39,994 bases of DNA, from IMG/VR virus record IMGVR_UViG_3300028549_000379, positions 1 through 39,994 of that record; one strand, written 5' to 3'. How positions within the stretch are numbered: the first letter of the stretch is position 1; each line of letters opens with the position of its first letter. Positions 1 through 39,994 of the stretch are shown here, one piece after another. The position numbers were made by a program, and so were the translations under genes. The notes under the pieces are model-generated. The model was not told the origin of the DNA. It did no database searches and saw only the letters and a program-made list of their open reading frames with translations. Source of the DNA: a virus.

Positions 1-255
1 ACGGTTGTAGGGACGTTCATACAAGGTTAGAAGAGACTTAATTATTAATTGTAGTAAAGCGCGCCGACTGTGCGCGCTTTATTTTTAAAAAGGGGTTATT
101 GATGTTATCTAAATCAGAAGTTAATATATGCAATAAAGCGCTAGATTATCTAGGACAGGTGGCGGACGTAGGAAATATCGAAACCCCTACAACAGATAAC
201 GAAAAAGTCTTTTCGCGCCATTACCATGACGCGCTAGATTTTGTCCTTAGAAAAT
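1..255. repeat. Window-terminal direct duplication, copy 1 (identical to 39740-39994)
   Basis: By-eye comparison shows bases 1-255 equal 39740-39994 (offset 39,739). The repeat starts inside the 3' end of CDS 39272..39769 and runs into the start of CDS 102..746. Confidence 0.9.
56..86 (+). terminator. Intrinsic terminator after the capsid module (second copy at 39795-39825)
   Basis: aaagcgcgc-cgactgt-gcgcgcttt gives a 9-bp GC-rich stem and 7-nt loop, followed by atttttaaaa. Confidence 0.75.
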
Positions 256-746
256 ATGTGTGGAACTTTGCTACGCATAGAACGCGAATTCCGAGAGACG
301 AAAACAACACCCCGGAATTTGATTTTTCAGACGCGTATAAATTGCCAAAAGATTTTGTAAGGCTTTTAAGTTTTGCGGAATATCAAACACTCGTAGATGT
401 AGACTTTGAAGTTAGTAACGGTTATTTGCTATTTAATAACGGCGGGCAAGCCGATATCAAGTTACGTTATATAAGACGCATAACCGAAGTGAGCAAATTT
501 GACGCCGGGTTTAAAAAACTTTTTACGTATTACCTTGCTCTTGATGTGGCGTATAAATTTACCGCAAAACAAACAATGATCGATAGACTCTACACATTAA
601 TAGGACAGGAAGAAGCTAAAATCGTTTCTATTGACGGCCAGGAAAGACCGCCTAGAAAAATACAATATAGCAAGTATGCACGTGCTAGACGTGGAATCCA
701 GGCTAGAGAAAACCCTATCGGACCTATTACGTACGGGGAGGTTTAA
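102..746 (+). CDS. Head-tail adaptor / tail tubular protein A-like virion protein (call from position only)
   Basis: ORF track 99..746. ATG at 102 lies after an aaaagggg SD-like run. 214 aa. First gene after the capsid module and directly before a 786-aa gene, matching the T7 gp11 position and size. Confidence 0.5.
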   Translation: MLSKSEVNICNKALDYLGQVADVGNIETPTTDNEKVFSRHYHDALDFVLRKYVWNFATHRTRIPRDENNTPEFDFSDAYKLPKDFVRLLSFAEYQTLVDVDFEVSNGYLLFNNGGQADIKLRYIRRITEVSKFDAGFKKLFTYYLALDVAYKFTAKQTMIDRLYTLIGQEEAKIVSIDGQERPPRKIQYSKYARARRGIQARENPIGPITYGEV

Positions 747-3106
747 TGCCGTTAATAAATCAAACAACTATGAATTTTGCCGGCGGGGAATTAGGCCCGT
801 CCGTTCGAGCGCGTAGCGATATTAAAGTTTACGCCAATGGTTGTGAGAGATTAGAAAATTTTTTATTGGAAACTACCGGCCCGATTAAATATAGAACCGG
901 GACTACTTTTGTTAATCCAACAAGACGGAACGCTTTAGGGCGTTTTATTCCGTTTCAATTTTCGGATAAGCAAGCGTATTTAATTGAATGTACCCCCGGC
1001 TATTTTAGATTTTATAAAGACGGCGGGATTATTGTAAATACCGATAAAGTAATTACGGGAGTAACTAACGCTAATCCGGCTGTGGTTACTATCGTAGGAC
1101 ATGGGTATAATAACGGCGACGAATTTTTTGTAGCAAATACCGGGCTAGAATATTTAGACGGAAAATCCTTTATTGTAAAAAATAAGACTACGGACACCGT
1201 TCAACTATACGATGAATACGACAATGCTATTAATACCATCGGATTAGCGGTGTATTCAAGCGGCGGGATAGCTAATAAAATCGTCGAGGTTGTAACCCCT
1301 TATACAGATATTACGGGGATGACTGCCGATCAAGTCATGGACTACTTACATAAAATTCAATTTTCGCAAAATGCGGACACGATGTATGTCGTTCACCCGG
1401 ATTATGCACCGCGTAAATTAACGCGTTCCTCTCATACGGACTGGACGTTTAACACGTTTGTAAGAACCGCGGATCCATTTACCGGGGTGAATGACTATCC
1501 CGGCTCTGTATCGTTTGACGGTGCGGGACGTATAGTTTATGGCGGAACGTATAATAACCCCGAAATGATTATCATGAGTCGGGGACCGGCGTCCGATACT
1601 GGGAACGCTAGATACGATGATTTCACTAAGGGTACTTTGGCGAATGATTCGTTAAAAATATTCCTCGCGCCGTCTTTGGGAAAAGTTGACGCGATACAAT
1701 GGTTAGCGGTAAATAATAGGTATTTCCTCGCCGGCACATATAGCGGAATCCGTAGAGTCGTAAGTTCCGACGGGGCAGACGCGGCGTTTAGTGCGGATAC
1801 GGGGGCGATAGTTCGTCCTCTCGATTCCACCGGTTGCGAGGCTATTAAAAGACCTATACCAAAAGGCAATCAAGTATTTTACCTTCAACGCGGCGGCCTG
1901 GTTCTCCGTTGCTTAGAATATGATTTAGTTTATGACGCATATAAACCGGTCGACAAAAACTTAGTATCGGATATGATTACGAGCGGTGGAGTCCGCGAAA
2001 TTGTTTTCCAACAAGGAAGACCCGACGTAATATGGGGTGTGAGAAAAGATGGTACACTTCTCGGATTAACTTATCACGAAACAGAGGACGTAGCGGGATG
2101 GCAAAGACACCCCGCCGGCGGTAACGGTAAAGCACTTAGCGCGGGCGTAATGCCAAGAGACGGATTGTTTGACCAAGTATGGCTAATAAATGAAAGAAAA
2201 ATTAACGGAAAAACTAAACGCTATGTCGAATATTTCGCAGACTTCCAAGAGTTTTTAACTCCCGAAGATTTTTTCACGAGTGAAGAATCGCAAACAGCGG
2301 ATCAAGAAACATACGAAAACGATATGTTTGAACGCCAAAAACTAGAACTCCATTTAGATTGTGCAATGATCTATGACGGTTCTCTTTTGGGTACAGATAA
2401 AAACGTTACAATCACGGTAGGGGCTATAACAAACGGGATAGCAACGTTTACAAGTAACGTAGATATTTTTAAAGCCGGCGATTTAGATCGGCAGATTTGG
2501 AGAATTCACGAACGCGGAATAGGAAGCGGAAGGGCGTCTATAGTCGAATTTATCGACGCTAAAAACGTTGTTTGTAAAATTCTAAAGGATTTTGATATTG
2601 CTACATTAAAGCCCGGTGTGTGGACTCTTACCACGGATGACATAAGCGGATTAGATCATTTAGAAGGGTTAGAGGTTGGAATCTTAACAGACGGGGCGGT
2701 ACACAATAATATGACCGTTACTAACGGGAAAATAAAATTGAGCGCTCAAGCAGATGTTACTCACGTCGGATTGAGATACAGGGGATTAATAAAAACTATG
2801 AATCTCAACGCCGGGGGTGTATCCGGAAGCGCACAAAATAAACCGCGAAATGTTTATAAAGTTGTATTCGAATTTTTAAATTCTTTAGGGGCAAAGTACG
2901 GTACGAGTTTATATAAACTTACAAAATTAGATTTTAGAAGTTCAAGCAATTATACTAACAGACCTAGCCCGCTTTTTAGCGGCGGAAAAGAACAACGCCT
3001 AGAGGATAAAACCGCTAGACGCAAACACGTATACGTAGTACAGGATAGCCCTTTACCGTGTACTATTCAAGCTATAGATGTATTTATGGAGACAGTCGAT
3101 GAATAA
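746..3106 (+). CDS. Tail tubular protein B / nozzle-like large tail structural protein (call from position and size)
   Basis: 786-aa ORF. Its start overlaps the previous stop (TAATG). Size and position match T7 gp12. No catalytic motifs seen. Confidence 0.55.
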   Translation: MPLINQTTMNFAGGELGPSVRARSDIKVYANGCERLENFLLETTGPIKYRTGTTFVNPTRRNALGRFIPFQFSDKQAYLIECTPGYFRFYKDGGIIVNTDKVITGVTNANPAVVTIVGHGYNNGDEFFVANTGLEYLDGKSFIVKNKTTDTVQLYDEYDNAINTIGLAVYSSGGIANKIVEVVTPYTDITGMTADQVMDYLHKIQFSQNADTMYVVHPDYAPRKLTRSSHTDWTFNTFVRTADPFTGVNDYPGSVSFDGAGRIVYGGTYNNPEMIIMSRGPASDTGNARYDDFTKGTLANDSLKIFLAPSLGKVDAIQWLAVNNRYFLAGTYSGIRRVVSSDGADAAFSADTGAIVRPLDSTGCEAIKRPIPKGNQVFYLQRGGLVLRCLEYDLVYDAYKPVDKNLVSDMITSGGVREIVFQQGRPDVIWGVRKDGTLLGLTYHETEDVAGWQRHPAGGNGKALSAGVMPRDGLFDQVWLINERKINGKTKRYVEYFADFQEFLTPEDFFTSEESQTADQETYENDMFERQKLELHLDCAMIYDGSLLGTDKNVTITVGAITNGIATFTSNVDIFKAGDLDRQIWRIHERGIGSGRASIVEFIDAKNVVCKILKDFDIATLKPGVWTLTTDDISGLDHLEGLEVGILTDGAVHNNMTVTNGKIKLSAQADVTHVGLRYRGLIKTMNLNAGGVSGSAQNKPRNVYKVVFEFLNSLGAKYGTSLYKLTKLDFRSSSNYTNRPSPLFSGGKEQRLEDKTARRKHVYVVQDSPLPCTIQAIDVFMETVDE

Positions 3107-3542
3107 AGTAAAAATTATACCTTTTAAAACGCAACATGTAGAATGTATGGACGTAAGAGATTATGAGACTTCTACGGTTTTTAATCTGTCTAATCTTGAA
3201 ACCGGTTTAAAAGTTTTTGAGGAAAGACGTTCGGCGGGGACTATGGTTTACGACGGTCGTATTTTAGGTATTTTAGGGTATTTTGAATTATGGCCGGGAG
3301 TTTGTGAACTCTTTGTTTTACCTTCAAAATATCTTAGTGAGTATCCTATACCATTCGCGCGCTGTATCAAAAGGACAATAAATCAAGAAATTTTTAAAAG
3401 TTATCATCGGATACAAATAATGGCGTTGGATGACGATTTACATAATAATTGGTTAAAATTTTTGAGGTTCGAAAAAGAGGGGCATTTAAAAAAATATGAT
3501 TCTCTAGGAAACAACTTCAATATGTGGGCGAGGGTGAATTAA
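3099..3542 (+). CDS. Small virion-module protein (T7 gp13 position); function unknown
   Basis: ORF track 3078..3542. The in-frame ATG at 3099 is preceded by ggagacagtcg (SD) and overlaps the upstream stop. 147 aa. Confidence 0.5.
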   Translation: MNKVKIIPFKTQHVECMDVRDYETSTVFNLSNLETGLKVFEERRSAGTMVYDGRILGILGYFELWPGVCELFVLPSKYLSEYPIPFARCIKRTINQEIFKSYHRIQIMALDDDLHNNWLKFLRFEKEGHLKKYDSLGNNFNMWARVN

Positions 3543-4072
3543 TGGCAACAGGAGCGTTAGTAGCTTTTACCGCTTTATCAGCGGGAGCGTCAATAGTTAA
3601 AGGTATTCAAACTAATTCGGCTATGAGTGAACAGGGTATAGCGTATATGCGTCAATCGCAAATAGCGCGCCAGGAAAGCGAATTAGCGGCGGTACAAAAA
3701 CAACGAGAAGTAGACAAGTTCGCGGCGAGTCAAGTAATGTCGTTCGCTAAAAATGGCGTCGTTACTAATGCCGGTTCTCCGCTTGAAGTTTTACATGAAA
3801 CTATAGCGTTAGGAAAACAGGAAGTAGACGCTATTAGAAACCAGGGTATAGCACAATCCCAACTTTATCAAGCTAACGCGTCTTCGGCGTTTAGTAGCGG
3901 ACGGGCGTCGTTATTCGGCGGAACCTCCGACGCTTTAACGTCTATGGGGTCGATGTTCATGGCCGGAAGTAAGTTCGGTTTATTTAATAAAAAATCGACC
4001 GTAGACACTTCGGTCCGTGCGGTCGGGGTCGGTGATTTTAGTACAAGTTCTTACGGTGCGACATTCGCTTAA
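3542..4072 (+). CDS. Internal virion protein (gp14 position) with hydrophobic N-terminus
   Basis: ORF track 3524..4072. The ATG at 3542 overlaps the upstream stop (TAATG). The N-terminus MATGALVAFTALSAGASIV is hydrophobic. Confidence 0.5.
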   Translation: MATGALVAFTALSAGASIVKGIQTNSAMSEQGIAYMRQSQIARQESELAAVQKQREVDKFAASQVMSFAKNGVVTNAGSPLEVLHETIALGKQEVDAIRNQGIAQSQLYQANASSAFSSGRASLFGGTSDALTSMGSMFMAGSKFGLFNKKSTVDTSVRAVGVGDFSTSSYGATFA

Positions 4073-4085
4073 TATGAGGTAAAAA

Positions 4086-5678
4086 ATGGCAAGAGTAAAC
4101 ATATACACACAACAAAGATTAGCGTCATCGCTTGTAGGAGTTCCGGAAGCGAATCTATCCGGCGCGGCTATGGCGGGGAACGTGGCGAATAATGCCGGTG
4201 AAATGGCGCAAGGGTCGCTACAATTAGCCGCACAAAAACAAGCGGCCGTAGACGCACAACAAGTAAAACTACAAAACATTAACGATACAATTACAGCGTA
4301 CCAAGATTCTACCGCTATTGAAACTGAAATGTGGGATTTAGTAGATTCTAAAAAACAAGAATTTGTGAATAATCCTAAAGGTGCGATTAAAGCGATCCAG
4401 GACGGCGGGTCTGATCTATTGCTTGAAAGACTTTCGCAGTACGAGGAGAATCCAAACGTCCAGGAAAAAATGGCGGGAATTCTTACGAATAGTTTTCGCG
4501 GAAAATTAAACGAAGTTCACTCCTGGGCTTTATCACAAGATACCGCGAATTCTAAAAATAAGATACAAAATGTACTTAGCCAATTAAATACACAAGCGAG
4601 CCGAACATCGGATATCGGAAGAGTACAAGAGTTACTATCGTTCGCGGAACTTAACGATGAACAATCTGGAATGAAATTCGGAGATTACGTCAAATTGGCG
4701 TATGGCGCCAACGGTGAGGAAGAAATAAACAAAGCTAAAGAAGGTATCGCAAAATCTTATATAGTAGGAATGTTAGATAGAAAACAAGCTAATTCCGTTT
4801 CCGCCACCTTAGATAGTGGGGCGTTCGATTCTTTATTAAGTCCGGAAGACAGATTATCGCTTAAAAAAATGGCTACTGGCGTTATTAATGCGGAAAAGAA
4901 ACAGGCTAGCATGGATAATATGTTCCAAGTTTACGGTATAAAAGAAAACGCGTTAATAAAAAGTTCCGAAGGAAAATACACGATAGCGGACGCGATGAAT
5001 GACAACGAAAAAATTAAATCCCTAGGGGGCAAGCCCAGCGATATGCTTTATACAGCCGGAAAAGGTATAGCGGGTGGTAAAGCGGCTGACGCGAAGACTA
5101 AACAAGTTCACCGCCAAAACGCACTAAAGGACGTCGTGGAATCTTTAGCCGATATTTCTAAAGGGACGAAAATAGATCCGGAAGCTGATTTAAAAGATAT
5201 TATCGAATTCCAAAATAAAGTAGAAGGTTACGCGCATAACGGGTTACTAACTACTGACGAACAAAAAACGTATTTATCTAAAGTAACCGGCCCGAGAATT
5301 AAAAGAATTCAAAGTATGGGTAAAAACATTTTCGGTATGCCACAAGGGGAGATAAAGGGAAAAGATGAATATAGTAAGGCTTATTTATCTATCTACAATT
5401 TTGCGGACAAAGCATACGCCGGAAAAGATAATCGTAGCAATGCTATTAGTGGCATGCTTGTTGATTATGTTAAGTTCGCGGATAAATTAGAAGCGCAACA
5501 GGGGAAACCTATTTCGCATGAACAATCGCAAAATCTATGTAACAAAGTCATAGATACCCAAAGAAGAAAATCGAATCCGCATTTAAACAACATACCGGAG
5601 AGCGGTCAAATAATGATGGATAAATACGGACACAAAGTAAAGTATTATCCGGGGGGAAGATACGAAATTTTAAAGTAA
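4086..5678 (+). CDS. Internal virion / ejection protein (gp15 position)
   Basis: 530-aa ORF with a gagg SD upstream. Placed by synteny between the small internal protein and the giant protein. Confidence 0.5.
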   Translation: MARVNIYTQQRLASSLVGVPEANLSGAAMAGNVANNAGEMAQGSLQLAAQKQAAVDAQQVKLQNINDTITAYQDSTAIETEMWDLVDSKKQEFVNNPKGAIKAIQDGGSDLLLERLSQYEENPNVQEKMAGILTNSFRGKLNEVHSWALSQDTANSKNKIQNVLSQLNTQASRTSDIGRVQELLSFAELNDEQSGMKFGDYVKLAYGANGEEEINKAKEGIAKSYIVGMLDRKQANSVSATLDSGAFDSLLSPEDRLSLKKMATGVINAEKKQASMDNMFQVYGIKENALIKSSEGKYTIADAMNDNEKIKSLGGKPSDMLYTAGKGIAGGKAADAKTKQVHRQNALKDVVESLADISKGTKIDPEADLKDIIEFQNKVEGYAHNGLLTTDEQKTYLSKVTGPRIKRIQSMGKNIFGMPQGEIKGKDEYSKAYLSIYNFADKAYAGKDNRSNAISGMLVDYVKFADKLEAQQGKPISHEQSQNLCNKVIDTQRRKSNPHLNNIPESGQIMMDKYGHKVKYYPGGRYEILK

Positions 5679-5688
5679 AGGGGATAAA

Positions 5689-8600
5689 ATGTCTAGTAAC
5701 ACTCCACTCGAGCAAATAGATATAACACAATTACAAGATTCAAATAATCAAGAGTTACCACCGTTACCGGATACAGAACCGGAATACGACGAAAACGTCG
5801 AAACTGTTTCTAGCGGGGATAGTGTCGCTTATGTTGAAACGGATAAAGGCGTCCAAAATTACGACGATTCCGTCGATTGGGGGAGTATGCGCCCGGTCGA
5901 TGAAAGCGGATATACGAATCCCACAAAACCCGATTTCGAATCGTTAAAACCTTATGACGTAACGGAACAACAGCCTAGCGTTTTTGATGAAACTAAAATT
6001 AAATTTGAAATGGGGAACCTAACTAATTTCCGCGCCCAAACCGGTCGCGATGTTATGAGTGGGAAAATAAGTGTTGAAGAAGCAAAAGCCCGCGTAGCGG
6101 GTAGACACGGAGAAATATTAAACAAATTCGGAATTACGCAAGTCCCGGAATTTAGTTTCTCGAAATTTAGACACGATCCTCTTCGAACTATACTAGGGGA
6201 AACCGCGCAAATGCTACCGTTTTACGGCGAAGGTGTAAAAAAAGGTCTAGGATATGCGGCTATTCTCGGTCCGGCTACGGCTTGGCTAAGAGGGAAACAG
6301 GGGCAAGCGGCGGGCGCGGTGGCGGGTACAGTTGCGGAACCCGGAGCGGGTACGGTCGCGGGCGCGGGTGTGGGTAGAACCGCCGGACTCGTTGAAGGTT
6401 TTATAGAGGGAACAAATAACGGAATGCTTTTAGGAACCTTCCACACGTCCATGGACGTAGAAGGTATGAACTTATATCTTGATATGAGAGAAAAAGGGAT
6501 AGACCATAAGACGGCTTTAACTACTGGGATGGCGGGCGGCTTGGCTGACGGCATACTCGAGACATGTAGTTTTGGGGTTATGACGGCGCCGATTAAAGGA
6601 GCCGCTAAGAAAGCCGCCGCTAAACTTTTATGGGATGGAATATCAAAAAGTCCTACTATGAAAAAAATGGTTACATCGGCTTTAATGAAAGTAACGACGG
6701 AATATTTTAAACGTATCGGCGTAGAGACTTCTACAGAAATGGCCCAGGACGTAGTTAATAATACGATGATGTTAATCGCCGCCCAGGCTTCCGGCGTTGA
6801 AGACGCTAAACCAACCGGGGAAGACTGGAAAAATATTCTTACTAAAACAGCGCCGCAAACACTAGCGGCTATGAGTTTAATGGGTTTATTTAGTACGCCG
6901 TTCGACATTATGAACGCAGAAGTAGGAAGCGTAAAAAATGAAGGCGGGGGCGACGTCGCGACCACGGCGGAAGTTGAACAAAATATAACCGATTTATCAG
7001 AAGGCGAATCCGTTTCTACGGGAAGTTTTACGCTAGAGGGTAAAGTAATGTATAACACCGTAGCCGATGGCGACGTTGCTATTAGTGAACTTGAAGCGGA
7101 ACACGCCGATAGTGAGTCGAAAATACAAGATCTAACAAAGCAACGGGATAAACTTTCTAGTAAAGAGAATTTAAACGATACTGAAAAATCGGACCTACAA
7201 CACTATAACGATGAAATCGCATACGAAAAAAAGTACCAGGGGATGATTAGGGAAGAAATTATAAAAACTAGCGAGGCTATAAATAATAAAGAGAAAGCGC
7301 CTTCTAGTGCGGAATTGCGTAAAAAGGAATTAACCGAAAAAGGTAGAAAAGAAAAACTTTCAGCCGATGAACTCGAAGAGTTAAATAATATTTGGATTGA
7401 TGAAGAAAAAACAAAAGGCGAAACAAATATCGAACAGACGACGCAGAAAGCCCGTGAACGCGTTTTAAATAAAAACATAAGGGATTTGGACGCGGACATA
7501 CAAAAAACCCAAAAGAAAGAGGATAAGGCACGGGAGAATCGAAATAAACTTGAAAAGAAACAAGACGACTTACAAAGTATCATAGATTCTATCGAAAAAG
7601 AAAATACGGAAATAGAAAAAGCGCTTGTAAATACTGATATCGAATCCGATAAATCAGAAATGCAAGCTACTTTAGCACGGAATAAAGAAACTATTAAAGA
7701 AGTCAAAGGCCATATAAAATCGCTTGAACAGGAACGTACACGATATTCTAACGACGTCGAAAACGCTATGTTAGAATCTGACGCCCTGGCTAATAAAAGG
7801 GCGGCGTTAGATAGCGAGCGCGCTAATCTCTCCGAAGGGATTTTAGACGAAAACGGAAAAGTTGAAATGACCGCCGGAGGATACAAAAATATTCAGTTAA
7901 GCGCTTTAAAAAGTAAACTAAAAGCGATGAACGAAGGAATAAAACGCGGAGTTAGACTAACTAGACGCGAAATTAGAGACGTTCAAAACTCCGCTATCCA
8001 TATCGTTAAAAATTCAGCTATGAGCGACAAAGACAAAACAAAATTTTTTGTTACTATTCGCGATCTAAATAGCCGCGAAAAATTTAGTAAAGCGCTTCCG
8101 GAACTTTGGGACAAAATAAATTCGCTCGAAGAGAAGACAAATAAAAATAATCTCGTGAAATATATCGGTAAACTTCTTAAACAGGGAAGACCGAAGAAAA
8201 CGGGTAAAACCCCCGTCGGTAAGTTCAATGCTGATATACAGTCTTTAATAGATGAAATTACAGCGGCGGCCAATAAAACAACAGATGAAGCATACGCAGA
8301 AATAGAAAAGATTTTCGACTCTTCAGCTAAAGAGTCTTTGACCGACGAACAAACACAAAAGGTAAGAATACTATATAATTTTAGCGGATTGAAAGATAAA
8401 ACTTCTTCCCAATTATTAAGTGCGGCCCGCGCGATCAGAATGTTAATCGAAGACGGTAAAATCGCCGGAGAGTTTAGGGAGGCCGCTAGAAAAGCGCATA
8501 AAGAGAAAGTTATAGAAGAGGCTAAAGACTCTATTATCGGGACGGTTGAGATAACCGGGAACAGAAAACTAGATCTTAAAAATCAAATAAAACAAGCTTT

Positions 8601-10650
8601 TAGGACGTTCGGTTCAACTAGCGATAGTTGGGACGGATTAATGAATATTCTTTCTTTACATGATAAAGATAGAAGACTCGCTAAAATTCTCGACGTATTC
8701 CCGGCTAAAATGGAAAAGATAAAAGGGCAAACGGAATCGTTCAATACTTTTTTTGAAAAGGGGACTCAATCGCTAAACTGTAAGAATAGTAACGAATTTA
8801 GCAAACGAATTAAAAAGGATTCCGTCATCGAAGACATCGGGGAATACGTGAACCGGGACGGCGAAAAAATAACATTACAGGCTAGCCGGTGCGAAGCCCG
8901 TAAACTCTTCATGGAAATGATGGATCCAACGCTTGAAAGAGATTTCAAAGAAAACAATAAATACACTTTTAAAAACGAGATTGAAGATACTAGAACAATG
9001 GACGAAGACTCTAACGACGCCCTCAACTTGCTTTTTAATAATCGTGTTGAATCTCCGGGATTTACAATTATTGATAAATCGACACAACAATTATTAGACG
9101 AATACTTAACGGCGGAAGATAAAGCGTTTATAGATTCTCAATTAAAATTTTATAGGGATTATCATAAAAGAGTTAATAGCTTTTATCGTGAAAAATTTGG
9201 TATCGATATGCCTTATAACGATTCATATTCACCAATTCAAAGAATTACAGACGGGGGCGATAAAGTAGAAAATTGGCTAAGTGAATCGGTATATCAAACG
9301 AGCATGGTTCCTAGCGCATTTAGAGAACGTAAAAAATCAAGTGCGCCGGTTAAATTAAGAAACGACATGGCGGTTATGCAAGAGCATATAGCTTTAAGCG
9401 AACACTTCATGGCTATGGATAAGTTCGTAACTGACGCGGAAAGTATTTTCAAGAAAAGCGATATTCGAGAAATCATTATCGAGAAATACGGTAAAAAAGC
9501 CTTGAAGCTAGTAGACCAACAATTAAAAGATATTAAATCCGATGGAGTGGAATCCACTAGGGCGGAATTAGGTTTTATAAATTCTTGGCGTACAAACTTT
9601 ACAGCCGGGGCGCTAGGTTTAAAAGCACAAATAGAATTAAAACAGTTTACGGCTGTAGGGGTTTTCGCGGACGCTATCCCTACCGGCGATTTTGTTTCCG
9701 GTATGGCCGATTTTTTAAAAAACCCGATAAAGGCTTCAAAAATTCTAAGCGAATCATATTTGCTAAAAGACAGGGCGAATTCTATCAATATGGAAATCCG
9801 CGACATTGTACGGTCGCAAGAATTTAGCGCACTTACAAAACATAGAGATTTTAGAAGCTATATGTATTTCTTTACACAACACGGCGATCGTTGGAGTATT
9901 ATCGCCGGCGGATGGGCTGTCTATAAATCTGTTTTGAATAAAACAGGAGACACCAAGGCGGCTATGGATGCCTTCGAAAGAGCGGCGGACCAATATCAAC
10001 AATCAGGGCATATAGACCAACAAAGCGCGTGGCAACGTGGGAACAGTTTACAAAAATGTTTTACCATGTTTATGTCCGATCAGATGAAACAACTCCGGGC
10101 GGAAGTTCACGCAGTAAGAGACGCGATAATTTTTAAGGACCAGGAACATATTATAAAAGCGGCTAAAACCGTTCTTATAATGCACGTTATACTACCAAAC
10201 CTTGTACAGCTTATAACAAACGGTTTTAAGTGGGATGACGAGGATCAAATAAAAGCGACTATTTTAGGACCGTTTACATCTATAGCCGTCGCCGGGCAAA
10301 TATTATCTATGGCCGTAACACAGGCGATAAGGTTAGCGGGTGGGGAAATAGAAGACTTTGAAAGTTTAGATGTAAACGTCCTAAGTCCGTTTAACGATTT
10401 GAAGAAACATATATCAAAATTAAAACCGGAAGAAATAACGGGGGATGACGTTATGGAATGTCTTTTAGGTATTGGTAAAGATACCGTAGGACCACTGGCA
10501 GGATTACCAATTAAATACGTTTCGAACGTCACGAGTAAAGCCCCGGAATATTTAGACGAAGGGGAATTCAGAAATCTAGGAATGCTTCTAATGGGTTGGT
10601 CGCCTTACGTCATAGAGAAAAAAGGCCAAAAAAGCGATGAAGAGGAATAA
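5689..10650 (+). CDS. Giant internal virion / DNA-ejection protein (gp16 position), 1653 aa
   Basis: aagggg SD upstream. The protein has an acidic N-terminus, Gly/Ala-rich hydrophobic segments (GAVAGTVAEPGAGTVAGAGVG), a K/E-rich heptad-like stretch of about 300 aa in the middle, and a large C-terminal domain. It lies directly upstream of the tail fibre. Confidence 0.55.
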   Translation: MSSNTPLEQIDITQLQDSNNQELPPLPDTEPEYDENVETVSSGDSVAYVETDKGVQNYDDSVDWGSMRPVDESGYTNPTKPDFESLKPYDVTEQQPSVFDETKIKFEMGNLTNFRAQTGRDVMSGKISVEEAKARVAGRHGEILNKFGITQVPEFSFSKFRHDPLRTILGETAQMLPFYGEGVKKGLGYAAILGPATAWLRGKQGQAAGAVAGTVAEPGAGTVAGAGVGRTAGLVEGFIEGTNNGMLLGTFHTSMDVEGMNLYLDMREKGIDHKTALTTGMAGGLADGILETCSFGVMTAPIKGAAKKAAAKLLWDGISKSPTMKKMVTSALMKVTTEYFKRIGVETSTEMAQDVVNNTMMLIAAQASGVEDAKPTGEDWKNILTKTAPQTLAAMSLMGLFSTPFDIMNAEVGSVKNEGGGDVATTAEVEQNITDLSEGESVSTGSFTLEGKVMYNTVADGDVAISELEAEHADSESKIQDLTKQRDKLSSKENLNDTEKSDLQHYNDEIAYEKKYQGMIREEIIKTSEAINNKEKAPSSAELRKKELTEKGRKEKLSADELEELNNIWIDEEKTKGETNIEQTTQKARERVLNKNIRDLDADIQKTQKKEDKARENRNKLEKKQDDLQSIIDSIEKENTEIEKALVNTDIESDKSEMQATLARNKETIKEVKGHIKSLEQERTRYSNDVENAMLESDALANKRAALDSERANLSEGILDENGKVEMTAGGYKNIQLSALKSKLKAMNEGIKRGVRLTRREIRDVQNSAIHIVKNSAMSDKDKTKFFVTIRDLNSREKFSKALPELWDKINSLEEKTNKNNLVKYIGKLLKQGRPKKTGKTPVGKFNADIQSLIDEITAAANKTTDEAYAEIEKIFDSSAKESLTDEQTQKVRILYNFSGLKDKTSSQLLSAARAIRMLIEDGKIAGEFREAARKAHKEKVIEEAKDSIIGTVEITGNRKLDLKNQIKQAFRTFGSTSDSWDGLMNILSLHDKDRRLAKILDVFPAKMEKIKGQTESFNTFFEKGTQSLNCKNSNEFSKRIKKDSVIEDIGEYVNRDGEKITLQASRCEARKLFMEMMDPTLERDFKENNKYTFKNEIEDTRTMDEDSNDALNLLFNNRVESPGFTIIDKSTQQLLDEYLTAEDKAFIDSQLKFYRDYHKRVNSFYREKFGIDMPYNDSYSPIQRITDGGDKVENWLSESVYQTSMVPSAFRERKKSSAPVKLRNDMAVMQEHIALSEHFMAMDKFVTDAESIFKKSDIREIIIEKYGKKALKLVDQQLKDIKSDGVESTRAELGFINSWRTNFTAGALGLKAQIELKQFTAVGVFADAIPTGDFVSGMADFLKNPIKASKILSESYLLKDRANSINMEIRDIVRSQEFSALTKHRDFRSYMYFFTQHGDRWSIIAGGWAVYKSVLNKTGDTKAAMDAFERAADQYQQSGHIDQQSAWQRGNSLQKCFTMFMSDQMKQLRAEVHAVRDAIIFKDQEHIIKAAKTVLIMHVILPNLVQLITNGFKWDDEDQIKATILGPFTSIAVAGQILSMAVTQAIRLAGGEIEDFESLDVNVLSPFNDLKKHISKLKPEEITGDDVMECLLGIGKDTVGPLAGLPIKYVSNVTSKAPEYLDEGEFRNLGMLLMGWSPYVIEKKGQKSDEEE

Positions 10651-10659
10651 GGAGGAAAC

Positions 10660-12324
10660 ATGTTAAATACAGATGATAACAAATTTTTGTTAGACGGGAA
10701 CGGGATTAAAACCGAATTCGAGTTCGATTTTAAGATCTTCAAAGATACGGATTTAAAAGTATCTAAAATAAATAAAACGACTTTCGCAGAAACGCCGGTA
10801 GTCCTAAATGTTGACTATACTGTACAGATTAGCCGTATTCAAAGCGGCGGTAAAGTAATTTTTATTACCCCGCCTACAGATAACGAAAAGGCCTTCGGTT
10901 ACAGAGATATAGCAATTTTACAACCCGAAGAAATCCCAACAGAGGGGAGTTTTCCGGAAGTTAGCCTAGAAAACGCTCTTGATAGATCGTGCATGATTTC
11001 GCAACAACTTCAAGAACAAGTAAACAGAACTTTAAAAACTCCGTCTTTTTCGAATATAACAAACATAAATATTGAACAACCAATAGACGGTCGCGCTGTA
11101 ACATGGGAGATTGAGGGGGTAACGGCAACATTAAAAAATTCGAATGTTAACCCGGATGACGTAGTAGTCGAGGCTACCGAACAAGTAGCATTAGCGGCGG
11201 CGCAAGTATCGCTAGCAACGGAACAGGCGACTAACGCCGCTTTAAATGCGGAAGCGGCGGCGGCGATATTGGGGCAAGTCCCGACCGCTCAAAACGTTTC
11301 GTCTTTAGTTCGTATCGCCGATGGTTCCCTGGCTAACTTCCCGCTTGATGACGTCAAGGCCCATAGACGCCCTTATTTAGCGGTTACGGGGAAAAGACAA
11401 TTAACAATATACGCGGGAACTTTTATAAAACTTGTAACGGATATCGATACAAGATACTTGGCTCAATTAACTGACGAAATTATCGACGTAGAAAGTATAT
11501 TAGACACAGGCGCTACGCTTACTAATGGGAAAGATTACTACCTCTATTTAGTTTCTAATGGAACGTCCGGAGTAAAGAAAATTCTTTCTCTAAATGCTAC
11601 GTACCCTCTAGGATATACCGCTAATAATTCCCGAAAAATAGGCGGATTCCATACCCTTTGCGTAGGAGTTACAGCGGCTAACGCGCCTAGAGCGGGACAC
11701 CCCGCGATTGGTTACTTGGCCGGGGACATAATTCCCAATACAATATGGGCGTTGAACTTTAAAGCGGCAAGTGGTAACGAGGGAAAAGCGTATGTAGCGC
11801 CTCGTAGAGAATGGCAATACATTTATAATGTGAGCGGTACCGGTGCTAATACGAAGTCGGCTTACGGCGCGACTAGAAGTCATACGAGAAACTATCACAA
11901 ATTTGTTGAAGATCTATTTAGTGTAAATGATATGATGATAACCCAAGACGGTTTTTCCTGTGGTATGGAAGGCTCGAACTATTTAACGGCGGTCGCCGGT
12001 GCGGTTCAACCTAACCCGGATACTACTGGCGGGCGTTTAGATACAGCCGGTAAACGTATGATCTCTAACTATTTCTTAGAAGAAGGTTGCGGGCTACAAG
12101 TGCAATTCGCCGAGGGGCTTATAGGCGGTGGCGGCAGTGCGTGGAGCGCCCCGGATACCGACGGAAAAGGTCAACAGTATGGGACTTCTTATGTTGTGGT
12201 CTTGGGCGGTTATTGGGGTGATGGTGGGTACGCCGGTCCTCGTTTTCGTGATTTCGCCGATTCCGCGTCTACGGCCAGCGCTGGCCTCGGCGGTCGCGGG
12301 CGGAGCTGTCATATAGAGTATTAA
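10660..12324 (+). CDS. Tail fibre / receptor-binding protein; DGR target gene with C-terminal variable region
   Basis: aaggagg SD. 554 aa, in the T7 gp17 position with matching size. The C-terminus (...VVVLGGYWGDGGYAGPRFRDFADSASTASAGLGGRGRSCHIEY) is encoded by the VR that matches the downstream TR. The GGxW...R...GxRG pattern is typical of C-type-lectin-fold DGR variable proteins. Confidence 0.85.
   Translation: MLNTDDNKFLLDGNGIKTEFEFDFKIFKDTDLKVSKINKTTFAETPVVLNVDYTVQISRIQSGGKVIFITPPTDNEKAFGYRDIAILQPEEIPTEGSFPEVSLENALDRSCMISQQLQEQVNRTLKTPSFSNITNINIEQPIDGRAVTWEIEGVTATLKNSNVNPDDVVVEATEQVALAAAQVSLATEQATNAALNAEAAAAILGQVPTAQNVSSLVRIADGSLANFPLDDVKAHRRPYLAVTGKRQLTIYAGTFIKLVTDIDTRYLAQLTDEIIDVESILDTGATLTNGKDYYLYLVSNGTSGVKKILSLNATYPLGYTANNSRKIGGFHTLCVGVTAANAPRAGHPAIGYLAGDIIPNTIWALNFKAASGNEGKAYVAPRREWQYIYNVSGTGANTKSAYGATRSHTRNYHKFVEDLFSVNDMMITQDGFSCGMEGSNYLTAVAGAVQPNPDTTGGRLDTAGKRMISNYFLEEGCGLQVQFAEGLIGGGGSAWSAPDTDGKGQQYGTSYVVVLGGYWGDGGYAGPRFRDFADSASTASAGLGGRGRSCHIEY
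12189..12310 (+). repeat. DGR variable region (VR)
   Basis: Ungapped 122-nt alignment to 12356-12477. All ~20 differences fall where the TR has A. The VR ends 14 nt before the target stop codon. Confidence 0.9.
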
Positions 12325-12355
12325 GGAGAAAACAGGTAATGAGTTTCTTCGTCCG

Positions 12356-12477
12356 TTATGTTGTGATCTTGGGCGGTAATTGGAGTAATGGTGGATACAC
12401 CGGTCCTCGTTATCGTAATTTCAACAATTCCGCGTCAACGGCCAACGCTAACATCGGCAGTCGCGGGCAGAGATGTA
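12356..12477 (+). repeat. DGR template repeat (TR)
   Basis: This is the A-rich copy of the VR, with many AAT/AAC codons in the VR reading frame. It lies 45 nt after the VR and 142 nt before the reverse transcriptase start. Confidence 0.9.
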
Positions 12478-12619
12478 TAGGGGTTCGCCCTTTGACAGCT
12501 GAACTCATTACCTTGTCGCTAGCCGGCAGAACACTCAACACGCGTCTAAGACTTGTCCTAGAAGCTACAATCAGCCCTTTGTTAGTAGGGTATACATCGA
12601 AAATAAGGGGCTTTTTATT

Positions 12620-13942
12620 ATGAAACGATACGGGAAACTTTGGGAAAAAATAATAGATCCGGAGAATATAAAACTAGCTTATCAAAAGGCTAGAAAATGT
12701 AGAAGTAAATTCGAAAGTGTAAAAAAGTTTGAAGCTAACGAGGCGGAAAATTTAGAATTAATCCGAAAGCTTTTAGTTGAAAAAACTTTCAAAACTTCTA
12801 AGTACACGACTAAAACGATTTACGAACCAAAGAAAAGAACAATTTATATACTCCCGTTCTCTCCGGATCGAATTGTACAACACTCTCTAACAAATATAAT
12901 AACGCCCATCATAGACAGTTTATTCATCGAAAATAGCTTTGCTTGTAGGAAGGGCAAAGGTCAACACTCTGGGAGTACAAAAACGAAAGAATTTGTTAAG
13001 CATAATAAATACTGTTTTAAAGGTGATATATCAAAGTTCTACCCGTCAATAAATCACGATATTTTAATGGGTTTAATCGAACATAAAATTAAGTGCAAAG
13101 ACACGCTATGGCTACTTAGAGACATTGTGTATTCGTTCCCTGGCGAAACTAATACGCCTATCGGAAATTTAACCTCTCAATGGTTCGGCAATTTGTACAT
13201 GCACGAATTAGATATGTACGTTAAACACGAATTGAAGATTAAGAATTATATTAGATATTGCGATGATTTTTGTTTATTTCACGATGACAAAAAAGTATTA
13301 AAAGACGCGGCCGAAAAAATAGAAGAATTTTTAAAAACTAAATTACAATTAAAATTAAGTCAAAGCGATCTTTTTCCAACGTCCCGAGGCGTGGACTTTT
13401 TAGGCTATAGGCACTTCCCGGAGTACACTTTATTAAGAAAAAGTACAGCCAAAAGAGTTAAACGCCGCCTAAAGGTCCTACCGCACCGGCTAGAGACAGA
13501 ACAGATAAATATAGTAACTTATACCTCGACGCTCGCTAGCGCCTTTGGGTGGCTCAACTGGGCGGACACTTATAACCTTATGAAGAAAATAAACTTAATT
13601 AGTATGTTAGACGACGCAAAAGTCAAATTAAAGGAGGACATTATCATGCGCGATTTTCCAAAACACCTAAACACAAAACAGGACTATTTAAATCTATTGA
13701 AAGATTTTCCGGAGCAAACTAAAAAGGCTCTACAAAATCTTTTAGAAAGTAGGTTCGAATGGTTCGTAGTTAGAAAACTGGACGAGGGCGAAGTTATCGC
13801 CGATTCAGAAACTTTAAAAATTGTTGAGAGTAAAGAAGGCGAAGAAACTAAAAAATATCTTTATGAATATAAAGAAGATTCTAACGCTAACTTATTTAGA
13901 TTAGGATTTACAATCGATGAAGTAAAAACATTAGTAGCGTAA
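12620..13942 (+). CDS. DGR reverse transcriptase (core about 342 aa plus an in-frame extension of about 98 aa)
   Basis: Carries the YCDD catalytic box (IRYCDDFCLFHDD) and the DGR-RT signature IGNLTSQWFGNLYM ([ILV]GxxxSQ). It sits immediately downstream of the TR. Confidence 0.92.
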   Translation: MKRYGKLWEKIIDPENIKLAYQKARKCRSKFESVKKFEANEAENLELIRKLLVEKTFKTSKYTTKTIYEPKKRTIYILPFSPDRIVQHSLTNIITPIIDSLFIENSFACRKGKGQHSGSTKTKEFVKHNKYCFKGDISKFYPSINHDILMGLIEHKIKCKDTLWLLRDIVYSFPGETNTPIGNLTSQWFGNLYMHELDMYVKHELKIKNYIRYCDDFCLFHDDKKVLKDAAEKIEEFLKTKLQLKLSQSDLFPTSRGVDFLGYRHFPEYTLLRKSTAKRVKRRLKVLPHRLETEQINIVTYTSTLASAFGWLNWADTYNLMKKINLISMLDDAKVKLKEDIIMRDFPKHLNTKQDYLNLLKDFPEQTKKALQNLLESRFEWFVVRKLDEGEVIADSETLKIVESKEGEETKKYLYEYKEDSNANLFRLGFTIDEVKTLVA

Positions 13943-13954
13943 CCCTTTACGTTT

Positions 13955-13974
13955 AGGGGGTTAATTAACCCCCT
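13955..13974. terminator. Perfect 20-bp palindrome between convergent genes (bidirectional terminator candidate)
   Basis: AGGGGGTTAATTAACCCCCT followed by attttctttt. It lies between the RT stop (13942) and overlaps the stop of the - strand gene at 13973. Confidence 0.6.
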
Positions 13975-14641
13975 ATTTTCTTTTCATTATCGGTTTTTGA
14001 ACGATAGTAACCGGTACTTTTTTCTCTATAACTATTTGTTTTTCAATTATAGTAGGGTTTGCGAGTTTATAAATTAGAAATCCTAGAGAGATAATAAATA
14101 GCATGGTAATTACCGTAATTATCCCGATAAAAACCTTCATTTTCTTTGGAGTATCTTTTTTTAATATTTCATTTTCGTTTTGTATGTTTTCGTGTCTTAT
14201 CTGTAGCGTTTGAAGTTCCGCATTAACCTTGAAATACTCTTCTTTCAAGTTGTATTCGCTGTCTGTAAGCATTTTTGTTTGATACTGGCTAGTTTGAATT
14301 ACCATATTTAACGTATCTATTGCTTTTGATAGGGCTTCTATTTCTACATTATTGTTTTGGTTACCCGGTTCTTGATAGGTTCGTGAAGTATTTTTACTTT
14401 CATTATCGGTTAATATATCTTCATAATGAAGGTCATTAACTGGTAATTTACCGTACATTTTTTGATATTCTTTTATTTGCACGTCGTTAGTGACTATTAC
14501 GGTTACTTCACGACCGTTAATTACTTCAATGTCGGTTATTAACTCTTTTTTTTCGGGGTCCGAGATTTTTCCGTAAATTGCTTTTGCGCTACACCCGACA
14601 AGTTTAGAAAATTCGCCGATTTTTAATCTTTTTTCACTCAT
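13973..14641 (-). CDS. HTH (MerR-like) DNA-binding protein with coiled-coil and C-terminal transmembrane anchor
   Basis: The N-terminus LKIGEFSKLVGCSAKAIYGKI resembles a MerR-type HTH. The central part is a charged heptad-like region. The C-terminus VFIGIITVITMLFIISLGFLIYKL is a predicted TM helix. ggagg SD upstream. Confidence 0.6.
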   Translation of the reverse strand: MSEKRLKIGEFSKLVGCSAKAIYGKISDPEKKELITDIEVINGREVTVIVTNDVQIKEYQKMYGKLPVNDLHYEDILTDNESKNTSRTYQEPGNQNNNVEIEALSKAIDTLNMVIQTSQYQTKMLTDSEYNLKEEYFKVNAELQTLQIRHENIQNENEILKKDTPKKMKVFIGIITVITMLFIISLGFLIYKLANPTIIEKQIVIEKKVPVTIVQKPIMKRK

Positions 14642-14707
14642 ATAATTACCTCCGCTAAAGTTATATAATTACGGTTAATAACCCATAAAATAGGTTATTT
14701 AACGTTC

Positions 14708-14737
14708 TTGACATCAGTATAACATGTTTGGTATGAT
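14708..14737 (+). promoter_or_regulatory. Sigma70-type promoter for the rightward operon
   Basis: TTGACA (14708-14713), 18-nt spacer, TATGAT (14732-14737), with TG two bases upstream of the -10 (extended -10 like). Confidence 0.6.
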
Positions 14738-14769
14738 AGGCATGCTTTTATGAACGTTTGTAAACGGAA

Positions 14770-14781
14770 GTGAACACAAAA
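14770..14781 (+). promoter_or_regulatory. Variant copy of the conserved 13-mer (GTGAACACAAAA)
   Basis: Matches 11 nt of the GTCGAACACAAAA core with one base missing. It lies 32 nt downstream of the -10 at 14732 and upstream of CDS 14907. Confidence 0.5.
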
Positions 14782-14906
14782 TTAAATAAAAAATAAAAAA
14801 GACCCTGGAAAATTCCAAAGTCCAATTTAATCTCGCAAATTAATTGTACCATAAAATTTTCCCTCGGTCAATACTTGGAATGAGAAAAAAGAGGAGAATT
14901 GAAAAA

Positions 14907-15440
14907 ATGGTAGCAAATTACGCAGTAAAAACACTTTCTGAACAGCCTGTTCATGACGTATCATGTCTTGAAAAGATTGATTTATCTTCATGTCATGTAT
15001 CATGTCATGATTCATGTAATGAAGGTATAACTACCTTATCATGTCATGATCATGTCATGTATGACGTGAAGAAAAAACTTCCTATGTCGGATTACAATTA
15101 TTTAGTTAATCAGTTAGAAGCGTGGAGAGTTTTCGCACCTAGAGCCGTTATTAAAAGATATGGGGCTTTAAATGCTTGGGAGGCTATGAACAGGACAAAA
15201 GATTTTAAGGCTAGAATTCCCGGCGCTTACTTTACAAAAGTTATTAGAAGCTTAACCGGAATGAACGGCAAGTTACAAGCGGCTAAAAAAGCGGAACAAG
15301 AATCCGTCTCTTTAATCGACGCATTTAAGGATTATAAAAACGCTATGAAGTATCTAAATTCAATAACCGGGAAAGATTTGGAAGATCCTCAAACCGCTAT
15401 GAATGTTAATAACTTAAAAATTAAATTTAATTTTGCCTAA
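14907..15440 (+). CDS. Hypothetical protein with N-terminal Ser-Cys-His repeats
   Basis: ORF track 14844..15440. The in-frame ATG at 14907 is preceded by aagaggag. The N-terminal SSCHVSCHDSC...LSCHDH segment is encoded by tandem TCATGTCATG repeats. Confidence 0.6.
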   Translation: MVANYAVKTLSEQPVHDVSCLEKIDLSSCHVSCHDSCNEGITTLSCHDHVMYDVKKKLPMSDYNYLVNQLEAWRVFAPRAVIKRYGALNAWEAMNRTKDFKARIPGAYFTKVIRSLTGMNGKLQAAKKAEQESVSLIDAFKDYKNAMKYLNSITGKDLEDPQTAMNVNNLKIKFNFA

Positions 15441-15535
15441 ATAAATTGTAAAAATATTACCCCTTATGGGTTCTGAAATAAGGTCCGCTATTGTATAATG
15501 ATAATGTCGAATACAAAAACGGATCTTATTTTATT

Positions 15536-15775
15536 ATGTTTGATTTTAAAAATTTAAAGCAATATGCGCTTATTATACTGGTGGTTTTCGTCTTTTTATT
15601 ACAGCAAAAACTAATAGTAACGCCGGTGGAACTCGAGCAAAAGCATAGGGAAATTCTCGAGGACGTCGACTCTAAATACGCGACAATCAATCAAGTCAAA
15701 GACGTAAAAACCGACGTCCAAGATATGAAAGATAAAATAGATAAGATCTACGATAAGGTTATTGGAATGAGATAG
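15536..15775 (+). CDS. Holin-like small membrane protein (one TM plus charged helical tail)
   Basis: ORF track 15491..15775 begins at a TTG; the first in-frame ATG is at 15536. TM segment YALIILVVFVFLL. It lies immediately upstream of the endolysin gene. Confidence 0.5.
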   Translation: MFDFKNLKQYALIILVVFVFLLQQKLIVTPVELEQKHREILEDVDSKYATINQVKDVKTDVQDMKDKIDKIYDKVIGMR

Positions 15776-15786
15776 GAGGGGTTGGC

Positions 15787-16320
15787 GTGATTAAGACTCC
15801 CGAACAGATTTTAAAAGAGAAGAAAATAAGCGGCGCAATAAACGCTGATTTTAACTGGGTTGAATTTATAAAACCGGCTGACGGGATCCCGTCATTAGAA
15901 ATTTTACGCAATATAAAAAAAATGGCTGATACCCTTAGTGTTTATAAACACAAGGTTTTTGGCGGTGCCGCGATAACAATTACTAGCGGCGTCCGTAGTT
16001 GGGAACACCATTTAGCGATATACGCCGAGTTAAACGCCCAAAGAGCAAAGGCTAAGCCGAAATTAAAACCTTTGGCAATCCCTAAATTGTCTTGGCATTT
16101 AAAGGGATTGGCGGCGGATTTTACCGTTAAGGGCTTTACTAACAAACAAGTATACGAAAAAATGGATATTCTCCATTTTGGCGGAGTCGAGTTCCCGGAC
16201 GATCAGAATAGAATACATATCGATTTACGTCCGGAAATATGTCGTTTTATTGGTGCTACAGGGCGTGTAGTCGCACATCACTATAATTATTTTCAACACA
16301 ATAAAATTTTTCACGGTTAA
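15787..16320 (+). CDS. Endolysin, peptidase M15 (zinc D-Ala-D-Ala carboxypeptidase-like) family
   Basis: GTG start after an aggagggg SD. Motifs SGVRSWEHH, SWHLKGLAADF (HxxGxAxD) and RIHIDLR match the M15 zinc-ligand pattern. Confidence 0.8.
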   Translation: MIKTPEQILKEKKISGAINADFNWVEFIKPADGIPSLEILRNIKKMADTLSVYKHKVFGGAAITITSGVRSWEHHLAIYAELNAQRAKAKPKLKPLAIPKLSWHLKGLAADFTVKGFTNKQVYEKMDILHFGGVEFPDDQNRIHIDLRPEICRFIGATGRVVAHHYNYFQHNKIFHG

Positions 16321-16339
16321 GAATAGAAGGAGATACATC

Positions 16340-16621
16340 ATGACAGCAGAAGTAAAAGAGGTAGCGGTACAACTAGCAAACGTAGTTATGGCTAATGTCG
16401 CTAACGAGGATTTAACAAACGAAGAAAAAGAACACAAAGTAATTGAATTTTTAGTTACTTTGGATGACGGGTTCCCTGGGGTTGGATTTATCCCTAATTC
16501 ATTAGAAGCCGCGATTGTCGAAGTGGGCGTAGATAAAGTTCAAGCGTATTTCGCTAAATTGGATATGAAATCCTTTATAAAAAAATATTGGACGAGACTT
16601 AAACACCTTTTCAAAAAATAG
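16340..16621 (+). CDS. Hypothetical acidic protein
   Basis: 93-aa ORF with an aaggag SD. Last gene of the short + strand lysis operon. Confidence 0.6.
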   Translation: MTAEVKEVAVQLANVVMANVANEDLTNEEKEHKVIEFLVTLDDGFPGVGFIPNSLEAAIVEVGVDKVQAYFAKLDMKSFIKKYWTRLKHLFKK

Positions 16622-16643
16622 ATCCTAACAACATATAATAAAA

Positions 16644-16669
16644 AAGCGGCCCGTTATCGAGCCGCTTTT
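16644..16669. terminator. Bidirectional terminator between convergent operons
   Basis: aaaaAAGCGGC-ccgttatcga-GCCGCTTttc, with A-tract and T-tract flanks. It overlaps the stop of the - strand resolvase gene. Confidence 0.65.
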
Positions 16670-17133
16670 CTTTGTTCTATCAATACTTTTCTACCATACT
16701 CCGCAATAAGAAGGGCGTCGCACGTTCCCAATGTGGGATTTAAGCTAGGGAATAGCCTTTGTGCGTGTCCTTTTAACTCTTTTTTCTTTTGCTTATATTC
16801 AAGCCCCCGGACGCGGAGTTTTAATCCGTTTTGCCATTTTAGCGGTATTACTGTTTCATACGGGATATTTAACCCGGTTAATAACCCTAGCCAAAACCCG
16901 TAGTTTTTTCCGAAAGAAAACGCTTGGACTTTTCCGTCTCGTGGCATAGCGTGAACTTCTTCGATAAAGGCCGTTAGAGAAACGCCCAGGAACTCCGTAT
17001 AATAATTCAAAATATTTTTTAAATCGTGCGGAGTATATTTCTCGAAGCCATAAGCTACCCTGTCTCTACCGTCAAGACTAACAATAGAAACTGCGCCGTG
17101 TCCTCCCGGATCAATCCCGACTACGAATAACAT
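16654..17133 (-). CDS. RuvC-like Holliday junction resolvase
   Basis: N-terminal VVGIDPGGHGA, plus IEEVHAM and CDALLIAEY acidic residues in the RuvC arrangement. 159 aa. Confidence 0.8.
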   Translation of the reverse strand: MLFVVGIDPGGHGAVSIVSLDGRDRVAYGFEKYTPHDLKNILNYYTEFLGVSLTAFIEEVHAMPRDGKVQAFSFGKNYGFWLGLLTGLNIPYETVIPLKWQNGLKLRVRGLEYKQKKKELKGHAQRLFPSLNPTLGTCDALLIAEYGRKVLIEQRKAAR

Positions 17134-17552
17134 TTTACAGACCTAATAGCGAAGCGTCTAGACCCCCCAACAAGTTTTAAATGGTTAGGGCGGTTAATTC
17201 CTACTAAAAAAACTTTACTAGGCTTCTCGGGGTCGCTAGACCTCTCAACGTCATTTTGTTCTATCGCGCTTAAAAACCTTTCAAGACTTTTTTTGTTTTT
17301 TTCGTTGTGCAATGGCGTATAGCTTTTGTCAAAGACCATTTTAGTTATTTCATCCGGACTAAGATAAAACGCGCAATTTAGATTTTTTCGCGAATTATAT
17401 AAATGCAGATACAAGCCGTTTGGATAATCCTCTACCCCTTGCATTTTTATATAGTTTGCTATGTAATCCGCAAACGGATACACTATTTTTATAACGGATT
17501 TAACTCTATCCAAAAAGGTAATATCTACCTTATTTCTTACTGTTGTAATCAT
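17121..17552 (-). CDS. Hypothetical protein
   Basis: ORF track 17121..17723. The in-frame ATG at 17552 (M58) has a taggag SD, lies after the polymerase stop (17584), and follows the 13-mer at 17567-17579. Confidence 0.6.
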   Translation of the reverse strand: MITTVRNKVDITFLDRVKSVIKIVYPFADYIANYIKMQGVEDYPNGLYLHLYNSRKNLNCAFYLSPDEITKMVFDKSYTPLHNEKNKKSLERFLSAIEQNDVERSSDPEKPSKVFLVGINRPNHLKLVGGSRRFAIRSVKCYS

Positions 17553-17566
17553 AATATTTACTCCTA

Positions 17567-17579
17567 TTTTGTGTTCGAC
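17567..17579 (-). promoter_or_regulatory. Conserved 13-mer GTCGAACACAAAA (exact)
   Basis: Sense on the - strand. It sits between the polymerase stop and the SD/ATG of the next gene, and TAAAAT lies immediately upstream. Confidence 0.6.
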
Positions 17580-17583
17580 AATT

Positions 17584-19596
17584 TTATTTTTTATACCTAA
17601 TTCCGCGCCAACCTTCGGCGATAACCGGATAATCTTTCGCCCAGGATGGGACAGCCGATAAAGTGTCTTCAAACTCTTTAACGCTTCCGAATCCGATCGG
17701 GACTTCCGCGACAACTTCGTCATGTACCGTCATACAAATTGGGTAGCCTTTTGCCTCTAGTTGAAGCATACCGTTACACATTAAATCCCTGGCCGTCGCT
17801 TGTACAATGTTTTCCGTTATCATACCGCCGTAGGTGTGTTGTCTTTCCCATCTTTTAGTTAGAGAGTTTACGCCCATGAAGGTTAAAGACTCTTTAACGC
17901 TTCCCCATTTTGTGGTTACTTCTTTTATCAAAGGTTCCGCGTAAGCTAGGCAACGTCCGGAAGGTAATTTACAATATAGAAAGAATCCTTGTACCTTCCA
18001 CGCTATCGGGCCTTCCTGTACTAATCTTCCCGGATTTCTAGTCGCCAGTATCGCCGCGCGTTCCTGGGCGTACCAAAATTTTACAACTTCCGGATATGTA
18101 GTTCTATAAGTCTGTACAACGCTTTGAGCGGTATCGTACGAAATATCTAACCCCACCATATTTTTAACGTGGCCGATAAATCTTTCCGGTCCCATTTGGA
18201 AGCCGCAACCTAAAACGCCCATTTTTCCTAATTGGCGTTCTACTTTGTTTTTCTTTTTATCTAGCGGACGTTTGTAGATTTCTTCGGCTAACCGGAGATA
18301 GATATCGGCGCCGCTTTTAAATTCGTCTATCCCTCTTTGTGCGCCGGCAAGTACCATTAATACGCGCGCCTCAATTTGAGCGAAATCCGCCGCGATTAAA
18401 TCGTGTCCGGGTTTTGCTATTATAAATCCGCGAAGTGCGGCGCTAATCGCGTCTATAACATTCGGGTACAACATTTCGAAGGCTTCGAGGTCGTGGAGTT
18501 TTAACGTTTGGATGATAATATCCGCGTTATACTCGTCGCTTCCTTTTGGGAAGTTTTGAACCTGGATTCCACTACCCGCCCAACGGCCGGTAGAAGCCCC
18601 GTGATAAACCAAAATATCCCTTACCCGTTCGTCATCGCCTAATCTTTGTTTAATTTTATCTAACTTAGCGGTGGAAGATTTTCCGGCTTGTTGTCTTATT
18701 TCTAGTATTCTTCTAACATTTTTATTTTCACACGTTTTTAAATAATCTTTGATAATGGCCGCATTTAAGCTAGGAAGTGCGCCGGGTTCTACGTGATTGT
18801 GTAGATATTCCCCCAACTTTTTAACTTCTGTAGCCGCCATAACGGCGCCGGACGTTAGGTCCTGTAATTCTAAATTCAATCTAGTTTTATATTCGCTAGT
18901 GAATCTAATCGCCGTATCCAAGACCTCGGTATCAATCTGTACGCCGCGTAAATTAATTTTTTGATCTAATTCCCATATAGCTTTTTCGGTTTTGCCTAAA
19001 TCCGGTATCGCTTTGTCTATTTCGCGTTCTACTATAACGTCCTGGTCGCAATATGAATATAACGTTTCAAATTTTGCCGGGTCGTTGACCCATCTTGTGG
19101 GGTCTTTTTTACTGGGATTTTTCGGCCGCGATAATTGAAGCATTGTCTTTTTTCCGGATTCGTCTTTTTCTTCCGAAAGATGTAAGGCTTTGGCGCATTT
19201 CGCCAAAGATCTAGGGAGTGCATGACTGGCCGCTTTTGCAGCTGTACAATCCCAACGTTTTAAATCCCACATGTTCGGAAATCCTAGACGTTTGTGTAGG
19301 ACATTATTCCACATGCAAAATTCAAACATAGAGTTGTGCGCTTTAAAAATATTCGTTTTATCAAGCGCTAACGCTTTAGCCTGTTCGATGTTCGGAGTTG
19401 TAAACCCGCCGTCGTCTATGAAATCATAGAAATAATTATCGAAATCGTCTTTTGTAATTGTCAAAACTTTTTCGTCATCAATCGTAAAACATAGGCATAA
19501 AACGGAGGTAGAAGGGTCCGTAGAATACTTCCACGGACCTACTTCCGTTACATCTATGAGGCTTCGAGTTTCAAAGTCAAGATGTATGTTAGCCAT
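17584..19596 (-). CDS. Family A DNA polymerase with 3'-5' exonuclease domain
   Basis: Exo motifs LDFETRS, HNSMFEF and YCDQDV. Pol motifs DFAQIEARVL (A), RQLGKMGVLGCGFQMG (B) and VHDEVV (C). Confidence 0.9.
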   Translation of the reverse strand: MANIHLDFETRSLIDVTEVGPWKYSTDPSTSVLCLCFTIDDEKVLTITKDDFDNYFYDFIDDGGFTTPNIEQAKALALDKTNIFKAHNSMFEFCMWNNVLHKRLGFPNMWDLKRWDCTAAKAASHALPRSLAKCAKALHLSEEKDESGKKTMLQLSRPKNPSKKDPTRWVNDPAKFETLYSYCDQDVIVEREIDKAIPDLGKTEKAIWELDQKINLRGVQIDTEVLDTAIRFTSEYKTRLNLELQDLTSGAVMAATEVKKLGEYLHNHVEPGALPSLNAAIIKDYLKTCENKNVRRILEIRQQAGKSSTAKLDKIKQRLGDDERVRDILVYHGASTGRWAGSGIQVQNFPKGSDEYNADIIIQTLKLHDLEAFEMLYPNVIDAISAALRGFIIAKPGHDLIAADFAQIEARVLMVLAGAQRGIDEFKSGADIYLRLAEEIYKRPLDKKKNKVERQLGKMGVLGCGFQMGPERFIGHVKNMVGLDISYDTAQSVVQTYRTTYPEVVKFWYAQERAAILATRNPGRLVQEGPIAWKVQGFFLYCKLPSGRCLAYAEPLIKEVTTKWGSVKESLTFMGVNSLTKRWERQHTYGGMITENIVQATARDLMCNGMLQLEAKGYPICMTVHDEVVAEVPIGFGSVKEFEDTLSAVPSWAKDYPVIAEGWRGIRYKK

Positions 19597-20159
19597 TATG
19601 TAAGATCCCCCAGGATATCGTCGCTTTCTTCGGCAACTGTACCGGCTAGGCTAGCGAAATCGTCTTCCGCAGTTGAACGGCTTACCAACGGTTCGCCGTC
19701 TTTCATCTTACAAAGGTTTTGTAACCCGAACGCTACGCCTTTATTCCCGTTTTTGTCGTAAGCGTAAGCGGTTACGGTAGCGATGGCATAACAGCCGCTA
19801 TAGAACTCGTTAGGGTCTATAATCGCTTGTTTTGTTCTTACGTCAATTAATCCAGGAGGTTGAAGCGTAGATTTAGCGTTTGCTATAATTTTGTCTTTGT
19901 CTTCCGGATATTTGTCTAAATCGCTTTCACTTCCGTTTTTCAATGGCGATTTAAGACCTTTAGGCGGGTTAGAACCCCATTTATTCCTAATAGCTTCTTT
20001 TACAATTTCTTGTAAAGGCGCGAAATCTTCGCCTTTGTCAAAAATCATTTTAACGGAATACTCGTTTTTCCCCGATTGTTCATTCATGCGCGGCGTAAAT
20101 ACGTTTACGAAACTCGCTCTAAATGTTGGTGTCATTACCTTTTTTGTTGAATTTGCCAT
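19596..20159 (-). CDS. SSB-like protein (DUF2815-type) with acidic C-terminal tail
   Basis: N-terminal VMTPTFRASFVNVFTPR pattern. It lies between the Cas4-like nuclease and the polymerase, as in DUF2800/DUF2815 modules. The C-terminus is ESDDILGDLT. Its stop overlaps the polymerase start (TAATG). Confidence 0.6.
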   Translation of the reverse strand: MANSTKKVMTPTFRASFVNVFTPRMNEQSGKNEYSVKMIFDKGEDFAPLQEIVKEAIRNKWGSNPPKGLKSPLKNGSESDLDKYPEDKDKIIANAKSTLQPPGLIDVRTKQAIIDPNEFYSGCYAIATVTAYAYDKNGNKGVAFGLQNLCKMKDGEPLVSRSTAEDDFASLAGTVAEESDDILGDLT

Positions 20160-20181
20160 GATTGGCCTCCTTTTCTTCTGT

Positions 20182-20194
20182 TTTTGTGTTCGAC
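20182..20194 (-). promoter_or_regulatory. Conserved 13-mer GTCGAACACAAAA (exact)
   Basis: Sense on the - strand, 22 nt upstream of the SSB-like ATG, followed by ACAGAAGAAAAGGAGG. Confidence 0.6.
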
Positions 20195-20221
20195 TGTTCT
20201 ACTGTAATCCCTAATTTATCC

Positions 20222-21514
20222 CTATAATCCGATATCGGCGAAATCCGTAATAGATGACGCGATTTGTTTTTCCCTAAAATCCGCGTCCCTCGCAAGGGTT
20301 AAACCTCCTTCGGGTTTATAACAATAACTTTGTACTGTTGCTTTGGCACTTTTCCCCATTTTTTCAATTTGTGCCGGTGTTTTTAGCGTTTTGTTGTAAA
20401 GATCTTCCGCGTCTACCCCTAATTCAAGTTCGAGCATGGTAGCTACGACGCTTTCATCCGTCCATTTTCTGTGAGCCTTACCGCTTCTAACTAGCTTATA
20501 GCCTTCGATATATCCGCCGCTATCAAGCAAACTAAACGCGTGAGCCTTGACGTCGCTTATATAAGTTTCCAAGATCTCCGCGTTATCCAAAAATAATTTT
20601 AATTCTGCCGGCGTTAATTCCATCGGTCTTCTTAAAACGTTTTTAGATACTGGCGCTTGAAAATCCATTTTCGCTACGTTATTTACGGTCGTTCTCATAG
20701 CCGGGCATATCATTTTAGCGTTACAAAATCTACACCATTTGCCGGTACAAGTAGCGGCGTTTTCTTCACGGGTCTTAGCGATTCTTTTCGTTAGTTCCGC
20801 TTTGAACCTTGCTACATATTCCGGAGTTGTCGCCCAACGCCTAACCGGTCCGTCCGCGTGGGACGCTCTAGGTTGAATGATAACTAACTCTATAGTTTTG
20901 AAATTCATAAGGTTTTCGCCGGCCGCGCCAATAGCGTAATAAAGCATTTGCTTATTCTCTACAGGCTCTACCGCGATTCCCTTACCATATTTGTAATCGT
21001 ATACAATTAGTTTTTCCCCTGGTCGTTGGATTGAAGCGTCGTTAGTCCCGCGGGCTTCCGGATCAACGTCGGTAAGTTCGAAGCTTTTTTCGATATTTAC
21101 CCACGGTTGATAAATGCTATCCTGGGTTTTTTTGTCCCAATGCTTCCAACTATCCGAAGTCCCTCTAGACTCTACTTCGATATTCCCGCGGAGAGTACAA
21201 CCGATTTCTAAGGCGTCTTGTAAAATCGTATTTGCGTACAATTCCGCACTTTCCGCCATTTCTTCGGTTACTTTGAATTGGTAATCGTCGGCCTCTACTA
21301 TTTCGCCAACTAAAGAACTAGCCGGCCAAACAGCTTTATAAGCTACTCGGTTTGTCAGAACTTTTTCCGCTACCTCGTGCGCGGCGGTTCCCTCGGCGGC
21401 AAACTTAGAAGTCTCCGCTTTTGGTAGGCGGGCAATAAACGCGTTACTACCCGGACAATTCCACCAACGCTCACATGACGACGCTCCAACGGGGCTATGC
21501 GTCATTTCTGCCAT
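20222..21514 (-). CDS. PD-(D/E)XK nuclease, Cas4-like with Cys cluster (DUF2800-type)
   Basis: An N-terminal Cys pair (CERWWNC) and a C-terminal CTGKWCRFCNAKMIC resemble the Cas4/AddB-type 4-Cys arrangement. Acidic/lysine core around IVYDYKYGKG. Confidence 0.7.
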   Translation of the reverse strand: MAEMTHSPVGASSCERWWNCPGSNAFIARLPKAETSKFAAEGTAAHEVAEKVLTNRVAYKAVWPASSLVGEIVEADDYQFKVTEEMAESAELYANTILQDALEIGCTLRGNIEVESRGTSDSWKHWDKKTQDSIYQPWVNIEKSFELTDVDPEARGTNDASIQRPGEKLIVYDYKYGKGIAVEPVENKQMLYYAIGAAGENLMNFKTIELVIIQPRASHADGPVRRWATTPEYVARFKAELTKRIAKTREENAATCTGKWCRFCNAKMICPAMRTTVNNVAKMDFQAPVSKNVLRRPMELTPAELKLFLDNAEILETYISDVKAHAFSLLDSGGYIEGYKLVRSGKAHRKWTDESVVATMLELELGVDAEDLYNKTLKTPAQIEKMGKSAKATVQSYCYKPEGGLTLARDADFREKQIASSITDFADIGL

Positions 21515-21945
21515 TATTTACCGCCTTTGATTTCGTTAATAATAGCCGCGTAGTCTTTTTCTTGAATATCAGGGATTTTTGCGTATCCGAATTTTTTCAA
21601 GATTTCAACCGCTTTAGCCTTACCTTGGCTGATATCGCCACAAGAGCCTATAAAATGGCTAAATGCCGCTTTAACGTCGTCTATTGTGAGTGCTACCGCT
21701 TCGACTTCCGGAGTTAGATCTAAATCGCCTAACATGTCGTCTTCCTCAATAGCCGGAGTTGCTTCCACTATTTCAGCTTCTACAACTGGCGTAGGTTCCG
21801 GCGTAACTTCTTCTACAGCTTTTTTAGGTGATTTTCTAGTAGAAGTTTTTTTCGGCGTTTCTGCGCCCTGGCTATCTTGTTGCGATAACTCGATGATGGT
21901 TTCCAATGCGACCGCTATACGGTCTAGTGATGATTCGATTGTCAT
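21514..21945 (-). CDS. Possible independently initiated in-frame product (143 aa) nested in the SNF2 ORF
   Basis: Inside the ORF: 13-mer variant (21968-21982), then AAAGGAGAAAACATC, then ATG at 21945 (codon 441). This is the same architecture as at bona fide gene starts. Confidence 0.4.
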   Translation of the reverse strand: MTIESSLDRIAVALETIIELSQQDSQGAETPKKTSTRKSPKKAVEEVTPEPTPVVEAEIVEATPAIEEDDMLGDLDLTPEVEAVALTIDDVKAAFSHFIGSCGDISQGKAKAVEILKKFGYAKIPDIQEKDYAAIINEIKGGK

Positions 21946-23265
21946 GATGTTTTCTCCTTTTCTTTTGTTTTGTGTGTTCGACAATAAACGAGTAATGACT
22001 TTACTCTTACTAATTACGCTTTTTAACATATTATCTTCGAGGGTATCCGGAACGACTAAATAGTGAGCCATAACGGGCTTTGTTTGTCCCATTCTGCGGA
22101 CTCTATCCCTTGCTTGTTCTAAGTTCCCCGGTACCCAGTCAATTTCTGCAAATACTACATGGTTACAAACTTTTTGAAGTCCATCAACGCCGAAGCCCGC
22201 CGCGGTTATTTGGCCGACAAATAAACGGCTATTATAGTCTTTTACAAATAGATCTACTTCAAATTGTTTCATTTTAGCGGTGATTCCACCTAAAACACAT
22301 CTTACGGTATGCCCCGCGAAACGTTTACGAATAGCGTTTATAACGGTTCTGTGATACGCGAAAATTACTATTTTTTGTTCAGTTTGTAATAAATTTTCTA
22401 TATACTCGTAAACTTGATTTAATTTAGCTTCGCCTAATTGGCGTCTTATTGTGGCTTGTATCCCTAATTCACTATCGGGATTGAAGTCGTTAGCCTCTTC
22501 GTGTAGGCGCTCTTCTTCCGCTAGAACGTCCGCGATTTCGTCCGTTGTTTCGAGTAGTACGGTTTTTTCTATAAGCGGAGGAAGTTCCGTTAAAACTTCT
22601 TCTTTAGTTCGTCTAAGCATGAAATCGGAAAGTTTTTCGTTAAGTTCCTCAATATTTGAAGATCCTTTATCTTCCAAAACTCCGTAACTGTTCATGAACG
22701 CGCCGCAATATCTAATAGCGTAAGCCTCGTAGCTTGTATAAGGTTCGATAACCTGGGGCGCCATAACTTTTAACATAACGTAAAAATCTTTAGGTCTGTT
22801 TCTTACCGGCGTCCCTGTTAGCGCGTAAGTATGTTTAGCGTTTCTGATAAGCCCGTCGTTACTTAAAACCTTTTTAGTGCGTTTAGCGTCCATATTTGAT
22901 AGGTTATGCGCTTCGTCCAGGATTAAATAATCATATTGAAGACTCATTAATTGTTTGAATATTTCCGGATAAATTAATAAATCATAGTTGACGATTATAA
23001 TTTCCGCGTCCGATTCTAAAATATCTTTTACTTTAAATAGGATTTGATATTTATAATCTTTTTTGACCCACTCGCTTAACTCTCTAAACCAATTTATTTT
23101 TAAAGAGGATAGCGTCAAAACTAAGACGCGTTTCGGTCTTTTACGATCAATTAGCCCCGCGACTTGAATAGTTTTACCCAGGCCCATATCATCGGCCAAG
23201 AGCGCCGTTTTTCTCGCCGCCATAAAATCTATGCCGACATTCTGAAAATCTCTATATTGTTTCAT
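21514..23265 (-). CDS. SNF2-family helicase (about 440 aa) fused in frame to a 143-aa acidic C-terminal region
   Basis: Motif I DDMGLGKT, motif II DEAH (LILDEAHNL), motif III TGTPVRN, motif VI QARDRVRRMGQ. Confidence 0.85.
   Translation of the reverse strand: MKQYRDFQNVGIDFMAARKTALLADDMGLGKTIQVAGLIDRKRPKRVLVLTLSSLKINWFRELSEWVKKDYKYQILFKVKDILESDAEIIIVNYDLLIYPEIFKQLMSLQYDYLILDEAHNLSNMDAKRTKKVLSNDGLIRNAKHTYALTGTPVRNRPKDFYVMLKVMAPQVIEPYTSYEAYAIRYCGAFMNSYGVLEDKGSSNIEELNEKLSDFMLRRTKEEVLTELPPLIEKTVLLETTDEIADVLAEEERLHEEANDFNPDSELGIQATIRRQLGEAKLNQVYEYIENLLQTEQKIVIFAYHRTVINAIRKRFAGHTVRCVLGGITAKMKQFEVDLFVKDYNSRLFVGQITAAGFGVDGLQKVCNHVVFAEIDWVPGNLEQARDRVRRMGQTKPVMAHYLVVPDTLEDNMLKSVISKSKVITRLLSNTQNKRKGENIMTIESSLDRIAVALETIIELSQQDSQGAETPKKTSTRKSPKKAVEEVTPEPTPVVEAEIVEATPAIEEDDMLGDLDLTPEVEAVALTIDDVKAAFSHFIGSCGDISQGKAKAVEILKKFGYAKIPDIQEKDYAAIINEIKGGK
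21968..21982 (-). promoter_or_regulatory. 13-mer variant GTCGAACACACAAAA (CA insertion), located inside coding sequence
   Basis: Sense on the - strand, 22 nt upstream of the internal ATG at 21945. Confidence 0.5.
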
Positions 23266-25388
23266 TATAGTAGTCCTAACTCTTCCAGGTTAACAGCCAT
23301 TCTCTTATAGCCGTTTGTAGTCTTCCCTTGCTTTTTATGATGGAATTTACCTTTTTCCCATCCTAATTCTTTAACCATAATTTGGGCGACGCGGGTTAAT
23401 TCCCTTTGTGTCGTTCTGCTTATGGATATTCCGATACATTCTTCTAAAATTTCGCGTCCTGTTACCACGGATCTAGGCGAACCAATTTCCGGATCGGTTC
23501 TACATAACCAATCGGCTATAGGCTCAATCCACGGGTCGCGCTGTCTTCTTTTTTCAGTTTCATAATTCGCCATCTTTATCACATCATCCCCTAGGTAAAG
23601 TCTTTCACCTTTAAAGTACCTCGATACGGCTTCCGCCCATAATTGGTCCCGATTTTCTTTTAATCCGGAGAAGTCTACTTTTTTGCAAACTACCGGCCAA
23701 AAACGGCGATTCCCCGTAGTATCTTTTAAATATCCCCCGCCTTCTTCCGGGTTGATTGTTCCAATAAAAACACTTTGTCTCGGATAGTCTTCCGCGTTTC
23801 GGCGGTATGCTAATCTTACGCGATCAGTTGTTTTCGATAAGAAGGATTTTAATTTATCAGTATCAACCTTACGGCTACATACCATTTCGGATACTTCGAT
23901 TATCCAATTTCCCCGCATAGCGTCTATTGTATCTTTGTCGCTGTCCGTAATTCCTATATCGCCGTACCATTTACCGCCTAAAATAGCGATTAACGTACTT
24001 TTTCCGATACCCTGTTCGCCCTCTAATACAAGCATTGAATCAAACTTGACGCCTGGATTAAATACACGCGCTACCGCTCCTGTCAATACTTTACGAGATA
24101 CCGCACGGGTGTATAAGTTATCATCCACGCCCGCGAAATCGTGTAGCCACGTATCTAGTCGCTTTTTACCGTCCCATTCAAGAGATTTTAAATAATCTCT
24201 AACAGGATGGTAGCGGAATTTTTCCGCCGCAATTTGTGCCGCTTCCTGGCATAGTTGGGTAGGAACGTTAAAACATCTTACGCGACTTAACCAATATCTA
24301 AAATTGATCGCGTCGGAATCCGTCCAAGGTCCTAATTTTTTTCCGTTATGCCACGGTGCCGGATTTACAAACATAAGGTCGTTTGTAAACTCGTTATATT
24401 TGAGGATTCCCAAGAATGGGTATTCTTTACAAAGAAGGTAATTAACCGTATTTCTGATAGTCGGTTTTATAGTATTCGTACGATTATCTACGTCCCATTT
24501 TAAATCGTCTTCACTTTCTCCGATTGTCTCTTCTTCAAGCGATAATACTTTCTCGAAATCGCTTTCAGCGGTATTTTTACCGATAATATCTATGTTATAA
24601 GTGTACGCGTTATCAACCTTCTTTTTCAATTCGTTAATATCCCAAACAGGTACACAGCGAGGATTCCAAAACTCTACTAATAATTCAAAAGTTTTTTGAG
24701 CCGATAAAGCGAAATCGCGCCCGCGACATGCAGTTTTGAAAGTTAAGACGTCGCCGCCTTCGCCTTCAATCGCCGGCGGGCAACCTTGCAAAAATTTCAC
24801 ATAACGTAAAACACTTTGTTCGCTATCAGTAAAAGCAAGTTGTGTTTTGCTTAGATCTAGTTCCGCTCTTTTGATTTTTTCTAATAAAGCTACGGGCGCT
24901 TGTTCCGGCTTAAAAGGTTTTTTTAGTAAAGAATAAAGTTTCCCAGTATCCGGGTGAATACTTCCCGCCCCTACTATTTGTTGACCTTTTGTTTTAAATT
25001 CGATTCCTGGATATTCTTTTTCTAAACTTCCGCGCACATCAAAGTTACCCGGCTTTTTAAAATAAATATGAAGACCATCGCCACCGGTACGAACCGTAAA
25101 CGTGCTAAAGTCTGCGCCAATGTCTTTAATGAATTGTGCTAGCACGTTTACGCCCACCGGAAATCTACGCGGATCTACATCAACTATCAAGTCAGTATCG
25201 CGTAAGACTATCCCATAGTTTCCTTTGATTTCATCAGCCGTCATAAACGGATCATATTCAGTTTTTACCCAGTCTTTGACTGCCGGGATTTTGCCGTTTA
25301 AAGGCGTTAGGGTATAACCCGCTTCCACGTAGCCTAAGACTAATTCGCCCTTACTCAAGTCCGGACAAGTTGTCTTCTTCTTTTCCAC
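23265..25388 (-). CDS. Bifunctional primase-polymerase (AEP) / VirE-D5-type P-loop helicase
   Basis: N-terminal prim-pol pattern (KIPAVKDW, LIVDVDPR, GGDGLHIYF). C-terminal Walker A LEGEQGIGKST with D5/VirE-like context. 707 aa. Confidence 0.85.
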   Translation of the reverse strand: MEKKKTTCPDLSKGELVLGYVEAGYTLTPLNGKIPAVKDWVKTEYDPFMTADEIKGNYGIVLRDTDLIVDVDPRRFPVGVNVLAQFIKDIGADFSTFTVRTGGDGLHIYFKKPGNFDVRGSLEKEYPGIEFKTKGQQIVGAGSIHPDTGKLYSLLKKPFKPEQAPVALLEKIKRAELDLSKTQLAFTDSEQSVLRYVKFLQGCPPAIEGEGGDVLTFKTACRGRDFALSAQKTFELLVEFWNPRCVPVWDINELKKKVDNAYTYNIDIIGKNTAESDFEKVLSLEEETIGESEDDLKWDVDNRTNTIKPTIRNTVNYLLCKEYPFLGILKYNEFTNDLMFVNPAPWHNGKKLGPWTDSDAINFRYWLSRVRCFNVPTQLCQEAAQIAAEKFRYHPVRDYLKSLEWDGKKRLDTWLHDFAGVDDNLYTRAVSRKVLTGAVARVFNPGVKFDSMLVLEGEQGIGKSTLIAILGGKWYGDIGITDSDKDTIDAMRGNWIIEVSEMVCSRKVDTDKLKSFLSKTTDRVRLAYRRNAEDYPRQSVFIGTINPEEGGGYLKDTTGNRRFWPVVCKKVDFSGLKENRDQLWAEAVSRYFKGERLYLGDDVIKMANYETEKRRQRDPWIEPIADWLCRTDPEIGSPRSVVTGREILEECIGISISRTTQRELTRVAQIMVKELGWEKGKFHHKKQGKTTNGYKRMAVNLEELGLL

Positions 25389-25596
25389 TTTCTAACCCCG
25401 CTGAAATTTCTACATAGTCATTGTGATGTAACGCTTGTCCTACTTGTGCAGGTTCAAACCACCATTTTTCTGAAAACTTCACCGCGGGTACACGTCCTAA
25501 CCGTGCTAAACGACTCCAACTTTGGCGTGAACCGCCATCGCGCGAAGCCATTTCTTCGGCGCTGTAATGCAACAGGCCGTTAAAAATTCTCGCCAT
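25351..25596 (-). CDS. Excisionase/AlpA-like HTH DNA-binding protein
   Basis: YSAEEMASRDGGSRQSWSRLARLGRVPAVKFSEKWWF matches the HTH_17 excisionase-type pattern. ggagg SD. Overlaps the primase start by 38 nt. Confidence 0.7.
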   Translation of the reverse strand: MARIFNGLLHYSAEEMASRDGGSRQSWSRLARLGRVPAVKFSEKWWFEPAQVGQALHHNDYVEISAGLESGKEEDNLSGLE

Positions 25597-25625
25597 CTCT
25601 TTAACCTCCGAAAGTTAATATTCAA

Positions 25626-25638
25626 TTTTGTGTTCGAC
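25626..25638 (-). promoter_or_regulatory. Conserved 13-mer GTCGAACACAAAA (exact)
   Basis: Sense on the - strand, 26 nt downstream of the -10 of promoter 25665-25692 and 29 nt upstream of the ATG at 25596. Confidence 0.6.
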
Positions 25639-25664
25639 AAAAGGGTTAAATAACCCATATAACC

Positions 25665-25692
25665 ATTATCAACGCTGATTAACGCGTGTCAA
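25665..25692 (-). promoter_or_regulatory. Sigma70-type promoter for the replication operon
   Basis: On the - strand: TTGACA (25692-25687), 16-nt spacer, GATAAT (25670-25665). Confidence 0.5.
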
Positions 25693-25718
25693 TGGTTTGT
25701 AACGCAATTTTAACGAAA

Positions 25719-26108
25719 TTAATACCTAGGAATGAACGTATAAACGGGCATAACGTTAACAAGCGGAACCGCGGTATTTGTTATAATGTCGCAAGAGCCA
25801 TTGGGGTAGTATCTCACTTGCCCGCCTAGCCTTTGCGCCTGTTCGCAGTTATGACGCTTAAATTTGTTTAACGAATCATTCATACTAATTTGTAATTGCA
25901 TGTTTTTGTTAGCCTGTATAACCTCTTCTATTCGCGCGTTTTCACGCACTTTAGGATTAGCCGGCTTTCCTAACAACTCATTTATTGTACGGACTTCCGC
26001 GCTATGTGCCGCCGGCGGAGTCCATCCTAGCATTAGTTTTGCGCCTAATGCTATAAATGCAAAAATGATTGTTCTTATAAAAATATCTCTAAAATTTATG
26101 TCGCTCAT
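25719..26108 (-). CDS. Secreted or membrane-anchored hypothetical protein
   Basis: ORF track 25719..26129. The second ATG at 26108 has an aaagga SD, and a TATAAT box overlaps the first ATG. Signal/TM segment IIFAFIALGAKLMLGW. Confidence 0.55.
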   Translation of the reverse strand: MSDINFRDIFIRTIIFAFIALGAKLMLGWTPPAAHSAEVRTINELLGKPANPKVRENARIEEVIQANKNMQLQISMNDSLNKFKRHNCEQAQRLGGQVRYYPNGSCDIITNTAVPLVNVMPVYTFIPRY

Positions 26109-26306
26109 AGTTGATCCTTTTGTTTGCATTATATCCTATGGGGGATAAAAATTCATCCCCCTGTAGAATAAAAATTTACATTTTACGTTTTTTCTTTTCC
26201 GCAATAGGGACAAAATTCCCTATGATACCAATGGTCGTAACTCCAATCCCTCTCAAAGTGGATATTGAAACGAAAAAAAATTTTTCTAACTTTAATTCTA
26301 ATTAGT

Positions 26307-26492
26307 CTAAACATCTTTACCTACCTTCCTTAGTATCCAGTAAAATAAACCTAGTGGGAATATAGCCCAACCTAAAAGGATTATCGCTAAAATCTCTTCC
26401 GGAAGATCCGGAGTCCCCTCGACTTTATTTACAACGTAAAAAACGAAGAGAGTTGAGAAGAAATAATAATCCCAAATTAAAACGTTATTCAT
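26307..26492 (-). CDS. Small two-TM membrane protein
   Basis: 61 aa with two hydrophobic helices (YYFFSTLFVFYVV and ILAIILLGWAIFPLGLFYWIL). Its start overlaps the upstream gene end. Confidence 0.5.
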   Translation of the reverse strand: MNNVLIWDYYFFSTLFVFYVVNKVEGTPDLPEEILAIILLGWAIFPLGLFYWILRKVGKDV

Positions 26493-27099
26493 GGTTCTCC
26501 TCCGGCTTCTTAGCTTCCATAATAAAATGTAATCTAGCTAGTGCGTTCCAGGCTACATGCGCCGCGTGTGCTAATTCGCTTTCATCGTCTGCGAAGTTAT
26601 CCGCCTCGGCGCAAAGATGGCGTAACATAGCATTGGTATAACGGTCTAGCCCGTTTTCTACGTAGCGCCAATTTCCTTTTTCGTATTTATCAGCGCCAAA
26701 CGCCCAAACTTTACTAATCTCGGTTAACGGGATTCTAAAATCCTGTATCGTTTCGGCTAGTCTCGGTTTTCCGGCGTCAAATTTTTTACCGATAAGCTGA
26801 TCTGATAATTCTTGAAGAAGACCGCAATAAAATTTCTTAGAATGTTCACACTTTTTACAAGTTTTAGGATCAAAAGATTTAGTACAAACCATATTTAACG
26901 CGCCCGGCGTAGTATTGAACGGGCGTCTTTTGAGTAAATCCGGGGATAATTCCCCGCTAGTAAAGTCTTTAATAGGTTTAAACCCTTTACAAGTATTTGT
27001 AGCCAGATTCGGTGAAGCGTTTATCTCGCATTGTACTATTTTGCAGATCTCGCCGGTCATAATTGCGTTTATACAGTAATTACATTTTTCAAAGTGCAT
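26485..27099 (-). CDS. Cys-rich N-terminal domain fused to a DUF5664 / dATP-dGTP diphosphohydrolase-N-like domain
   Basis: The C-terminal half has GADKYEKGNWRY...LRHL...ELAHAAHVAWNALA, which I recognise as the phage DUF5664-type pattern. The N-terminal half has about 10 Cys. Confidence 0.45.
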   Translation of the reverse strand: MHFEKCNYCINAIMTGEICKIVQCEINASPNLATNTCKGFKPIKDFTSGELSPDLLKRRPFNTTPGALNMVCTKSFDPKTCKKCEHSKKFYCGLLQELSDQLIGKKFDAGKPRLAETIQDFRIPLTEISKVWAFGADKYEKGNWRYVENGLDRYTNAMLRHLCAEADNFADDESELAHAAHVAWNALARLHFIMEAKKPEENHE

Positions 27100-27373
27100 G
27101 TTTTTTCTCCTTATATTTAGCGAATAGTTTTGAATTTAAAATACATTCGCCCATTTCGTACTTACAATGATTTTTATTTTGTCTATAGTTTTCACATTCC
27201 GTACAAAGAAAATGATTATATACGTTTGTTACGCCGTCGCTTATTATAGGGAGATTTATAGCCCTACTAATTTTTCTAAGATTTTCGCGATGGATAATTC
27301 CCGGCTCGTGTTTACAAATTTGTATATAACTGCATTTTTGGCATTTAGCCGTACATTTAAAATCGTTAATCAC
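27089..27373 (-). CDS. Cys-rich small protein (putative zinc-binding)
   Basis: 94 aa with CTAKCQKCSYIQIC and CTEC...C...C clusters. Confidence 0.5.
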   Translation of the reverse strand: MINDFKCTAKCQKCSYIQICKHEPGIIHRENLRKISRAINLPIISDGVTNVYNHFLCTECENYRQNKNHCKYEMGECILNSKLFAKYKEKKHAL

Positions 27374-27911
27374 GTCGCCCCCTCTTAACTCCTACAAAAC
27401 TAGCCGTATTAAACCAGTTATAGTAATTCCAACTATATTGGATTTCTAGCGCTCGTCTTGTAAATATTGCTATCATTATCTTTTGACTCGGGATAGGTTC
27501 CGCGTCTTCTTCTCCAGGAATAATAAAACCGACTTTCCCCGGCAAAAATGCAAAGAGACAATCAGGATTATATAAAAAATGTTCCTGGTAATATTTCGTC
27601 TCGAATCGATCCGCGGGTAAAACCATGAATATTTCCCGAGTTCTATCCGCTAAAAATTCGCTAATCGCTTTCGCTACCCACTTAGGACAAGGTCTAAAAG
27701 GTGGGTTCATGAACAGTTTTTTACCGTTCCATACCGTAATTAACCCGTCATCTATAAAACTTAAACAATGATATTTAGCGGGAATATTCGGCTCGCTACA
27801 ACAAACGTCCATGTCGAATTGTTCGACGTCCGCTATTTGTAGCAATTGTTTAAAAATCCACGGGGGCGTTTTGTAGTCGTCTCGCTCGGAGTCGTACGCT
27901 TTCTTTGCCAT
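27366..27911 (-). CDS. Phage Dam-type DNA N6-adenine methyltransferase
   Basis: DDYKTPPWIF near the N-terminus, FDMDVCC, DGL..W.G, and the catalytic NPPF motif (LFMNPPF) followed by KWVAKA. This is the order typical of the phage Dam family. Confidence 0.8.
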   Translation of the reverse strand: MAKKAYDSERDDYKTPPWIFKQLLQIADVEQFDMDVCCSEPNIPAKYHCLSFIDDGLITVWNGKKLFMNPPFRPCPKWVAKAISEFLADRTREIFMVLPADRFETKYYQEHFLYNPDCLFAFLPGKVGFIIPGEEDAEPIPSQKIMIAIFTRRALEIQYSWNYYNWFNTASFVGVKRGRRD

Positions 27912-27913
27912 TG

Positions 27914-28210
27914 CTACTTTTCCTCCCGTAGTTCATTTAGTATGTAGCCGTGTTCTAAAATCTCTTCGACTTCTTTTTGGCTGTACGCTACTCTTACCTC
28001 GCCCTCGGGAACCTTATCCCCGATATAGACACTAATCCCAAAAAGAGTATTTAAATGTAACTCTTCCGGAGTTATTATTTTCTCCCGTGCTTGACTCTCT
28101 AAAGTTCTAAAATTTTTCTCGTTAAAAACTAATCCGTACGGGGTAGTATGGTCTAGCGATTTAATCGCTTGCATTGCTTCTAATAGCTTTTCGTATTCTG
28201 TTTGTGACAT
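27914..28210 (-). CDS. Hypothetical protein
   Basis: 98-aa ORF with a gaggagg SD, preceded by the 13-mer variant at 28229-28242. Confidence 0.6.
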   Translation of the reverse strand: MSQTEYEKLLEAMQAIKSLDHTTPYGLVFNEKNFRTLESQAREKIITPEELHLNTLFGISVYIGDKVPEGEVRVAYSQKEVEEILEHGYILNELREEK

Positions 28211-28228
28211 TATGCCTCCTCTAATATG

Positions 28229-28242
28229 TTTCCGTGTTCGAC
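28229..28242 (-). promoter_or_regulatory. 13-mer variant GTCGAACACGGAAA
   Basis: Sense on the - strand. It lies directly after the terminator-like hairpin at 28264-28309 and 18 nt upstream of the ATG at 28210. Confidence 0.5.
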
Positions 28243-28263
28243 TTGTGTACGGGGCGGGTCCAG

Positions 28264-28309
28264 TATGGATAAAATAAGTCCCGTGGAACTATTAAAAATT
28301 CCGCGGGAC
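28264..28309 (-). terminator. Intrinsic terminator candidate within the early operon
   Basis: On the - strand: GTCCCGCGGAA-tttttaatag-TTCCACGGGAC (11-bp stem with one mismatch), followed by TTATTTTAT. Confidence 0.55.
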
Positions 28310-28345
28310 ACCCTCGCTCCTCTATTCTGTTTTTCTATGCGCTTT

Positions 28346-28477
28346 TTACTTTAACAAAGCGTCTAAACTTGTAAATTGATTAAGACCTAGAAGCTGTTTG
28401 ATTTCAAGGTCGCTATGTTGTAAGCGTCTTAATCTAATAATTAGCTTTTTGATTTCGAATTGATTTTTTCTACTCAT
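28346..28477 (-). CDS. Unlisted 43-aa ORF, possible minimal HTH protein
   Basis: Below the ORF-track cutoff. ATG at 28477 is preceded by AAAAAGGAGAAAAAACC and the exact 13-mer. Product by hand translation: MSRKNQFEIKKLIIRLRRLQHSDLEIKQLLGLNQFTSLDALLK. Confidence 0.45.
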   Translation of the reverse strand: MSRKNQFEIKKLIIRLRRLQHSDLEIKQLLGLNQFTSLDALLK

Positions 28478-28514
28478 GGTTTTTTCTCCTTTTTCTGTTT
28501 AACTGTTTAACTGT

Positions 28515-28527
28515 TTTTGTGTTCGAC
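28515..28527 (-). promoter_or_regulatory. Conserved 13-mer GTCGAACACAAAA (exact)
   Basis: Sense on the - strand. It abuts the stop of CDS 28527..28877 and is followed by tandem AACAGTTA units and the SD of the 43-aa ORF. Confidence 0.6.
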
Positions 28528-28877
28528 TATTTAATGACCGTTAGCCCGTCAAAACGGAACGCTAACATTTCTTTTATTTCTTTAATTGTTTTTATCGCGT
28601 GAATATTCCATTTCCGCCCGTCTAGATAAAAATATTTTTCGCCCTTTTCACTTTCAAAATAGATATAACAAGTGTATGTATAGGGTCTAACAAAGTCATC
28701 TATTGACGGGGAGAACCTTACGCGCCCCGTTTCTTCGAATTCCGCTACGAAGTATCCTTCCTGGGTTACTATCGCCCCCGCGGGCAAATTATAATGCCTG
28801 TAGGGTTTAGCATTGTACTTTTGTTCTAAAAATTCTTTAATCTCTTTTTTGTATTGTTGTTCTCTTGTCATAGTCAT
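28527..28877 (-). CDS. Hypothetical protein
   Basis: 116-aa ORF, tightly packed after the upstream gene. Confidence 0.6.
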   Translation of the reverse strand: MTMTREQQYKKEIKEFLEQKYNAKPYRHYNLPAGAIVTQEGYFVAEFEETGRVRFSPSIDDFVRPYTYTCYIYFESEKGEKYFYLDGRKWNIHAIKTIKEIKEMLAFRFDGLTVIK

Positions 28878-28880
28878 CGT

Positions 28881-29243
28881 TTACACCTCCTTGAAATAGT
28901 CAACGCGGAAGGTATCGCCACAACTCCAACATTTACACTCAAACATCATCGCGTTGGCTTCGTCGGTATCGTACTGGCAACTATTTTTTACGATTGTACA
29001 ATCCCCTTCTTTTCTAACTATAATTAAGTTGTCGTTTTCTGCTTCGCAATACGGGCAATAAGCCGTATCGGTGAATCTGAAATCGCGGACGTTCCCGTCG
29101 CTTCTAAATGCTTTTGTTGTTTTCATTTTTGTTAGGTCTTGTTTTGGCTCGTAGCCGTCGCGGTTATTCTCCGCGCAGTTTCTACACGGATATATTTCCG
29201 CGTTACAACTTTGGTGTTTACACGTTTTGCAGTCTTTTACCAT
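28881..29243 (-). CDS. Multi-CxxC zinc-ribbon protein
   Basis: CKTCKHQSC, CRNC, CPYC and CWSC pairs in 120 aa. Confidence 0.55.
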   Translation of the reverse strand: MVKDCKTCKHQSCNAEIYPCRNCAENNRDGYEPKQDLTKMKTTKAFRSDGNVRDFRFTDTAYCPYCEAENDNLIIVRKEGDCTIVKNSCQYDTDEANAMMFECKCWSCGDTFRVDYFKEV

Positions 29244-29322
29244 TTTGTACCGTCCTTTACTTTTCTTATAACCAACGCCCTAGGCGTTTCGTCTTAATTT
29301 TCAAAGACTCGTCAGGGCTATT

Positions 29323-29871
29323 TTATAGTTCTTTTATTTCATGGTTATCTTTAAGCAATTGTAAAATCCACGTACTTTCATCGTAGGCGTCGACGGTTTT
29401 TTCGTAAAATTTTCCGTTAGCTTTTGCGAATTGATTTGTAAACGTTCCGGAATTAAATTCGCGCATTAGAAACATTTCCACGCCCTCAACTGTGCGCCAC
29501 TTCATAGGTGGAAGTATTTCTAACATTTCCCAGTATCTTTCTTCCGTAATTTCATAAATCGGACCGCTTAAAGCGTTTTTTCTGTGCGCTGCCTCAAATT
29601 CTCCGTAAGTTGTTATTATGTATTTTTTATCTTTTTCGGCTTCATATCTTCCCGCCCAATAGTTTTGACGGTCTTCGCCGGCTTCGGGCTTATTGTCATA
29701 CTTTGCGGTATATTCTTGATAGAGCGCTAAATCTTTTTCTTGGCTAGCCGTTGCTCTTGCTAGCGTTTCATCTTTGTTTGTTTCATCGCAGAAGTCCCAT
29801 ACTGAACAACTACCCAAAACACAAACGACTAGAGTTTTGTCGTTAATCTCGCTTAATTTAATTGGGTTCAT
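29323..29871 (-). CDS. Hypothetical protein
   Basis: ORF track 29323..29883 begins at a GTG. The in-frame ATG at 29871 is preceded by gtgagg. Confidence 0.6.
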   Translation of the reverse strand: MNPIKLSEINDKTLVVCVLGSCSVWDFCDETNKDETLARATASQEKDLALYQEYTAKYDNKPEAGEDRQNYWAGRYEAEKDKKYIITTYGEFEAAHRKNALSGPIYEITEERYWEMLEILPPMKWRTVEGVEMFLMREFNSGTFTNQFAKANGKFYEKTVDAYDESTWILQLLKDNHEIKEL

Positions 29872-29879
29872 TTTGTGCC

Positions 29880-30056
29880 TCACTTTCTTTTTTTGTAATA
29901 CTTAATATTTAATGACTTTGTACGTTTCTTATAGTTTTCTATGCAATATAGGAAAAGGTCGGACAATTCAATATTTTTTATCCCTTCCGGCGTTACAACT
30001 TGAAGCGAGTAATCGCTTACAAGGTTTAAAATATCCTTTTGCTTGATTTGTTCCAT
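29880..30056 (-). CDS. Unlisted 58-aa ORF, first gene of the leftward early operon (tentative)
   Basis: Hand translation: MEQIKQKDILNLVSDYSLQVVTPEGIKNIELSDLFLYCIENYKKRTKSLNIKYYKKRK. The SD is weak. It lies downstream of the - strand promoter at 30101-30129. Confidence 0.35.
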   Translation of the reverse strand: MEQIKQKDILNLVSDYSLQVVTPEGIKNIELSDLFLYCIENYKKRTKSLNIKYYKKRK

Positions 30057-30100
30057 TTCTTAACTGCTTTCAACCTAAACTATAAAACGTTTCTGTTATA

Positions 30101-30129
30101 AGTTTAAACGAAAACGTTTTGAAAGTCAA
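30101..30129 (-). promoter_or_regulatory. Sigma70-type leftward early promoter
   Basis: On the - strand: TTGACT (30129-30124), 17-nt spacer, TAAACT (30106-30101). The spacer contains the AAAACGTTTT palindrome. Confidence 0.5.
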
Positions 30130-30195
30130 CCCCTCTAATTAAACTATTTTATTTTGTTACATAACGTATTAGTTTCGTAATTATATTTTAGTGTA

Positions 30196-30224
30196 TTGAC
30201 ATATAATAAAATATGTGTTATCCT
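30196..30224 (+). promoter_or_regulatory. Sigma70-type rightward promoter for the XRE regulator
   Basis: TTGACA (30196-30201), 17-nt spacer, TATCCT (30219-30224), with a TGT immediately upstream of the -10. Confidence 0.4.
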
Positions 30225-30256
30225 GTTAGAGTTACTAAAACCCCCAGGAGGAAACA

Positions 30257-30501
30257 TGGCTAAAATTACTAAAGAAATGACGGAATCAATTAAAAATGAT
30301 TTAAAGTCGTACATGGTTAAAAGAGGCTATAACATACAATCGTTAGCCGATTTATTAACTAAAAAGTATGGAAGACCCGAGAGCGCCCAAAACCTCTCAA
30401 ACAAACTAAATCGAGGCGCAATAAAATACGCCGAAGTGTTGGAGATTGCGGAGGTTCTGGGATATAATATCTCTTGGGTTTCTAAAAAAGAAAATGATTA
30501 A
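30257..30501 (+). CDS. XRE/Cro-CI-family HTH transcriptional regulator (81 aa)
   Basis: ORF track 30196..30501. The ATG at 30257 follows a ccaggagg SD. YNIQSLADLL...SNKLNRGAIKYAEVLEIAEVLGY matches the XRE HTH pattern. Confidence 0.7.
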
Positions 30502-30525
30502 TAATTATTAAGTTGTCAAAGTGCT

Positions 30526-30560
30526 AAAAATGCCCGTCTCTCTTAAAAGACGGGCATTTT
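30526..30560. terminator. Bidirectional intrinsic terminator
   Basis: aaaaaTGCCCGTCT-ctcttaaa-AGACGGGCAtttt: 9-bp stem with an A-tract on one side and a T-tract on the other. Confidence 0.8.
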
Positions 30561-30672
30561 GCTACACTAGACAGTTAGGCTATTTCGTTAATTACACTTG
30601 ATTTAAGTTTATTTGCGTTTATAATGTAATTAATACACGAAAGTGGTTTCAGCGTTTGCGCGCTCCAACTGT

Positions 30673-30685
30673 TTTTGTGTTCGAC
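30673..30685 (-). promoter_or_regulatory. Conserved 13-mer GTCGAACACAAAA (exact), orphan copy with no ORF downstream
   Basis: Sense on the - strand. TAAAAT lies 2 nt upstream. No SD/ATG occurs before the terminator at 30526-30560. Confidence 0.55.
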
Positions 30686-30745
30686 AAATTTTAAGCGTTA
30701 GACTATGGCAGAGCCGTATTTTAGCGCTTTTTCTTTTAAGATTTA

Positions 30746-30758
30746 TTTTGTGTTCGAC
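30746..30758 (-). promoter_or_regulatory. Conserved 13-mer GTCGAACACAAAA (exact), orphan copy
   Basis: Sense on the - strand. TAATAT lies immediately upstream. It is 34 nt from the long hairpin at 30792-30850. Confidence 0.55.
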
Positions 30759-30791
30759 ATATTACTAATTGAACTTCCATTATTAAACGAC

Positions 30792-30850
30792 AAAGCGCCC
30801 AATTATTACTTACACCGATTAAAACGGATTTGTAATTATTGGGCGCTTTT
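30792..30850. terminator. Long 18-bp hairpin (one mismatch) with T-tract; insulator or terminator between divergent 13-mers
   Basis: AAAGCGCCCAATTATTAC-22 nt-GTAATTATTGGGCGCTTT, then tattatcttttt. Confidence 0.55.
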
Positions 30851-30937
30851 ATTATCTTTTTGACTCGGATTAGTACCGATTATAGTCTATAGATTACGTC
30901 AAATAACAGCTATTCAATTTGTTATCTCTAAACGATA

Positions 30938-30949
30938 GCGAACACAAAA
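30938..30949 (+). promoter_or_regulatory. 13-mer variant GCGAACACAAAA pointing into the iteron region
   Basis: CGAACACAAAATA is identical to the copies at 17567 and 30746. A TTGACT-N15-TATAGT element lies at 30860-30886 upstream. Confidence 0.45.
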
Positions 30950-31028
30950 TAACTTGTCAAGCGTTTATGAACTTATATTAACTTAAATTAATAATATTAA
31001 ACGAATATAAACGCAATTTGGTACAGTC

Positions 31029-31386
31029 GTAAGGTTTCCGATGTTCTTACCTCCTTACATCGCATTTTAGCGGGAGCGAGGTAAGGCTAAAAACATATAA
31101 ACTTATGTTAAGAGAGGTAAGACTAAAAAGGGTTAAAAAGCCTTACATCTTACATCTGTTTTATAGTAGAGAGGTAAGAAAGATGTAAGACCCCGAAAAC
31201 TAACTATAATCGTATTATATAATATAATCTTACATATCTTACATCTATATAGTATTATTAATATATTATATATAACACTATTTTAAAGCTATTGAGTTTT
31301 ACACGCTTAAAACTTTTACTCTTTTTTGAGGTAAGACAGGTAAGACGTTTTCGACTTAATTATATTTTAGCTTTTTAGATGTAAGA
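31029..31386. repeat. Iteron array: 14 copies of GTAAG[AG]/[CT]CTTAC in both orientations, interleaved with AT-rich tracts
   Basis: Forward copies at 31029, 31081, 31117, 31174, 31185, 31331, 31340 and 31381. Reverse copies at 31045, 31053, 31141, 31148, 31228 and 31237. Extended forms are GAGGTAAGAC and AGATGTAAGA. There is one more reverse copy at 31629. Confidence 0.8.
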
Positions 31387-31818
31387 TTTAATGTTTTTAT
31401 GTTCACATCGGCTCACCGCTTTTTTATTTTCAAGAGCGCCAAAATCCTATTAAAAATCTTTGCCTAATTTTGCTGTGATTTTGTGCAAAGGTCTTTTGAT
31501 ATATTATGTATATCTTTATTTGTGTTATGATTTGATGAAATTGTATGATTTCAAACGTTTAATATTTTCTCGGGCGCTTTAAGCCTGTTAAAATATATCT
31601 TTCTACCTTTTGTTAGTGTCTTTAGCCTTCTTACATAATTATTGTTATAGGTATATTACGCGTCGATATACTAATATCACTACAATGTAGTCATAGCTTG
31701 ACGCGTTGTTATGCCTGTTAATAAAGCTATTGAGCCTATAAAGCGCGCTAATGCTTATTAGTAGGCGTTATAACTATGCAAGAGTGCGCGACACTTGGAA
31801 CTATTAATATGCCATACT

Positions 31819-31895
31819 CGGAGGGGTCCCCCTCTTTTTTGACCCCATAGCGACCCGGGACACCCGGCCGCCCGCCGTCGGGAGGGACCCCTCTA
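31819..31895. other. GC-rich structured island in AT-rich DNA
   Basis: GAGGGGTCCCCCTC+T6 (31821-31840), hairpins CCGGG-aca-CCCGG and CCCG-ccgt-CGGG, then GAGGGACCCCTC (31882-31893), which can pair with the first element. Confidence 0.6.
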
Positions 31896-32061
31896 AAGAT
31901 TCAATATGTCAATATTCAAGAGGTTTAACCGCGATGAAATTCCAAAAATTAAAAATATAAAAAATCTGAAAAACCTTTATTAACGCTAATGAACGCCATT
32001 TAATTATAGTTAATAAATTATTGAGATTAAAATCACAATGGTTTATACTGGTTATGAAATT

Positions 32062-32080
32062 GTCGAACATAGAAACAAAA
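32062..32080 (+). promoter_or_regulatory. Degenerate 13-mer (GTCGAACATAGAAACAAAA) upstream of the packaging/head operon
   Basis: It shares GTCGAACA and CAAAA, separated by an insertion. It lies 86 nt upstream of CDS 32166. Confidence 0.3.
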
Positions 32081-32165
32081 TACGTATTTAGCTTTATTCG
32101 CGGGGTCCCCGTGTAATAAAGCTGTACGCGTATTAACGAAAAAGAATTAACGAAGGAGATTTATC

Positions 32166-32765
32166 ATGACTGAAAAAGGCGTAAAGTACGATTTTGGCGG
32201 GCAGTATTACACGGGCCAAAAACACGGTGAAGAGATTAAAAACTATGAAATTTCTATAGTTTTTCCGGAAGAAACTCCGAAGGCTTTATCACTGTTTAAA
32301 ACCGGTTTGCTTCAACCGCACAATGCTATCTATAAGCTGATGATTGCTAAATACACAGATTTTAGAAAAGCTAGAACGCTCGTTATTACGAACGTTACTA
32401 ACTTGGATAAAAAGGTCGCAGACGATAACGTTAGCAATGTAGCGACTATGAACGTAAAACAGTTGACCGCTTATGTCAAAAAGAACAAAATCGCTCTTGA
32501 TGTAAAAATCTATGAAGGCGATATAACTAGACTTCGCGAAGCAATTATAAAAGCTGAAAAAGACCCGGAAGCATTTAAAGAAATTTATAAAGCTGACCTA
32601 GAGTCTTATAATTTCAATCTTTCTCTAAACACTTTGAACGACGTTCCGGAAGAGGGCGAAGCGGACAAAACTTCTAATGAAGACGTAGACACTACTATTC
32701 TTACCGCTGATGACTTACTCGGCGATTTAGATGGTAGCGACGAGGGCGACGGTGGAGACGAGTAA
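32166..32765 (+). CDS. Hypothetical protein with acidic C-terminal DDLLGDL tail
   Basis: 199-aa ORF with an aaggag SD. First gene of the late operon. The C-terminus is ADDLLGDLDGSDEGDGGDE. Confidence 0.6.
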   Translation: MTEKGVKYDFGGQYYTGQKHGEEIKNYEISIVFPEETPKALSLFKTGLLQPHNAIYKLMIAKYTDFRKARTLVITNVTNLDKKVADDNVSNVATMNVKQLTAYVKKNKIALDVKIYEGDITRLREAIIKAEKDPEAFKEIYKADLESYNFNLSLNTLNDVPEEGEADKTSNEDVDTTILTADDLLGDLDGSDEGDGGDE

Positions 32766-32799
32766 TTCATTCTTACCACCCGCGAAGCCTAATAAGGCA

Positions 32800-33147
32800 A
32801 TGATAGAATGGGTTAATGGCGTTCCGGAACCTTGTTACGGCTACATTAACCCTTCGTCTATTAAGAAACTCGCAGTAGCGGCCGCGTCTATTCCCTATTC
32901 CGGCGAATGGGACGCAGACCTAGAAATGAATATAATCGAACCGCGTTTCGAGGGTTTAACAAATGTAGAAGTTATGTGGATTAAAGTCGCAGAAAAAGCC
33001 GCTCGCGGGGACCTGGACGCCACAAATATGATGTTAGATAGAATCCTCGGAAAGCCGAAACAAAGTGTAGAATCTACTTCTATGACTATGAGTTATCAAG
33101 AATTTTTAAATATGGTGGCAAAACAGGAAAACGGCGGCAATGGATAA
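32800..33147 (+). CDS. Putative terminase small subunit
   Basis: ORF track 32731..33147. The alternative ATG at 32800 avoids a 35-nt overlap. It lies directly upstream of, and overlapping, the large terminase. LDRILGKPKQSVE resembles small-terminase C-terminal patterns. Confidence 0.45.
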   Translation: MIEWVNGVPEPCYGYINPSSIKKLAVAAASIPYSGEWDADLEMNIIEPRFEGLTNVEVMWIKVAEKAARGDLDATNMMLDRILGKPKQSVESTSMTMSYQEFLNMVAKQENGGNG

Positions 33148-34708
33148 TAGTAACAGAATACACGATAGACTAACGAATGACTTTATATTTTTTGCTAGAC
33201 ATTGCTTGAAGGTAAAAAATAAATCGGGCCATCTAGTACCATTCGAACTAAATCGCGCGCAAAAGTATGTACACCAGCAAGTAGAAGAGCAGAAAAGAAA
33301 AACGGGACGTATTAGGGCTTTAATCCCTAAAGCGCGTCAAGGTGGATTGAGTACCTATGTATCCGGACGTTTTTATCGTAATAACAATAGAAAATCTAAT
33401 AAGTCTACTTTTATTCTTTCTCACCAATCAACGACTACCGGCGCACTTTTTAATATGGTGGACCGCTATCACGAGAATTGCCCGGATCCGGTAAAACCAA
33501 AAGCGGTAGTAAGCAACAAACGACAATTAAAGTTCGAGAACGGCTCGGAATACACAGTAGGGACGGCGGGAAGTGGCGACGTAGGTCGCGGCTTTACAAC
33601 TCAATACTTGCATTTATCCGAAGCCGCTTTTTTTGAAAATACCGACGATATTCAAACGGGGATCTTACAATCTGTAGCGGATGAAGACGATACAGAAATT
33701 TTCGTAGAATCTACGGGAAACGGGGTAGGTAATTGGTTTTATCAAGCGTGTATGGACGCGTTAAACGGTAAAGGCGATTACATTGTTATTTTTATTCCCT
33801 GGTTCTTTATGGACGAATACCGCGCGGCACTTCCGCACGATTTTTTAATAACTCCGGAGGAACAATCACTAAAAGAACTTTACGAATTAGACGACCAACA
33901 AATTTACTGGCGTCGTAAAAAAATAGAAACTTTGGGGAGCGATTGGAAGTTTAAACAGGAATACCCTTCTAACGTTATGGAATGTTTCCAAACGTCGGGC
34001 GACCCTTTAGTCAATGCAGAAATGGCTATGAGAGCGCGTAAGGCTAAAATAGTTCCTAACCCACAAACTCCTTTAATTATGGGCGTAGACCCTAAAGGAA
34101 GCGGGGGAGATTCCGCCGATATAGTATTTAGACGCGGGAATGTTGTCCCGGGTTATAAACACTATGACGAGGAAATGGATCCTATGAGATTTGTAGGAAT
34201 ATGCGCGACTTTGATTGATAGGATGGGCGTCGATAAGATGTTTATAGATAACGGCTACGGGTATCAAATAGCTAGCCGCTTATGGGAATTAGGATATAGG
34301 GATATTGTTACTACGGTCGATTTCAGCGAAACGCCGATAGACAATGACAGATTTTTAAATAAAAGGGCGGAAATGGCTATTACCGCGCGTGATTGGCTTG
34401 AAGAGGGACCCACCTCTATACCCGATGACGATTTGTTTTACACCGATATAATGTGTGTACCTAGAGAGATTGAAACCTCTAATAGTAAATTTAAAATAAT
34501 TTCGAAAGATATTATACGACAAAAATTCGGACGTTCTCCGGGATTGTCGGACGCGTGGTGGTTAACATTTGCTTATCCTGTCCGCAGTAAAGCTAATATA
34601 AATAACCAACGATTTAAAAAAATTGGTAGCGGTGAAGACGGTAAACGAATGAGTCCGTTAAAAACGCTTAATCGTATTAGAACTAAGAAGAATAATAGGG
34701 GGTATTAA
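33140..34708 (+). CDS. terL: Terminase large subunit
   Basis: 522 aa. ATPase region (LIPKARQGGLSTYVSGRF, LHLSEAAF) and nuclease region (GVDPKGSGGDSADIV), with the FELNRAQ pattern near the N-terminus. It lies upstream of the portal. Confidence 0.8.
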   Translation: MDNSNRIHDRLTNDFIFFARHCLKVKNKSGHLVPFELNRAQKYVHQQVEEQKRKTGRIRALIPKARQGGLSTYVSGRFYRNNNRKSNKSTFILSHQSTTTGALFNMVDRYHENCPDPVKPKAVVSNKRQLKFENGSEYTVGTAGSGDVGRGFTTQYLHLSEAAFFENTDDIQTGILQSVADEDDTEIFVESTGNGVGNWFYQACMDALNGKGDYIVIFIPWFFMDEYRAALPHDFLITPEEQSLKELYELDDQQIYWRRKKIETLGSDWKFKQEYPSNVMECFQTSGDPLVNAEMAMRARKAKIVPNPQTPLIMGVDPKGSGGDSADIVFRRGNVVPGYKHYDEEMDPMRFVGICATLIDRMGVDKMFIDNGYGYQIASRLWELGYRDIVTTVDFSETPIDNDRFLNKRAEMAITARDWLEEGPTSIPDDDLFYTDIMCVPREIETSNSKFKIISKDIIRQKFGRSPGLSDAWWLTFAYPVRSKANINNQRFKKIGSGEDGKRMSPLKTLNRIRTKKNNRGY

Positions 34709-34710
34709 AA

Positions 34711-35082
34711 ATGGCGACTTTAGCTTTAATTGGTGGCGCAATTTGGGGAATTGCGGGGGGTTCAGTAGCGGCGGCCGGGGCTTCGGCGGCGGGAGCGGCA
34801 GTTATTACAGGAACGACGGCGGCGGCGATTGGCGGCGCGGCGGTACTGGGTACAGCGGCGGCGATTGGCGGAATTGCCTACGGTTCGGGGAAAACCTCGG
34901 GGGCGCAAAGTGCGGCTAGCGCGTTATCGAGTTCGGCGACCAGTGCGACGAGTTCGGAATCTTCTAGTTCCGAATCTACTTCTACTGGCGGTATGAGTAA
35001 ATCGTTAGCGCTATTCAATACGTCTTCAAGCGGGATTTTAAACAATGCGACTGTAGGTCGTAGATCTATACTCGGCAACTAA
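34711..35082 (+). CDS. Gly/Ala-rich hydrophobic plus Ser-rich low-complexity protein
   Basis: 123-aa ORF with an aggggg SD. The first ~60 aa are a continuous G/A/I/V glycine-zipper-like stretch, followed by an S/T-rich tail. Confidence 0.5.
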   Translation: MATLALIGGAIWGIAGGSVAAAGASAAGAAVITGTTAAAIGGAAVLGTAAAIGGIAYGSGKTSGAQSAASALSSSATSATSSESSSSESTSTGGMSKSLALFNTSSSGILNNATVGRRSILGN

Positions 35083-35095
35083 CGGAGGGGTTAAA

Positions 35096-36811
35096 ATGTC
35101 AAAAGTAAGCAATGTATTATCGAGATACAAAAAACTATCGGCAGAAAAGCAGAATTTAACTCCGCTTTATGCGCTGATCAGCGAATACGTTTTTAACAGA
35201 AAATTCAACACGCAGAACGTACCTAACGCCGGAATATTTACAAGCGAAGATATTTACGACAATTCGGCTCAAAGAGCGAATAGTATTATGTCTAACGTTA
35301 TGGTAAACAATATTTGGCCCAACGGTCCGCGTACTTTTTCGCTAGGTCCGACGTGGGACACCGTACAAACGGAAGAAGTTAAATCGTATTGGGAATGGGC
35401 TAACTCTCAAATGTACTCGGTTATGGATAGTACAAGGGCGGGAATTCAAACGACCTTAGATGAATATATGCTAGATCAAGGTTCATTCGCAGTTAGCGGG
35501 ATATACGTAGAAGAGGCGGAAGACGATTTAAGCGTCCCGGTAAGATACAAAGCGTGGAATATTAAAAACATGTGTATCGACGAAGGCCCCGACGGCATGG
35601 TCGATACCATATTTAATGAAATGGAAATGACTTTAAGAAACGCGGTCCGTGTTTACGGGCTAGACAATCTTAGCGCGGCTAAAAGAAAACAATATAACGA
35701 TGGGGACGTAGAAGGTAAAATAAAAGTTTTACATACTATAGAACCTAGAATAGAGCGTAACCCTCATAAATTTGGGGCTAAAGATATGCCTATCGCTTCG
35801 CTTCATATTGAAATGGATACGCAAAAAATTCTTAAAGAAAGTGGCTTTGAAGAAATGCCCGTCTTTGTCGGTAGATTTATGAAAGTTCCTGGAGAAAAAT
35901 ACGGACGTTCTCCGGCGATGATTGCTATTGCTGACATTCTCGAAATCAACGCGGTAAGAGAAGCTATAAGTTTAGCAACTGAAAAACAATTAGATCCGCC
36001 TTTGGCTGTCTTCGATGACGGCGCACTTGGCGGCGGGACTATCGACACTTCTCCGGGCGCGGTTAATGTCTTCTCTGTTTCCGGACGTATTAACAGCGGA
36101 AAACCTATAGAACCTCTATTTACAGTCGGAGAACTTCAAAGTTCATACGCTTATATAGAGACTCTTACCGAAAAAATTAATAATCATTTTTACTTAGATA
36201 GATTGTTAGATTTCAATAACGAAAGCCGCATGACCTTTGGGGAAGCCCAATTAAGAAATGCGCTAAGGGGACAATCATTAGGGACGTTCTACGGTAGACA
36301 AGAATCCGAAGTCCTTACGCCGGTAATTAACCGTACTTTTGGAATCCTTCTAAAACGCGGAAGACTTGGGGTTATTAGAGGTTCTAGGGAAGAAATGGAA
36401 TTAATTTCTAAAGGAATTAGACCGGTTTATATTCCGGACGTTATCGTTGAAAGAATTTTATCGGGTAAAGAAGTATACGAATTAACGTTCTTATCTCCGG
36501 CTAAACGTACTATGCAGTCCGAAGAGTTACGCGGGATTATGGAAACCGCTAACTTTGCGGCGGGGATTGCCCCAGTTAATCCGGAAATCTTGGATAACAT
36601 TGATTTTGATAAAATGCTTACTAGGGTCGCTAAACTAAGCGGTGCGCCGTTAGAACTCGTCAAGAGTAGCGTAACTGTTAAGAATTTAAGAAAAGCAAGG
36701 GGCGAGCAACAGGCGCAAATGTCGCAGTTGGAACAAGCTAGACAACAATCCGAAATTGGAAGAAATGTCGCACAGATGAACGCCATGCAGAAAGACGGGA
36801 CGGCGGCATGA
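35096..36811 (+). CDS. Portal protein
   Basis: 571 aa. Follows the terminase and precedes the scaffold and capsid. ggagggg SD. The charged Q-rich C-terminus is typical of podoviral portals. Confidence 0.75.
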   Translation: MSKVSNVLSRYKKLSAEKQNLTPLYALISEYVFNRKFNTQNVPNAGIFTSEDIYDNSAQRANSIMSNVMVNNIWPNGPRTFSLGPTWDTVQTEEVKSYWEWANSQMYSVMDSTRAGIQTTLDEYMLDQGSFAVSGIYVEEAEDDLSVPVRYKAWNIKNMCIDEGPDGMVDTIFNEMEMTLRNAVRVYGLDNLSAAKRKQYNDGDVEGKIKVLHTIEPRIERNPHKFGAKDMPIASLHIEMDTQKILKESGFEEMPVFVGRFMKVPGEKYGRSPAMIAIADILEINAVREAISLATEKQLDPPLAVFDDGALGGGTIDTSPGAVNVFSVSGRINSGKPIEPLFTVGELQSSYAYIETLTEKINNHFYLDRLLDFNNESRMTFGEAQLRNALRGQSLGTFYGRQESEVLTPVINRTFGILLKRGRLGVIRGSREEMELISKGIRPVYIPDVIVERILSGKEVYELTFLSPAKRTMQSEELRGIMETANFAAGIAPVNPEILDNIDFDKMLTRVAKLSGAPLELVKSSVTVKNLRKARGEQQAQMSQLEQARQQSEIGRNVAQMNAMQKDGTAA

Positions 36812-37074
36812 TAAATAAAAAAAATCTAATACAAAGAGCGATAAATAGAATCGCAAAGACTAAAGACGGTGAAACTGTTTTCCGTCATATTATGGGCCTA
36901 TGCGGGTATAATCTATCCGACGTAGTTCTTACGTCCACTAATGACGTAAACATACAAGCGACTTTAAACAATACTTATAGACGGACTGTCTATTTGGATT
37001 TAAGGGCTTTAATAGAGCCGGAATATTTAAAGAAAATAGAATTTGAAGAAGAGGAGGAAAATAAAAATGTTTAA
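36808..37074 (+). CDS. Hypothetical small head-module protein
   Basis: 88-aa ORF. Its start overlaps the portal stop (ATGA). Confidence 0.5.
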   Translation: MINKKNLIQRAINRIAKTKDGETVFRHIMGLCGYNLSDVVLTSTNDVNIQATLNNTYRRTVYLDLRALIEPEYLKKIEFEEEEENKNV

Positions 37075-38023
37075 GAAAAAAGGAATGTTAGGAATAGGGC
37101 CGTGTTATCTTTTTGAAGGTGAAGAAGGCGGAAGCGGTGGAGCCGGCGGCGCGGGCGATGATGGCGGAGCCGGAGCCGGAGTAAATGGCGGCGAAGGTAC
37201 AAGCGGCGCGGAAGGCGGCAATTCGTTTAATTTTGACGAGTTTAAAAATACTCACGCTAAAGATTATTTAGATAAACCGTATATGAAAGAAATCGACTCC
37301 CCGGAAAAAATGTTTAAAACAATCGATAACCTTCAATCCCTAATGGGCAAGAAAACCATCGTTCCGGATTCCAATGCTTCTGAAAAGGATTGGAACGATT
37401 ATAGAGAAAGAATCGGGTTAAAAGATTCTAGCGTCTATGAATTCGGCGACTCACATCTTCCGGACAATTTAAAAGGGATTCACCCGGAAGGCTTCGAGAC
37501 TAAAGTTAAAGACCTATTTCACAGTGCGGCCGTAACTCCGGATCAAGCTAAAATTTTACAAGAGGGTTACGATAAATTGATGATTGACGCGCATGGGGAT
37601 CTATTAGCGGAAGCCGTGTCGAAACAACAAAACCAACAAATTTTAAACGCTGATTTTGACGCTCTAGCTGATAAAATGTGGGGCGGAGAAAAAGAAGCTG
37701 TACAAAATACGGCTAAAGCGCTTATTAACGAATTTACGCCTAATGACTTACGTCCGCATTTAGAAAATTTACCTAATGATAATTTGGTTATTATGGCTAG
37801 TGTTTTAAAAGGTATTTCCGATAAATATATCAGTCAAGACGATTTAGCTTCATTAAAAAGTAGCGGTAGTAGTTCCGTTTCGGCTGACGGTCTAAGAACA
37901 CAAGCGCAAGAGGCTATGACGGCTTTAATGAGTATGAACCCTTTTGACAAAGGCTATTCAACTCAACAGGATAAAGTAAATGACCTTTACGCTCAATTAG
38001 GAAAAATTCAAGGGGACAAGTAG
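37067..38023 (+). CDS. Scaffolding protein
   Basis: ORF track 37043..38023. The ATG at 37067 follows a gaggagga SD. Gly-rich acidic N-terminus, then a helical charged body. It lies between the portal and the capsid. Confidence 0.6.
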   Translation: MFKKKGMLGIGPCYLFEGEEGGSGGAGGAGDDGGAGAGVNGGEGTSGAEGGNSFNFDEFKNTHAKDYLDKPYMKEIDSPEKMFKTIDNLQSLMGKKTIVPDSNASEKDWNDYRERIGLKDSSVYEFGDSHLPDNLKGIHPEGFETKVKDLFHSAAVTPDQAKILQEGYDKLMIDAHGDLLAEAVSKQQNQQILNADFDALADKMWGGEKEAVQNTAKALINEFTPNDLRPHLENLPNDNLVIMASVLKGISDKYISQDDLASLKSSGSSSVSADGLRTQAQEAMTALMSMNPFDKGYSTQQDKVNDLYAQLGKIQGDK

Positions 38024-38045
38024 ATAGTTGATCTTTTTCACTTTT

Positions 38046-38074
38046 AATCCGGGGATGTTCTCCGGATTTTTTTT
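38046..38074 (+). terminator. Intrinsic terminator after the scaffold gene
   Basis: AATCCGG-ggatgttct-CCGGATT followed by a T8 run. Confidence 0.8.
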
Positions 38075-38270
38075 AACTCTGATTAACGGCGTTTTACGCT
38101 ATTATACGCCGTTTTAAGAAACTTTGTAAAGTATTGAATTTTTAAATAAAAACGTACATAATGAAAATAACGGGTAGCTTTAATTAGTCCGTTTGATAGT
38201 ATAAATACTCGGAGCATGGCCGGACCCATGTAGGTTACGTCCGTAAATTGACGGGTAGCGTTCACCGAAT

Positions 38271-38283
38271 GTCGAACACAAAA
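38271..38283 (+). promoter_or_regulatory. Conserved 13-mer GTCGAACACAAAA (exact) upstream of the major capsid gene
   Basis: Sense on the + strand, 53 nt upstream of the ATG at 38337. It lies about 200 nt after the terminator at 38046-38074. Confidence 0.6.
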
Positions 38284-38336
38284 CATTTATAAGTACAGGA
38301 TTTTTTAAATCTTGTAGGAAATTGAGGAGTAGAAAA

Positions 38337-39230
38337 ATGGGTGCAAGTATTGACAACGCTTTAAAAATTCAATTTTCGGACATGATTCACGTAAAAGCAC
38401 AGCAAATTAAAGCTCGCTTACGTCCTTATGTTCAAGTCGTACCAATGAAGGGCGACAAATTCGCGTATGATGGTATCGGAGATATCGAAGCTAGAGAAGT
38501 TAACGGAAGAATTCAACCGGTAGTTTTCCAAGACATCGAACATCTTAGAAGAAAAATCAGACGTAGAAGATTCGAGGTTACTCTACCTATCGACGCTTCC
38601 GACGTAAGAGGCGCGTTATTGGATCCTAAAGGTCCTTACGCGGCGGCTTGTGTCTTCGCGATGGAAAGAGTTTTTGACCGTTTGGTAGTAGAAGCTATGT
38701 TCGCTGACGTTTGGACCGGAAGAGATTTCGAAACACAAATAACAGCAACTAACGACGGTGTTATTACTGTTAATGCTACGGCGGGTTTAACTTACGATAA
38801 ATTATTGGAAATTAAACAAAACTTTATCGACGGCGATGTTGGCAACGATATGCCGGAAAAATTCATGTTAGGTTTAGCCGGAGACGAGCATACCGATATC
38901 ATGAGTGAAACTAAACTTACATCGGGCGATTACACACACCAATACGCTATCGAAGATGGCGAAATTCAAAGAGCGGTAGGATTTAATATTATTAAATTCG
39001 CGGGTAAGGCTAAAAAGCCTATTCTTCCGGTTACAGCGGCTAACGTTCGTTCTTGTTTCGCAGCTTCTACAAGAGGTATCGTGGTTGGTGTCTGTGCTGA
39101 ACCAAGCCTAAAGATTACCGAAAGAGACGACTATATCGAAACTACACAAGTTCAATTAGTTGTTGAAATGGGCGCGGTCCGTACAGAAGGAAAATTAATT
39201 CAGTTGGTAAACACTACAGCGACAGCCTAG
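38337..39230 (+). CDS. Major capsid protein
   Basis: ORF track 38322..39230. The ATG at 38337 follows a tgaggag SD. 297 aa. It follows the scaffold and is bracketed by strong terminators, as expected for a highly expressed gene. Confidence 0.7.
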   Translation: MGASIDNALKIQFSDMIHVKAQQIKARLRPYVQVVPMKGDKFAYDGIGDIEAREVNGRIQPVVFQDIEHLRRKIRRRRFEVTLPIDASDVRGALLDPKGPYAAACVFAMERVFDRLVVEAMFADVWTGRDFETQITATNDGVITVNATAGLTYDKLLEIKQNFIDGDVGNDMPEKFMLGLAGDEHTDIMSETKLTSGDYTHQYAIEDGEIQRAVGFNIIKFAGKAKKPILPVTAANVRSCFAASTRGIVVGVCAEPSLKITERDDYIETTQVQLVVEMGAVRTEGKLIQLVNTTATA

Positions 39231-39271
39231 TCGGGGTTTATAGTTGTACAAATTAAAGGGAGACTAAAAAC

Positions 39272-39769
39272 ATGGCAGTAATTGACATATACGCAAATGC
39301 AGACTTACAAAGTCAAAAGCTAGCTACCGCCGCAAACCTTACAGGAAATAAGGTCGTTGTGGCAGCGGTTACTTTCGAAATTGGCGCGGCAGATTCTAAC
39401 ACATCTGTTTATAGGGTTTTCCCGGATCTTAATCCGAATCTAATCCCTGTAGACATTAAAGTTATGAACGACGCTATGGGCGGAGCGGCGAGTAGCTATG
39501 ACCTCGGCATTTATGCCGGCGGAAAAGGCGCCGTTATTAACAAAACTCTTTTCTCAGCGGCTACAAGTTTTCAAGCGGCTAGAATTAAATCAGCGCCGTT
39601 AGACGGGATGGGTGCATTAGACATTGCTAATCTCGGGAAAAAACTTCATGAACTTGCGGGCCATACCGTCGCAACTAAAAAAGAAAGTTACGACGTTTGT
39701 CTTACAGCTAATACGGTAACTGCCGCGGCGGGTACGGTAACGGTTGTAGGGACGTTCATACAAGGTTAG
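39272..39769 (+). CDS. Putative capsid decoration / minor head protein
   Basis: 165-aa ORF with an agggag SD. It lies immediately after the capsid gene and before the terminator. Confidence 0.4.
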   Translation: MAVIDIYANADLQSQKLATAANLTGNKVVVAAVTFEIGAADSNTSVYRVFPDLNPNLIPVDIKVMNDAMGGAASSYDLGIYAGGKGAVINKTLFSAATSFQAARIKSAPLDGMGALDIANLGKKLHELAGHTVATKKESYDVCLTANTVTAAAGTVTVVGTFIQG

Positions 39770-39994
39770 AAGAGACTTAATTATTAATTGTAGTAAAGCG
39801 CGCCGACTGTGCGCGCTTTATTTTTAAAAAGGGGTTATTGATGTTATCTAAATCAGAAGTTAATATATGCAATAAAGCGCTAGATTATCTAGGACAGGTG
39901 GCGGACGTAGGAAATATCGAAACCCCTACAACAGATAACGAAAAAGTCTTTTCGCGCCATTACCATGACGCGCTAGATTTTGTCCTTAGAAAAT
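39740..39994. repeat. Window-terminal direct duplication, copy 2 (includes a duplicate terminator at 39795-39825 and a partial duplicate of CDS 102..746 from 39841)
   Basis: Identical by eye to 1-255. Confidence 0.9.

Follow-up and report, generated by a model that had tools for sequence, protein, structure and literature searches.

The 39,994-nt window analysed here (positions 1 to 39,994 of IMG/VR record IMGVR_UViG_3300028549_000379) very probably carries a diversity-generating retroelement (DGR) of the kind known from Bordetella phage BPP-1, located at the same place in the genome of a distantly related podovirus and working without Avd or a post-IMH stem-loop. A sequence-only reading had proposed a DGR with a variable repeat (VR) at the 3′ end of the tail-fibre gene, an adjacent template repeat (TR) and a DGR-type reverse transcriptase (RT), and every one of these parts was verified. 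All features given with coordinates below lie on the plus strand. DGRs acting on phage tail fibres are textbook biology with BPP-1 as the paradigm, and tens of thousands of DGRs have been catalogued; to our knowledge, BPP-1 is the only well-studied phage DGR. The element in the window is an ordinary DGR, and it is a useful lead on Avd-independent retrohoming.

The VR (12189..12310) and the TR (12356..12477) align without gaps over 122 nt at an offset of 167 nt, and the pair was recovered independently by a repeat search (family D1). All 20 mismatches in the computed alignment face TR adenines (13 A>G, 4 A>C, and 3 A>T), 9 of the 29 TR adenines are unchanged, and the non-A positions are identical throughout (93/93). 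The hypergeometric chance of all 20 mismatches falling on the 29 A positions is 2.4e-16. The alignment thereby agrees with the earlier hand count of 19–20 mismatches, all at TR adenines, and with the repeat boundaries and the numbers of unchanged adenines and identical non-A positions given there; a mismatch at a non-A position of the TR, named beforehand as speaking against a DGR, was looked for in the same alignment and none was found. The changes had also been placed mostly at the first and second positions of AAT, AAC and AGT codons, and this is where they lie (12 first, 5 second, and 3 third positions, mostly in these codons). Homology between the repeats ends at 12310 (VR) and 12477 (TR), and the VR end lies 14 nt ahead of the fibre stop codon. 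The gaps of 45 nt between VR and TR and of 142 nt between TR and RT are as first read.

The IMH-like 3′ end of the VR (12289..12310; GGCGGTCGCGGGCGGAGCTGT) and its IMH*-like TR counterpart (12456–12477; GGCAGTCGCGGGCAGAGATGT) are common to the window and two related loci, L003 and L004, with identical VR sequence in all three and fibres that share only 68–71% identity. Since the 3′-most three or four mismatches (12302, 12306, 12310, and perhaps 12292) are common to these three diverged phages, they are fixed IMH/IMH* differences and not independent mutagenesis events. Also, 12 VR variants of the L005 phage show no variation at the corresponding C-terminal residues, even though the L005 TR is different at this place. 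The GC block GGTCGCGGGC, taken for an IMH/IMH* pair on first reading, behaves as a putative pair of this kind in that its fixed VR-versus-TR differences are conserved, but the adenine mismatches nearby belong to the fixed difference and not to mutagenesis. Without the four fixed 3′-end mismatches, 16 of 25 TR adenines are changed (20 of 29 overall), which is comparable to the VR mutation density of roughly 50% in other DGRs (bioRxiv 10.1101/2024.11.15.621889). These 16 probably mutagenised positions lie within 12199..12286, and in the equivalent stretch of the L005 sister phage the hypervariable columns coincide with TR AAY codons.

The DGR target (10660..12324) is a tail fibre or receptor-binding protein of 554 aa (Pfam mtd_2nd, E 1e-22; phrog_11262, tail protein). 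Its gene directly follows that of a 1653-aa internal virion protein and thus occupies the tail-fibre slot noticed earlier. The N-terminal tail-attachment domain of the T7 gp17/Bbp9 type (about aa 1–131; 10660..11052) matches several tail-fibre PHROGs, the N-terminus of the Dpo31 tailspike (phmmer, E 1e-10), the N-terminus of BPP-1 Bbp9 (30% identity) and, in Foldseek searches, 8ck1_B (TM 0.88) and the T7 gp17 N-domain (7boz). It is followed by an Mtd-like module (aa 217–554; 11308..12321), which ends in the C-type-lectin-fold domain holding the VR. Residues 217–552 match BPP-1 mtd (tblastn; 23% identity, E 1e-7), and residues 282–552 align to Mtd 98–378 (phmmer against PDB Mtd 1yu1). The best PDB matches of the AF2 model of the fibre (pLDDT 84.5) are Mtd variants (Foldseek E 5e-20, TM 0.70, about 380 columns), and its further matches include two DGR variable proteins, TaqVP and TvpA, as well as FGE folds, in line with the C-type-lectin look of the C-terminus that had been described from the letters. 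The VR lies at the 3′ end of an ORF with a predicted C-type-lectin-fold ligand-binding domain, as is expected of a DGR.

The RT ORF (12620–13942) encodes 440 aa and carries the motifs IGNLTSQ and YCDD, both already recognised, at residues 181 and 213. Its core (aa 1–342; 12620..13645) matches RVT_1 (E 9e-17) and phrog_1423 (E 4e-114), and residues 2–320 are 36% identical to Brt of BPP-1 (E 1e-55). Its DGR-type homologues number in the thousands at about E 1e-130, and the top phage matches are RTs from DGRs of crAss-like, Vibrio and Bordetella phages. Judged by its motifs, its identity to Brt and the model scores, the enzyme appears to belong to the DGR clade.

Two features of BPP-1-type (Avd-dependent) DGRs, an avd gene in the cassette and a GC-rich stem-loop 3′ of the IMH, were not found in the window. 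Avd is essential in BPP-1 (PMC12875486). No window ORF scanned against Pfam matched the Avd family, PHROG scans of the main ORFs gave no Avd annotation, and a jackhmmer search seeded with BPP-1 Avd retrieved members in L078, L079, L085 and L094 and none in the window, where the VR and TR are a mere 45 nt apart; since Avd is poorly conserved, a very divergent copy may nevertheless be encoded there. The window repeat search reported no inverted repeat after the IMH, and DNA folds of the 70 nt behind it in four phages were no stabler than shuffled sequences (z +0.2 to +1.6). The cassette had been called unusually tight, which does not hold because the order target-TR-RT without accessory gene is the published ‘Architecture A’ of 29% of DGRs (PMC5758913); moreover, all 44 related loci examined are similarly spaced (VR-TR offsets 158–398 nt; TR-RT spacers 103–191 nt). 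That description was right in its RT call, and it overlooked the absence of Avd and an extra domain at the C-terminus of the RT.

The TR-RT spacer (142 nt; 12478..12619), with the conserved blocks GACAGCTGAACTC, CCTTGTC and GGCAGAACAC, is the presumed counterpart of the BPP-1 ‘Sp’ RNA, which recruits the RT and primes cDNA synthesis. RNAalifold applied to four sequences predicted 35 pairs, 10 of them with compensatory changes, and one predicted helix pairs the TR 3′ end with the spacer. The single-sequence fold of the spacer was no better than shuffled (z = −0.03), and the spacer had no match in Rfam. An ORF of uncertain status (94 aa, pI 11.4; 12339..12623) runs through the TR and the whole spacer; AAGGAG precedes its ATG by 10 nt, and its end overlaps the RT start in an ATGA. 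The frame stays open in 4/4 close relatives in spite of indels and in each of them stops at the RT ATG; among the 44 related loci, the exact ATGA overlap occurs in 9, and a TR-spanning ORF ending at most 45 nt from the RT start in 28. As a hidden Avd this ORF was rejected (not helical-bundle-like; spacer-encoded half poorly conserved; no family matches). No promoter-like or terminator-like site was found between the fibre gene and the RT, and a terminator-like hairpin (13954..13975) may close a fibre-TR-RT transcription unit.

The last 98 residues of the RT (aa 343–440; 13646..13942) form an acidic domain, here called X, which is fused to the RT core and starts with a conserved Met (MRDFPKHLNTKQD). 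Its AF2 model (pLDDT 92.5) has the order helix-helix-strand-strand-strand-helix-helix. Comparison with Pfam and PHROGs, with PDB sequences and with the folds in PDB and BFVD yielded no annotated match, the best being one uncharacterised phage protein. A profile search retrieved 501 cluster representatives, of which most are stand-alone proteins with about 100 aa. Beside DGR RTs, X usually has a gene of its own, often with a second small gene, Y, between X and the RT; Y had no match in Pfam, NCBIfam or PDB sequences. In the nearest unfused relative, X has its own gene, which begins 12 nt behind the RT stop.

X could simply be a neighbouring phage gene (e.g., for a fibre-associated or unrelated small protein) that was fused via gene overlap and has no part in retrohoming, so that the DGR would need only the RT, perhaps aided by a host factor, an explanation that we consider just as likely to be right as wrong. 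A mere bystander would not be expected from the company that X keeps: a DGR RT lies in the same locus in about 66 of 80 viral loci with X, and 6 of 8 such loci from genome bins hold an intact DGR RT, a seventh keeping only a Y fragment. However, X is also present in loci without recognisable RT (e.g., L038, L042, L055, and L077) or with only an RT remnant (L013 and L034), and it stands alongside the Avd-type DGRs (L078, L079, L085, and L094) at 1–2 kb from the RT. The acidity of X (median pI 4.8) is unlike the basic, nucleic-acid-binding Avd. BPP-1 Bbp4, which shares end motifs and genomic position with X and is possibly a remote relative (hhalign E 0.003, probability 11%), sits just after brt and is not needed for retrohoming (PMC12875486), and Wu et al. 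cautioned that such neighbours may be mere conserved phage genes (PMC5758913). On the other hand, the gene orders in X loci vary (RT-X, RT-Y-X, and X...target...RT), RT::X fusions arose several times, apparently independently (window clade, L058–L060, L084, and the unrelated 52-kb phage L097; in addition RT::Y::X in L048), and the fusion is kept across RTs with only 49–77% identity, all of which argues against a bystander.

Because X and Y travel with these RTs and fuse repeatedly, they are testable candidates for an Avd replacement. We tentatively suggest, while leaning somewhat towards doubt, that X and the Y that often accompanies it serve a large Avd-less phage DGR clade as hitherto undescribed accessory modules and take over all or part of the job of Avd, with the TR-spanning ORF coupled to the RT start perhaps adding translational control. 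Their job might then be, for example, to load the RT on the TR-spacer RNA or to hand the cDNA to the target. If true, X and Y would be a first tangible entry point into the ‘Avd-independent mutagenic homing’ that was postulated in 2018. A minimal TR-RT::X cassette free of Avd would also be an attractive tool for engineering targeted mutagenesis.

A search of viral and JGI metagenome contigs with the TR pattern carrying N at adenine sites gave 0 matches for VR variants of the window phage, which is itself in neither collection, and an exact-protein look-up of its fibre found none on record. Since no second copy of the window phage was found, the population test was done on two sister species with the same cassette. 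Natural hypervariation was demonstrated in both. In the L005 phage, 12/12 fibre variants have different VRs though the fibres are 96–99% identical; varying columns make up 14/44 in the VR versus 17/521 outside (Fisher 4e-9), and columns with at least four residues lie almost all on TR AAY (Asn) codons. In the second species, 14/14 near-identical fibres have different VRs, and the test of VR against other columns gives 1e-8. The variation in both species falls at TR AAY codons. Mismatches in the same cassette are restricted to adenines in L003 (13/13), L004 (20/20) and L005 (16/16), and adenine mismatches dominate across the 44 related loci.

With this population evidence coming from sister species and not from the window phage itself, the cassette might be a fossil, i.e., an intact-looking but inactive DGR whose VR/TR differences stem from past activity, and decayed cassettes do occur among relatives (RT remnants in L013 and L034; RT lost in L053). 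We consider this improbable: the RT ORF is full length with intact catalytic motifs, an independent assembly (L002) encodes an RT 98% identical to that of the window, the sister species are demonstrably diversifying, and the identity at all 93 non-A positions argues for recent rewriting of the VR from the TR. We infer that the DGR in the window genome is active at present. That the repeats are an ordinary drifted duplication of a gene 3′ end beside an RT of another class (retron, defence RT, or group II intron) has in its favour that generic RT models do match weakly (PADLOC RT, 139 bits; group II RT, 119 bits). This reading is nevertheless refuted, with a residual probability close to nil, because 20 of 20 differences are confined to a single base in a single copy (chance 2e-16), the RT stays far below the cut-offs of every specific model (retron, DRT, and group II; 119 versus 300 bits and 60 versus 235 bits), and the adenine pattern recurs in dozens of relatives.

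For the BPP-1-like DGR proposed here, the following course of events would apply. An RNA with the TR (12356–12477) and the 142-nt spacer, which probably arises as the tail end of the late transcript of the structural genes, would be copied by the element's own RT (12620–13942), presumably primed from the spacer and with misincorporation opposite template adenines. The mutagenised cDNA would then take the place of the VR (12189 to about 12288) in the 3′-terminal part of the fibre gene, with the GC-rich IMH-like end (12289–12310) setting the direction and the 3′ boundary. Thereby, the C-type-lectin tip of the Mtd-like receptor-binding module would be rewritten at about a dozen AAY-type codons, which would change host-receptor specificity while the fold is kept. 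The RT has absorbed the small acidic domain X, a separate gene beside the RT in most relatives, and X may be an accessory factor.

The window represents a complete podovirus genome of 39.7 kb with a 255-bp terminal repeat. The label “T7-architecture podovirus” given to it earlier fits the tail, internal-virion-protein and fibre-anchor genes, which are T7-like, but not the rest: no window ORF matches a single-subunit RNA polymerase as in T7-like phages (Autographiviridae), ORFs above 710 aa are limited to those for tail tubular protein B and for the internal virion protein of 1653 aa, and the replication module is on the minus strand, unlike the one-strand layout of T7-like phages. Instead, the gene layout matches BPP-1 gene for gene. 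By tblastn, tail tubular proteins A and B, the fibre N-terminus (Bbp9), Mtd, Brt, DNA polymerase, SSB, exonuclease and portal are found at 23–37% identity with the order kept. The phage is thus BPP-1-like (Rauchvirus-like) in layout; the relationship is distant and therefore does not imply membership in the genus Rauchvirus. Rfam and tRNA scans of the window gave no match, and neither did blastn of the cassette against 50,697 phage records.

The closest annotated record is Caudoviricetes sp. vir525 (BK063673) from a methanogenic enrichment culture, with an RT 55% identical to that of the window. Both have a phrog_11262 tail-protein target and the order target-TR-RT, both lack Avd, and in both an ORF spans the TR and stops at the RT ATG. 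However, vir525 is another phage type with a 60-kb genome, 2 of its 19 VR/TR mismatches are not at adenines, and its RT of 339 aa is followed by a Y gene, with no X; the ORF after this RT was considered as X and rejected, having no BLAST match to X, and is Y.

The described accessory-less DGRs (‘Architecture A1’, target-TR-RT; Wu et al. 2018, PMC5758913) share their gene order with the window and likewise lack Avd. Wu et al. reported an avd-less RT lineage and motif-less C-terminal extensions of up to about 150 aa in about 20% of RTs (PMC5758913), whereas the extension in the window belongs to a distinct domain family with a confidently predicted fold, whose members mostly have genes of their own. 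Their CH1 has 160–169 aa versus about 100 aa for X, a comparison by length only (PMC5758913). The window adds a clean, complete and compact example of this Avd-less class.

With BPP-1 (mtd-avd-TR-brt, genus Rauchvirus), the window shares the tail tubular proteins, internal virion proteins, fibre, DGR and lysis genes, with replication on the other strand. In both, a spacer of about 140 nt separates the TR from the RT gene that follows it. Brt and the window RT share 36% identity, and the window target closes with an entire Mtd-like module, which has the VR at its very 3′ end together with a GC-rich IMH-like block. In contrast, the TR follows avd in BPP-1 and in the window follows the target gene after 45 nt, without avd; the post-IMH stem-loop of BPP-1 was not found in the window; the separate Bbp9 and Mtd proteins of BPP-1 correspond to an Mtd-like module fused to the tail-anchor domain of the fibre; and the window has a 98-aa X domain on its RT as well as a TR-spanning ORF coupled to the RT start. 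The synteny and the distant structural and replication homology with BPP-1 make a direct comparison of the two systems possible.

The variable repeat (VR, 12189-12310) at the 3′ end of the fibre gene and the template repeat (TR, 12356-12477) were aligned computationally without gaps over 122 nt at an offset of 167 nt, and the same pair was recovered by an independent repeat finder. All 20 mismatches were located at adenines of the TR (13 A>G, 4 A>C, 3 A>T); 9 of the 29 TR adenines were unchanged in the VR, and the 93 non-A positions were all identical. The chance of 20 mismatches all hitting the 29 A positions is 2.4e-16. With respect to the fibre frame, 17 of the 20 changes fell in codon positions 1 or 2, chiefly in AAT, AAC, and AGT codons. 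VR and TR are separated by 45 nt, followed by a spacer of 142 nt between the TR and the reverse transcriptase (RT) gene (12620-13942), whose 440-aa product carries IGNLTSQ at residue 181 and YCDD at residue 213. The adenine-only repeat, the codon-position bias, both gaps, and both motifs had been described in the sequence-only reading and held on recomputation.

The RT core (residues 1-342) is 36% identical to Brt, the RT of the Bordetella phage BPP-1, the prototype of diversity-generating retroelements (DGRs) (E 1e-55). Its homologues number in the thousands (around E 1e-130), and its scores with the group II, retron, and DRT models were all well under their curated thresholds. The target gene (10660-12324) encodes a 554-aa protein with three regions. 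Residues ~3-130 form a tail-attachment domain of the T7 gp17/Bbp9 type, as detected by phmmer against the Dpo31 N-terminus (E 1e-10), by Foldseek against the N-domain of the Carin-1 fibre (TM 0.88) with T7 gp17 also matched, and by comparison with the BPP-1 fibre protein Bbp9 (30% identity). A long helix connects this domain to a complete module (residues ~217-554) resembling Mtd, the DGR target of BPP-1. The module matched Pfam mtd_2nd (E 1e-22), and the sequence alignment with the target covered Mtd residues 98-378. The top PDB matches of the AF2 model (pLDDT 84.5) were Mtd variants (E 5e-20, TM 0.70, ~380 columns), followed by the DGR variable proteins TaqVP and TvpA and by FGE-type C-lectin folds. 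The VR/TR pattern, the DGR-type RT, and the Mtd-like target thus confirm the earlier proposal of a DGR acting on a tail fibre: the element is a genuine DGR diversifying the Mtd-like tail-fibre tip of a BPP-1-like podovirus.

The order target-TR-RT and adenine-only mismatches were also found in the nearest genomes, namely L003 (NCBI, 39,967 bp; fibre 71% and RT 77% identical to those of the window; 13/13 mismatches at A), L004 (20/20), and L005 (40,590 bp; 16/16). Among 44 related loci, the VR-TR offset ranged from 158 to 398 nt and the spacer from 103 to 191 nt, with adenine mismatches predominating. An RT of 98% identity to that of the window is present in ERR13998664. No second copy of the window phage was found by exact-protein look-up of the fibre or by TR-pattern scans of viral and metagenome contigs, and the population test was run on sister species in its place. 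For the L005 phage, 12 full-length fibres from different samples were 96-99% identical, and their VRs were all different. All 10 columns with at least four residues lay inside the VR, nine of them at AAY (Asn) codons of the TR. Variable columns made up 14 of 44 in the VR and 17 of 521 elsewhere (Fisher 4e-9); in a second sister species the respective values were 19/48 and 39/514 (1e-8). Since sister species vary in the VR at TR AAY codons, the cassette type is active in nature. For the window genome itself, we infer activity from the intact RT and the perfect identity at all non-A positions.

Not every mismatch appears to reflect mutagenesis. At their 3′ ends, VR and TR each have 21 nt (GGCGGTCGCGGGCGGAGCTGT and GGCAGTCGCGGGCAGAGATGT, respectively) that the window shares unchanged with L003 and L004, despite fibres of just 68-71% identity among these three phages. 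Also, the matching C-terminal residues are invariant across the 12 VR alleles of the L005 phage, though its TR differs there. Because of this conservation and invariance, the 3′-most three or four A mismatches (12302, 12306, 12310, and perhaps 12292) are best read as the fixed distinction between IMH and IMH*, the GC-rich 3′ ends of VR and TR, leaving 16 mutagenised sites at 12199-12286. The conserved ends support the IMH/IMH* pair suggested earlier, but the mismatch count given with it blends mutagenesis with fixed IMH differences.

Between the fibre gene and TR plus RT, neither promoter-like nor terminator-like sites were present, and a terminator-like hairpin (13954-13975) follows only after the RT gene; therefore, fibre, TR, and RT are likely co-transcribed with the late operon. 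The spacer contains conserved blocks, and 35 pairs were predicted from four sequences, 10 of them with compensatory changes and including a helix joining the TR 3′ end to the spacer. As the single-sequence folding energy was no better than that of shuffled sequences, this predicted structure is unproven. An ORF for a very basic peptide (12339-12623; 94 aa, pI 11.4) spans the TR and all of the spacer; AAGGAG precedes its ATG by 10 nt, and its end overlaps the start of the RT gene in ATGA. Although indels occur and the peptide is poorly conserved, the frame is open in all four close relatives (L003, L004, and L005 included), in the related locus L095, and in the phage record vir525. The exact ATGA overlap occurs in 9 of the 44 related loci and is not universal in the clade. 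Possibly, the RT is translationally coupled to this TR-spanning leader on its own template RNA.

The last 98 residues of the RT (343-440) form an acidic domain, here called X, which starts with a conserved Met. Searched with a profile of X, a set of 1.84 billion cluster representatives yielded 501 matches, almost all of them free-standing proteins of 95-110 aa and a few of them RT fusions. About 66 of 80 IMG/VR loci with X contain a DGR-type RT. In IMG/VR and loci of other collections, X occurs as a separate gene in the order RT-Y-X, where Y is a second small, uncharacterised protein of ~99 aa; directly after the RT with overlapping stop and start codons; and fused to the RT (RT::X) in no fewer than four groups, among them a 52-kb phage of another type. 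RT::Y fusions (L008, L017, L019, L025, and L088) and one RT::Y::X fusion (L048) were found as well. The closest relative without the fusion (RT core 70% identical) encodes X separately, 12 nt past the RT stop. The Y family (motif KRFSDFARE..PLDG.K..LDDIIN) is encoded directly 3′ of the RT in most X-clade loci and in vir525 (e.g. L036, 4692-4991; vir525, 6992-7279); it is absent from the window and had no match in Pfam, NCBIfam, or PDB. X was predicted as helix-helix-strand-strand-strand-helix-helix (pLDDT 92.5), without a match in PDB (sequence or fold), Pfam, or PHROGs. The median pI is 4.8 for X and 9.55 for Avd, the accessory protein of BPP-1. In BPP-1, Bbp4 (82 aa; L086, 1527-1775) overlaps the 3′ end of brt and has N- and C-terminal motifs in common with X (INTREDLDAL, ERFGFTKAEL); homology between the two was not significant (hhalign E 0.003, probability 11%). 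Bbp4 belongs to a family with 492 protein-database members and is dispensable for BPP-1 retrohoming (PMC12875486). X also occurs in a few RT-less loci and beside Avd-type DGRs. Given these loci and the dispensable Bbp4, we treat a role of X as DGR accessory factor as a lead and not as a finding, conceivable and slightly on the doubtful side. No description of X or Y was found in the literature searched. Among genome bins with X, gut-type bacteria predominate (a 138-kb Muribaculaceae contig, Clostridia, Gastranaerophilales, and Faecalibacterium); one phage contig of 40,036 bp falls in an Elusimicrobia bin.

Bases 1-255 of the window are repeated exactly and directly at 39740-39994, so the window is a complete genome of ~39.7 kb; the repeats may be genuinely terminal or may stem from overlap in a circular assembly. 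The plus strand encodes T7-like tail tubular proteins A and B, internal virion proteins, portal, capsid, and terminase, and the minus strand a family-A DNA polymerase, a gp2.5-like SSB, exonuclease, helicases, and primase. Where the replication and packaging modules diverge, ~1.6 kb (30500-32150) are AT-rich and ORF-poor, with the repeat TTTTGTGTTCGACA(A/T)ATT (direct at 30673 and 30746, inverted at 32057), five copies of ATCTTACATCT in both orientations (31147-31398), and a perfect-looking hairpin (30792-30849); the stretch probably serves in regulation or as an origin. Convergent with the RT gene, a 222-aa ORF (13973-14641, minus strand) shares the hairpin 13954-13975 with it. The ORF had no family match. 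It is conserved in L003, where it has 230 aa, and further counterparts lie at the ends of L002 and L004; judged by eye, the C-terminal part of the window protein appears hydrophobic. In close relatives, a serine recombinase (L005, 14693-16306) or a tyrosine integrase (L095/L096, 5963-6976) is encoded shortly beyond the lysis genes, so temperate phages belong to this lineage; in the window itself, no gene was recognised as an integrase. The closest annotated record, vir525 (L001, BK063673), has the host label Methanosarcinales and an RT 55% identical to that of the window.

The T7 architecture assigned earlier is partly right, as the tail, internal virion protein, and fibre-anchor genes are T7-like, but a phage RNA polymerase is lacking among the window genes and the layout is that of BPP-1. 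Gene for gene, both phages have terminase, portal, capsid, tail tubular proteins, internal virion proteins, fibre, Mtd, DGR, and lysis genes, with the replication module on the opposite strand in both, and nine proteins gave tblastn matches (23-37% identity). Because of this shared order and these matches, the window phage is a distant cousin of BPP-1 with its DGR in the homologous slot. In contrast to BPP-1, the tail anchor and the Mtd-like module form one polypeptide, the 440-aa RT carries the separate domain X, and Avd is missing: none of the window ORFs scanned against Pfam or PHROGs matched it, and a jackhmmer search seeded with BPP-1 Avd recovered it in four related loci and not in the window. 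The post-IMH stem-loop of BPP-1 was found in none of the four phages examined. The RT-fused X, its partner Y, and the TR-spanning ORF offer an entry point to Avd-independent retrohoming, of moderate added interest. The missing Avd, the missing stem-loop, and the one-polypeptide anchor and Mtd module are not unprecedented. According to Wu et al. (2018), 29% of DGRs have no accessory genes, one RT lineage ('Lineage 3') is avd-less, and ~20% of RTs have unexplained C-terminal extensions (PMC5758913). Contrary to the earlier claim, the cassette is not unusually tight; its layout is that of the known accessory-less class (PMC5758913).

Follow-up and report, generated by a model that had tools for sequence, protein, structure and literature searches.

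The stretch of DNA analysed here, called the window below, comprises the 39,994 nt of IMG/VR virus record IMGVR_UViG_3300028549_000379 and belongs to an uncultured 40-kb phage whose genome appears complete, judging by its synteny with relatives. Some of its genes are T7-like, among them those for a Gp2.5-type SSB, a tail tube, an internal virion protein and a lysozyme-like amidase. The genome carries about a dozen copies of the signal AATT-GTCGAACA-CAAAAA, a single 18-base block whose core part is a 13-mer described in the initial annotation (Table 1).

Table 1. Copies of the 13-mer in the window, with their setting and their counterparts in related phage genomes
Position	Strand	Match	Setting	Orthologous copies
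14769..14781	+	degenerate, status uncertain; AGTGAACACAAAA	31 nt past the -10 box of a strong sigma70-type promoter (14708-14737); 125 nt before a 177-aa gene	
15506..15518	+	one mismatch; GTCGAATACAAAA	exactly 6 nt 3' of TATAAT (15494-15499); putative holin gene starts (ATG 15536) 17 nt downstream	6-nt gap to the -10 box recurs in 7 genomes
17567..17579	-	exact	5 nt past the DNA polymerase stop codon; a 143-aa gene starts (ATG 17552) 14 nt downstream	c10163 (position 3148), L142 (position 5037)
20182..20194	-	exact	gap between exonuclease gene and Gp2.5-like SSB gene; ATG 22 nt downstream	c10163, c117550, c31994, c29966, L142, L153
21970..21982	-	one mismatch; GTCGAACACACAA	within 583-aa SNF2-type helicase ORF, after a small hairpin (~21991-22005); then Shine-Dalgarno and in-frame ATG 21945 (codon 441)	6 other genomes
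25626..25638	-	exact	HTH/primase operon leader; 26 nt past conserved sigma70 promoter (TTGACA 25692-25687, 16-nt spacer, GATAAT 25670-25665); 4 nt 3' of small hairpin (25656-25643) and TTTT	promoter, hairpin and motif in 5 relatives
28230..28242	-	two mismatches; GTCGAACACGGAA	~21 nt past intrinsic terminator hairpin 28264-28309, 35 nt from the start of its T-run; ATG of a 98-aa gene 19 nt downstream	
28515..28527	-	exact	~12 nt after a hairpin; first G ends the TAG stop of a 116-aa ORF upstream; a 43-aa ORF follows after 37 nt	
30673..30685	-	exact	heads a ~150-nt unit without conserved ORF, ending at strong terminator 30527-30560	unit in 5 genomes
30746..30758	-	exact, tandem	36 nt after bidirectional terminator hairpin 30792-30849; 73 nt upstream of 30673..30685	tandem pair in c10163, c31994
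30937..30949	+	degenerate, status uncertain; AGCGAACACAAAA	points rightwards into a 1.3-kb non-coding region with iteron-like repeats	
32062..32074	+	two mismatches; GTCGAACATAGAA	12 nt past sigma70-type promoter (32021-32049); then long hairpin (32079-32134), Shine-Dalgarno and first structural-operon gene (32166)	c10163, c117550, c31994, L134, L135, L138
38271..38283	+	exact	3' end of structured leader; 53 nt 5' of the capsid ATG (38337)	8 relatives

Distribution of the motif in the window

All seven exact copies reported in the initial annotation were recovered, six on the minus and one on the plus strand, as were its five variants; the copy before the putative holin gene had been overlooked. 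No exact copy is expected by chance, and none was found in 100 dinucleotide shuffles of the window. Allowing at most one or at most two mismatches yields 9 and 14 copies, against 0.1 and 1.5 expected from first-order Markov simulations.

Coding sequence makes up 90.3% of the window, and the 9.7% that is non-coding holds 12 of the 13 copies; the only one within a gene lies in the helicase ORF, 24 nt 5' of an in-frame ATG. Each of the 13 copies points in the direction of its neighbouring genes, and eight have a start codon 14-53 nt downstream, both of which agree with the earlier description, the distance ranging from 14 to more than 90 nt across copies. A strong Shine-Dalgarno sequence follows most copies after 2-40 nt, with an A-rich linker. 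The spacing is very uneven: four copies lie within the 9-kb replication operon, where no internal terminator is predicted, and the 15-kb tail module is nearly free of the motif, so that it cannot be called genome-wide. Orientation switches at ~30.8-30.9 kb, adjoining iteron-like repeats (31040-31400), and the copies point away from the presumed replication origin.

This switch might indicate a DNA signal unrelated to expression, such as a primase or PrimPol start, a site-specific nick site, a replication-protein iteron or a recombination boundary for cassette swaps. The last option draws on the early genes bracketed by hairpin-plus-motif modules, which are the most variable genes among relatives, so the repeats could mediate cassette exchange. 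Exchange of this kind has been proposed for the PeSL elements of T4, in which early promoter and stem-loop repeats similarly surround small, highly variable early genes. PeSL promoters, however, are ordinary sigma70 early promoters, whereas the block repeated here is not sigma70-like and also precedes conserved replication and structural genes. We regard a signal of this type as improbable: priming, nicking or polarity sites would mostly fall within genes and not directly before gene starts, the copies are scattered whereas iterons cluster, the tail module leaves ~15 kb without a copy, and homologous recombination would call for a longer block than 13 bp. A shuffling role, if there is one, is more likely a by-product.

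Conservation in related phages

The initial annotation had proposed looking for the motif at equivalent positions in related genomes. The core GTCGAACA occupies orthologous positions in at least ten related uncultured phage genomes and is absent from more distant relatives. Shared sites precede the SSB, capsid, holin and first structural genes as well as the primase operon; one follows the DNA polymerase gene, and another lies within the helicase ORF, ahead of an in-frame start. Each relative contains the 8-mer core 6-14 times, where 0.6-1 would be expected, and the flanks of the core diverge. One sub-clade (L138, L139 and L142) carries GTCGAATACTYAAAC at all copies seen. A logo built from ~60 copies in relatives consists of one contiguous conserved block from -4 to +14 in which GTCGAA is invariant within the core; upstream of the core, conservation is confined to A-A-T-T at -4 to -1, and the logo contains no conserved -35 or -10 element. 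Given its retention at equivalent places in related phages, the motif is, as judged from these sequences, a real, orientation-specific gene-start or gene-expression signal. The general frame of the earlier proposal, a promoter or initiator or else a 5'-leader signal, thus stands.

Translational control, also part of that proposal, fares less well. The motif could be a translational enhancer or ribosome standby site, an unstructured C/A-rich segment recruiting the 30S subunit via S1 or rRNA pairing. This would suit the Shine-Dalgarno sequences and A-rich linkers past most copies, the internal in-frame start after the copy in the helicase ORF, and the putative holin gene, which has a weak or absent Shine-Dalgarno and a leader beginning with the motif. 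In some relatives, hairpins between motif and Shine-Dalgarno would moreover hold the two spatially close. The copy at 30685 and its orthologues speak against it. In five genomes a strong bidirectional terminator is followed after 13-38 nt by the motif, ~150-170 nt without a conserved ORF, and a terminator. The recurring unit consists of the motif, a short hairpin (seen by eye), the block CGCTTTTCGTGGTTA..TTACAT and the terminator; read from the sequences, the block falls in three different reading frames across genomes, and it holds no ATG in the window. Since a conserved copy heads such a non-coding unit, a purely translational role is unlikely. The variable start-codon distance, the invariant GTCGAA and the variant fixed in one sub-clade are likewise unexpected for a generic A/C-rich enhancer, and most structural genes have a good Shine-Dalgarno but no motif, so that we give this explanation very little chance.

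Promoters and hairpins around the motif

Upstream of each operon-start copy, at 0-170 nt, there is a canonical sigma70 promoter that is conserved. Measured between the -10 box and the motif's first G, the gap is 6 nt for the holin gene, 26-28 nt for the primase operon and 2-27 nt for the structural operon; for the capsid copy it is ~108 nt (~150 nt from the promoter start), and copy 30758 lies ~170 nt downstream of its promoter. Overall, sigma70 elements were not found at any fixed distance from the motif. The TAAAAT, TAATAT and TTAAAT boxes that the initial annotation reported at four copies are present but were rejected as a conserved -10, as the key adenine position varies over the ~60 copies. 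Its reading of the motif as initially transcribed sequence holds for the holin promoter and not elsewhere. In seven genomes the 6-nt gap past this TATAAT/CATAAT/AATAAT box is constant while the spacer letters have diverged. The holin call itself is based on the hydrophobic translation and the neighbouring endolysin gene, with no family match behind the name.

Hairpins are enriched 4-14 nt upstream of the motif (median folding energy -7.8 versus -5.5 kcal/mol, p = 1.5e-4). Most have no U-run, and some swap letters but hold their pairing. The terminator-type hairpins noted earlier at 28264-28309, 30792-30849 and 38049-38074 do exist, but canonical terminators show no enrichment just 5' of the motif (8 of 62 copies versus 10% of control positions). 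At the primase operon the stem letters vary between genomes with pairing retained, as read from the sequences. The hairpin in the helicase ORF is kept in five of six genomes (c10163, c29966, c136490, L142 and L153); by eye, with no covariation test, its stems GGTAA/TTACC, GGGTAA/TTACCC and GGGCAA/TTGCCC include one compensatory change, and c117550 has an unrelated stem, TCTCA/TGAGA, in its place. A recurrent module in c10163 and L138 combines TTAAGACGAAAC, a G+C-rich hairpin, CC(A/G)GAT and GTCGAAYA. In the capsid leader, a sigma70 promoter (38134-38139/38157-38162) is followed by the hairpins H1 (38170-38192), H2 (38195-38210) and H3 (38233-38266). Compensatory changes occur at 10 of 28 predicted pairs, and the leader RNA is older than the motif in the wider phage family. 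The enriched hairpins, some of them conserved in pairing and one lying within an ORF, together with the lack of terminator enrichment, point to an RNA-level function of the module.

In this context, the motif may be a transcribed leader element, made from upstream sigma70 promoters or by operon read-through and acting on the RNA or, within the elongation complex, on the non-template strand; we rate this somewhat less likely than the promoter discussed below, but a close rival to it. A specific factor might cleave or mature the transcript, giving mRNAs that start at or near GUCGAACAC, with the upstream hairpin shielding the new 3' end, comparable to the RNase III sites between T7 early genes. 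Alternatively, a factor might modify RNA polymerase to pass internal hairpins or terminators, as at lambda nut, HK022 put and ops. Besides the conserved promoters and hairpins, two observations fit: RNA from the holin promoter would have the motif's first G as its 5' end, and AAAUU, immediately 5' of the core, suits the RNase E preference RN|WUU. The first immediate-early gene has a canonical TTGACA-17-TAAAAT/TAGAAT-type promoter without the motif and encodes a small, basic, conserved protein, a further point for the leader reading. A motif copy comes after its stop codon in c10163, c136490 and c31994, and in the window the next copy (28527) lies ~1.4 kb downstream. Such a site downstream of the first early gene is reminiscent of nutR, and so is the nut-then-terminator arrangement in c10163 and c31994, where motif, terminator-like hairpin and first structural gene succeed one another.

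The resemblance to T7 RNase III sites, nut, put and ops extends to repeated, oriented elements transcribed between genes or in leaders and associated with hairpins. The conserved part here, in contrast, is a linear 13-18-mer with no hairpin, boxB-like stem or put-like double stem; no boxB-type hairpin 3' of the motif is conserved, Rfam contains no matching family, and the motif matches neither boxA nor ops (GGCGGTAGnnTG). An invariant linear RNA site of this length is unusual among known bacterial and phage RNA-binding proteins, and there are a dozen copies per genome instead of one or two. No sequence-specific RNase, N-like protein or NusG paralogue was detected among the phage proteins. Cleavage at such a site would leave no full-length helicase mRNA and would strip the stop codon from the ORF ending at 28527, and the four copies in the replication operon have no predicted terminator to overcome. 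Finally, the best-conserved tandem copies lie directly past a strong bidirectional terminator, where little upstream transcription should arrive.

A candidate phage-specific promoter

We tentatively favour, at a little under even chances, a single-block, phage-specific promoter with a T7-like distribution, used by a host RNA polymerase that a putative phage factor redirects. The motif would mark where phage transcripts begin. The hypothetical factor could be a small sigma-like or sigma-appropriating protein, and initiation would occur inside or just past the A-rich 3' part of the block. Its copies would resemble T7 promoters in acting as internal promoters that boost the SSB, replication, lysis and capsid genes; the tandem pair would represent promoters adjoining the presumed origin, and the copy within the helicase ORF a promoter for a shorter in-frame product. 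Three elements of this picture are inferred: the action of the motif at the DNA level in initiation, its recognition by a phage factor, and the position of the transcription start.

Several observations favour this promoter: the excess of exact copies, their non-coding and co-oriented placement, and a core kept at orthologous gene starts while its flanks diverge. The single contiguous block agrees with known phage-specific promoters; T7-type, T4 late and yeast mitochondrial promoters are single blocks too. The GTCGAATACTYAAAC pattern of one sub-clade fits a trans-acting reader with its own specificity. The arrangement of terminator, motif, unit and terminator in five genomes is self-contained, and at 28242 terminator, motif and gene succeed one another with no sigma70 promoter between; the same order was read from the sequence at position 1725 of c10163, where a stricter scan did not flag it. 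Similarly, the first early gene has a motif-free sigma70 promoter and the motif comes further downstream, as would suit a factor produced ahead of the units on which it acts.

The reader itself is hypothetical, since searches of PHROGs, Pfam and PDB sequences found no RNA polymerase, sigma factor or known appropriator, in line with the initial annotation, and neither did a fold search of the conserved 177-aa protein. This weighs against the promoter, as does the lack of conservation of the small early proteins among relatives, which leaves few candidate factors. Moreover, with sigma70 promoters preceding the operon-start copies the motif could simply be transcribed leader, and the capsid copy sits in a covariation-supported leader RNA that is older than the motif.

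Promoters read by redirected host polymerase offer one comparison, namely T4 late promoters (TATAAATA; gp55 with gp33 and the sliding clamp), T4 MotA/AsiA middle promoters and those of SPO1 gp28 and gp33/34. They share a short phage-specific element, redirection by small phage proteins (here proposed) and a common occurrence in tandem with sigma70 promoters; T4 late promoters also have no -35 and a nearly invariant 8-bp core, comparable to GTCGAACA. In contrast, homologues of gp55, gp33, MotA, AsiA and gp28 were not detected among the phage proteins, the core here contains G/C and is not -10-like, and the motif serves early-type, replication, lysis and capsid genes alike instead of one temporal class.

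T7-type promoters (Autographiviridae) are read by a single-subunit RNA polymerase, whereas this apparently complete genome encodes none; the motif bears no relation to the T7, T3 or SP6 consensus, the genes are arranged in two divergent arms, and canonical sigma70 promoters head every operon. The layout is nevertheless similar to the T7 promoter map, and the replication, tail and internal-virion genes of this phage are T7-like too; this resemblance also favours the promoter reading. T7-type promoters are single ~18-23 bp blocks with an A/T-rich part, present in 10-17 co-oriented copies per 40-kb genome, intergenic or at gene ends. They precede the SSB and capsid genes, with one in the helicase-primase region, a tandem pair near the origin, and hairpin processing sites nearby.

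Distribution of the motif in the window and among relatives

The window is essentially a complete genome of an uncultured podovirus (39,994 bp, 40.2% G+C), with ends that are contiguous by synteny with relatives and with no tRNA genes found; its modules are listed in the table together with the other features discussed below. No close deposited phage relatives were found at the DNA level, and by protein the nearest deposited phages are a podovirus of the Manatee Spring virome, whose capsid is 55% identical, and pelagiphages of the HTVC010P type, at about 30%. Two contigs that matched within metagenome-assembled genomes (labels Bacteroidales and Elusimicrobia) have the size of a phage, and no host is assigned from them; strong Shine-Dalgarno sequences and canonical TTGACA/TATAAT promoters argue against a Bacteroidota host.

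Coordinates of features in the window and what distinguishes them
Feature	Coordinates	Strand	Remarks
Structural module	32166 through window end, on to 13942	+	terminase, portal, scaffold, capsid, T7-like tail tube proteins, internal virion proteins (one of 1653 aa), tail fibre
222-aa gene	13973-14641	-	N-terminus MerR-type-HTH-like by eye, no family match
177-aa protein gene	14907-15440	+	clade-restricted; Ser-Cys-His repeats at N-terminus (SCHxxxxLTSCHSHGxSCHDQ...)
Lysis module	about 15536-16621	+	
Early and replication module	30056 down to 16654	-	HTH protein, PrimPol/VapE-type primase-helicase, SNF2-type helicase, PD-(D/E)XK exonuclease, Gp2.5-like SSB, family A DNA polymerase, Holliday-junction resolvase
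Helicase ORF, SNF2-type	21514-23265	-	internal ATG 21945; linker, then in-frame 143-aa acidic C-terminal domain
First early gene, 54-58 aa product	29883-30056	-	basic tail (..KYYKKRK); also c10163, c31994, c117550, c136490
Early operon promoter	30129-30101	-	TTGACT-17-TAAACT; in relatives TTGACA-17-TAAAAT or TAGAAT
Cro-like gene promoter, divergent	30196-30224	+	
Cro/CI-like HTH gene, 81 aa	30256-30501	+	opposes early operon from back-to-back sigma70 promoters; ends at bidirectional terminator 30527-30560
Long bidirectional terminator hairpin	30792-30849 and orthologous sites		aatCGGtnntaatCCG at apex or in neighbouring small hairpin
Candidate replication origin or genome terminus	30860-32166 (1.3 kb)		no ORFs, between divergent gene arms; iteron-like direct and inverted repeats
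Capsid promoter and leader of about 100 nt	38134-38266	+	hairpins including H1 and H3; also L133, L131, L132, L129, L134, L135, L138, L156-L159

The seven exact copies of the 13-mer GTCGAACACAAAA reported in the initial annotation were all recovered, against none in shuffled sequences. Nine copies are present at up to one mismatch (0.1 expected) and 14 at up to two (1.5 expected); one copy that had been overlooked, GTCGAATACAAAA at 15506-15518, precedes the putative holin gene. Twelve of 13 copies lie in non-coding DNA although the window is 90.3% coding. The thirteenth is located within the helicase ORF, 24 nt 5' of a Shine-Dalgarno sequence and an in-frame ATG (codon 441). As had been claimed, every copy (13/13) is oriented with its adjacent genes, and eight of the 13 precede a start codon by 14-53 nt. 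With its own Shine-Dalgarno sequence and ATG, the helicase C-terminal domain would likely be made as a second product, comparable to T7 gene 4A/4B, and the fused ORF is kept in the relatives c10163, c136490 and c29966.

Searches with the primase and portal proteins, DNA patterns and exact protein look-up yielded relatives, whole or fragmentary and at least 10 in number, in IMG/VR, in public assemblies and in two metagenome bins of rumen or gut origin; their primase and capsid identities to the window are 65-75%. Each partly reconstructed relative genome has 6-14 copies of the 8-mer core GTCGAACA, where 0.6-1 are expected. The initial annotation had made its proposal depend on conservation at equivalent positions in related genomes, and copies are indeed found at orthologous places between diverged flanks: before the HTH/primase operon, before the SSB gene, after the DNA polymerase gene, in the helicase ORF upstream of ATGACAATCGAA, and before the holin gene, the first structural gene, the capsid gene and many small early genes. 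In a logo of 59 exact-core copies these form one block, A57 A57 T61 T79 / GTCGAACA / C74 A89 A67 A76 A81 A71 (percentages), that spans -4 to +14, with no conserved position upstream of -4.

A sub-clade (L138, L139, L142, and two copies seen in L145) carries GTCGAATACT(Y)AAAC at most copies, with T at position 7 in all copies seen; L005 has this variant at its single copy, and position 7 is mixed C/T in L153 and the window. The motif is absent from the more distant relatives L008 and L009 (43-46% primase identity) and MW202485, as well as from L155-L159 (59-66% capsid identity, 32-57% G+C). From its orthologous conservation, its variants and its absence in distant kin we therefore conclude that it is a clade-specific, selected signal recognized by a reader of high sequence specificity. 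No comparable repeated motif was found in L008, L009 or L157-L159, so there is no evidence of a family-wide set of alternative motifs. The repeated 11-mers of MW202485, considered as an analogue, proved to be a 24-bp tandem repeat within a gene. The literature returned only unrelated primer matches to the motif sequence.

Early-gene spacers also contain a recurrent cassette (c10163 13291, 14215 and 14801; L138 714) that consists of TTAAGACGAAAC, a G+C-rich hairpin, CC(A/G)GAT, GTCGAAYA and an A-rich sequence ending in GTGAGG. It is common to both motif sub-clades, the genes between cassettes differ, and the pattern resembles mobile promoter/stem-loop cassettes.

Promoters, leaders and terminators around the motif

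In sigma70-type promoters, hexamers resembling TTGACA (-35) and TATAAT (-10) are separated by 16-18 bp and keep a fixed distance to the transcription start. The motif does not conform to this layout: the mean -10 score is below zero at all offsets from 0 to 19, fewer than half of the copies have a good -10 box (offsets 0-2, 6, 12-28 and more), and within operons most copies lack a -10-like box in any constant position. Every operon is headed by a canonical sigma70-type promoter of its own, kept among relatives, and the leaders of the early operon and of the Cro-like gene lack the motif. The primase operon starts with TTGACA-16-GATAAT; the motif lies 26-28 nt from this promoter, beyond a small hairpin whose stem sequence varies between genomes. 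At the holin gene TATAAT, CATAAT or AATAAT lies exactly 6 nt 5' of the motif's first G in seven genomes, with a diverged spacer sequence, and in the structural operon the gap from promoter to motif is 2-27 nt.

At the capsid gene the promoter (TTGAAT or TTGACG, 17-nt spacer, AATAAT) is about 150 nt upstream of the motif and is followed by three hairpins. Compensatory changes occur at 10 of 28 predicted pairs of this leader, and a CGG-GUA-GC bulge motif is found in both H1 and H3, in mirrored arms. By eye, the promoter and H1/H3-like elements are also present in distant relatives without the 13-mer (32-57% G+C), so in this clade the motif was inserted downstream of the last hairpin, ahead of the Shine-Dalgarno sequence. 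The leader may represent a cis-regulatory RNA common to the whole family, perhaps one that is put-like or autoregulatory. Short public capsid-gene contigs were considered as a source of RNA 5' ends and set aside, as their ends look arbitrary; one of them, L154, begins 19 nt before the motif.

More generally, the 48 nt upstream of the motif fold to a median of -7.8 kcal/mol versus -5.5 at random positions (p = 1.5e-4, the copies being non-independent), and reach -8 kcal/mol or lower at 50% of copies versus 25% of controls. Several of these hairpins, one within the helicase ORF, keep their pairing by compensatory changes as read from the sequences. No enrichment is seen for hairpins followed by a U-run in the 45 nt upstream, which occur at 8 of 62 copies versus 10% of controls.

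These arrangements bear on the possibility that the motif is a transcribed leader element for processing, 5'-end definition or antitermination, the main rival reading, to which we give clearly less than an even chance. It accords with the sigma70 promoters upstream of every operon-start copy, the 6-nt geometry at the holin promoter, the enrichment of U-run-less hairpins upstream and the embedding of one copy in the capsid leader RNA; cutting, however, would damage the helicase mRNA and remove a stop codon at 28527 (minus-strand copies are named here by their first base), several copies lie in an operon without terminators, and the best copies are behind a strong terminator. We also know of no RNase or antiterminator with such a long linear site, which counts against this reading.

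The order terminator, motif, downstream unit recurs at 30758 and 28242 in the window, at 16961 and 16871 in c10163 and at 32869 in c136490, and by eye at 29387 in the latter. Copy 30685 heads a non-coding unit: in five genomes this copy or its orthologue is followed by a short hairpin, a conserved block CGCTTTTCGTGGTTA..TTACAT that falls in three different reading frames, and a strong intrinsic terminator, the span from motif to terminator being about 150 nt in the window and about 170 nt in relatives. A strong bidirectional terminator lies 13-38 nt upstream of the unit, and this terminator is itself preceded by another unit, about 130-170 nt long, with its sigma70 promoter. Given this terminator-flanked order, the motif sits in the promoter slot of a second small transcription unit. 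A consensus fold of the non-coding unit gave no pairs, the alignment being too poor. That the motif is a translational enhancer fits poorly and is highly improbable: eight copies lie close before a start codon, but a purely translational role cannot explain the copy at 30685.

The upstream terminator is of interest in its own right. aatCGGtnntaatCCG is conserved in 5/5 genomes examined, with two copies in c117550, and the terminator follows a sigma70 promoter (e.g. TTGACA-17-TAGAAT in c136490). Either a small RNA, about 130-170 nt in length, or a site of protein binding is suggested by this arrangement. The neighbouring Cro-like gene is conserved in four relatives, and its arrangement against the early operon resembles a lambda-like switch, here in a phage without integrase. 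Another leader of unusual build belongs to the 222-aa gene, where a sigma70-type promoter (14871-14843, minus strand) is followed at once by a terminator-like hairpin (14823-14800); the order promoter, terminator, gene hints at regulated read-through.

Known systems and the search for a reader

T7-type promoters are single blocks of about 18-23 bp that span the start site and are read by a cognate phage-encoded single-subunit RNA polymerase. The motif shares their single-block layout, with a block from -4 to +14 and co-oriented copies numbering 11-13 in the window and 6-14 per relative (about 10-17 per genome for T7-type promoters). The cognate polymerase that such promoters require is not detectable in this phage. 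T4 late-type promoters (gp55 class) have a short near-invariant element without -35, used with a gp55-like sigma factor and a gp33-like co-activator. The invariant 8-mer and the lack of a -35 in the motif are compatible with this architecture; PHROGs and Pfam scans revealed no gp55- or gp33-like proteins, although small divergent factors could escape such scans.

RNA-based systems were compared as well. In lambda nut sites a linear boxA precedes a boxB hairpin in the nascent RNA, bound by an arginine-rich N-type protein, whereas here +15 to +37 is unconserved, no conserved hairpin follows the motif, and the hairpins lie upstream at variable distance; the first early protein (57 aa) has a basic C-terminus and no established homology to any known protein. 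The ops site of RfaH, the 12-nt GGCGGTAGnnTG in a leader, is read on the non-template strand at a pause, and its sequence is unrelated to the motif. GGTAGCG in the capsid leader (38252-38260), part of the H3 stem with covariation support, is shared with E. coli ops probably by coincidence. T7 R sites are extended imperfect double-stranded hairpins of about 20 bp that contain the RNase III cleavage site. Stable folding is enriched upstream of the motif, as given above, with stems mostly of 5-7 bp; the copies that precede the SSB and holin genes and the one that follows the polymerase gene have no stem. Rfam 15 covariance models gave no match at gathering score in the whole window, and when 30400-32200 and 38000-38350 were scanned by E-value all matches stayed below threshold, the best being to the terminator hairpin 30527-30560. 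The motif is thus outside these tested families: sigma70 and T7-type RNA polymerase promoters, nut, ops and Rfam. In its mode of working it would come closest to phage-specific promoters such as those of T7 or the late ones of T4, but without a known reader. We take several resemblances to carry no weight, namely those to the sigma28 -10 box GCCGATAA, the ECF -10 box GTC, 16S rRNA 1494-1505, 5S rRNA loop C (CCGAACACGGAAG), the tRNA T-loop complement (GTTCGA), the P4 iteron TGTTCACC and the Bacteroides -7 box TAnnTTTG; for the last of these, T at -3 is found in only 23% of copies.

That no phage RNA polymerase or sigma factor is visible, as first noticed from the sequence, was borne out by PHROGs and Pfam scans of the ORFs. 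All ORFs of at least 500 aa are assigned (tail, internal virion, polymerase, helicase, primase, terminase, portal), the 1653-aa protein lacks a DxDGD-type catalytic motif, and the sole long gene-free stretch is 30860-32166. Among all small ORFs the same databases gave no sigma-like or polymerase-binding proteins, the sole leads of the sigma hunt being weak HTH_17/excisionase-type matches of an 81-aa protein (gene at 25351-25596). Antitermination of the AlpA/Q type was considered for this protein. Pseudomonas AlpA is larger, reads a 6-bp element between -35 and -10, and needs a -10-like pause site (PMC9371919). Size, element position and pause requirement are all unmatched here, and the model was therefore dropped.

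Conserved candidates for the reader are the first early protein, the HTH_17-like protein, the Cro-like protein and the 177- and 222-aa proteins, none of them tied to the motif. The first early protein is the only early small protein conserved clade-wide, the others not being kept among relatives; its gene is frameshifted in c136490, and a word-based database search returned only itself. Among loci covering the primase region, the HTH_17-like protein (72-81 aa) is found only in motif-bearing ones. PDB sequence searches with the 177-, 222- and 199-aa proteins gave no match. The 177-aa protein, without match in Pfam or PHROGs, has an AlphaFold model (mean pLDDT 70) with a disordered Cys/His-rich N-terminus, whose Ser-Cys-His repeats probably bind metal, and a confident helical C-terminal domain with an invariant PGAYFT; Foldseek found no match to this model in the PDB. 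Unrelated phages have a 127-aa version by itself in between gene modules, and L152 has homologues of both the 177- and the 222-aa protein, yet its holin promoter region lacks the motif.

Taken together, we tentatively favour a phage-specific promoter, at slightly under an even chance, because of the single high-information block of about 18 bp, the strict co-orientation and the placement at gene ends. The self-contained unit at 30685, the variant sub-clade and the motif-free first early gene add to this case, whose weakness is that no reader is identifiable. The distribution also resembles that of T7 promoters: copies precede the SSB and capsid genes, one is located within the helicase gene, and a tandem pair flanks the presumed, iteron-rich origin. 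A role in DNA unrelated to expression fits poorly and is very improbable. One specific form of promoter would be a T7-style regulon in a clade that has T7-like replication and tail genes without RNA polymerase, in which a dozen 18-bp promoters without -35/-10 are served by the host polymerase and a new, tiny specificity factor, unrelated to known sigma factors and appropriators, that co-evolves with the motif (GTCGAACAC-AAAA versus GTCGAATAC-TYAAAC). We consider this scenario unlikely as a whole; the 57-aa first early protein or the HTH_17-like protein could provide such a factor.

Significance and further features of the genome

T7-supergroup phages without RNA polymerase (HTVC010P-, SIO1- and VpV262-type) are abundant in oceans, guts and rumens, and how they time and boost expression with the host enzyme only is, to our knowledge, largely unknown. 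The motif matters because phages that combine T7-like replication and tail genes with the lack of an RNA polymerase are common, and little is known of how they programme transcription. In this clade the question becomes accessible through a sharply defined motif that is rich in information, easy to mutate and present at each key gene, through the natural variation in specificity of a sister sub-clade, and through the small number of conserved small proteins that might be the reader. A promoter would represent a new route of retargeting bacterial RNA polymerase and possibly a compact orthogonal promoter-and-factor pair, an RNA signal an unusually sequence-specific processing or antitermination system. 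Either way, the motif can serve as an annotation marker for transcription units in these uncultured phages.

Two further regions deserve mention. The candidate origin or terminus contains, at 31040-31400, TAAGAGAGGTAAGAC three times and ATCTTACATCT three times or more, along with a plus-strand terminator (31820-31835) and a G+C-rich patch (31840-31900). The tail fibre (gene 10660-12324) is targeted at its C-terminus by a complete diversity-generating retroelement with VR at 12189-12309, TR at 12356-12476 and a reverse transcriptase at 12620-13942 (phrog_1423 match, E = 4e-114). The called ORF 12339-12623 is mostly template repeat. VR and TR, of 121 nt each, are 84% identical, and all mismatches fall at adenines of the template copy.

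Follow-up and report, generated by a model that had tools for sequence, protein, structure and literature searches.

In P4, a single polypeptide, the alpha protein, serves as primase and SF3-type helicase and binds the origin through a C-terminal winged-helix domain. The P4 origin, which lies apart from the alpha gene, contains 8-bp repeats in both orientations beside an AT-rich stretch, and a second repeat cluster (crr) is required in cis. The SF3 helicases of SV40 (large T antigen) and of the papillomaviruses (E1) act as two hexamers on inverted pairs of 5- to 6-bp sites beside AT-rich or easily melted DNA. In the classical iteron origins of lambda (bound by O) and of the plasmids P1, F, R6K, and pPS10 (RepA type), direct repeats of 17 to 22 bp lie beside an AT-rich unwinding element; the initiators are dimeric or monomeric winged-helix proteins, and the host helicase is recruited through a loader. 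[quoted passage not shown] The iteron sequence differs between SaPI elements, with cognate specificity of the Rep protein (PMC9371898).

The locus compared here with these systems is a dense repeat array (Table 1) in a 39,994-nt stretch of DNA from a gut phage, the whole of which is referred to as the window. From comparative sequence analysis, the array is proposed to be the replication origin of the phage, of the SaPI Pri-Rep or P4 alpha type, with a probability of roughly 0.7. The earlier note on this DNA had read the array as an iteron-type origin, or a site for protein loading, that includes AT-rich tracts suited to unwinding, and had also allowed for a packaging or partition role. The former was the reading best supported by the comparative analysis, whereas the latter two were not borne out, for reasons given below.

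The array was found to contain 14 GTAAGR hexamers, the number originally counted, against 0.41 expected per 358 bp from the rate outside the region and 0.34 from the local base composition, so that the original expectation of 0.2 to 0.4 was also right. Both strands of the window together hold 60 such hexamers, including these 14 and one more at 31629, and no second GTAAGR cluster was found elsewhere in the window. Two extended subtypes had been described; these are real, and both collapse into the single 9-mer GAKGTAAGR, which has 13 matches in the window (0.76 expected), with 11 of the 13 inside the array. The pairs reported at 31045/31053, 31141/31148, 31174/31185, 31228/31237, and 31331/31340 were all recovered, as was the block-wise switching of orientation, which from left to right reads + -- + + -- ++ -- ++ +. 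Thirteen of the 14 hexamers are credible members. The exception is the copy at 31029 (GTCGTAAGG), whose membership is doubtful: it is not embedded in the 9-mer, and nothing in the aligned relatives corresponds to it. The extra copy at 31629, which the earlier note had counted with the others, was reassigned from the family to a separate element, TTACATAAT-N5-ATTATC...TCGAAACGA, that is conserved in relatives. The corresponding position reads TTTACA, GTTACA, or CTTACA in L001, L002, L008, L009, L012, L015, L018, and L068. Because the element is kept even with TTTACA or GTTACA in place of the hexamer, also next to arrays with other motifs, it was concluded that this copy is not an iteron.

Table 1. 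Positions and strands of the array, its parts, the neighbouring elements, and the candidate initiator gene in the window
Feature	Position	Strand	Basis or remark
Primase-helicase, fused Pri-Rep, 707 aa	23265..25388	-	Pfam, phmmer, AF2, Foldseek
Coding region of predicted C-terminal winged helix, residues about 640-707	23268..23471	-	AF2 secondary structure
Sigma-70-type promoter, leftward, TTGACA-N17-TATCGT	30932..30960	-	Motif scan; conserved; left border of array
Whole iteron array	31029..31386	.	14 GTAAGR; homologous arrays at same place in relatives
Iteron pair GAGGTAAGA, GATGTAAGG, 8 bp apart	31045..31061	-	First (- -) pair; position kept in seven-phage alignment
Single iteron GAGGTAAGG, then CTAAAAA	31078..31086	+	
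Single iteron GAGGTAAGA, then CTAAAAA	31114..31122	+	
Iteron pair GATGTAAGG, GATGTAAGA, 7 bp apart	31141..31156	-	
Iteron pair GAGGTAAGA, GATGTAAGA, 11 bp apart	31171..31190	+	Kept in alignment
Left-flank iteron pair of core, TATGTAAGA, GATGTAAGA, 9 bp apart	31228..31245	-	
AT-rich core, candidate DNA unwinding element, 82 bp	31246..31327	.	Duplex-stability minimum
Right-flank iteron pair of core, GAGGTAAGA, CAGGTAAGA, 9 bp apart	31328..31345	+	Orientation opposite to left-flank pair
Distal single iteron GATGTAAGA	31378..31386	+	Kept in L015, L045, L009
Promoter-like element CTTACA-N16-TATATT, with internal ATAAT-N5-ATTAT palindrome	31630..31657	+	Contains 31629 copy

The AT-rich tracts pointed out previously are likewise real, with 31243-31330 being 81% AT. 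The least stable 60-, 100-, and 200-bp duplexes of the entire 39,994 bp were located at 31214-31274, 31201-31301 (z = 4.0), and 31200-31400, respectively, with z values of 3.7 to 4.1 overall, and a stability minimum inside the array was also observed in 12 of the 16 relatives examined. The iterons are split unevenly about this core, with 11 to its left and 3 to its right. Across the alignment the core is conserved in composition and length only, not in sequence. The distance between the starts of the left and right flanking pairs is 94 bp in the window, L015, L042, L045, and L035 and 95 bp in L012. No DnaA box was found in 30300-32200 with one mismatch allowed. Cumulative GC skew, a check suggested in the earlier note, is indeed lowest at the array; since gene orientation flips at the same place, the skew is not independent evidence.

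No similar DNA was detected when 30300-32200 was compared to 50,697 phage records, an Rfam scan of 30000-32400 gave nothing credible, and a search of the window for tRNAs was negative. An array at the same position was present in more than 15 related phage and prophage contigs with TerL identities of 44 to 78%. Homologous arrays were found at L001, L013, L014, L015, L033/45, L034/42, L035, and L036/44, and further ones at L041, L078, and L083-86. The phages belong to an uncultured family of roughly 40 kb that carries a diversity-generating retroelement. The relatives are temperate, being found as prophages within chromosomes (L072 with a serine recombinase), and the integrated ones were located in Melainabacteria (Gastranaerophilales) genomes from gut and rumen. 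Their arrays share a fixed layout, in which AT-rich DNA of about 85 bp separates an inverted pair from an opposite pair, and in an alignment of seven phages single pairs could be matched position by position. The best conserved block of this alignment is the left-flank pair, TTCTTACATATCTTACAT, which in L012 reads TTGTTACATCTGTTACAT; the pair at 31171-31190 has the counterpart GGTAAC...GGTAAC in the same phage.

As these L012 sites illustrate, with GTAAC where the window reads GTAAG, the hexamer varies by lineage. Six classes were distinguished: GTAAGR, GTAACR, GTAACAC, TATAAGA, GAGGGGAG, and GTAGGA. The array of L077 is built from GTAAC, that of L068 from GTAACAC, that of L072 from TATAAGA, those of L018, L016, and L081 from GAGGGGAG, and that of L049 from GTAGGA. 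Each array holds 5 to 14 copies of its own motif (7 to 14 except in L049) and 0 or 1 copies of the motifs of the other classes. Such mutual exclusivity of the motifs implies a sequence-specific DNA-binding protein whose specificity varies with the lineage.

The best candidate for this protein is the primase-helicase at 23265-25388. The earlier note had stated that no gene for a classic iteron-binding Rep was obvious, and this was wrong, as the protein shows clear homology to the Rep initiators of the SaPIs. It comprises a Prim-Pol domain (residues 19-165), a VapE-like SF3-type ATPase (residues 400-614), and a C-terminal winged helix, with Pfam matches to PF09250, PF05272 (E = 9e-76), and PF19263. 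Comparison to SaPI1 Rep1 (7PDS) by phmmer gave E = 8.7e-52. The AF2 model has a pLDDT of 88, and in Foldseek it spans the whole 7PDS chain with a target-normalised TM score of 0.75 and E = 1e-30. Residues 644-695 of the model form a helix, a second helix, and a beta-hairpin, in which the recognition helix is predicted at 661-674 and the wing at 678-695, including T690. The array is upstream of the rep start at a distance of about 5.6 kb, with at least 10 genes in between.

Whether the winged helix follows the motif was assessed by ranking the homologues beforehand by the excess of C-terminal over body divergence, after which the arrays were read. The winged-helix domain was found to diverge faster than the protein body in three lineages with other motifs (one of these motifs being inferred). 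For the two flagged lineages with readable arrays, P0021 and P0019, the arrays are non-GTAAG (L068 and L072), and for the third, P0012/13, a link to GAGGGGAG by way of L081 is probable. GTAAGR arrays were read in the lineages that had not been flagged, namely P0003, P0004/5, P0008, P0011, and P0020; the contigs of P0023, P0024, P0027, and P0012 end short of the array. The GAGGGGAG-class primase-helicase (L018/L081) was covered for residues 1-646, via L081, and the L012 protein was outside the comparison. The most direct case is that of L068 and L072, whose DNA is 91 to 94% identical and whose arrays are different: between their primase-helicases, identity is 96.6% in the N-terminal 320 residues but 63% in the C-terminal 400. 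The two phages also differ in the small HTH genes adjoining the array and in one further small gene, and mosaicism is common in the region, so the comparison is not a clean one. Of 192 invariant columns, two separate the GTAAG-type primase-helicases from all others, one of them being T690, with a similar background for TerL (2 of 164).

A possible alternative binder is the small regulator encoded just to the left of the array (DUF6471 HTH, 30256-30501), for which the array would be an operator field controlling a lysis-lysogeny or early/late switch from divergent promoters at 30960 (leftward) and 31630 (rightward). The surroundings of the array are compatible with this. It is flanked by two conserved divergent promoter-like elements, of which the left one reads TTGACA-N17-TATAAT in L045, has N16-TATAAT in L001, and TATCAT in L015. 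On its left side, at 500 to 850 bp, is a small DNA-binding gene directed towards the array (no such gene in L013 and L014), the relatives are temperate, and the small genes differ between L068 and L072, as do the arrays. In addition, a CI-like family (family C) is confined to GTAAC arrays, in two cases. The gene itself, however, comes from three unrelated families whose distribution does not follow the motif. Beside GTAAGR arrays the gene is of family A at seven loci, of family B in L001, and absent in L013 and L014, while GTAAC arrays adjoin family B or C, and family B spans three different motifs. The DUF6471 protein of the window is 41 to 50% identical to the versions in other GTAAGR phages. 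The L072 protein shares 64 to 71% identity with its counterparts in most GTAAGR phages, and 50% with that of the window; it is thus nearer to those counterparts than the window's own, yet the L072 array is TATAAGA. The DUF6471 protein was rejected as the main binder candidate because its gene family fails to track the motif. An operator field would also leave the conserved 94-bp AT-rich core of minimal stability with no role, and this reading is considered unlikely.

Packaging was weighed against the same data. The P1 pac site, found upstream of the packaging genes, has hexamers to the left and right of a central stretch of about 90 bp; the hexamers contain Dam sites, and the terminase binds them. 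A pac-type recognition and cleavage site, with the TerS-like protein (32731-33147) or the first protein of the late operon (32166-32765) as its reader, would suit the location of the array 0.8 to 2 kb upstream of the packaging genes and its geometry, which resembles the P1 hexamers around a central cut region. The TerS-like protein does not co-vary with the motif as this would demand: it is 90% identical between L068 (GTAACAC) and L018 (GAGGGGAG), two phages with unrelated motifs, and 0 of its 49 invariant columns discriminate the motif classes. It was therefore rejected as the array binder, and the pac- or cosB-like role raised in the earlier note found no support. A GC-rich element at 31815-31895, between the array and the terminase genes, is conserved across every lineage irrespective of its array motif and would appear to be a better match for the conserved terminase than the array; a consensus RNA fold of this element gave no supported structure. 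The first late-operon protein may be an alternative binder, judging from its sequence variation. It evolves fast (54% identity between L068 and L018, compared to 87% for TerL), and 4 of its 40 invariant columns discriminate the motif classes. L041 nevertheless retains GTAAGA despite a first late-operon protein too diverged for detection by tblastn.

The ends of the contigs also bear on packaging. Three independent genome-length contigs (41.05 to 41.25 kb; L009, L072, and L077) break off at the edges of the AT-rich core and another (41.5 kb; L040) inside the array, and several shorter ones end nearby. These ends could point to a DNA terminus instead of an origin. Against this, breaks in sequence that is 80 to 90% AT are a common assembly artefact, and the contig of the window is a circular assembly of 39,739 bp broken elsewhere. 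A pac-type site is regarded as very unlikely. A variant of the origin reading, in which the core would also be a physical DNA end or processing site coupling initiation to the termini or to the start of packaging and the iteron/Rep pairs would act as an incompatibility barrier, is decidedly unlikely too; if true, the lineage-specific pairs would separate co-resident Melainabacteria prophages.

A last possibility is that the array serves as a partition centromere or is bound, outside any role in replication, by another protein of the phage or its host, such as a nucleoid protein or a transcription factor. Plasmid centromeres of types Ib and II likewise have short repeats in two orientations. 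Genes resembling ParA, ParM, or ParB were absent among the window ORFs scanned, which told against the partition role raised in the earlier note, and the relatives, which integrate into the chromosome, would have no use for a partition system. The existence of six motif classes among phages that apparently share one host group would not be explained by a host protein, and any such binder, like a centromere, would leave the AT-rich core and the SaPI-like geometry unexplained. These possibilities are highly improbable.

We therefore return to the origin reading and infer that the primase-helicase would bind the repeats and that replication would start at the array. Each hexamer, within the 9-mer GAKGTAAGR, would be a site for the C-terminal winged-helix domain. 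Rep would gather on the opposed pairs that flank the 82-bp core (31228-31245 on the minus strand and 31328-31345 on the plus strand, 94 bp apart), and the assembly of Rep hexamers on either side would melt the core. The hexamers would then load themselves as SF3-type helicases, with the fused Prim-Pol domain making primers for the phage PolA (17584-19596), and a bidirectional start would result at the point where the leftward early and rightward late modules diverge. The outer iterons (31045-31190 and 31378-31386) might raise the local Rep concentration or contribute cooperativity.

The likeness to the SaPI system extends to both the array and the protein. As in the SaPI origins, with iterons of 5 to 6 bp, an AT-rich centre, and at least two opposed iterons on each side, the window has hexamer iterons (13 to 14), an internal AT-rich region, and opposed flanking pairs. 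It also encodes a VapE/D5-type Rep, that is, a predicted hexameric helicase with a C-terminal winged helix, homologous in sequence and structure to 7PDS, and the fusion of helicase to primase is shared with PriRep5 of SaPI5 (PDB 7OLA). A cognate pairing of iterons and Rep may be reflected, indirectly, in the six motif classes and in the divergence of the C-terminal part together with the array, the column test being weak (2/192 compared to 2/164 for TerL). The systems differ in that the origin is directly downstream of rep in the SaPIs, whereas here it is not immediately downstream of the rep ORF but in the early/late intergenic region about 5.6 kb away. Furthermore, the genome is that of a 39.7-kb tailed phage or prophage rather than a satellite, the iterons number 14 (11 left and 3 right) instead of 6 to 12, the primase part is a Prim-Pol domain, and the apparent hosts are Melainabacteria rather than staphylococci.

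The locus resembles P4 in the domain content of its single primase-helicase polypeptide, in the short repeats in two orientations next to AT-rich DNA, and in a putative origin away from the initiator gene, whereas a second cluster is absent and the repeat sequences are unrelated. The likeness to SV40 and the papillomaviruses is one of mechanism only, as these are eukaryotic viruses with unrelated origin-binding domains and four pentamers. The classical iteron origins differ in that the repeats here are 6 to 9 bp long and in both orientations, the candidate initiator is itself a helicase, and DnaA boxes are lacking; the window ORFs that were scanned include no protein of the RepA or O type.

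This kind of origin is already known, and the result is unsurprising to a replication specialist. We know of no work on the replication biology of this phage group, and the assignment provides a concrete and testable origin and initiator for an uncultured family of roughly 40-kb Melainabacteria phages. It would extend the design of a self-loading primase-helicase with hexamer iterons, known from SaPI and P4, from satellites to complete tailed phages. Across the lineages, nature has produced six or more iteron specificities while hardly altering the protein scaffold, and from this series it might be deduced how a winged helix reads 6 bp, with T690 in the wing as the first candidate specificity residue. 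The series might also be put to use as orthogonal origin/initiator pairs.

Three further sequence features were considered and set aside. A conserved TTGTCAA next to the array was initially taken for a rightward promoter firing into it, but the leftward TTGACA-N17-TATCGT fits better. The recurrent TGTCGAA was suspected to be a Spo0A box, indicative of a spore-forming Firmicute host, and this was dropped because the integrated relatives lie in Melainabacteria. The possibility of an alternative origin was weighed for a second repeat cluster, CATGTCATG at 14950-15070; this cluster is situated inside an ORF, where it encodes Ser-Cys-His repeats, and is explained by repetition at the codon level.

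The hexamer GTAAGR occurs 60 times in the window (both strands), with 14 copies at 31029-31386 (the array, a candidate replication origin) and one at 31629. The chance expectation of 0.2-0.4 copies per 358 bp given in the earlier note agrees with the 0.41 found outside the region and the 0.34 predicted from the local base composition. The pairs it described were recovered with spacings of 7, 8, 9, 9 and 11 bp, and the switching of orientation in blocks was borne out by the order + -- + + -- ++ -- ++ + along the array. When all 15 copies were put in a common orientation, 11 were found to share the 9-mer GAKGTAAGR, which matches 13 sites in the window where 0.76 would be expected, 11 of them inside the array. 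The count of 14 stands, but the membership of the 31029 copy is doubtful, as it lacks the 9-mer context and has no counterpart in an alignment of seven arrays. The 31629 copy, which had been taken as a further array copy, belongs to a separate conserved element reading TTTACA or GTTACA in relatives, independent of the array motif.

Viral, metagenome and genome collections were searched for relatives via TerL and the primase-helicase (L-numbers denote contigs or loci of related phages or prophages). In these relatives an array occupies the equivalent site, 1.6-2.2 kb upstream of TerL. Arrays with 7-14 copies of GTAAGR were found in L001, L013, L014, L015, L033/L045, L034/L042, L035, L036/L044, L078 and L083-L086, and L041 also carries one, with a TerL and a primase-helicase just ~44% identical to those of the window. 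In the alignment of seven arrays, the individual pairs were positionally conserved whereas the sequence between them was not. The constant core layout is a (- -) pair, ~85 bp of AT-rich DNA and a (+ +) pair, with a start-to-start distance across the AT-rich stretch of 94 bp in the window, L015, L042, L045 and L035, 95 bp in L012 and 84-114 bp in other loci.

This AT-rich core (31246-31327 in the window) is a candidate unwinding element. When nearest-neighbour duplex energies were scanned over the whole window, the stability minimum fell at 31200-31400 for segment lengths of 60, 100 and 200 bp alike (z = 3.7-4.1), with the next candidates well behind. Of the 16 relatives examined, 12 likewise had the least stable 100 bp of the locus inside the array. 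Three genome-length contigs from different studies (L009, L072 and L077; 41.05-41.25 kb) end at the borders of the core, another of 41.5 kb (L040) stops inside its array, and the shorter contigs L008, L002, L046 and L047 end within a few hundred bases. The assembly may have dropped out in this 80-90% AT DNA, or the ends may mark a true DNA terminus, and the latter would speak for a P1-like pac site. However, assembly failure is the simpler reading, and the window's own assembly passes through the region; a pac site was deemed very unlikely.

The array motif differs between lineages. In L012 (TerL 67% identical), GTAAC is found at the aligned positions where the window reads GTAAG, as in the change from TTCTTACATATCTTACAT to TTGTTACATCTGTTACAT. 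Other arrays are built of GTAAC (L077), GTAACAC (L068), TATAAGA (L072), GAGGGGAG (L018, L016 and L081) or GTAGGA (L049). Each contains 5-14 copies of its own motif (7-14 except in L049) and 0-1 copies of the other classes. Since the change is coordinated at every copy, it was deduced that a sequence-specific protein recognises the repeats and that its specificity changed along with them, and base composition or chance was ruled out as their source. That the array is a centromere or some other binding field was judged very unlikely.

The candidate reader, the 707-aa primase-helicase, carries a Prim-Pol domain (PF09250) and a VapE-like ATPase (PF05272) as well as a C-terminal domain. Among solved structures its nearest relative is the initiator helicase SaPI1 Rep1 (7PDS; phmmer E = 8.7e-52). 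In the AlphaFold2 model (pLDDT 88) a winged helix is predicted at residues 644-695, and Foldseek aligned this model with the entire Rep1 chain (target-normalised TM 0.75, E = 1e-30). Sixty homologues (P-numbers) were ranked by the divergence of the last 75 residues relative to the rest of the protein, which flagged P0021 (40% vs 66%), P0019 (57% vs 68%) and P0012/13/15 (~60% vs 72%). As predicted by this ranking, the P0021 and P0019 contigs carry non-GTAAG arrays. The GAGGGGAG array accompanies a protein that shares 91% identity with P0012 over residues 1-646, its C terminus lying outside the fetched locus. P0003, P0004/5, P0008, P0011 and P0020, in which the C terminus is within ~7 points of the rest, are accompanied by GTAAGR arrays, and P0025, in which the wing differs, is associated with GTAAC. 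L068 and L072 share 91-94% identical DNA over 14 kb and differ in the array, the small genes beside it, another small gene and the final 1.2 kb of the gene for the primase-helicase; identity between the two primase-helicases is 96.6% in the N-terminal 320 residues and 63% in the C-terminal 400. In a column scan of eight GTAAG-type primase-helicases against five others, T26 and T690 were the sole columns invariant in the GTAAG group and different in every non-GTAAG member. T690 is a wing residue; the non-GTAAG proteins have L, V, S, R or A there. This result is no more than a hint, given the comparable rate of discriminating columns in TerL (2/164).

Other candidate binders were also considered. 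If the array instead served the neighbouring small regulator as its operator field, the reader would be the product of the small gene facing it, which belongs to a DUF6471 HTH family (window, L015, L035, L044, L045, L078 and L072), an AbrB-like family with an SSB-like acidic DDEIPF tail (L001 and L018; the L077 copy is without the tail) or a CI-like HTH family (L012 and L068). GTAAGR arrays are accompanied by two of these families or by none, and the AbrB-like family accompanies three different array motifs. The L072 DUF6471 protein is 64-71% identical to that of most GTAAGR phages (50% to the window's), yet its array is TATAAGA. An operator field was considered unlikely. The TerS-like protein was rejected as the binder since it is 90% identical between L068 and L018 despite their unrelated motifs, and a column comparison found no class-discriminating column in it. 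The first late-operon protein evolves fast and is, on sequence grounds, a possible reader, but L041 retains GTAAGA with a homologue too diverged for tblastn detection, and the protein has no DNA-binding marks and no family in PHROGs or Pfam.

In SaPIs, Rep loads itself as a helicase and reads penta- or hexanucleotide iterons with its C-terminal winged helix, and a SaPI origin contains 6-12 iterons, with an AT-rich region near the centre and at least two iterons per side, oppositely pointing (PMC9371898). The window array matches this description point by point, sharing four features: short iterons, a central AT-rich region, opposed flanking pairs and a homologous winged-helix Rep. The primase is fused to Rep in SaPI5, likewise in the window protein. 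One feature differs, as the SaPI origin lies directly downstream of rep whereas the array lies ~5.6 kb from the rep gene. The array probably belongs to this already known type of origin (SaPI Pri-Rep) and by analogy would work like it, with the P4 alpha/ori system as a second parallel. An iteron origin of the classical plasmid or lambda type was rejected: the repeats are only 6-9 bp long and face both ways, the ORFs scanned included no RepA- or O-type protein, and DnaA boxes are lacking (none in 30300-32200 with one mismatch allowed). We infer, with a probability of about 0.7, that the array is the origin used by the primase-helicase for binding, melting and initiation. The winged helix of Rep would bind the iterons, and Rep would assemble on both flanks of the AT-rich core, melt it and load itself as the helicase; the Prim-Pol domain would then prime and PolA extend, giving bidirectional replication. 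The interest of the system lies in the clean series of specificity switches and in the uncharacterised host group.

The window is the whole contig, and nucleotides 1-255, within the structural gene module, are identical to 39740-39994. The genome therefore assembles as a 39,739-bp circle, the shared 255 nt being the overlap left when a circular or circularly permuted genome is assembled. The array lies inside a ~1.7-kb non-coding region (30502-32165) between a leftward early/replication module (primase-helicase, SNF2 helicase, PD-(D/E)XK exonuclease, Enc34-type SSB and PolA) and a rightward module of packaging and structural genes, with the portal after TerL. No isolated phage matched 30300-32200 at the DNA level among 50,697 phage records; the closest isolate TerL proteins are ~40% identical (Pseudoalteromonas phage H6/1 and Vibrio phage 1.182.O). 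The element at 31629 probably serves as a promoter for rightward transcription and includes an operator-like palindrome. The GC-rich element is conserved in sequence in all relatives, independent of iteron class, and is a candidate terminase recognition site or terminator. Its first palindrome was detected by a terminator scan, GGGGTCCCC is also present at 32102-32110, and RNA folding of the element gave no supported structure across relatives. The hairpin left of the array varies in stem sequence among relatives but retains the loop motif CGGAyTnAAACCGATT. It probably acts as a bidirectional terminator separating the HTH gene from the leftward promoter, or else forms a small structured RNA.

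Positions of genes, repeats and signals in the window
Feature	Position	Strand	Remark
DGR target gene, Mtd-like	10660-12324		PF21916
DGR variable repeat, 121 nt	12189-12309		3' end of target gene
DGR accessory ORF, 94 aa	12339-12623
DGR template repeat	12356-12476		167 nt downstream of variable repeat
DGR reverse transcriptase	12620-13942		PF00078
Primase-helicase	23265-25388	-	leftward module
Small gene facing array	30256-30501	+	replaceable cassette, three unrelated families among relatives
Hairpin	30792-30849		18-bp stem, 94% complementary, T-runs on both strands
Leftward promoter	30960-30932		TTGACA-N17-TATCGT; conserved, adjoins left side of array
Element of the 31629 copy	31629		TTACATAAT-N5-ATTATC, then small hairpin; distinct from array, conserved
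GC-rich element	31815-31895		island within AT-rich DNA, two GAGGGGnCCCCTC-type palindromes
First late-operon protein	32166-32765		start of rightward module
TerS-like protein	32731-33147		rightward module
TerL	33140-34708		rightward module
TGTCGAAYACAAAA, on local coding strand	15505(+), 17567(-), 20182(-), 21970(-), 25626(-), 28515(-), 30673(-), 30746(-), 32061(+), 38270(+)
TGTCGAAYACAAAA, remaining two matches	5255(+), 30936(+)

The phage family is probably temperate on gut and rumen Melainabacteria, because close relatives sit inside such genomes: L083 (CAJTLG010000002.1, a 219-kb contig), L085 (CP091731.1, a 2.0-Mb chromosome), L082 and L086 lie within genomes labelled Vampirovibrio, Melainabacteria or Gastranaerophilales. 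Their TerL proteins are 64-67% identical, and GTAAGR arrays are present in L083, L085 and L086. The Elusimicrobia and Bacteroidales labels of MAGs with phage-sized contigs may be binning errors. Downstream of its PolA module, L072 encodes a large serine recombinase (Resolvase, Recombinase, Zn_ribbon_recom) and then an EF-G/TetM-like GTPase (15983-19090), which points to a capacity for integration and perhaps to a cargo gene for ribosomal protection.

A complete diversity-generating retroelement (DGR) occupies 10660-13942 of the window, and all 19 mismatches between its variable and template repeats fall at template adenines. The 14-nt motif TGTCGAAYACAAAA has 12 matches in the window (at most 2 mismatches) against 0.99 expected and is conserved in relatives. 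The sites checked lie ~20-50 nt upstream of a start codon, and the motif may act as a phage-specific promoter, mark the transcription start or be a signal in the 5' UTR. Although it looks like a Spo0A box, that identity is unlikely in view of the host group. A cluster of CATGTCATG/TCATG repeats at 14950-15070 (four exact and about eight loose copies) lies inside ORF 14907-15440, for which no Pfam or PHROG family was matched. The cluster encodes Ser-Cys-His repeats and is conserved in L034, L036, L039 and L073; ~350 nt downstream of it, 15398-15601 ranks second in the window for low duplex stability at segment lengths of both 60 and 200 bp.
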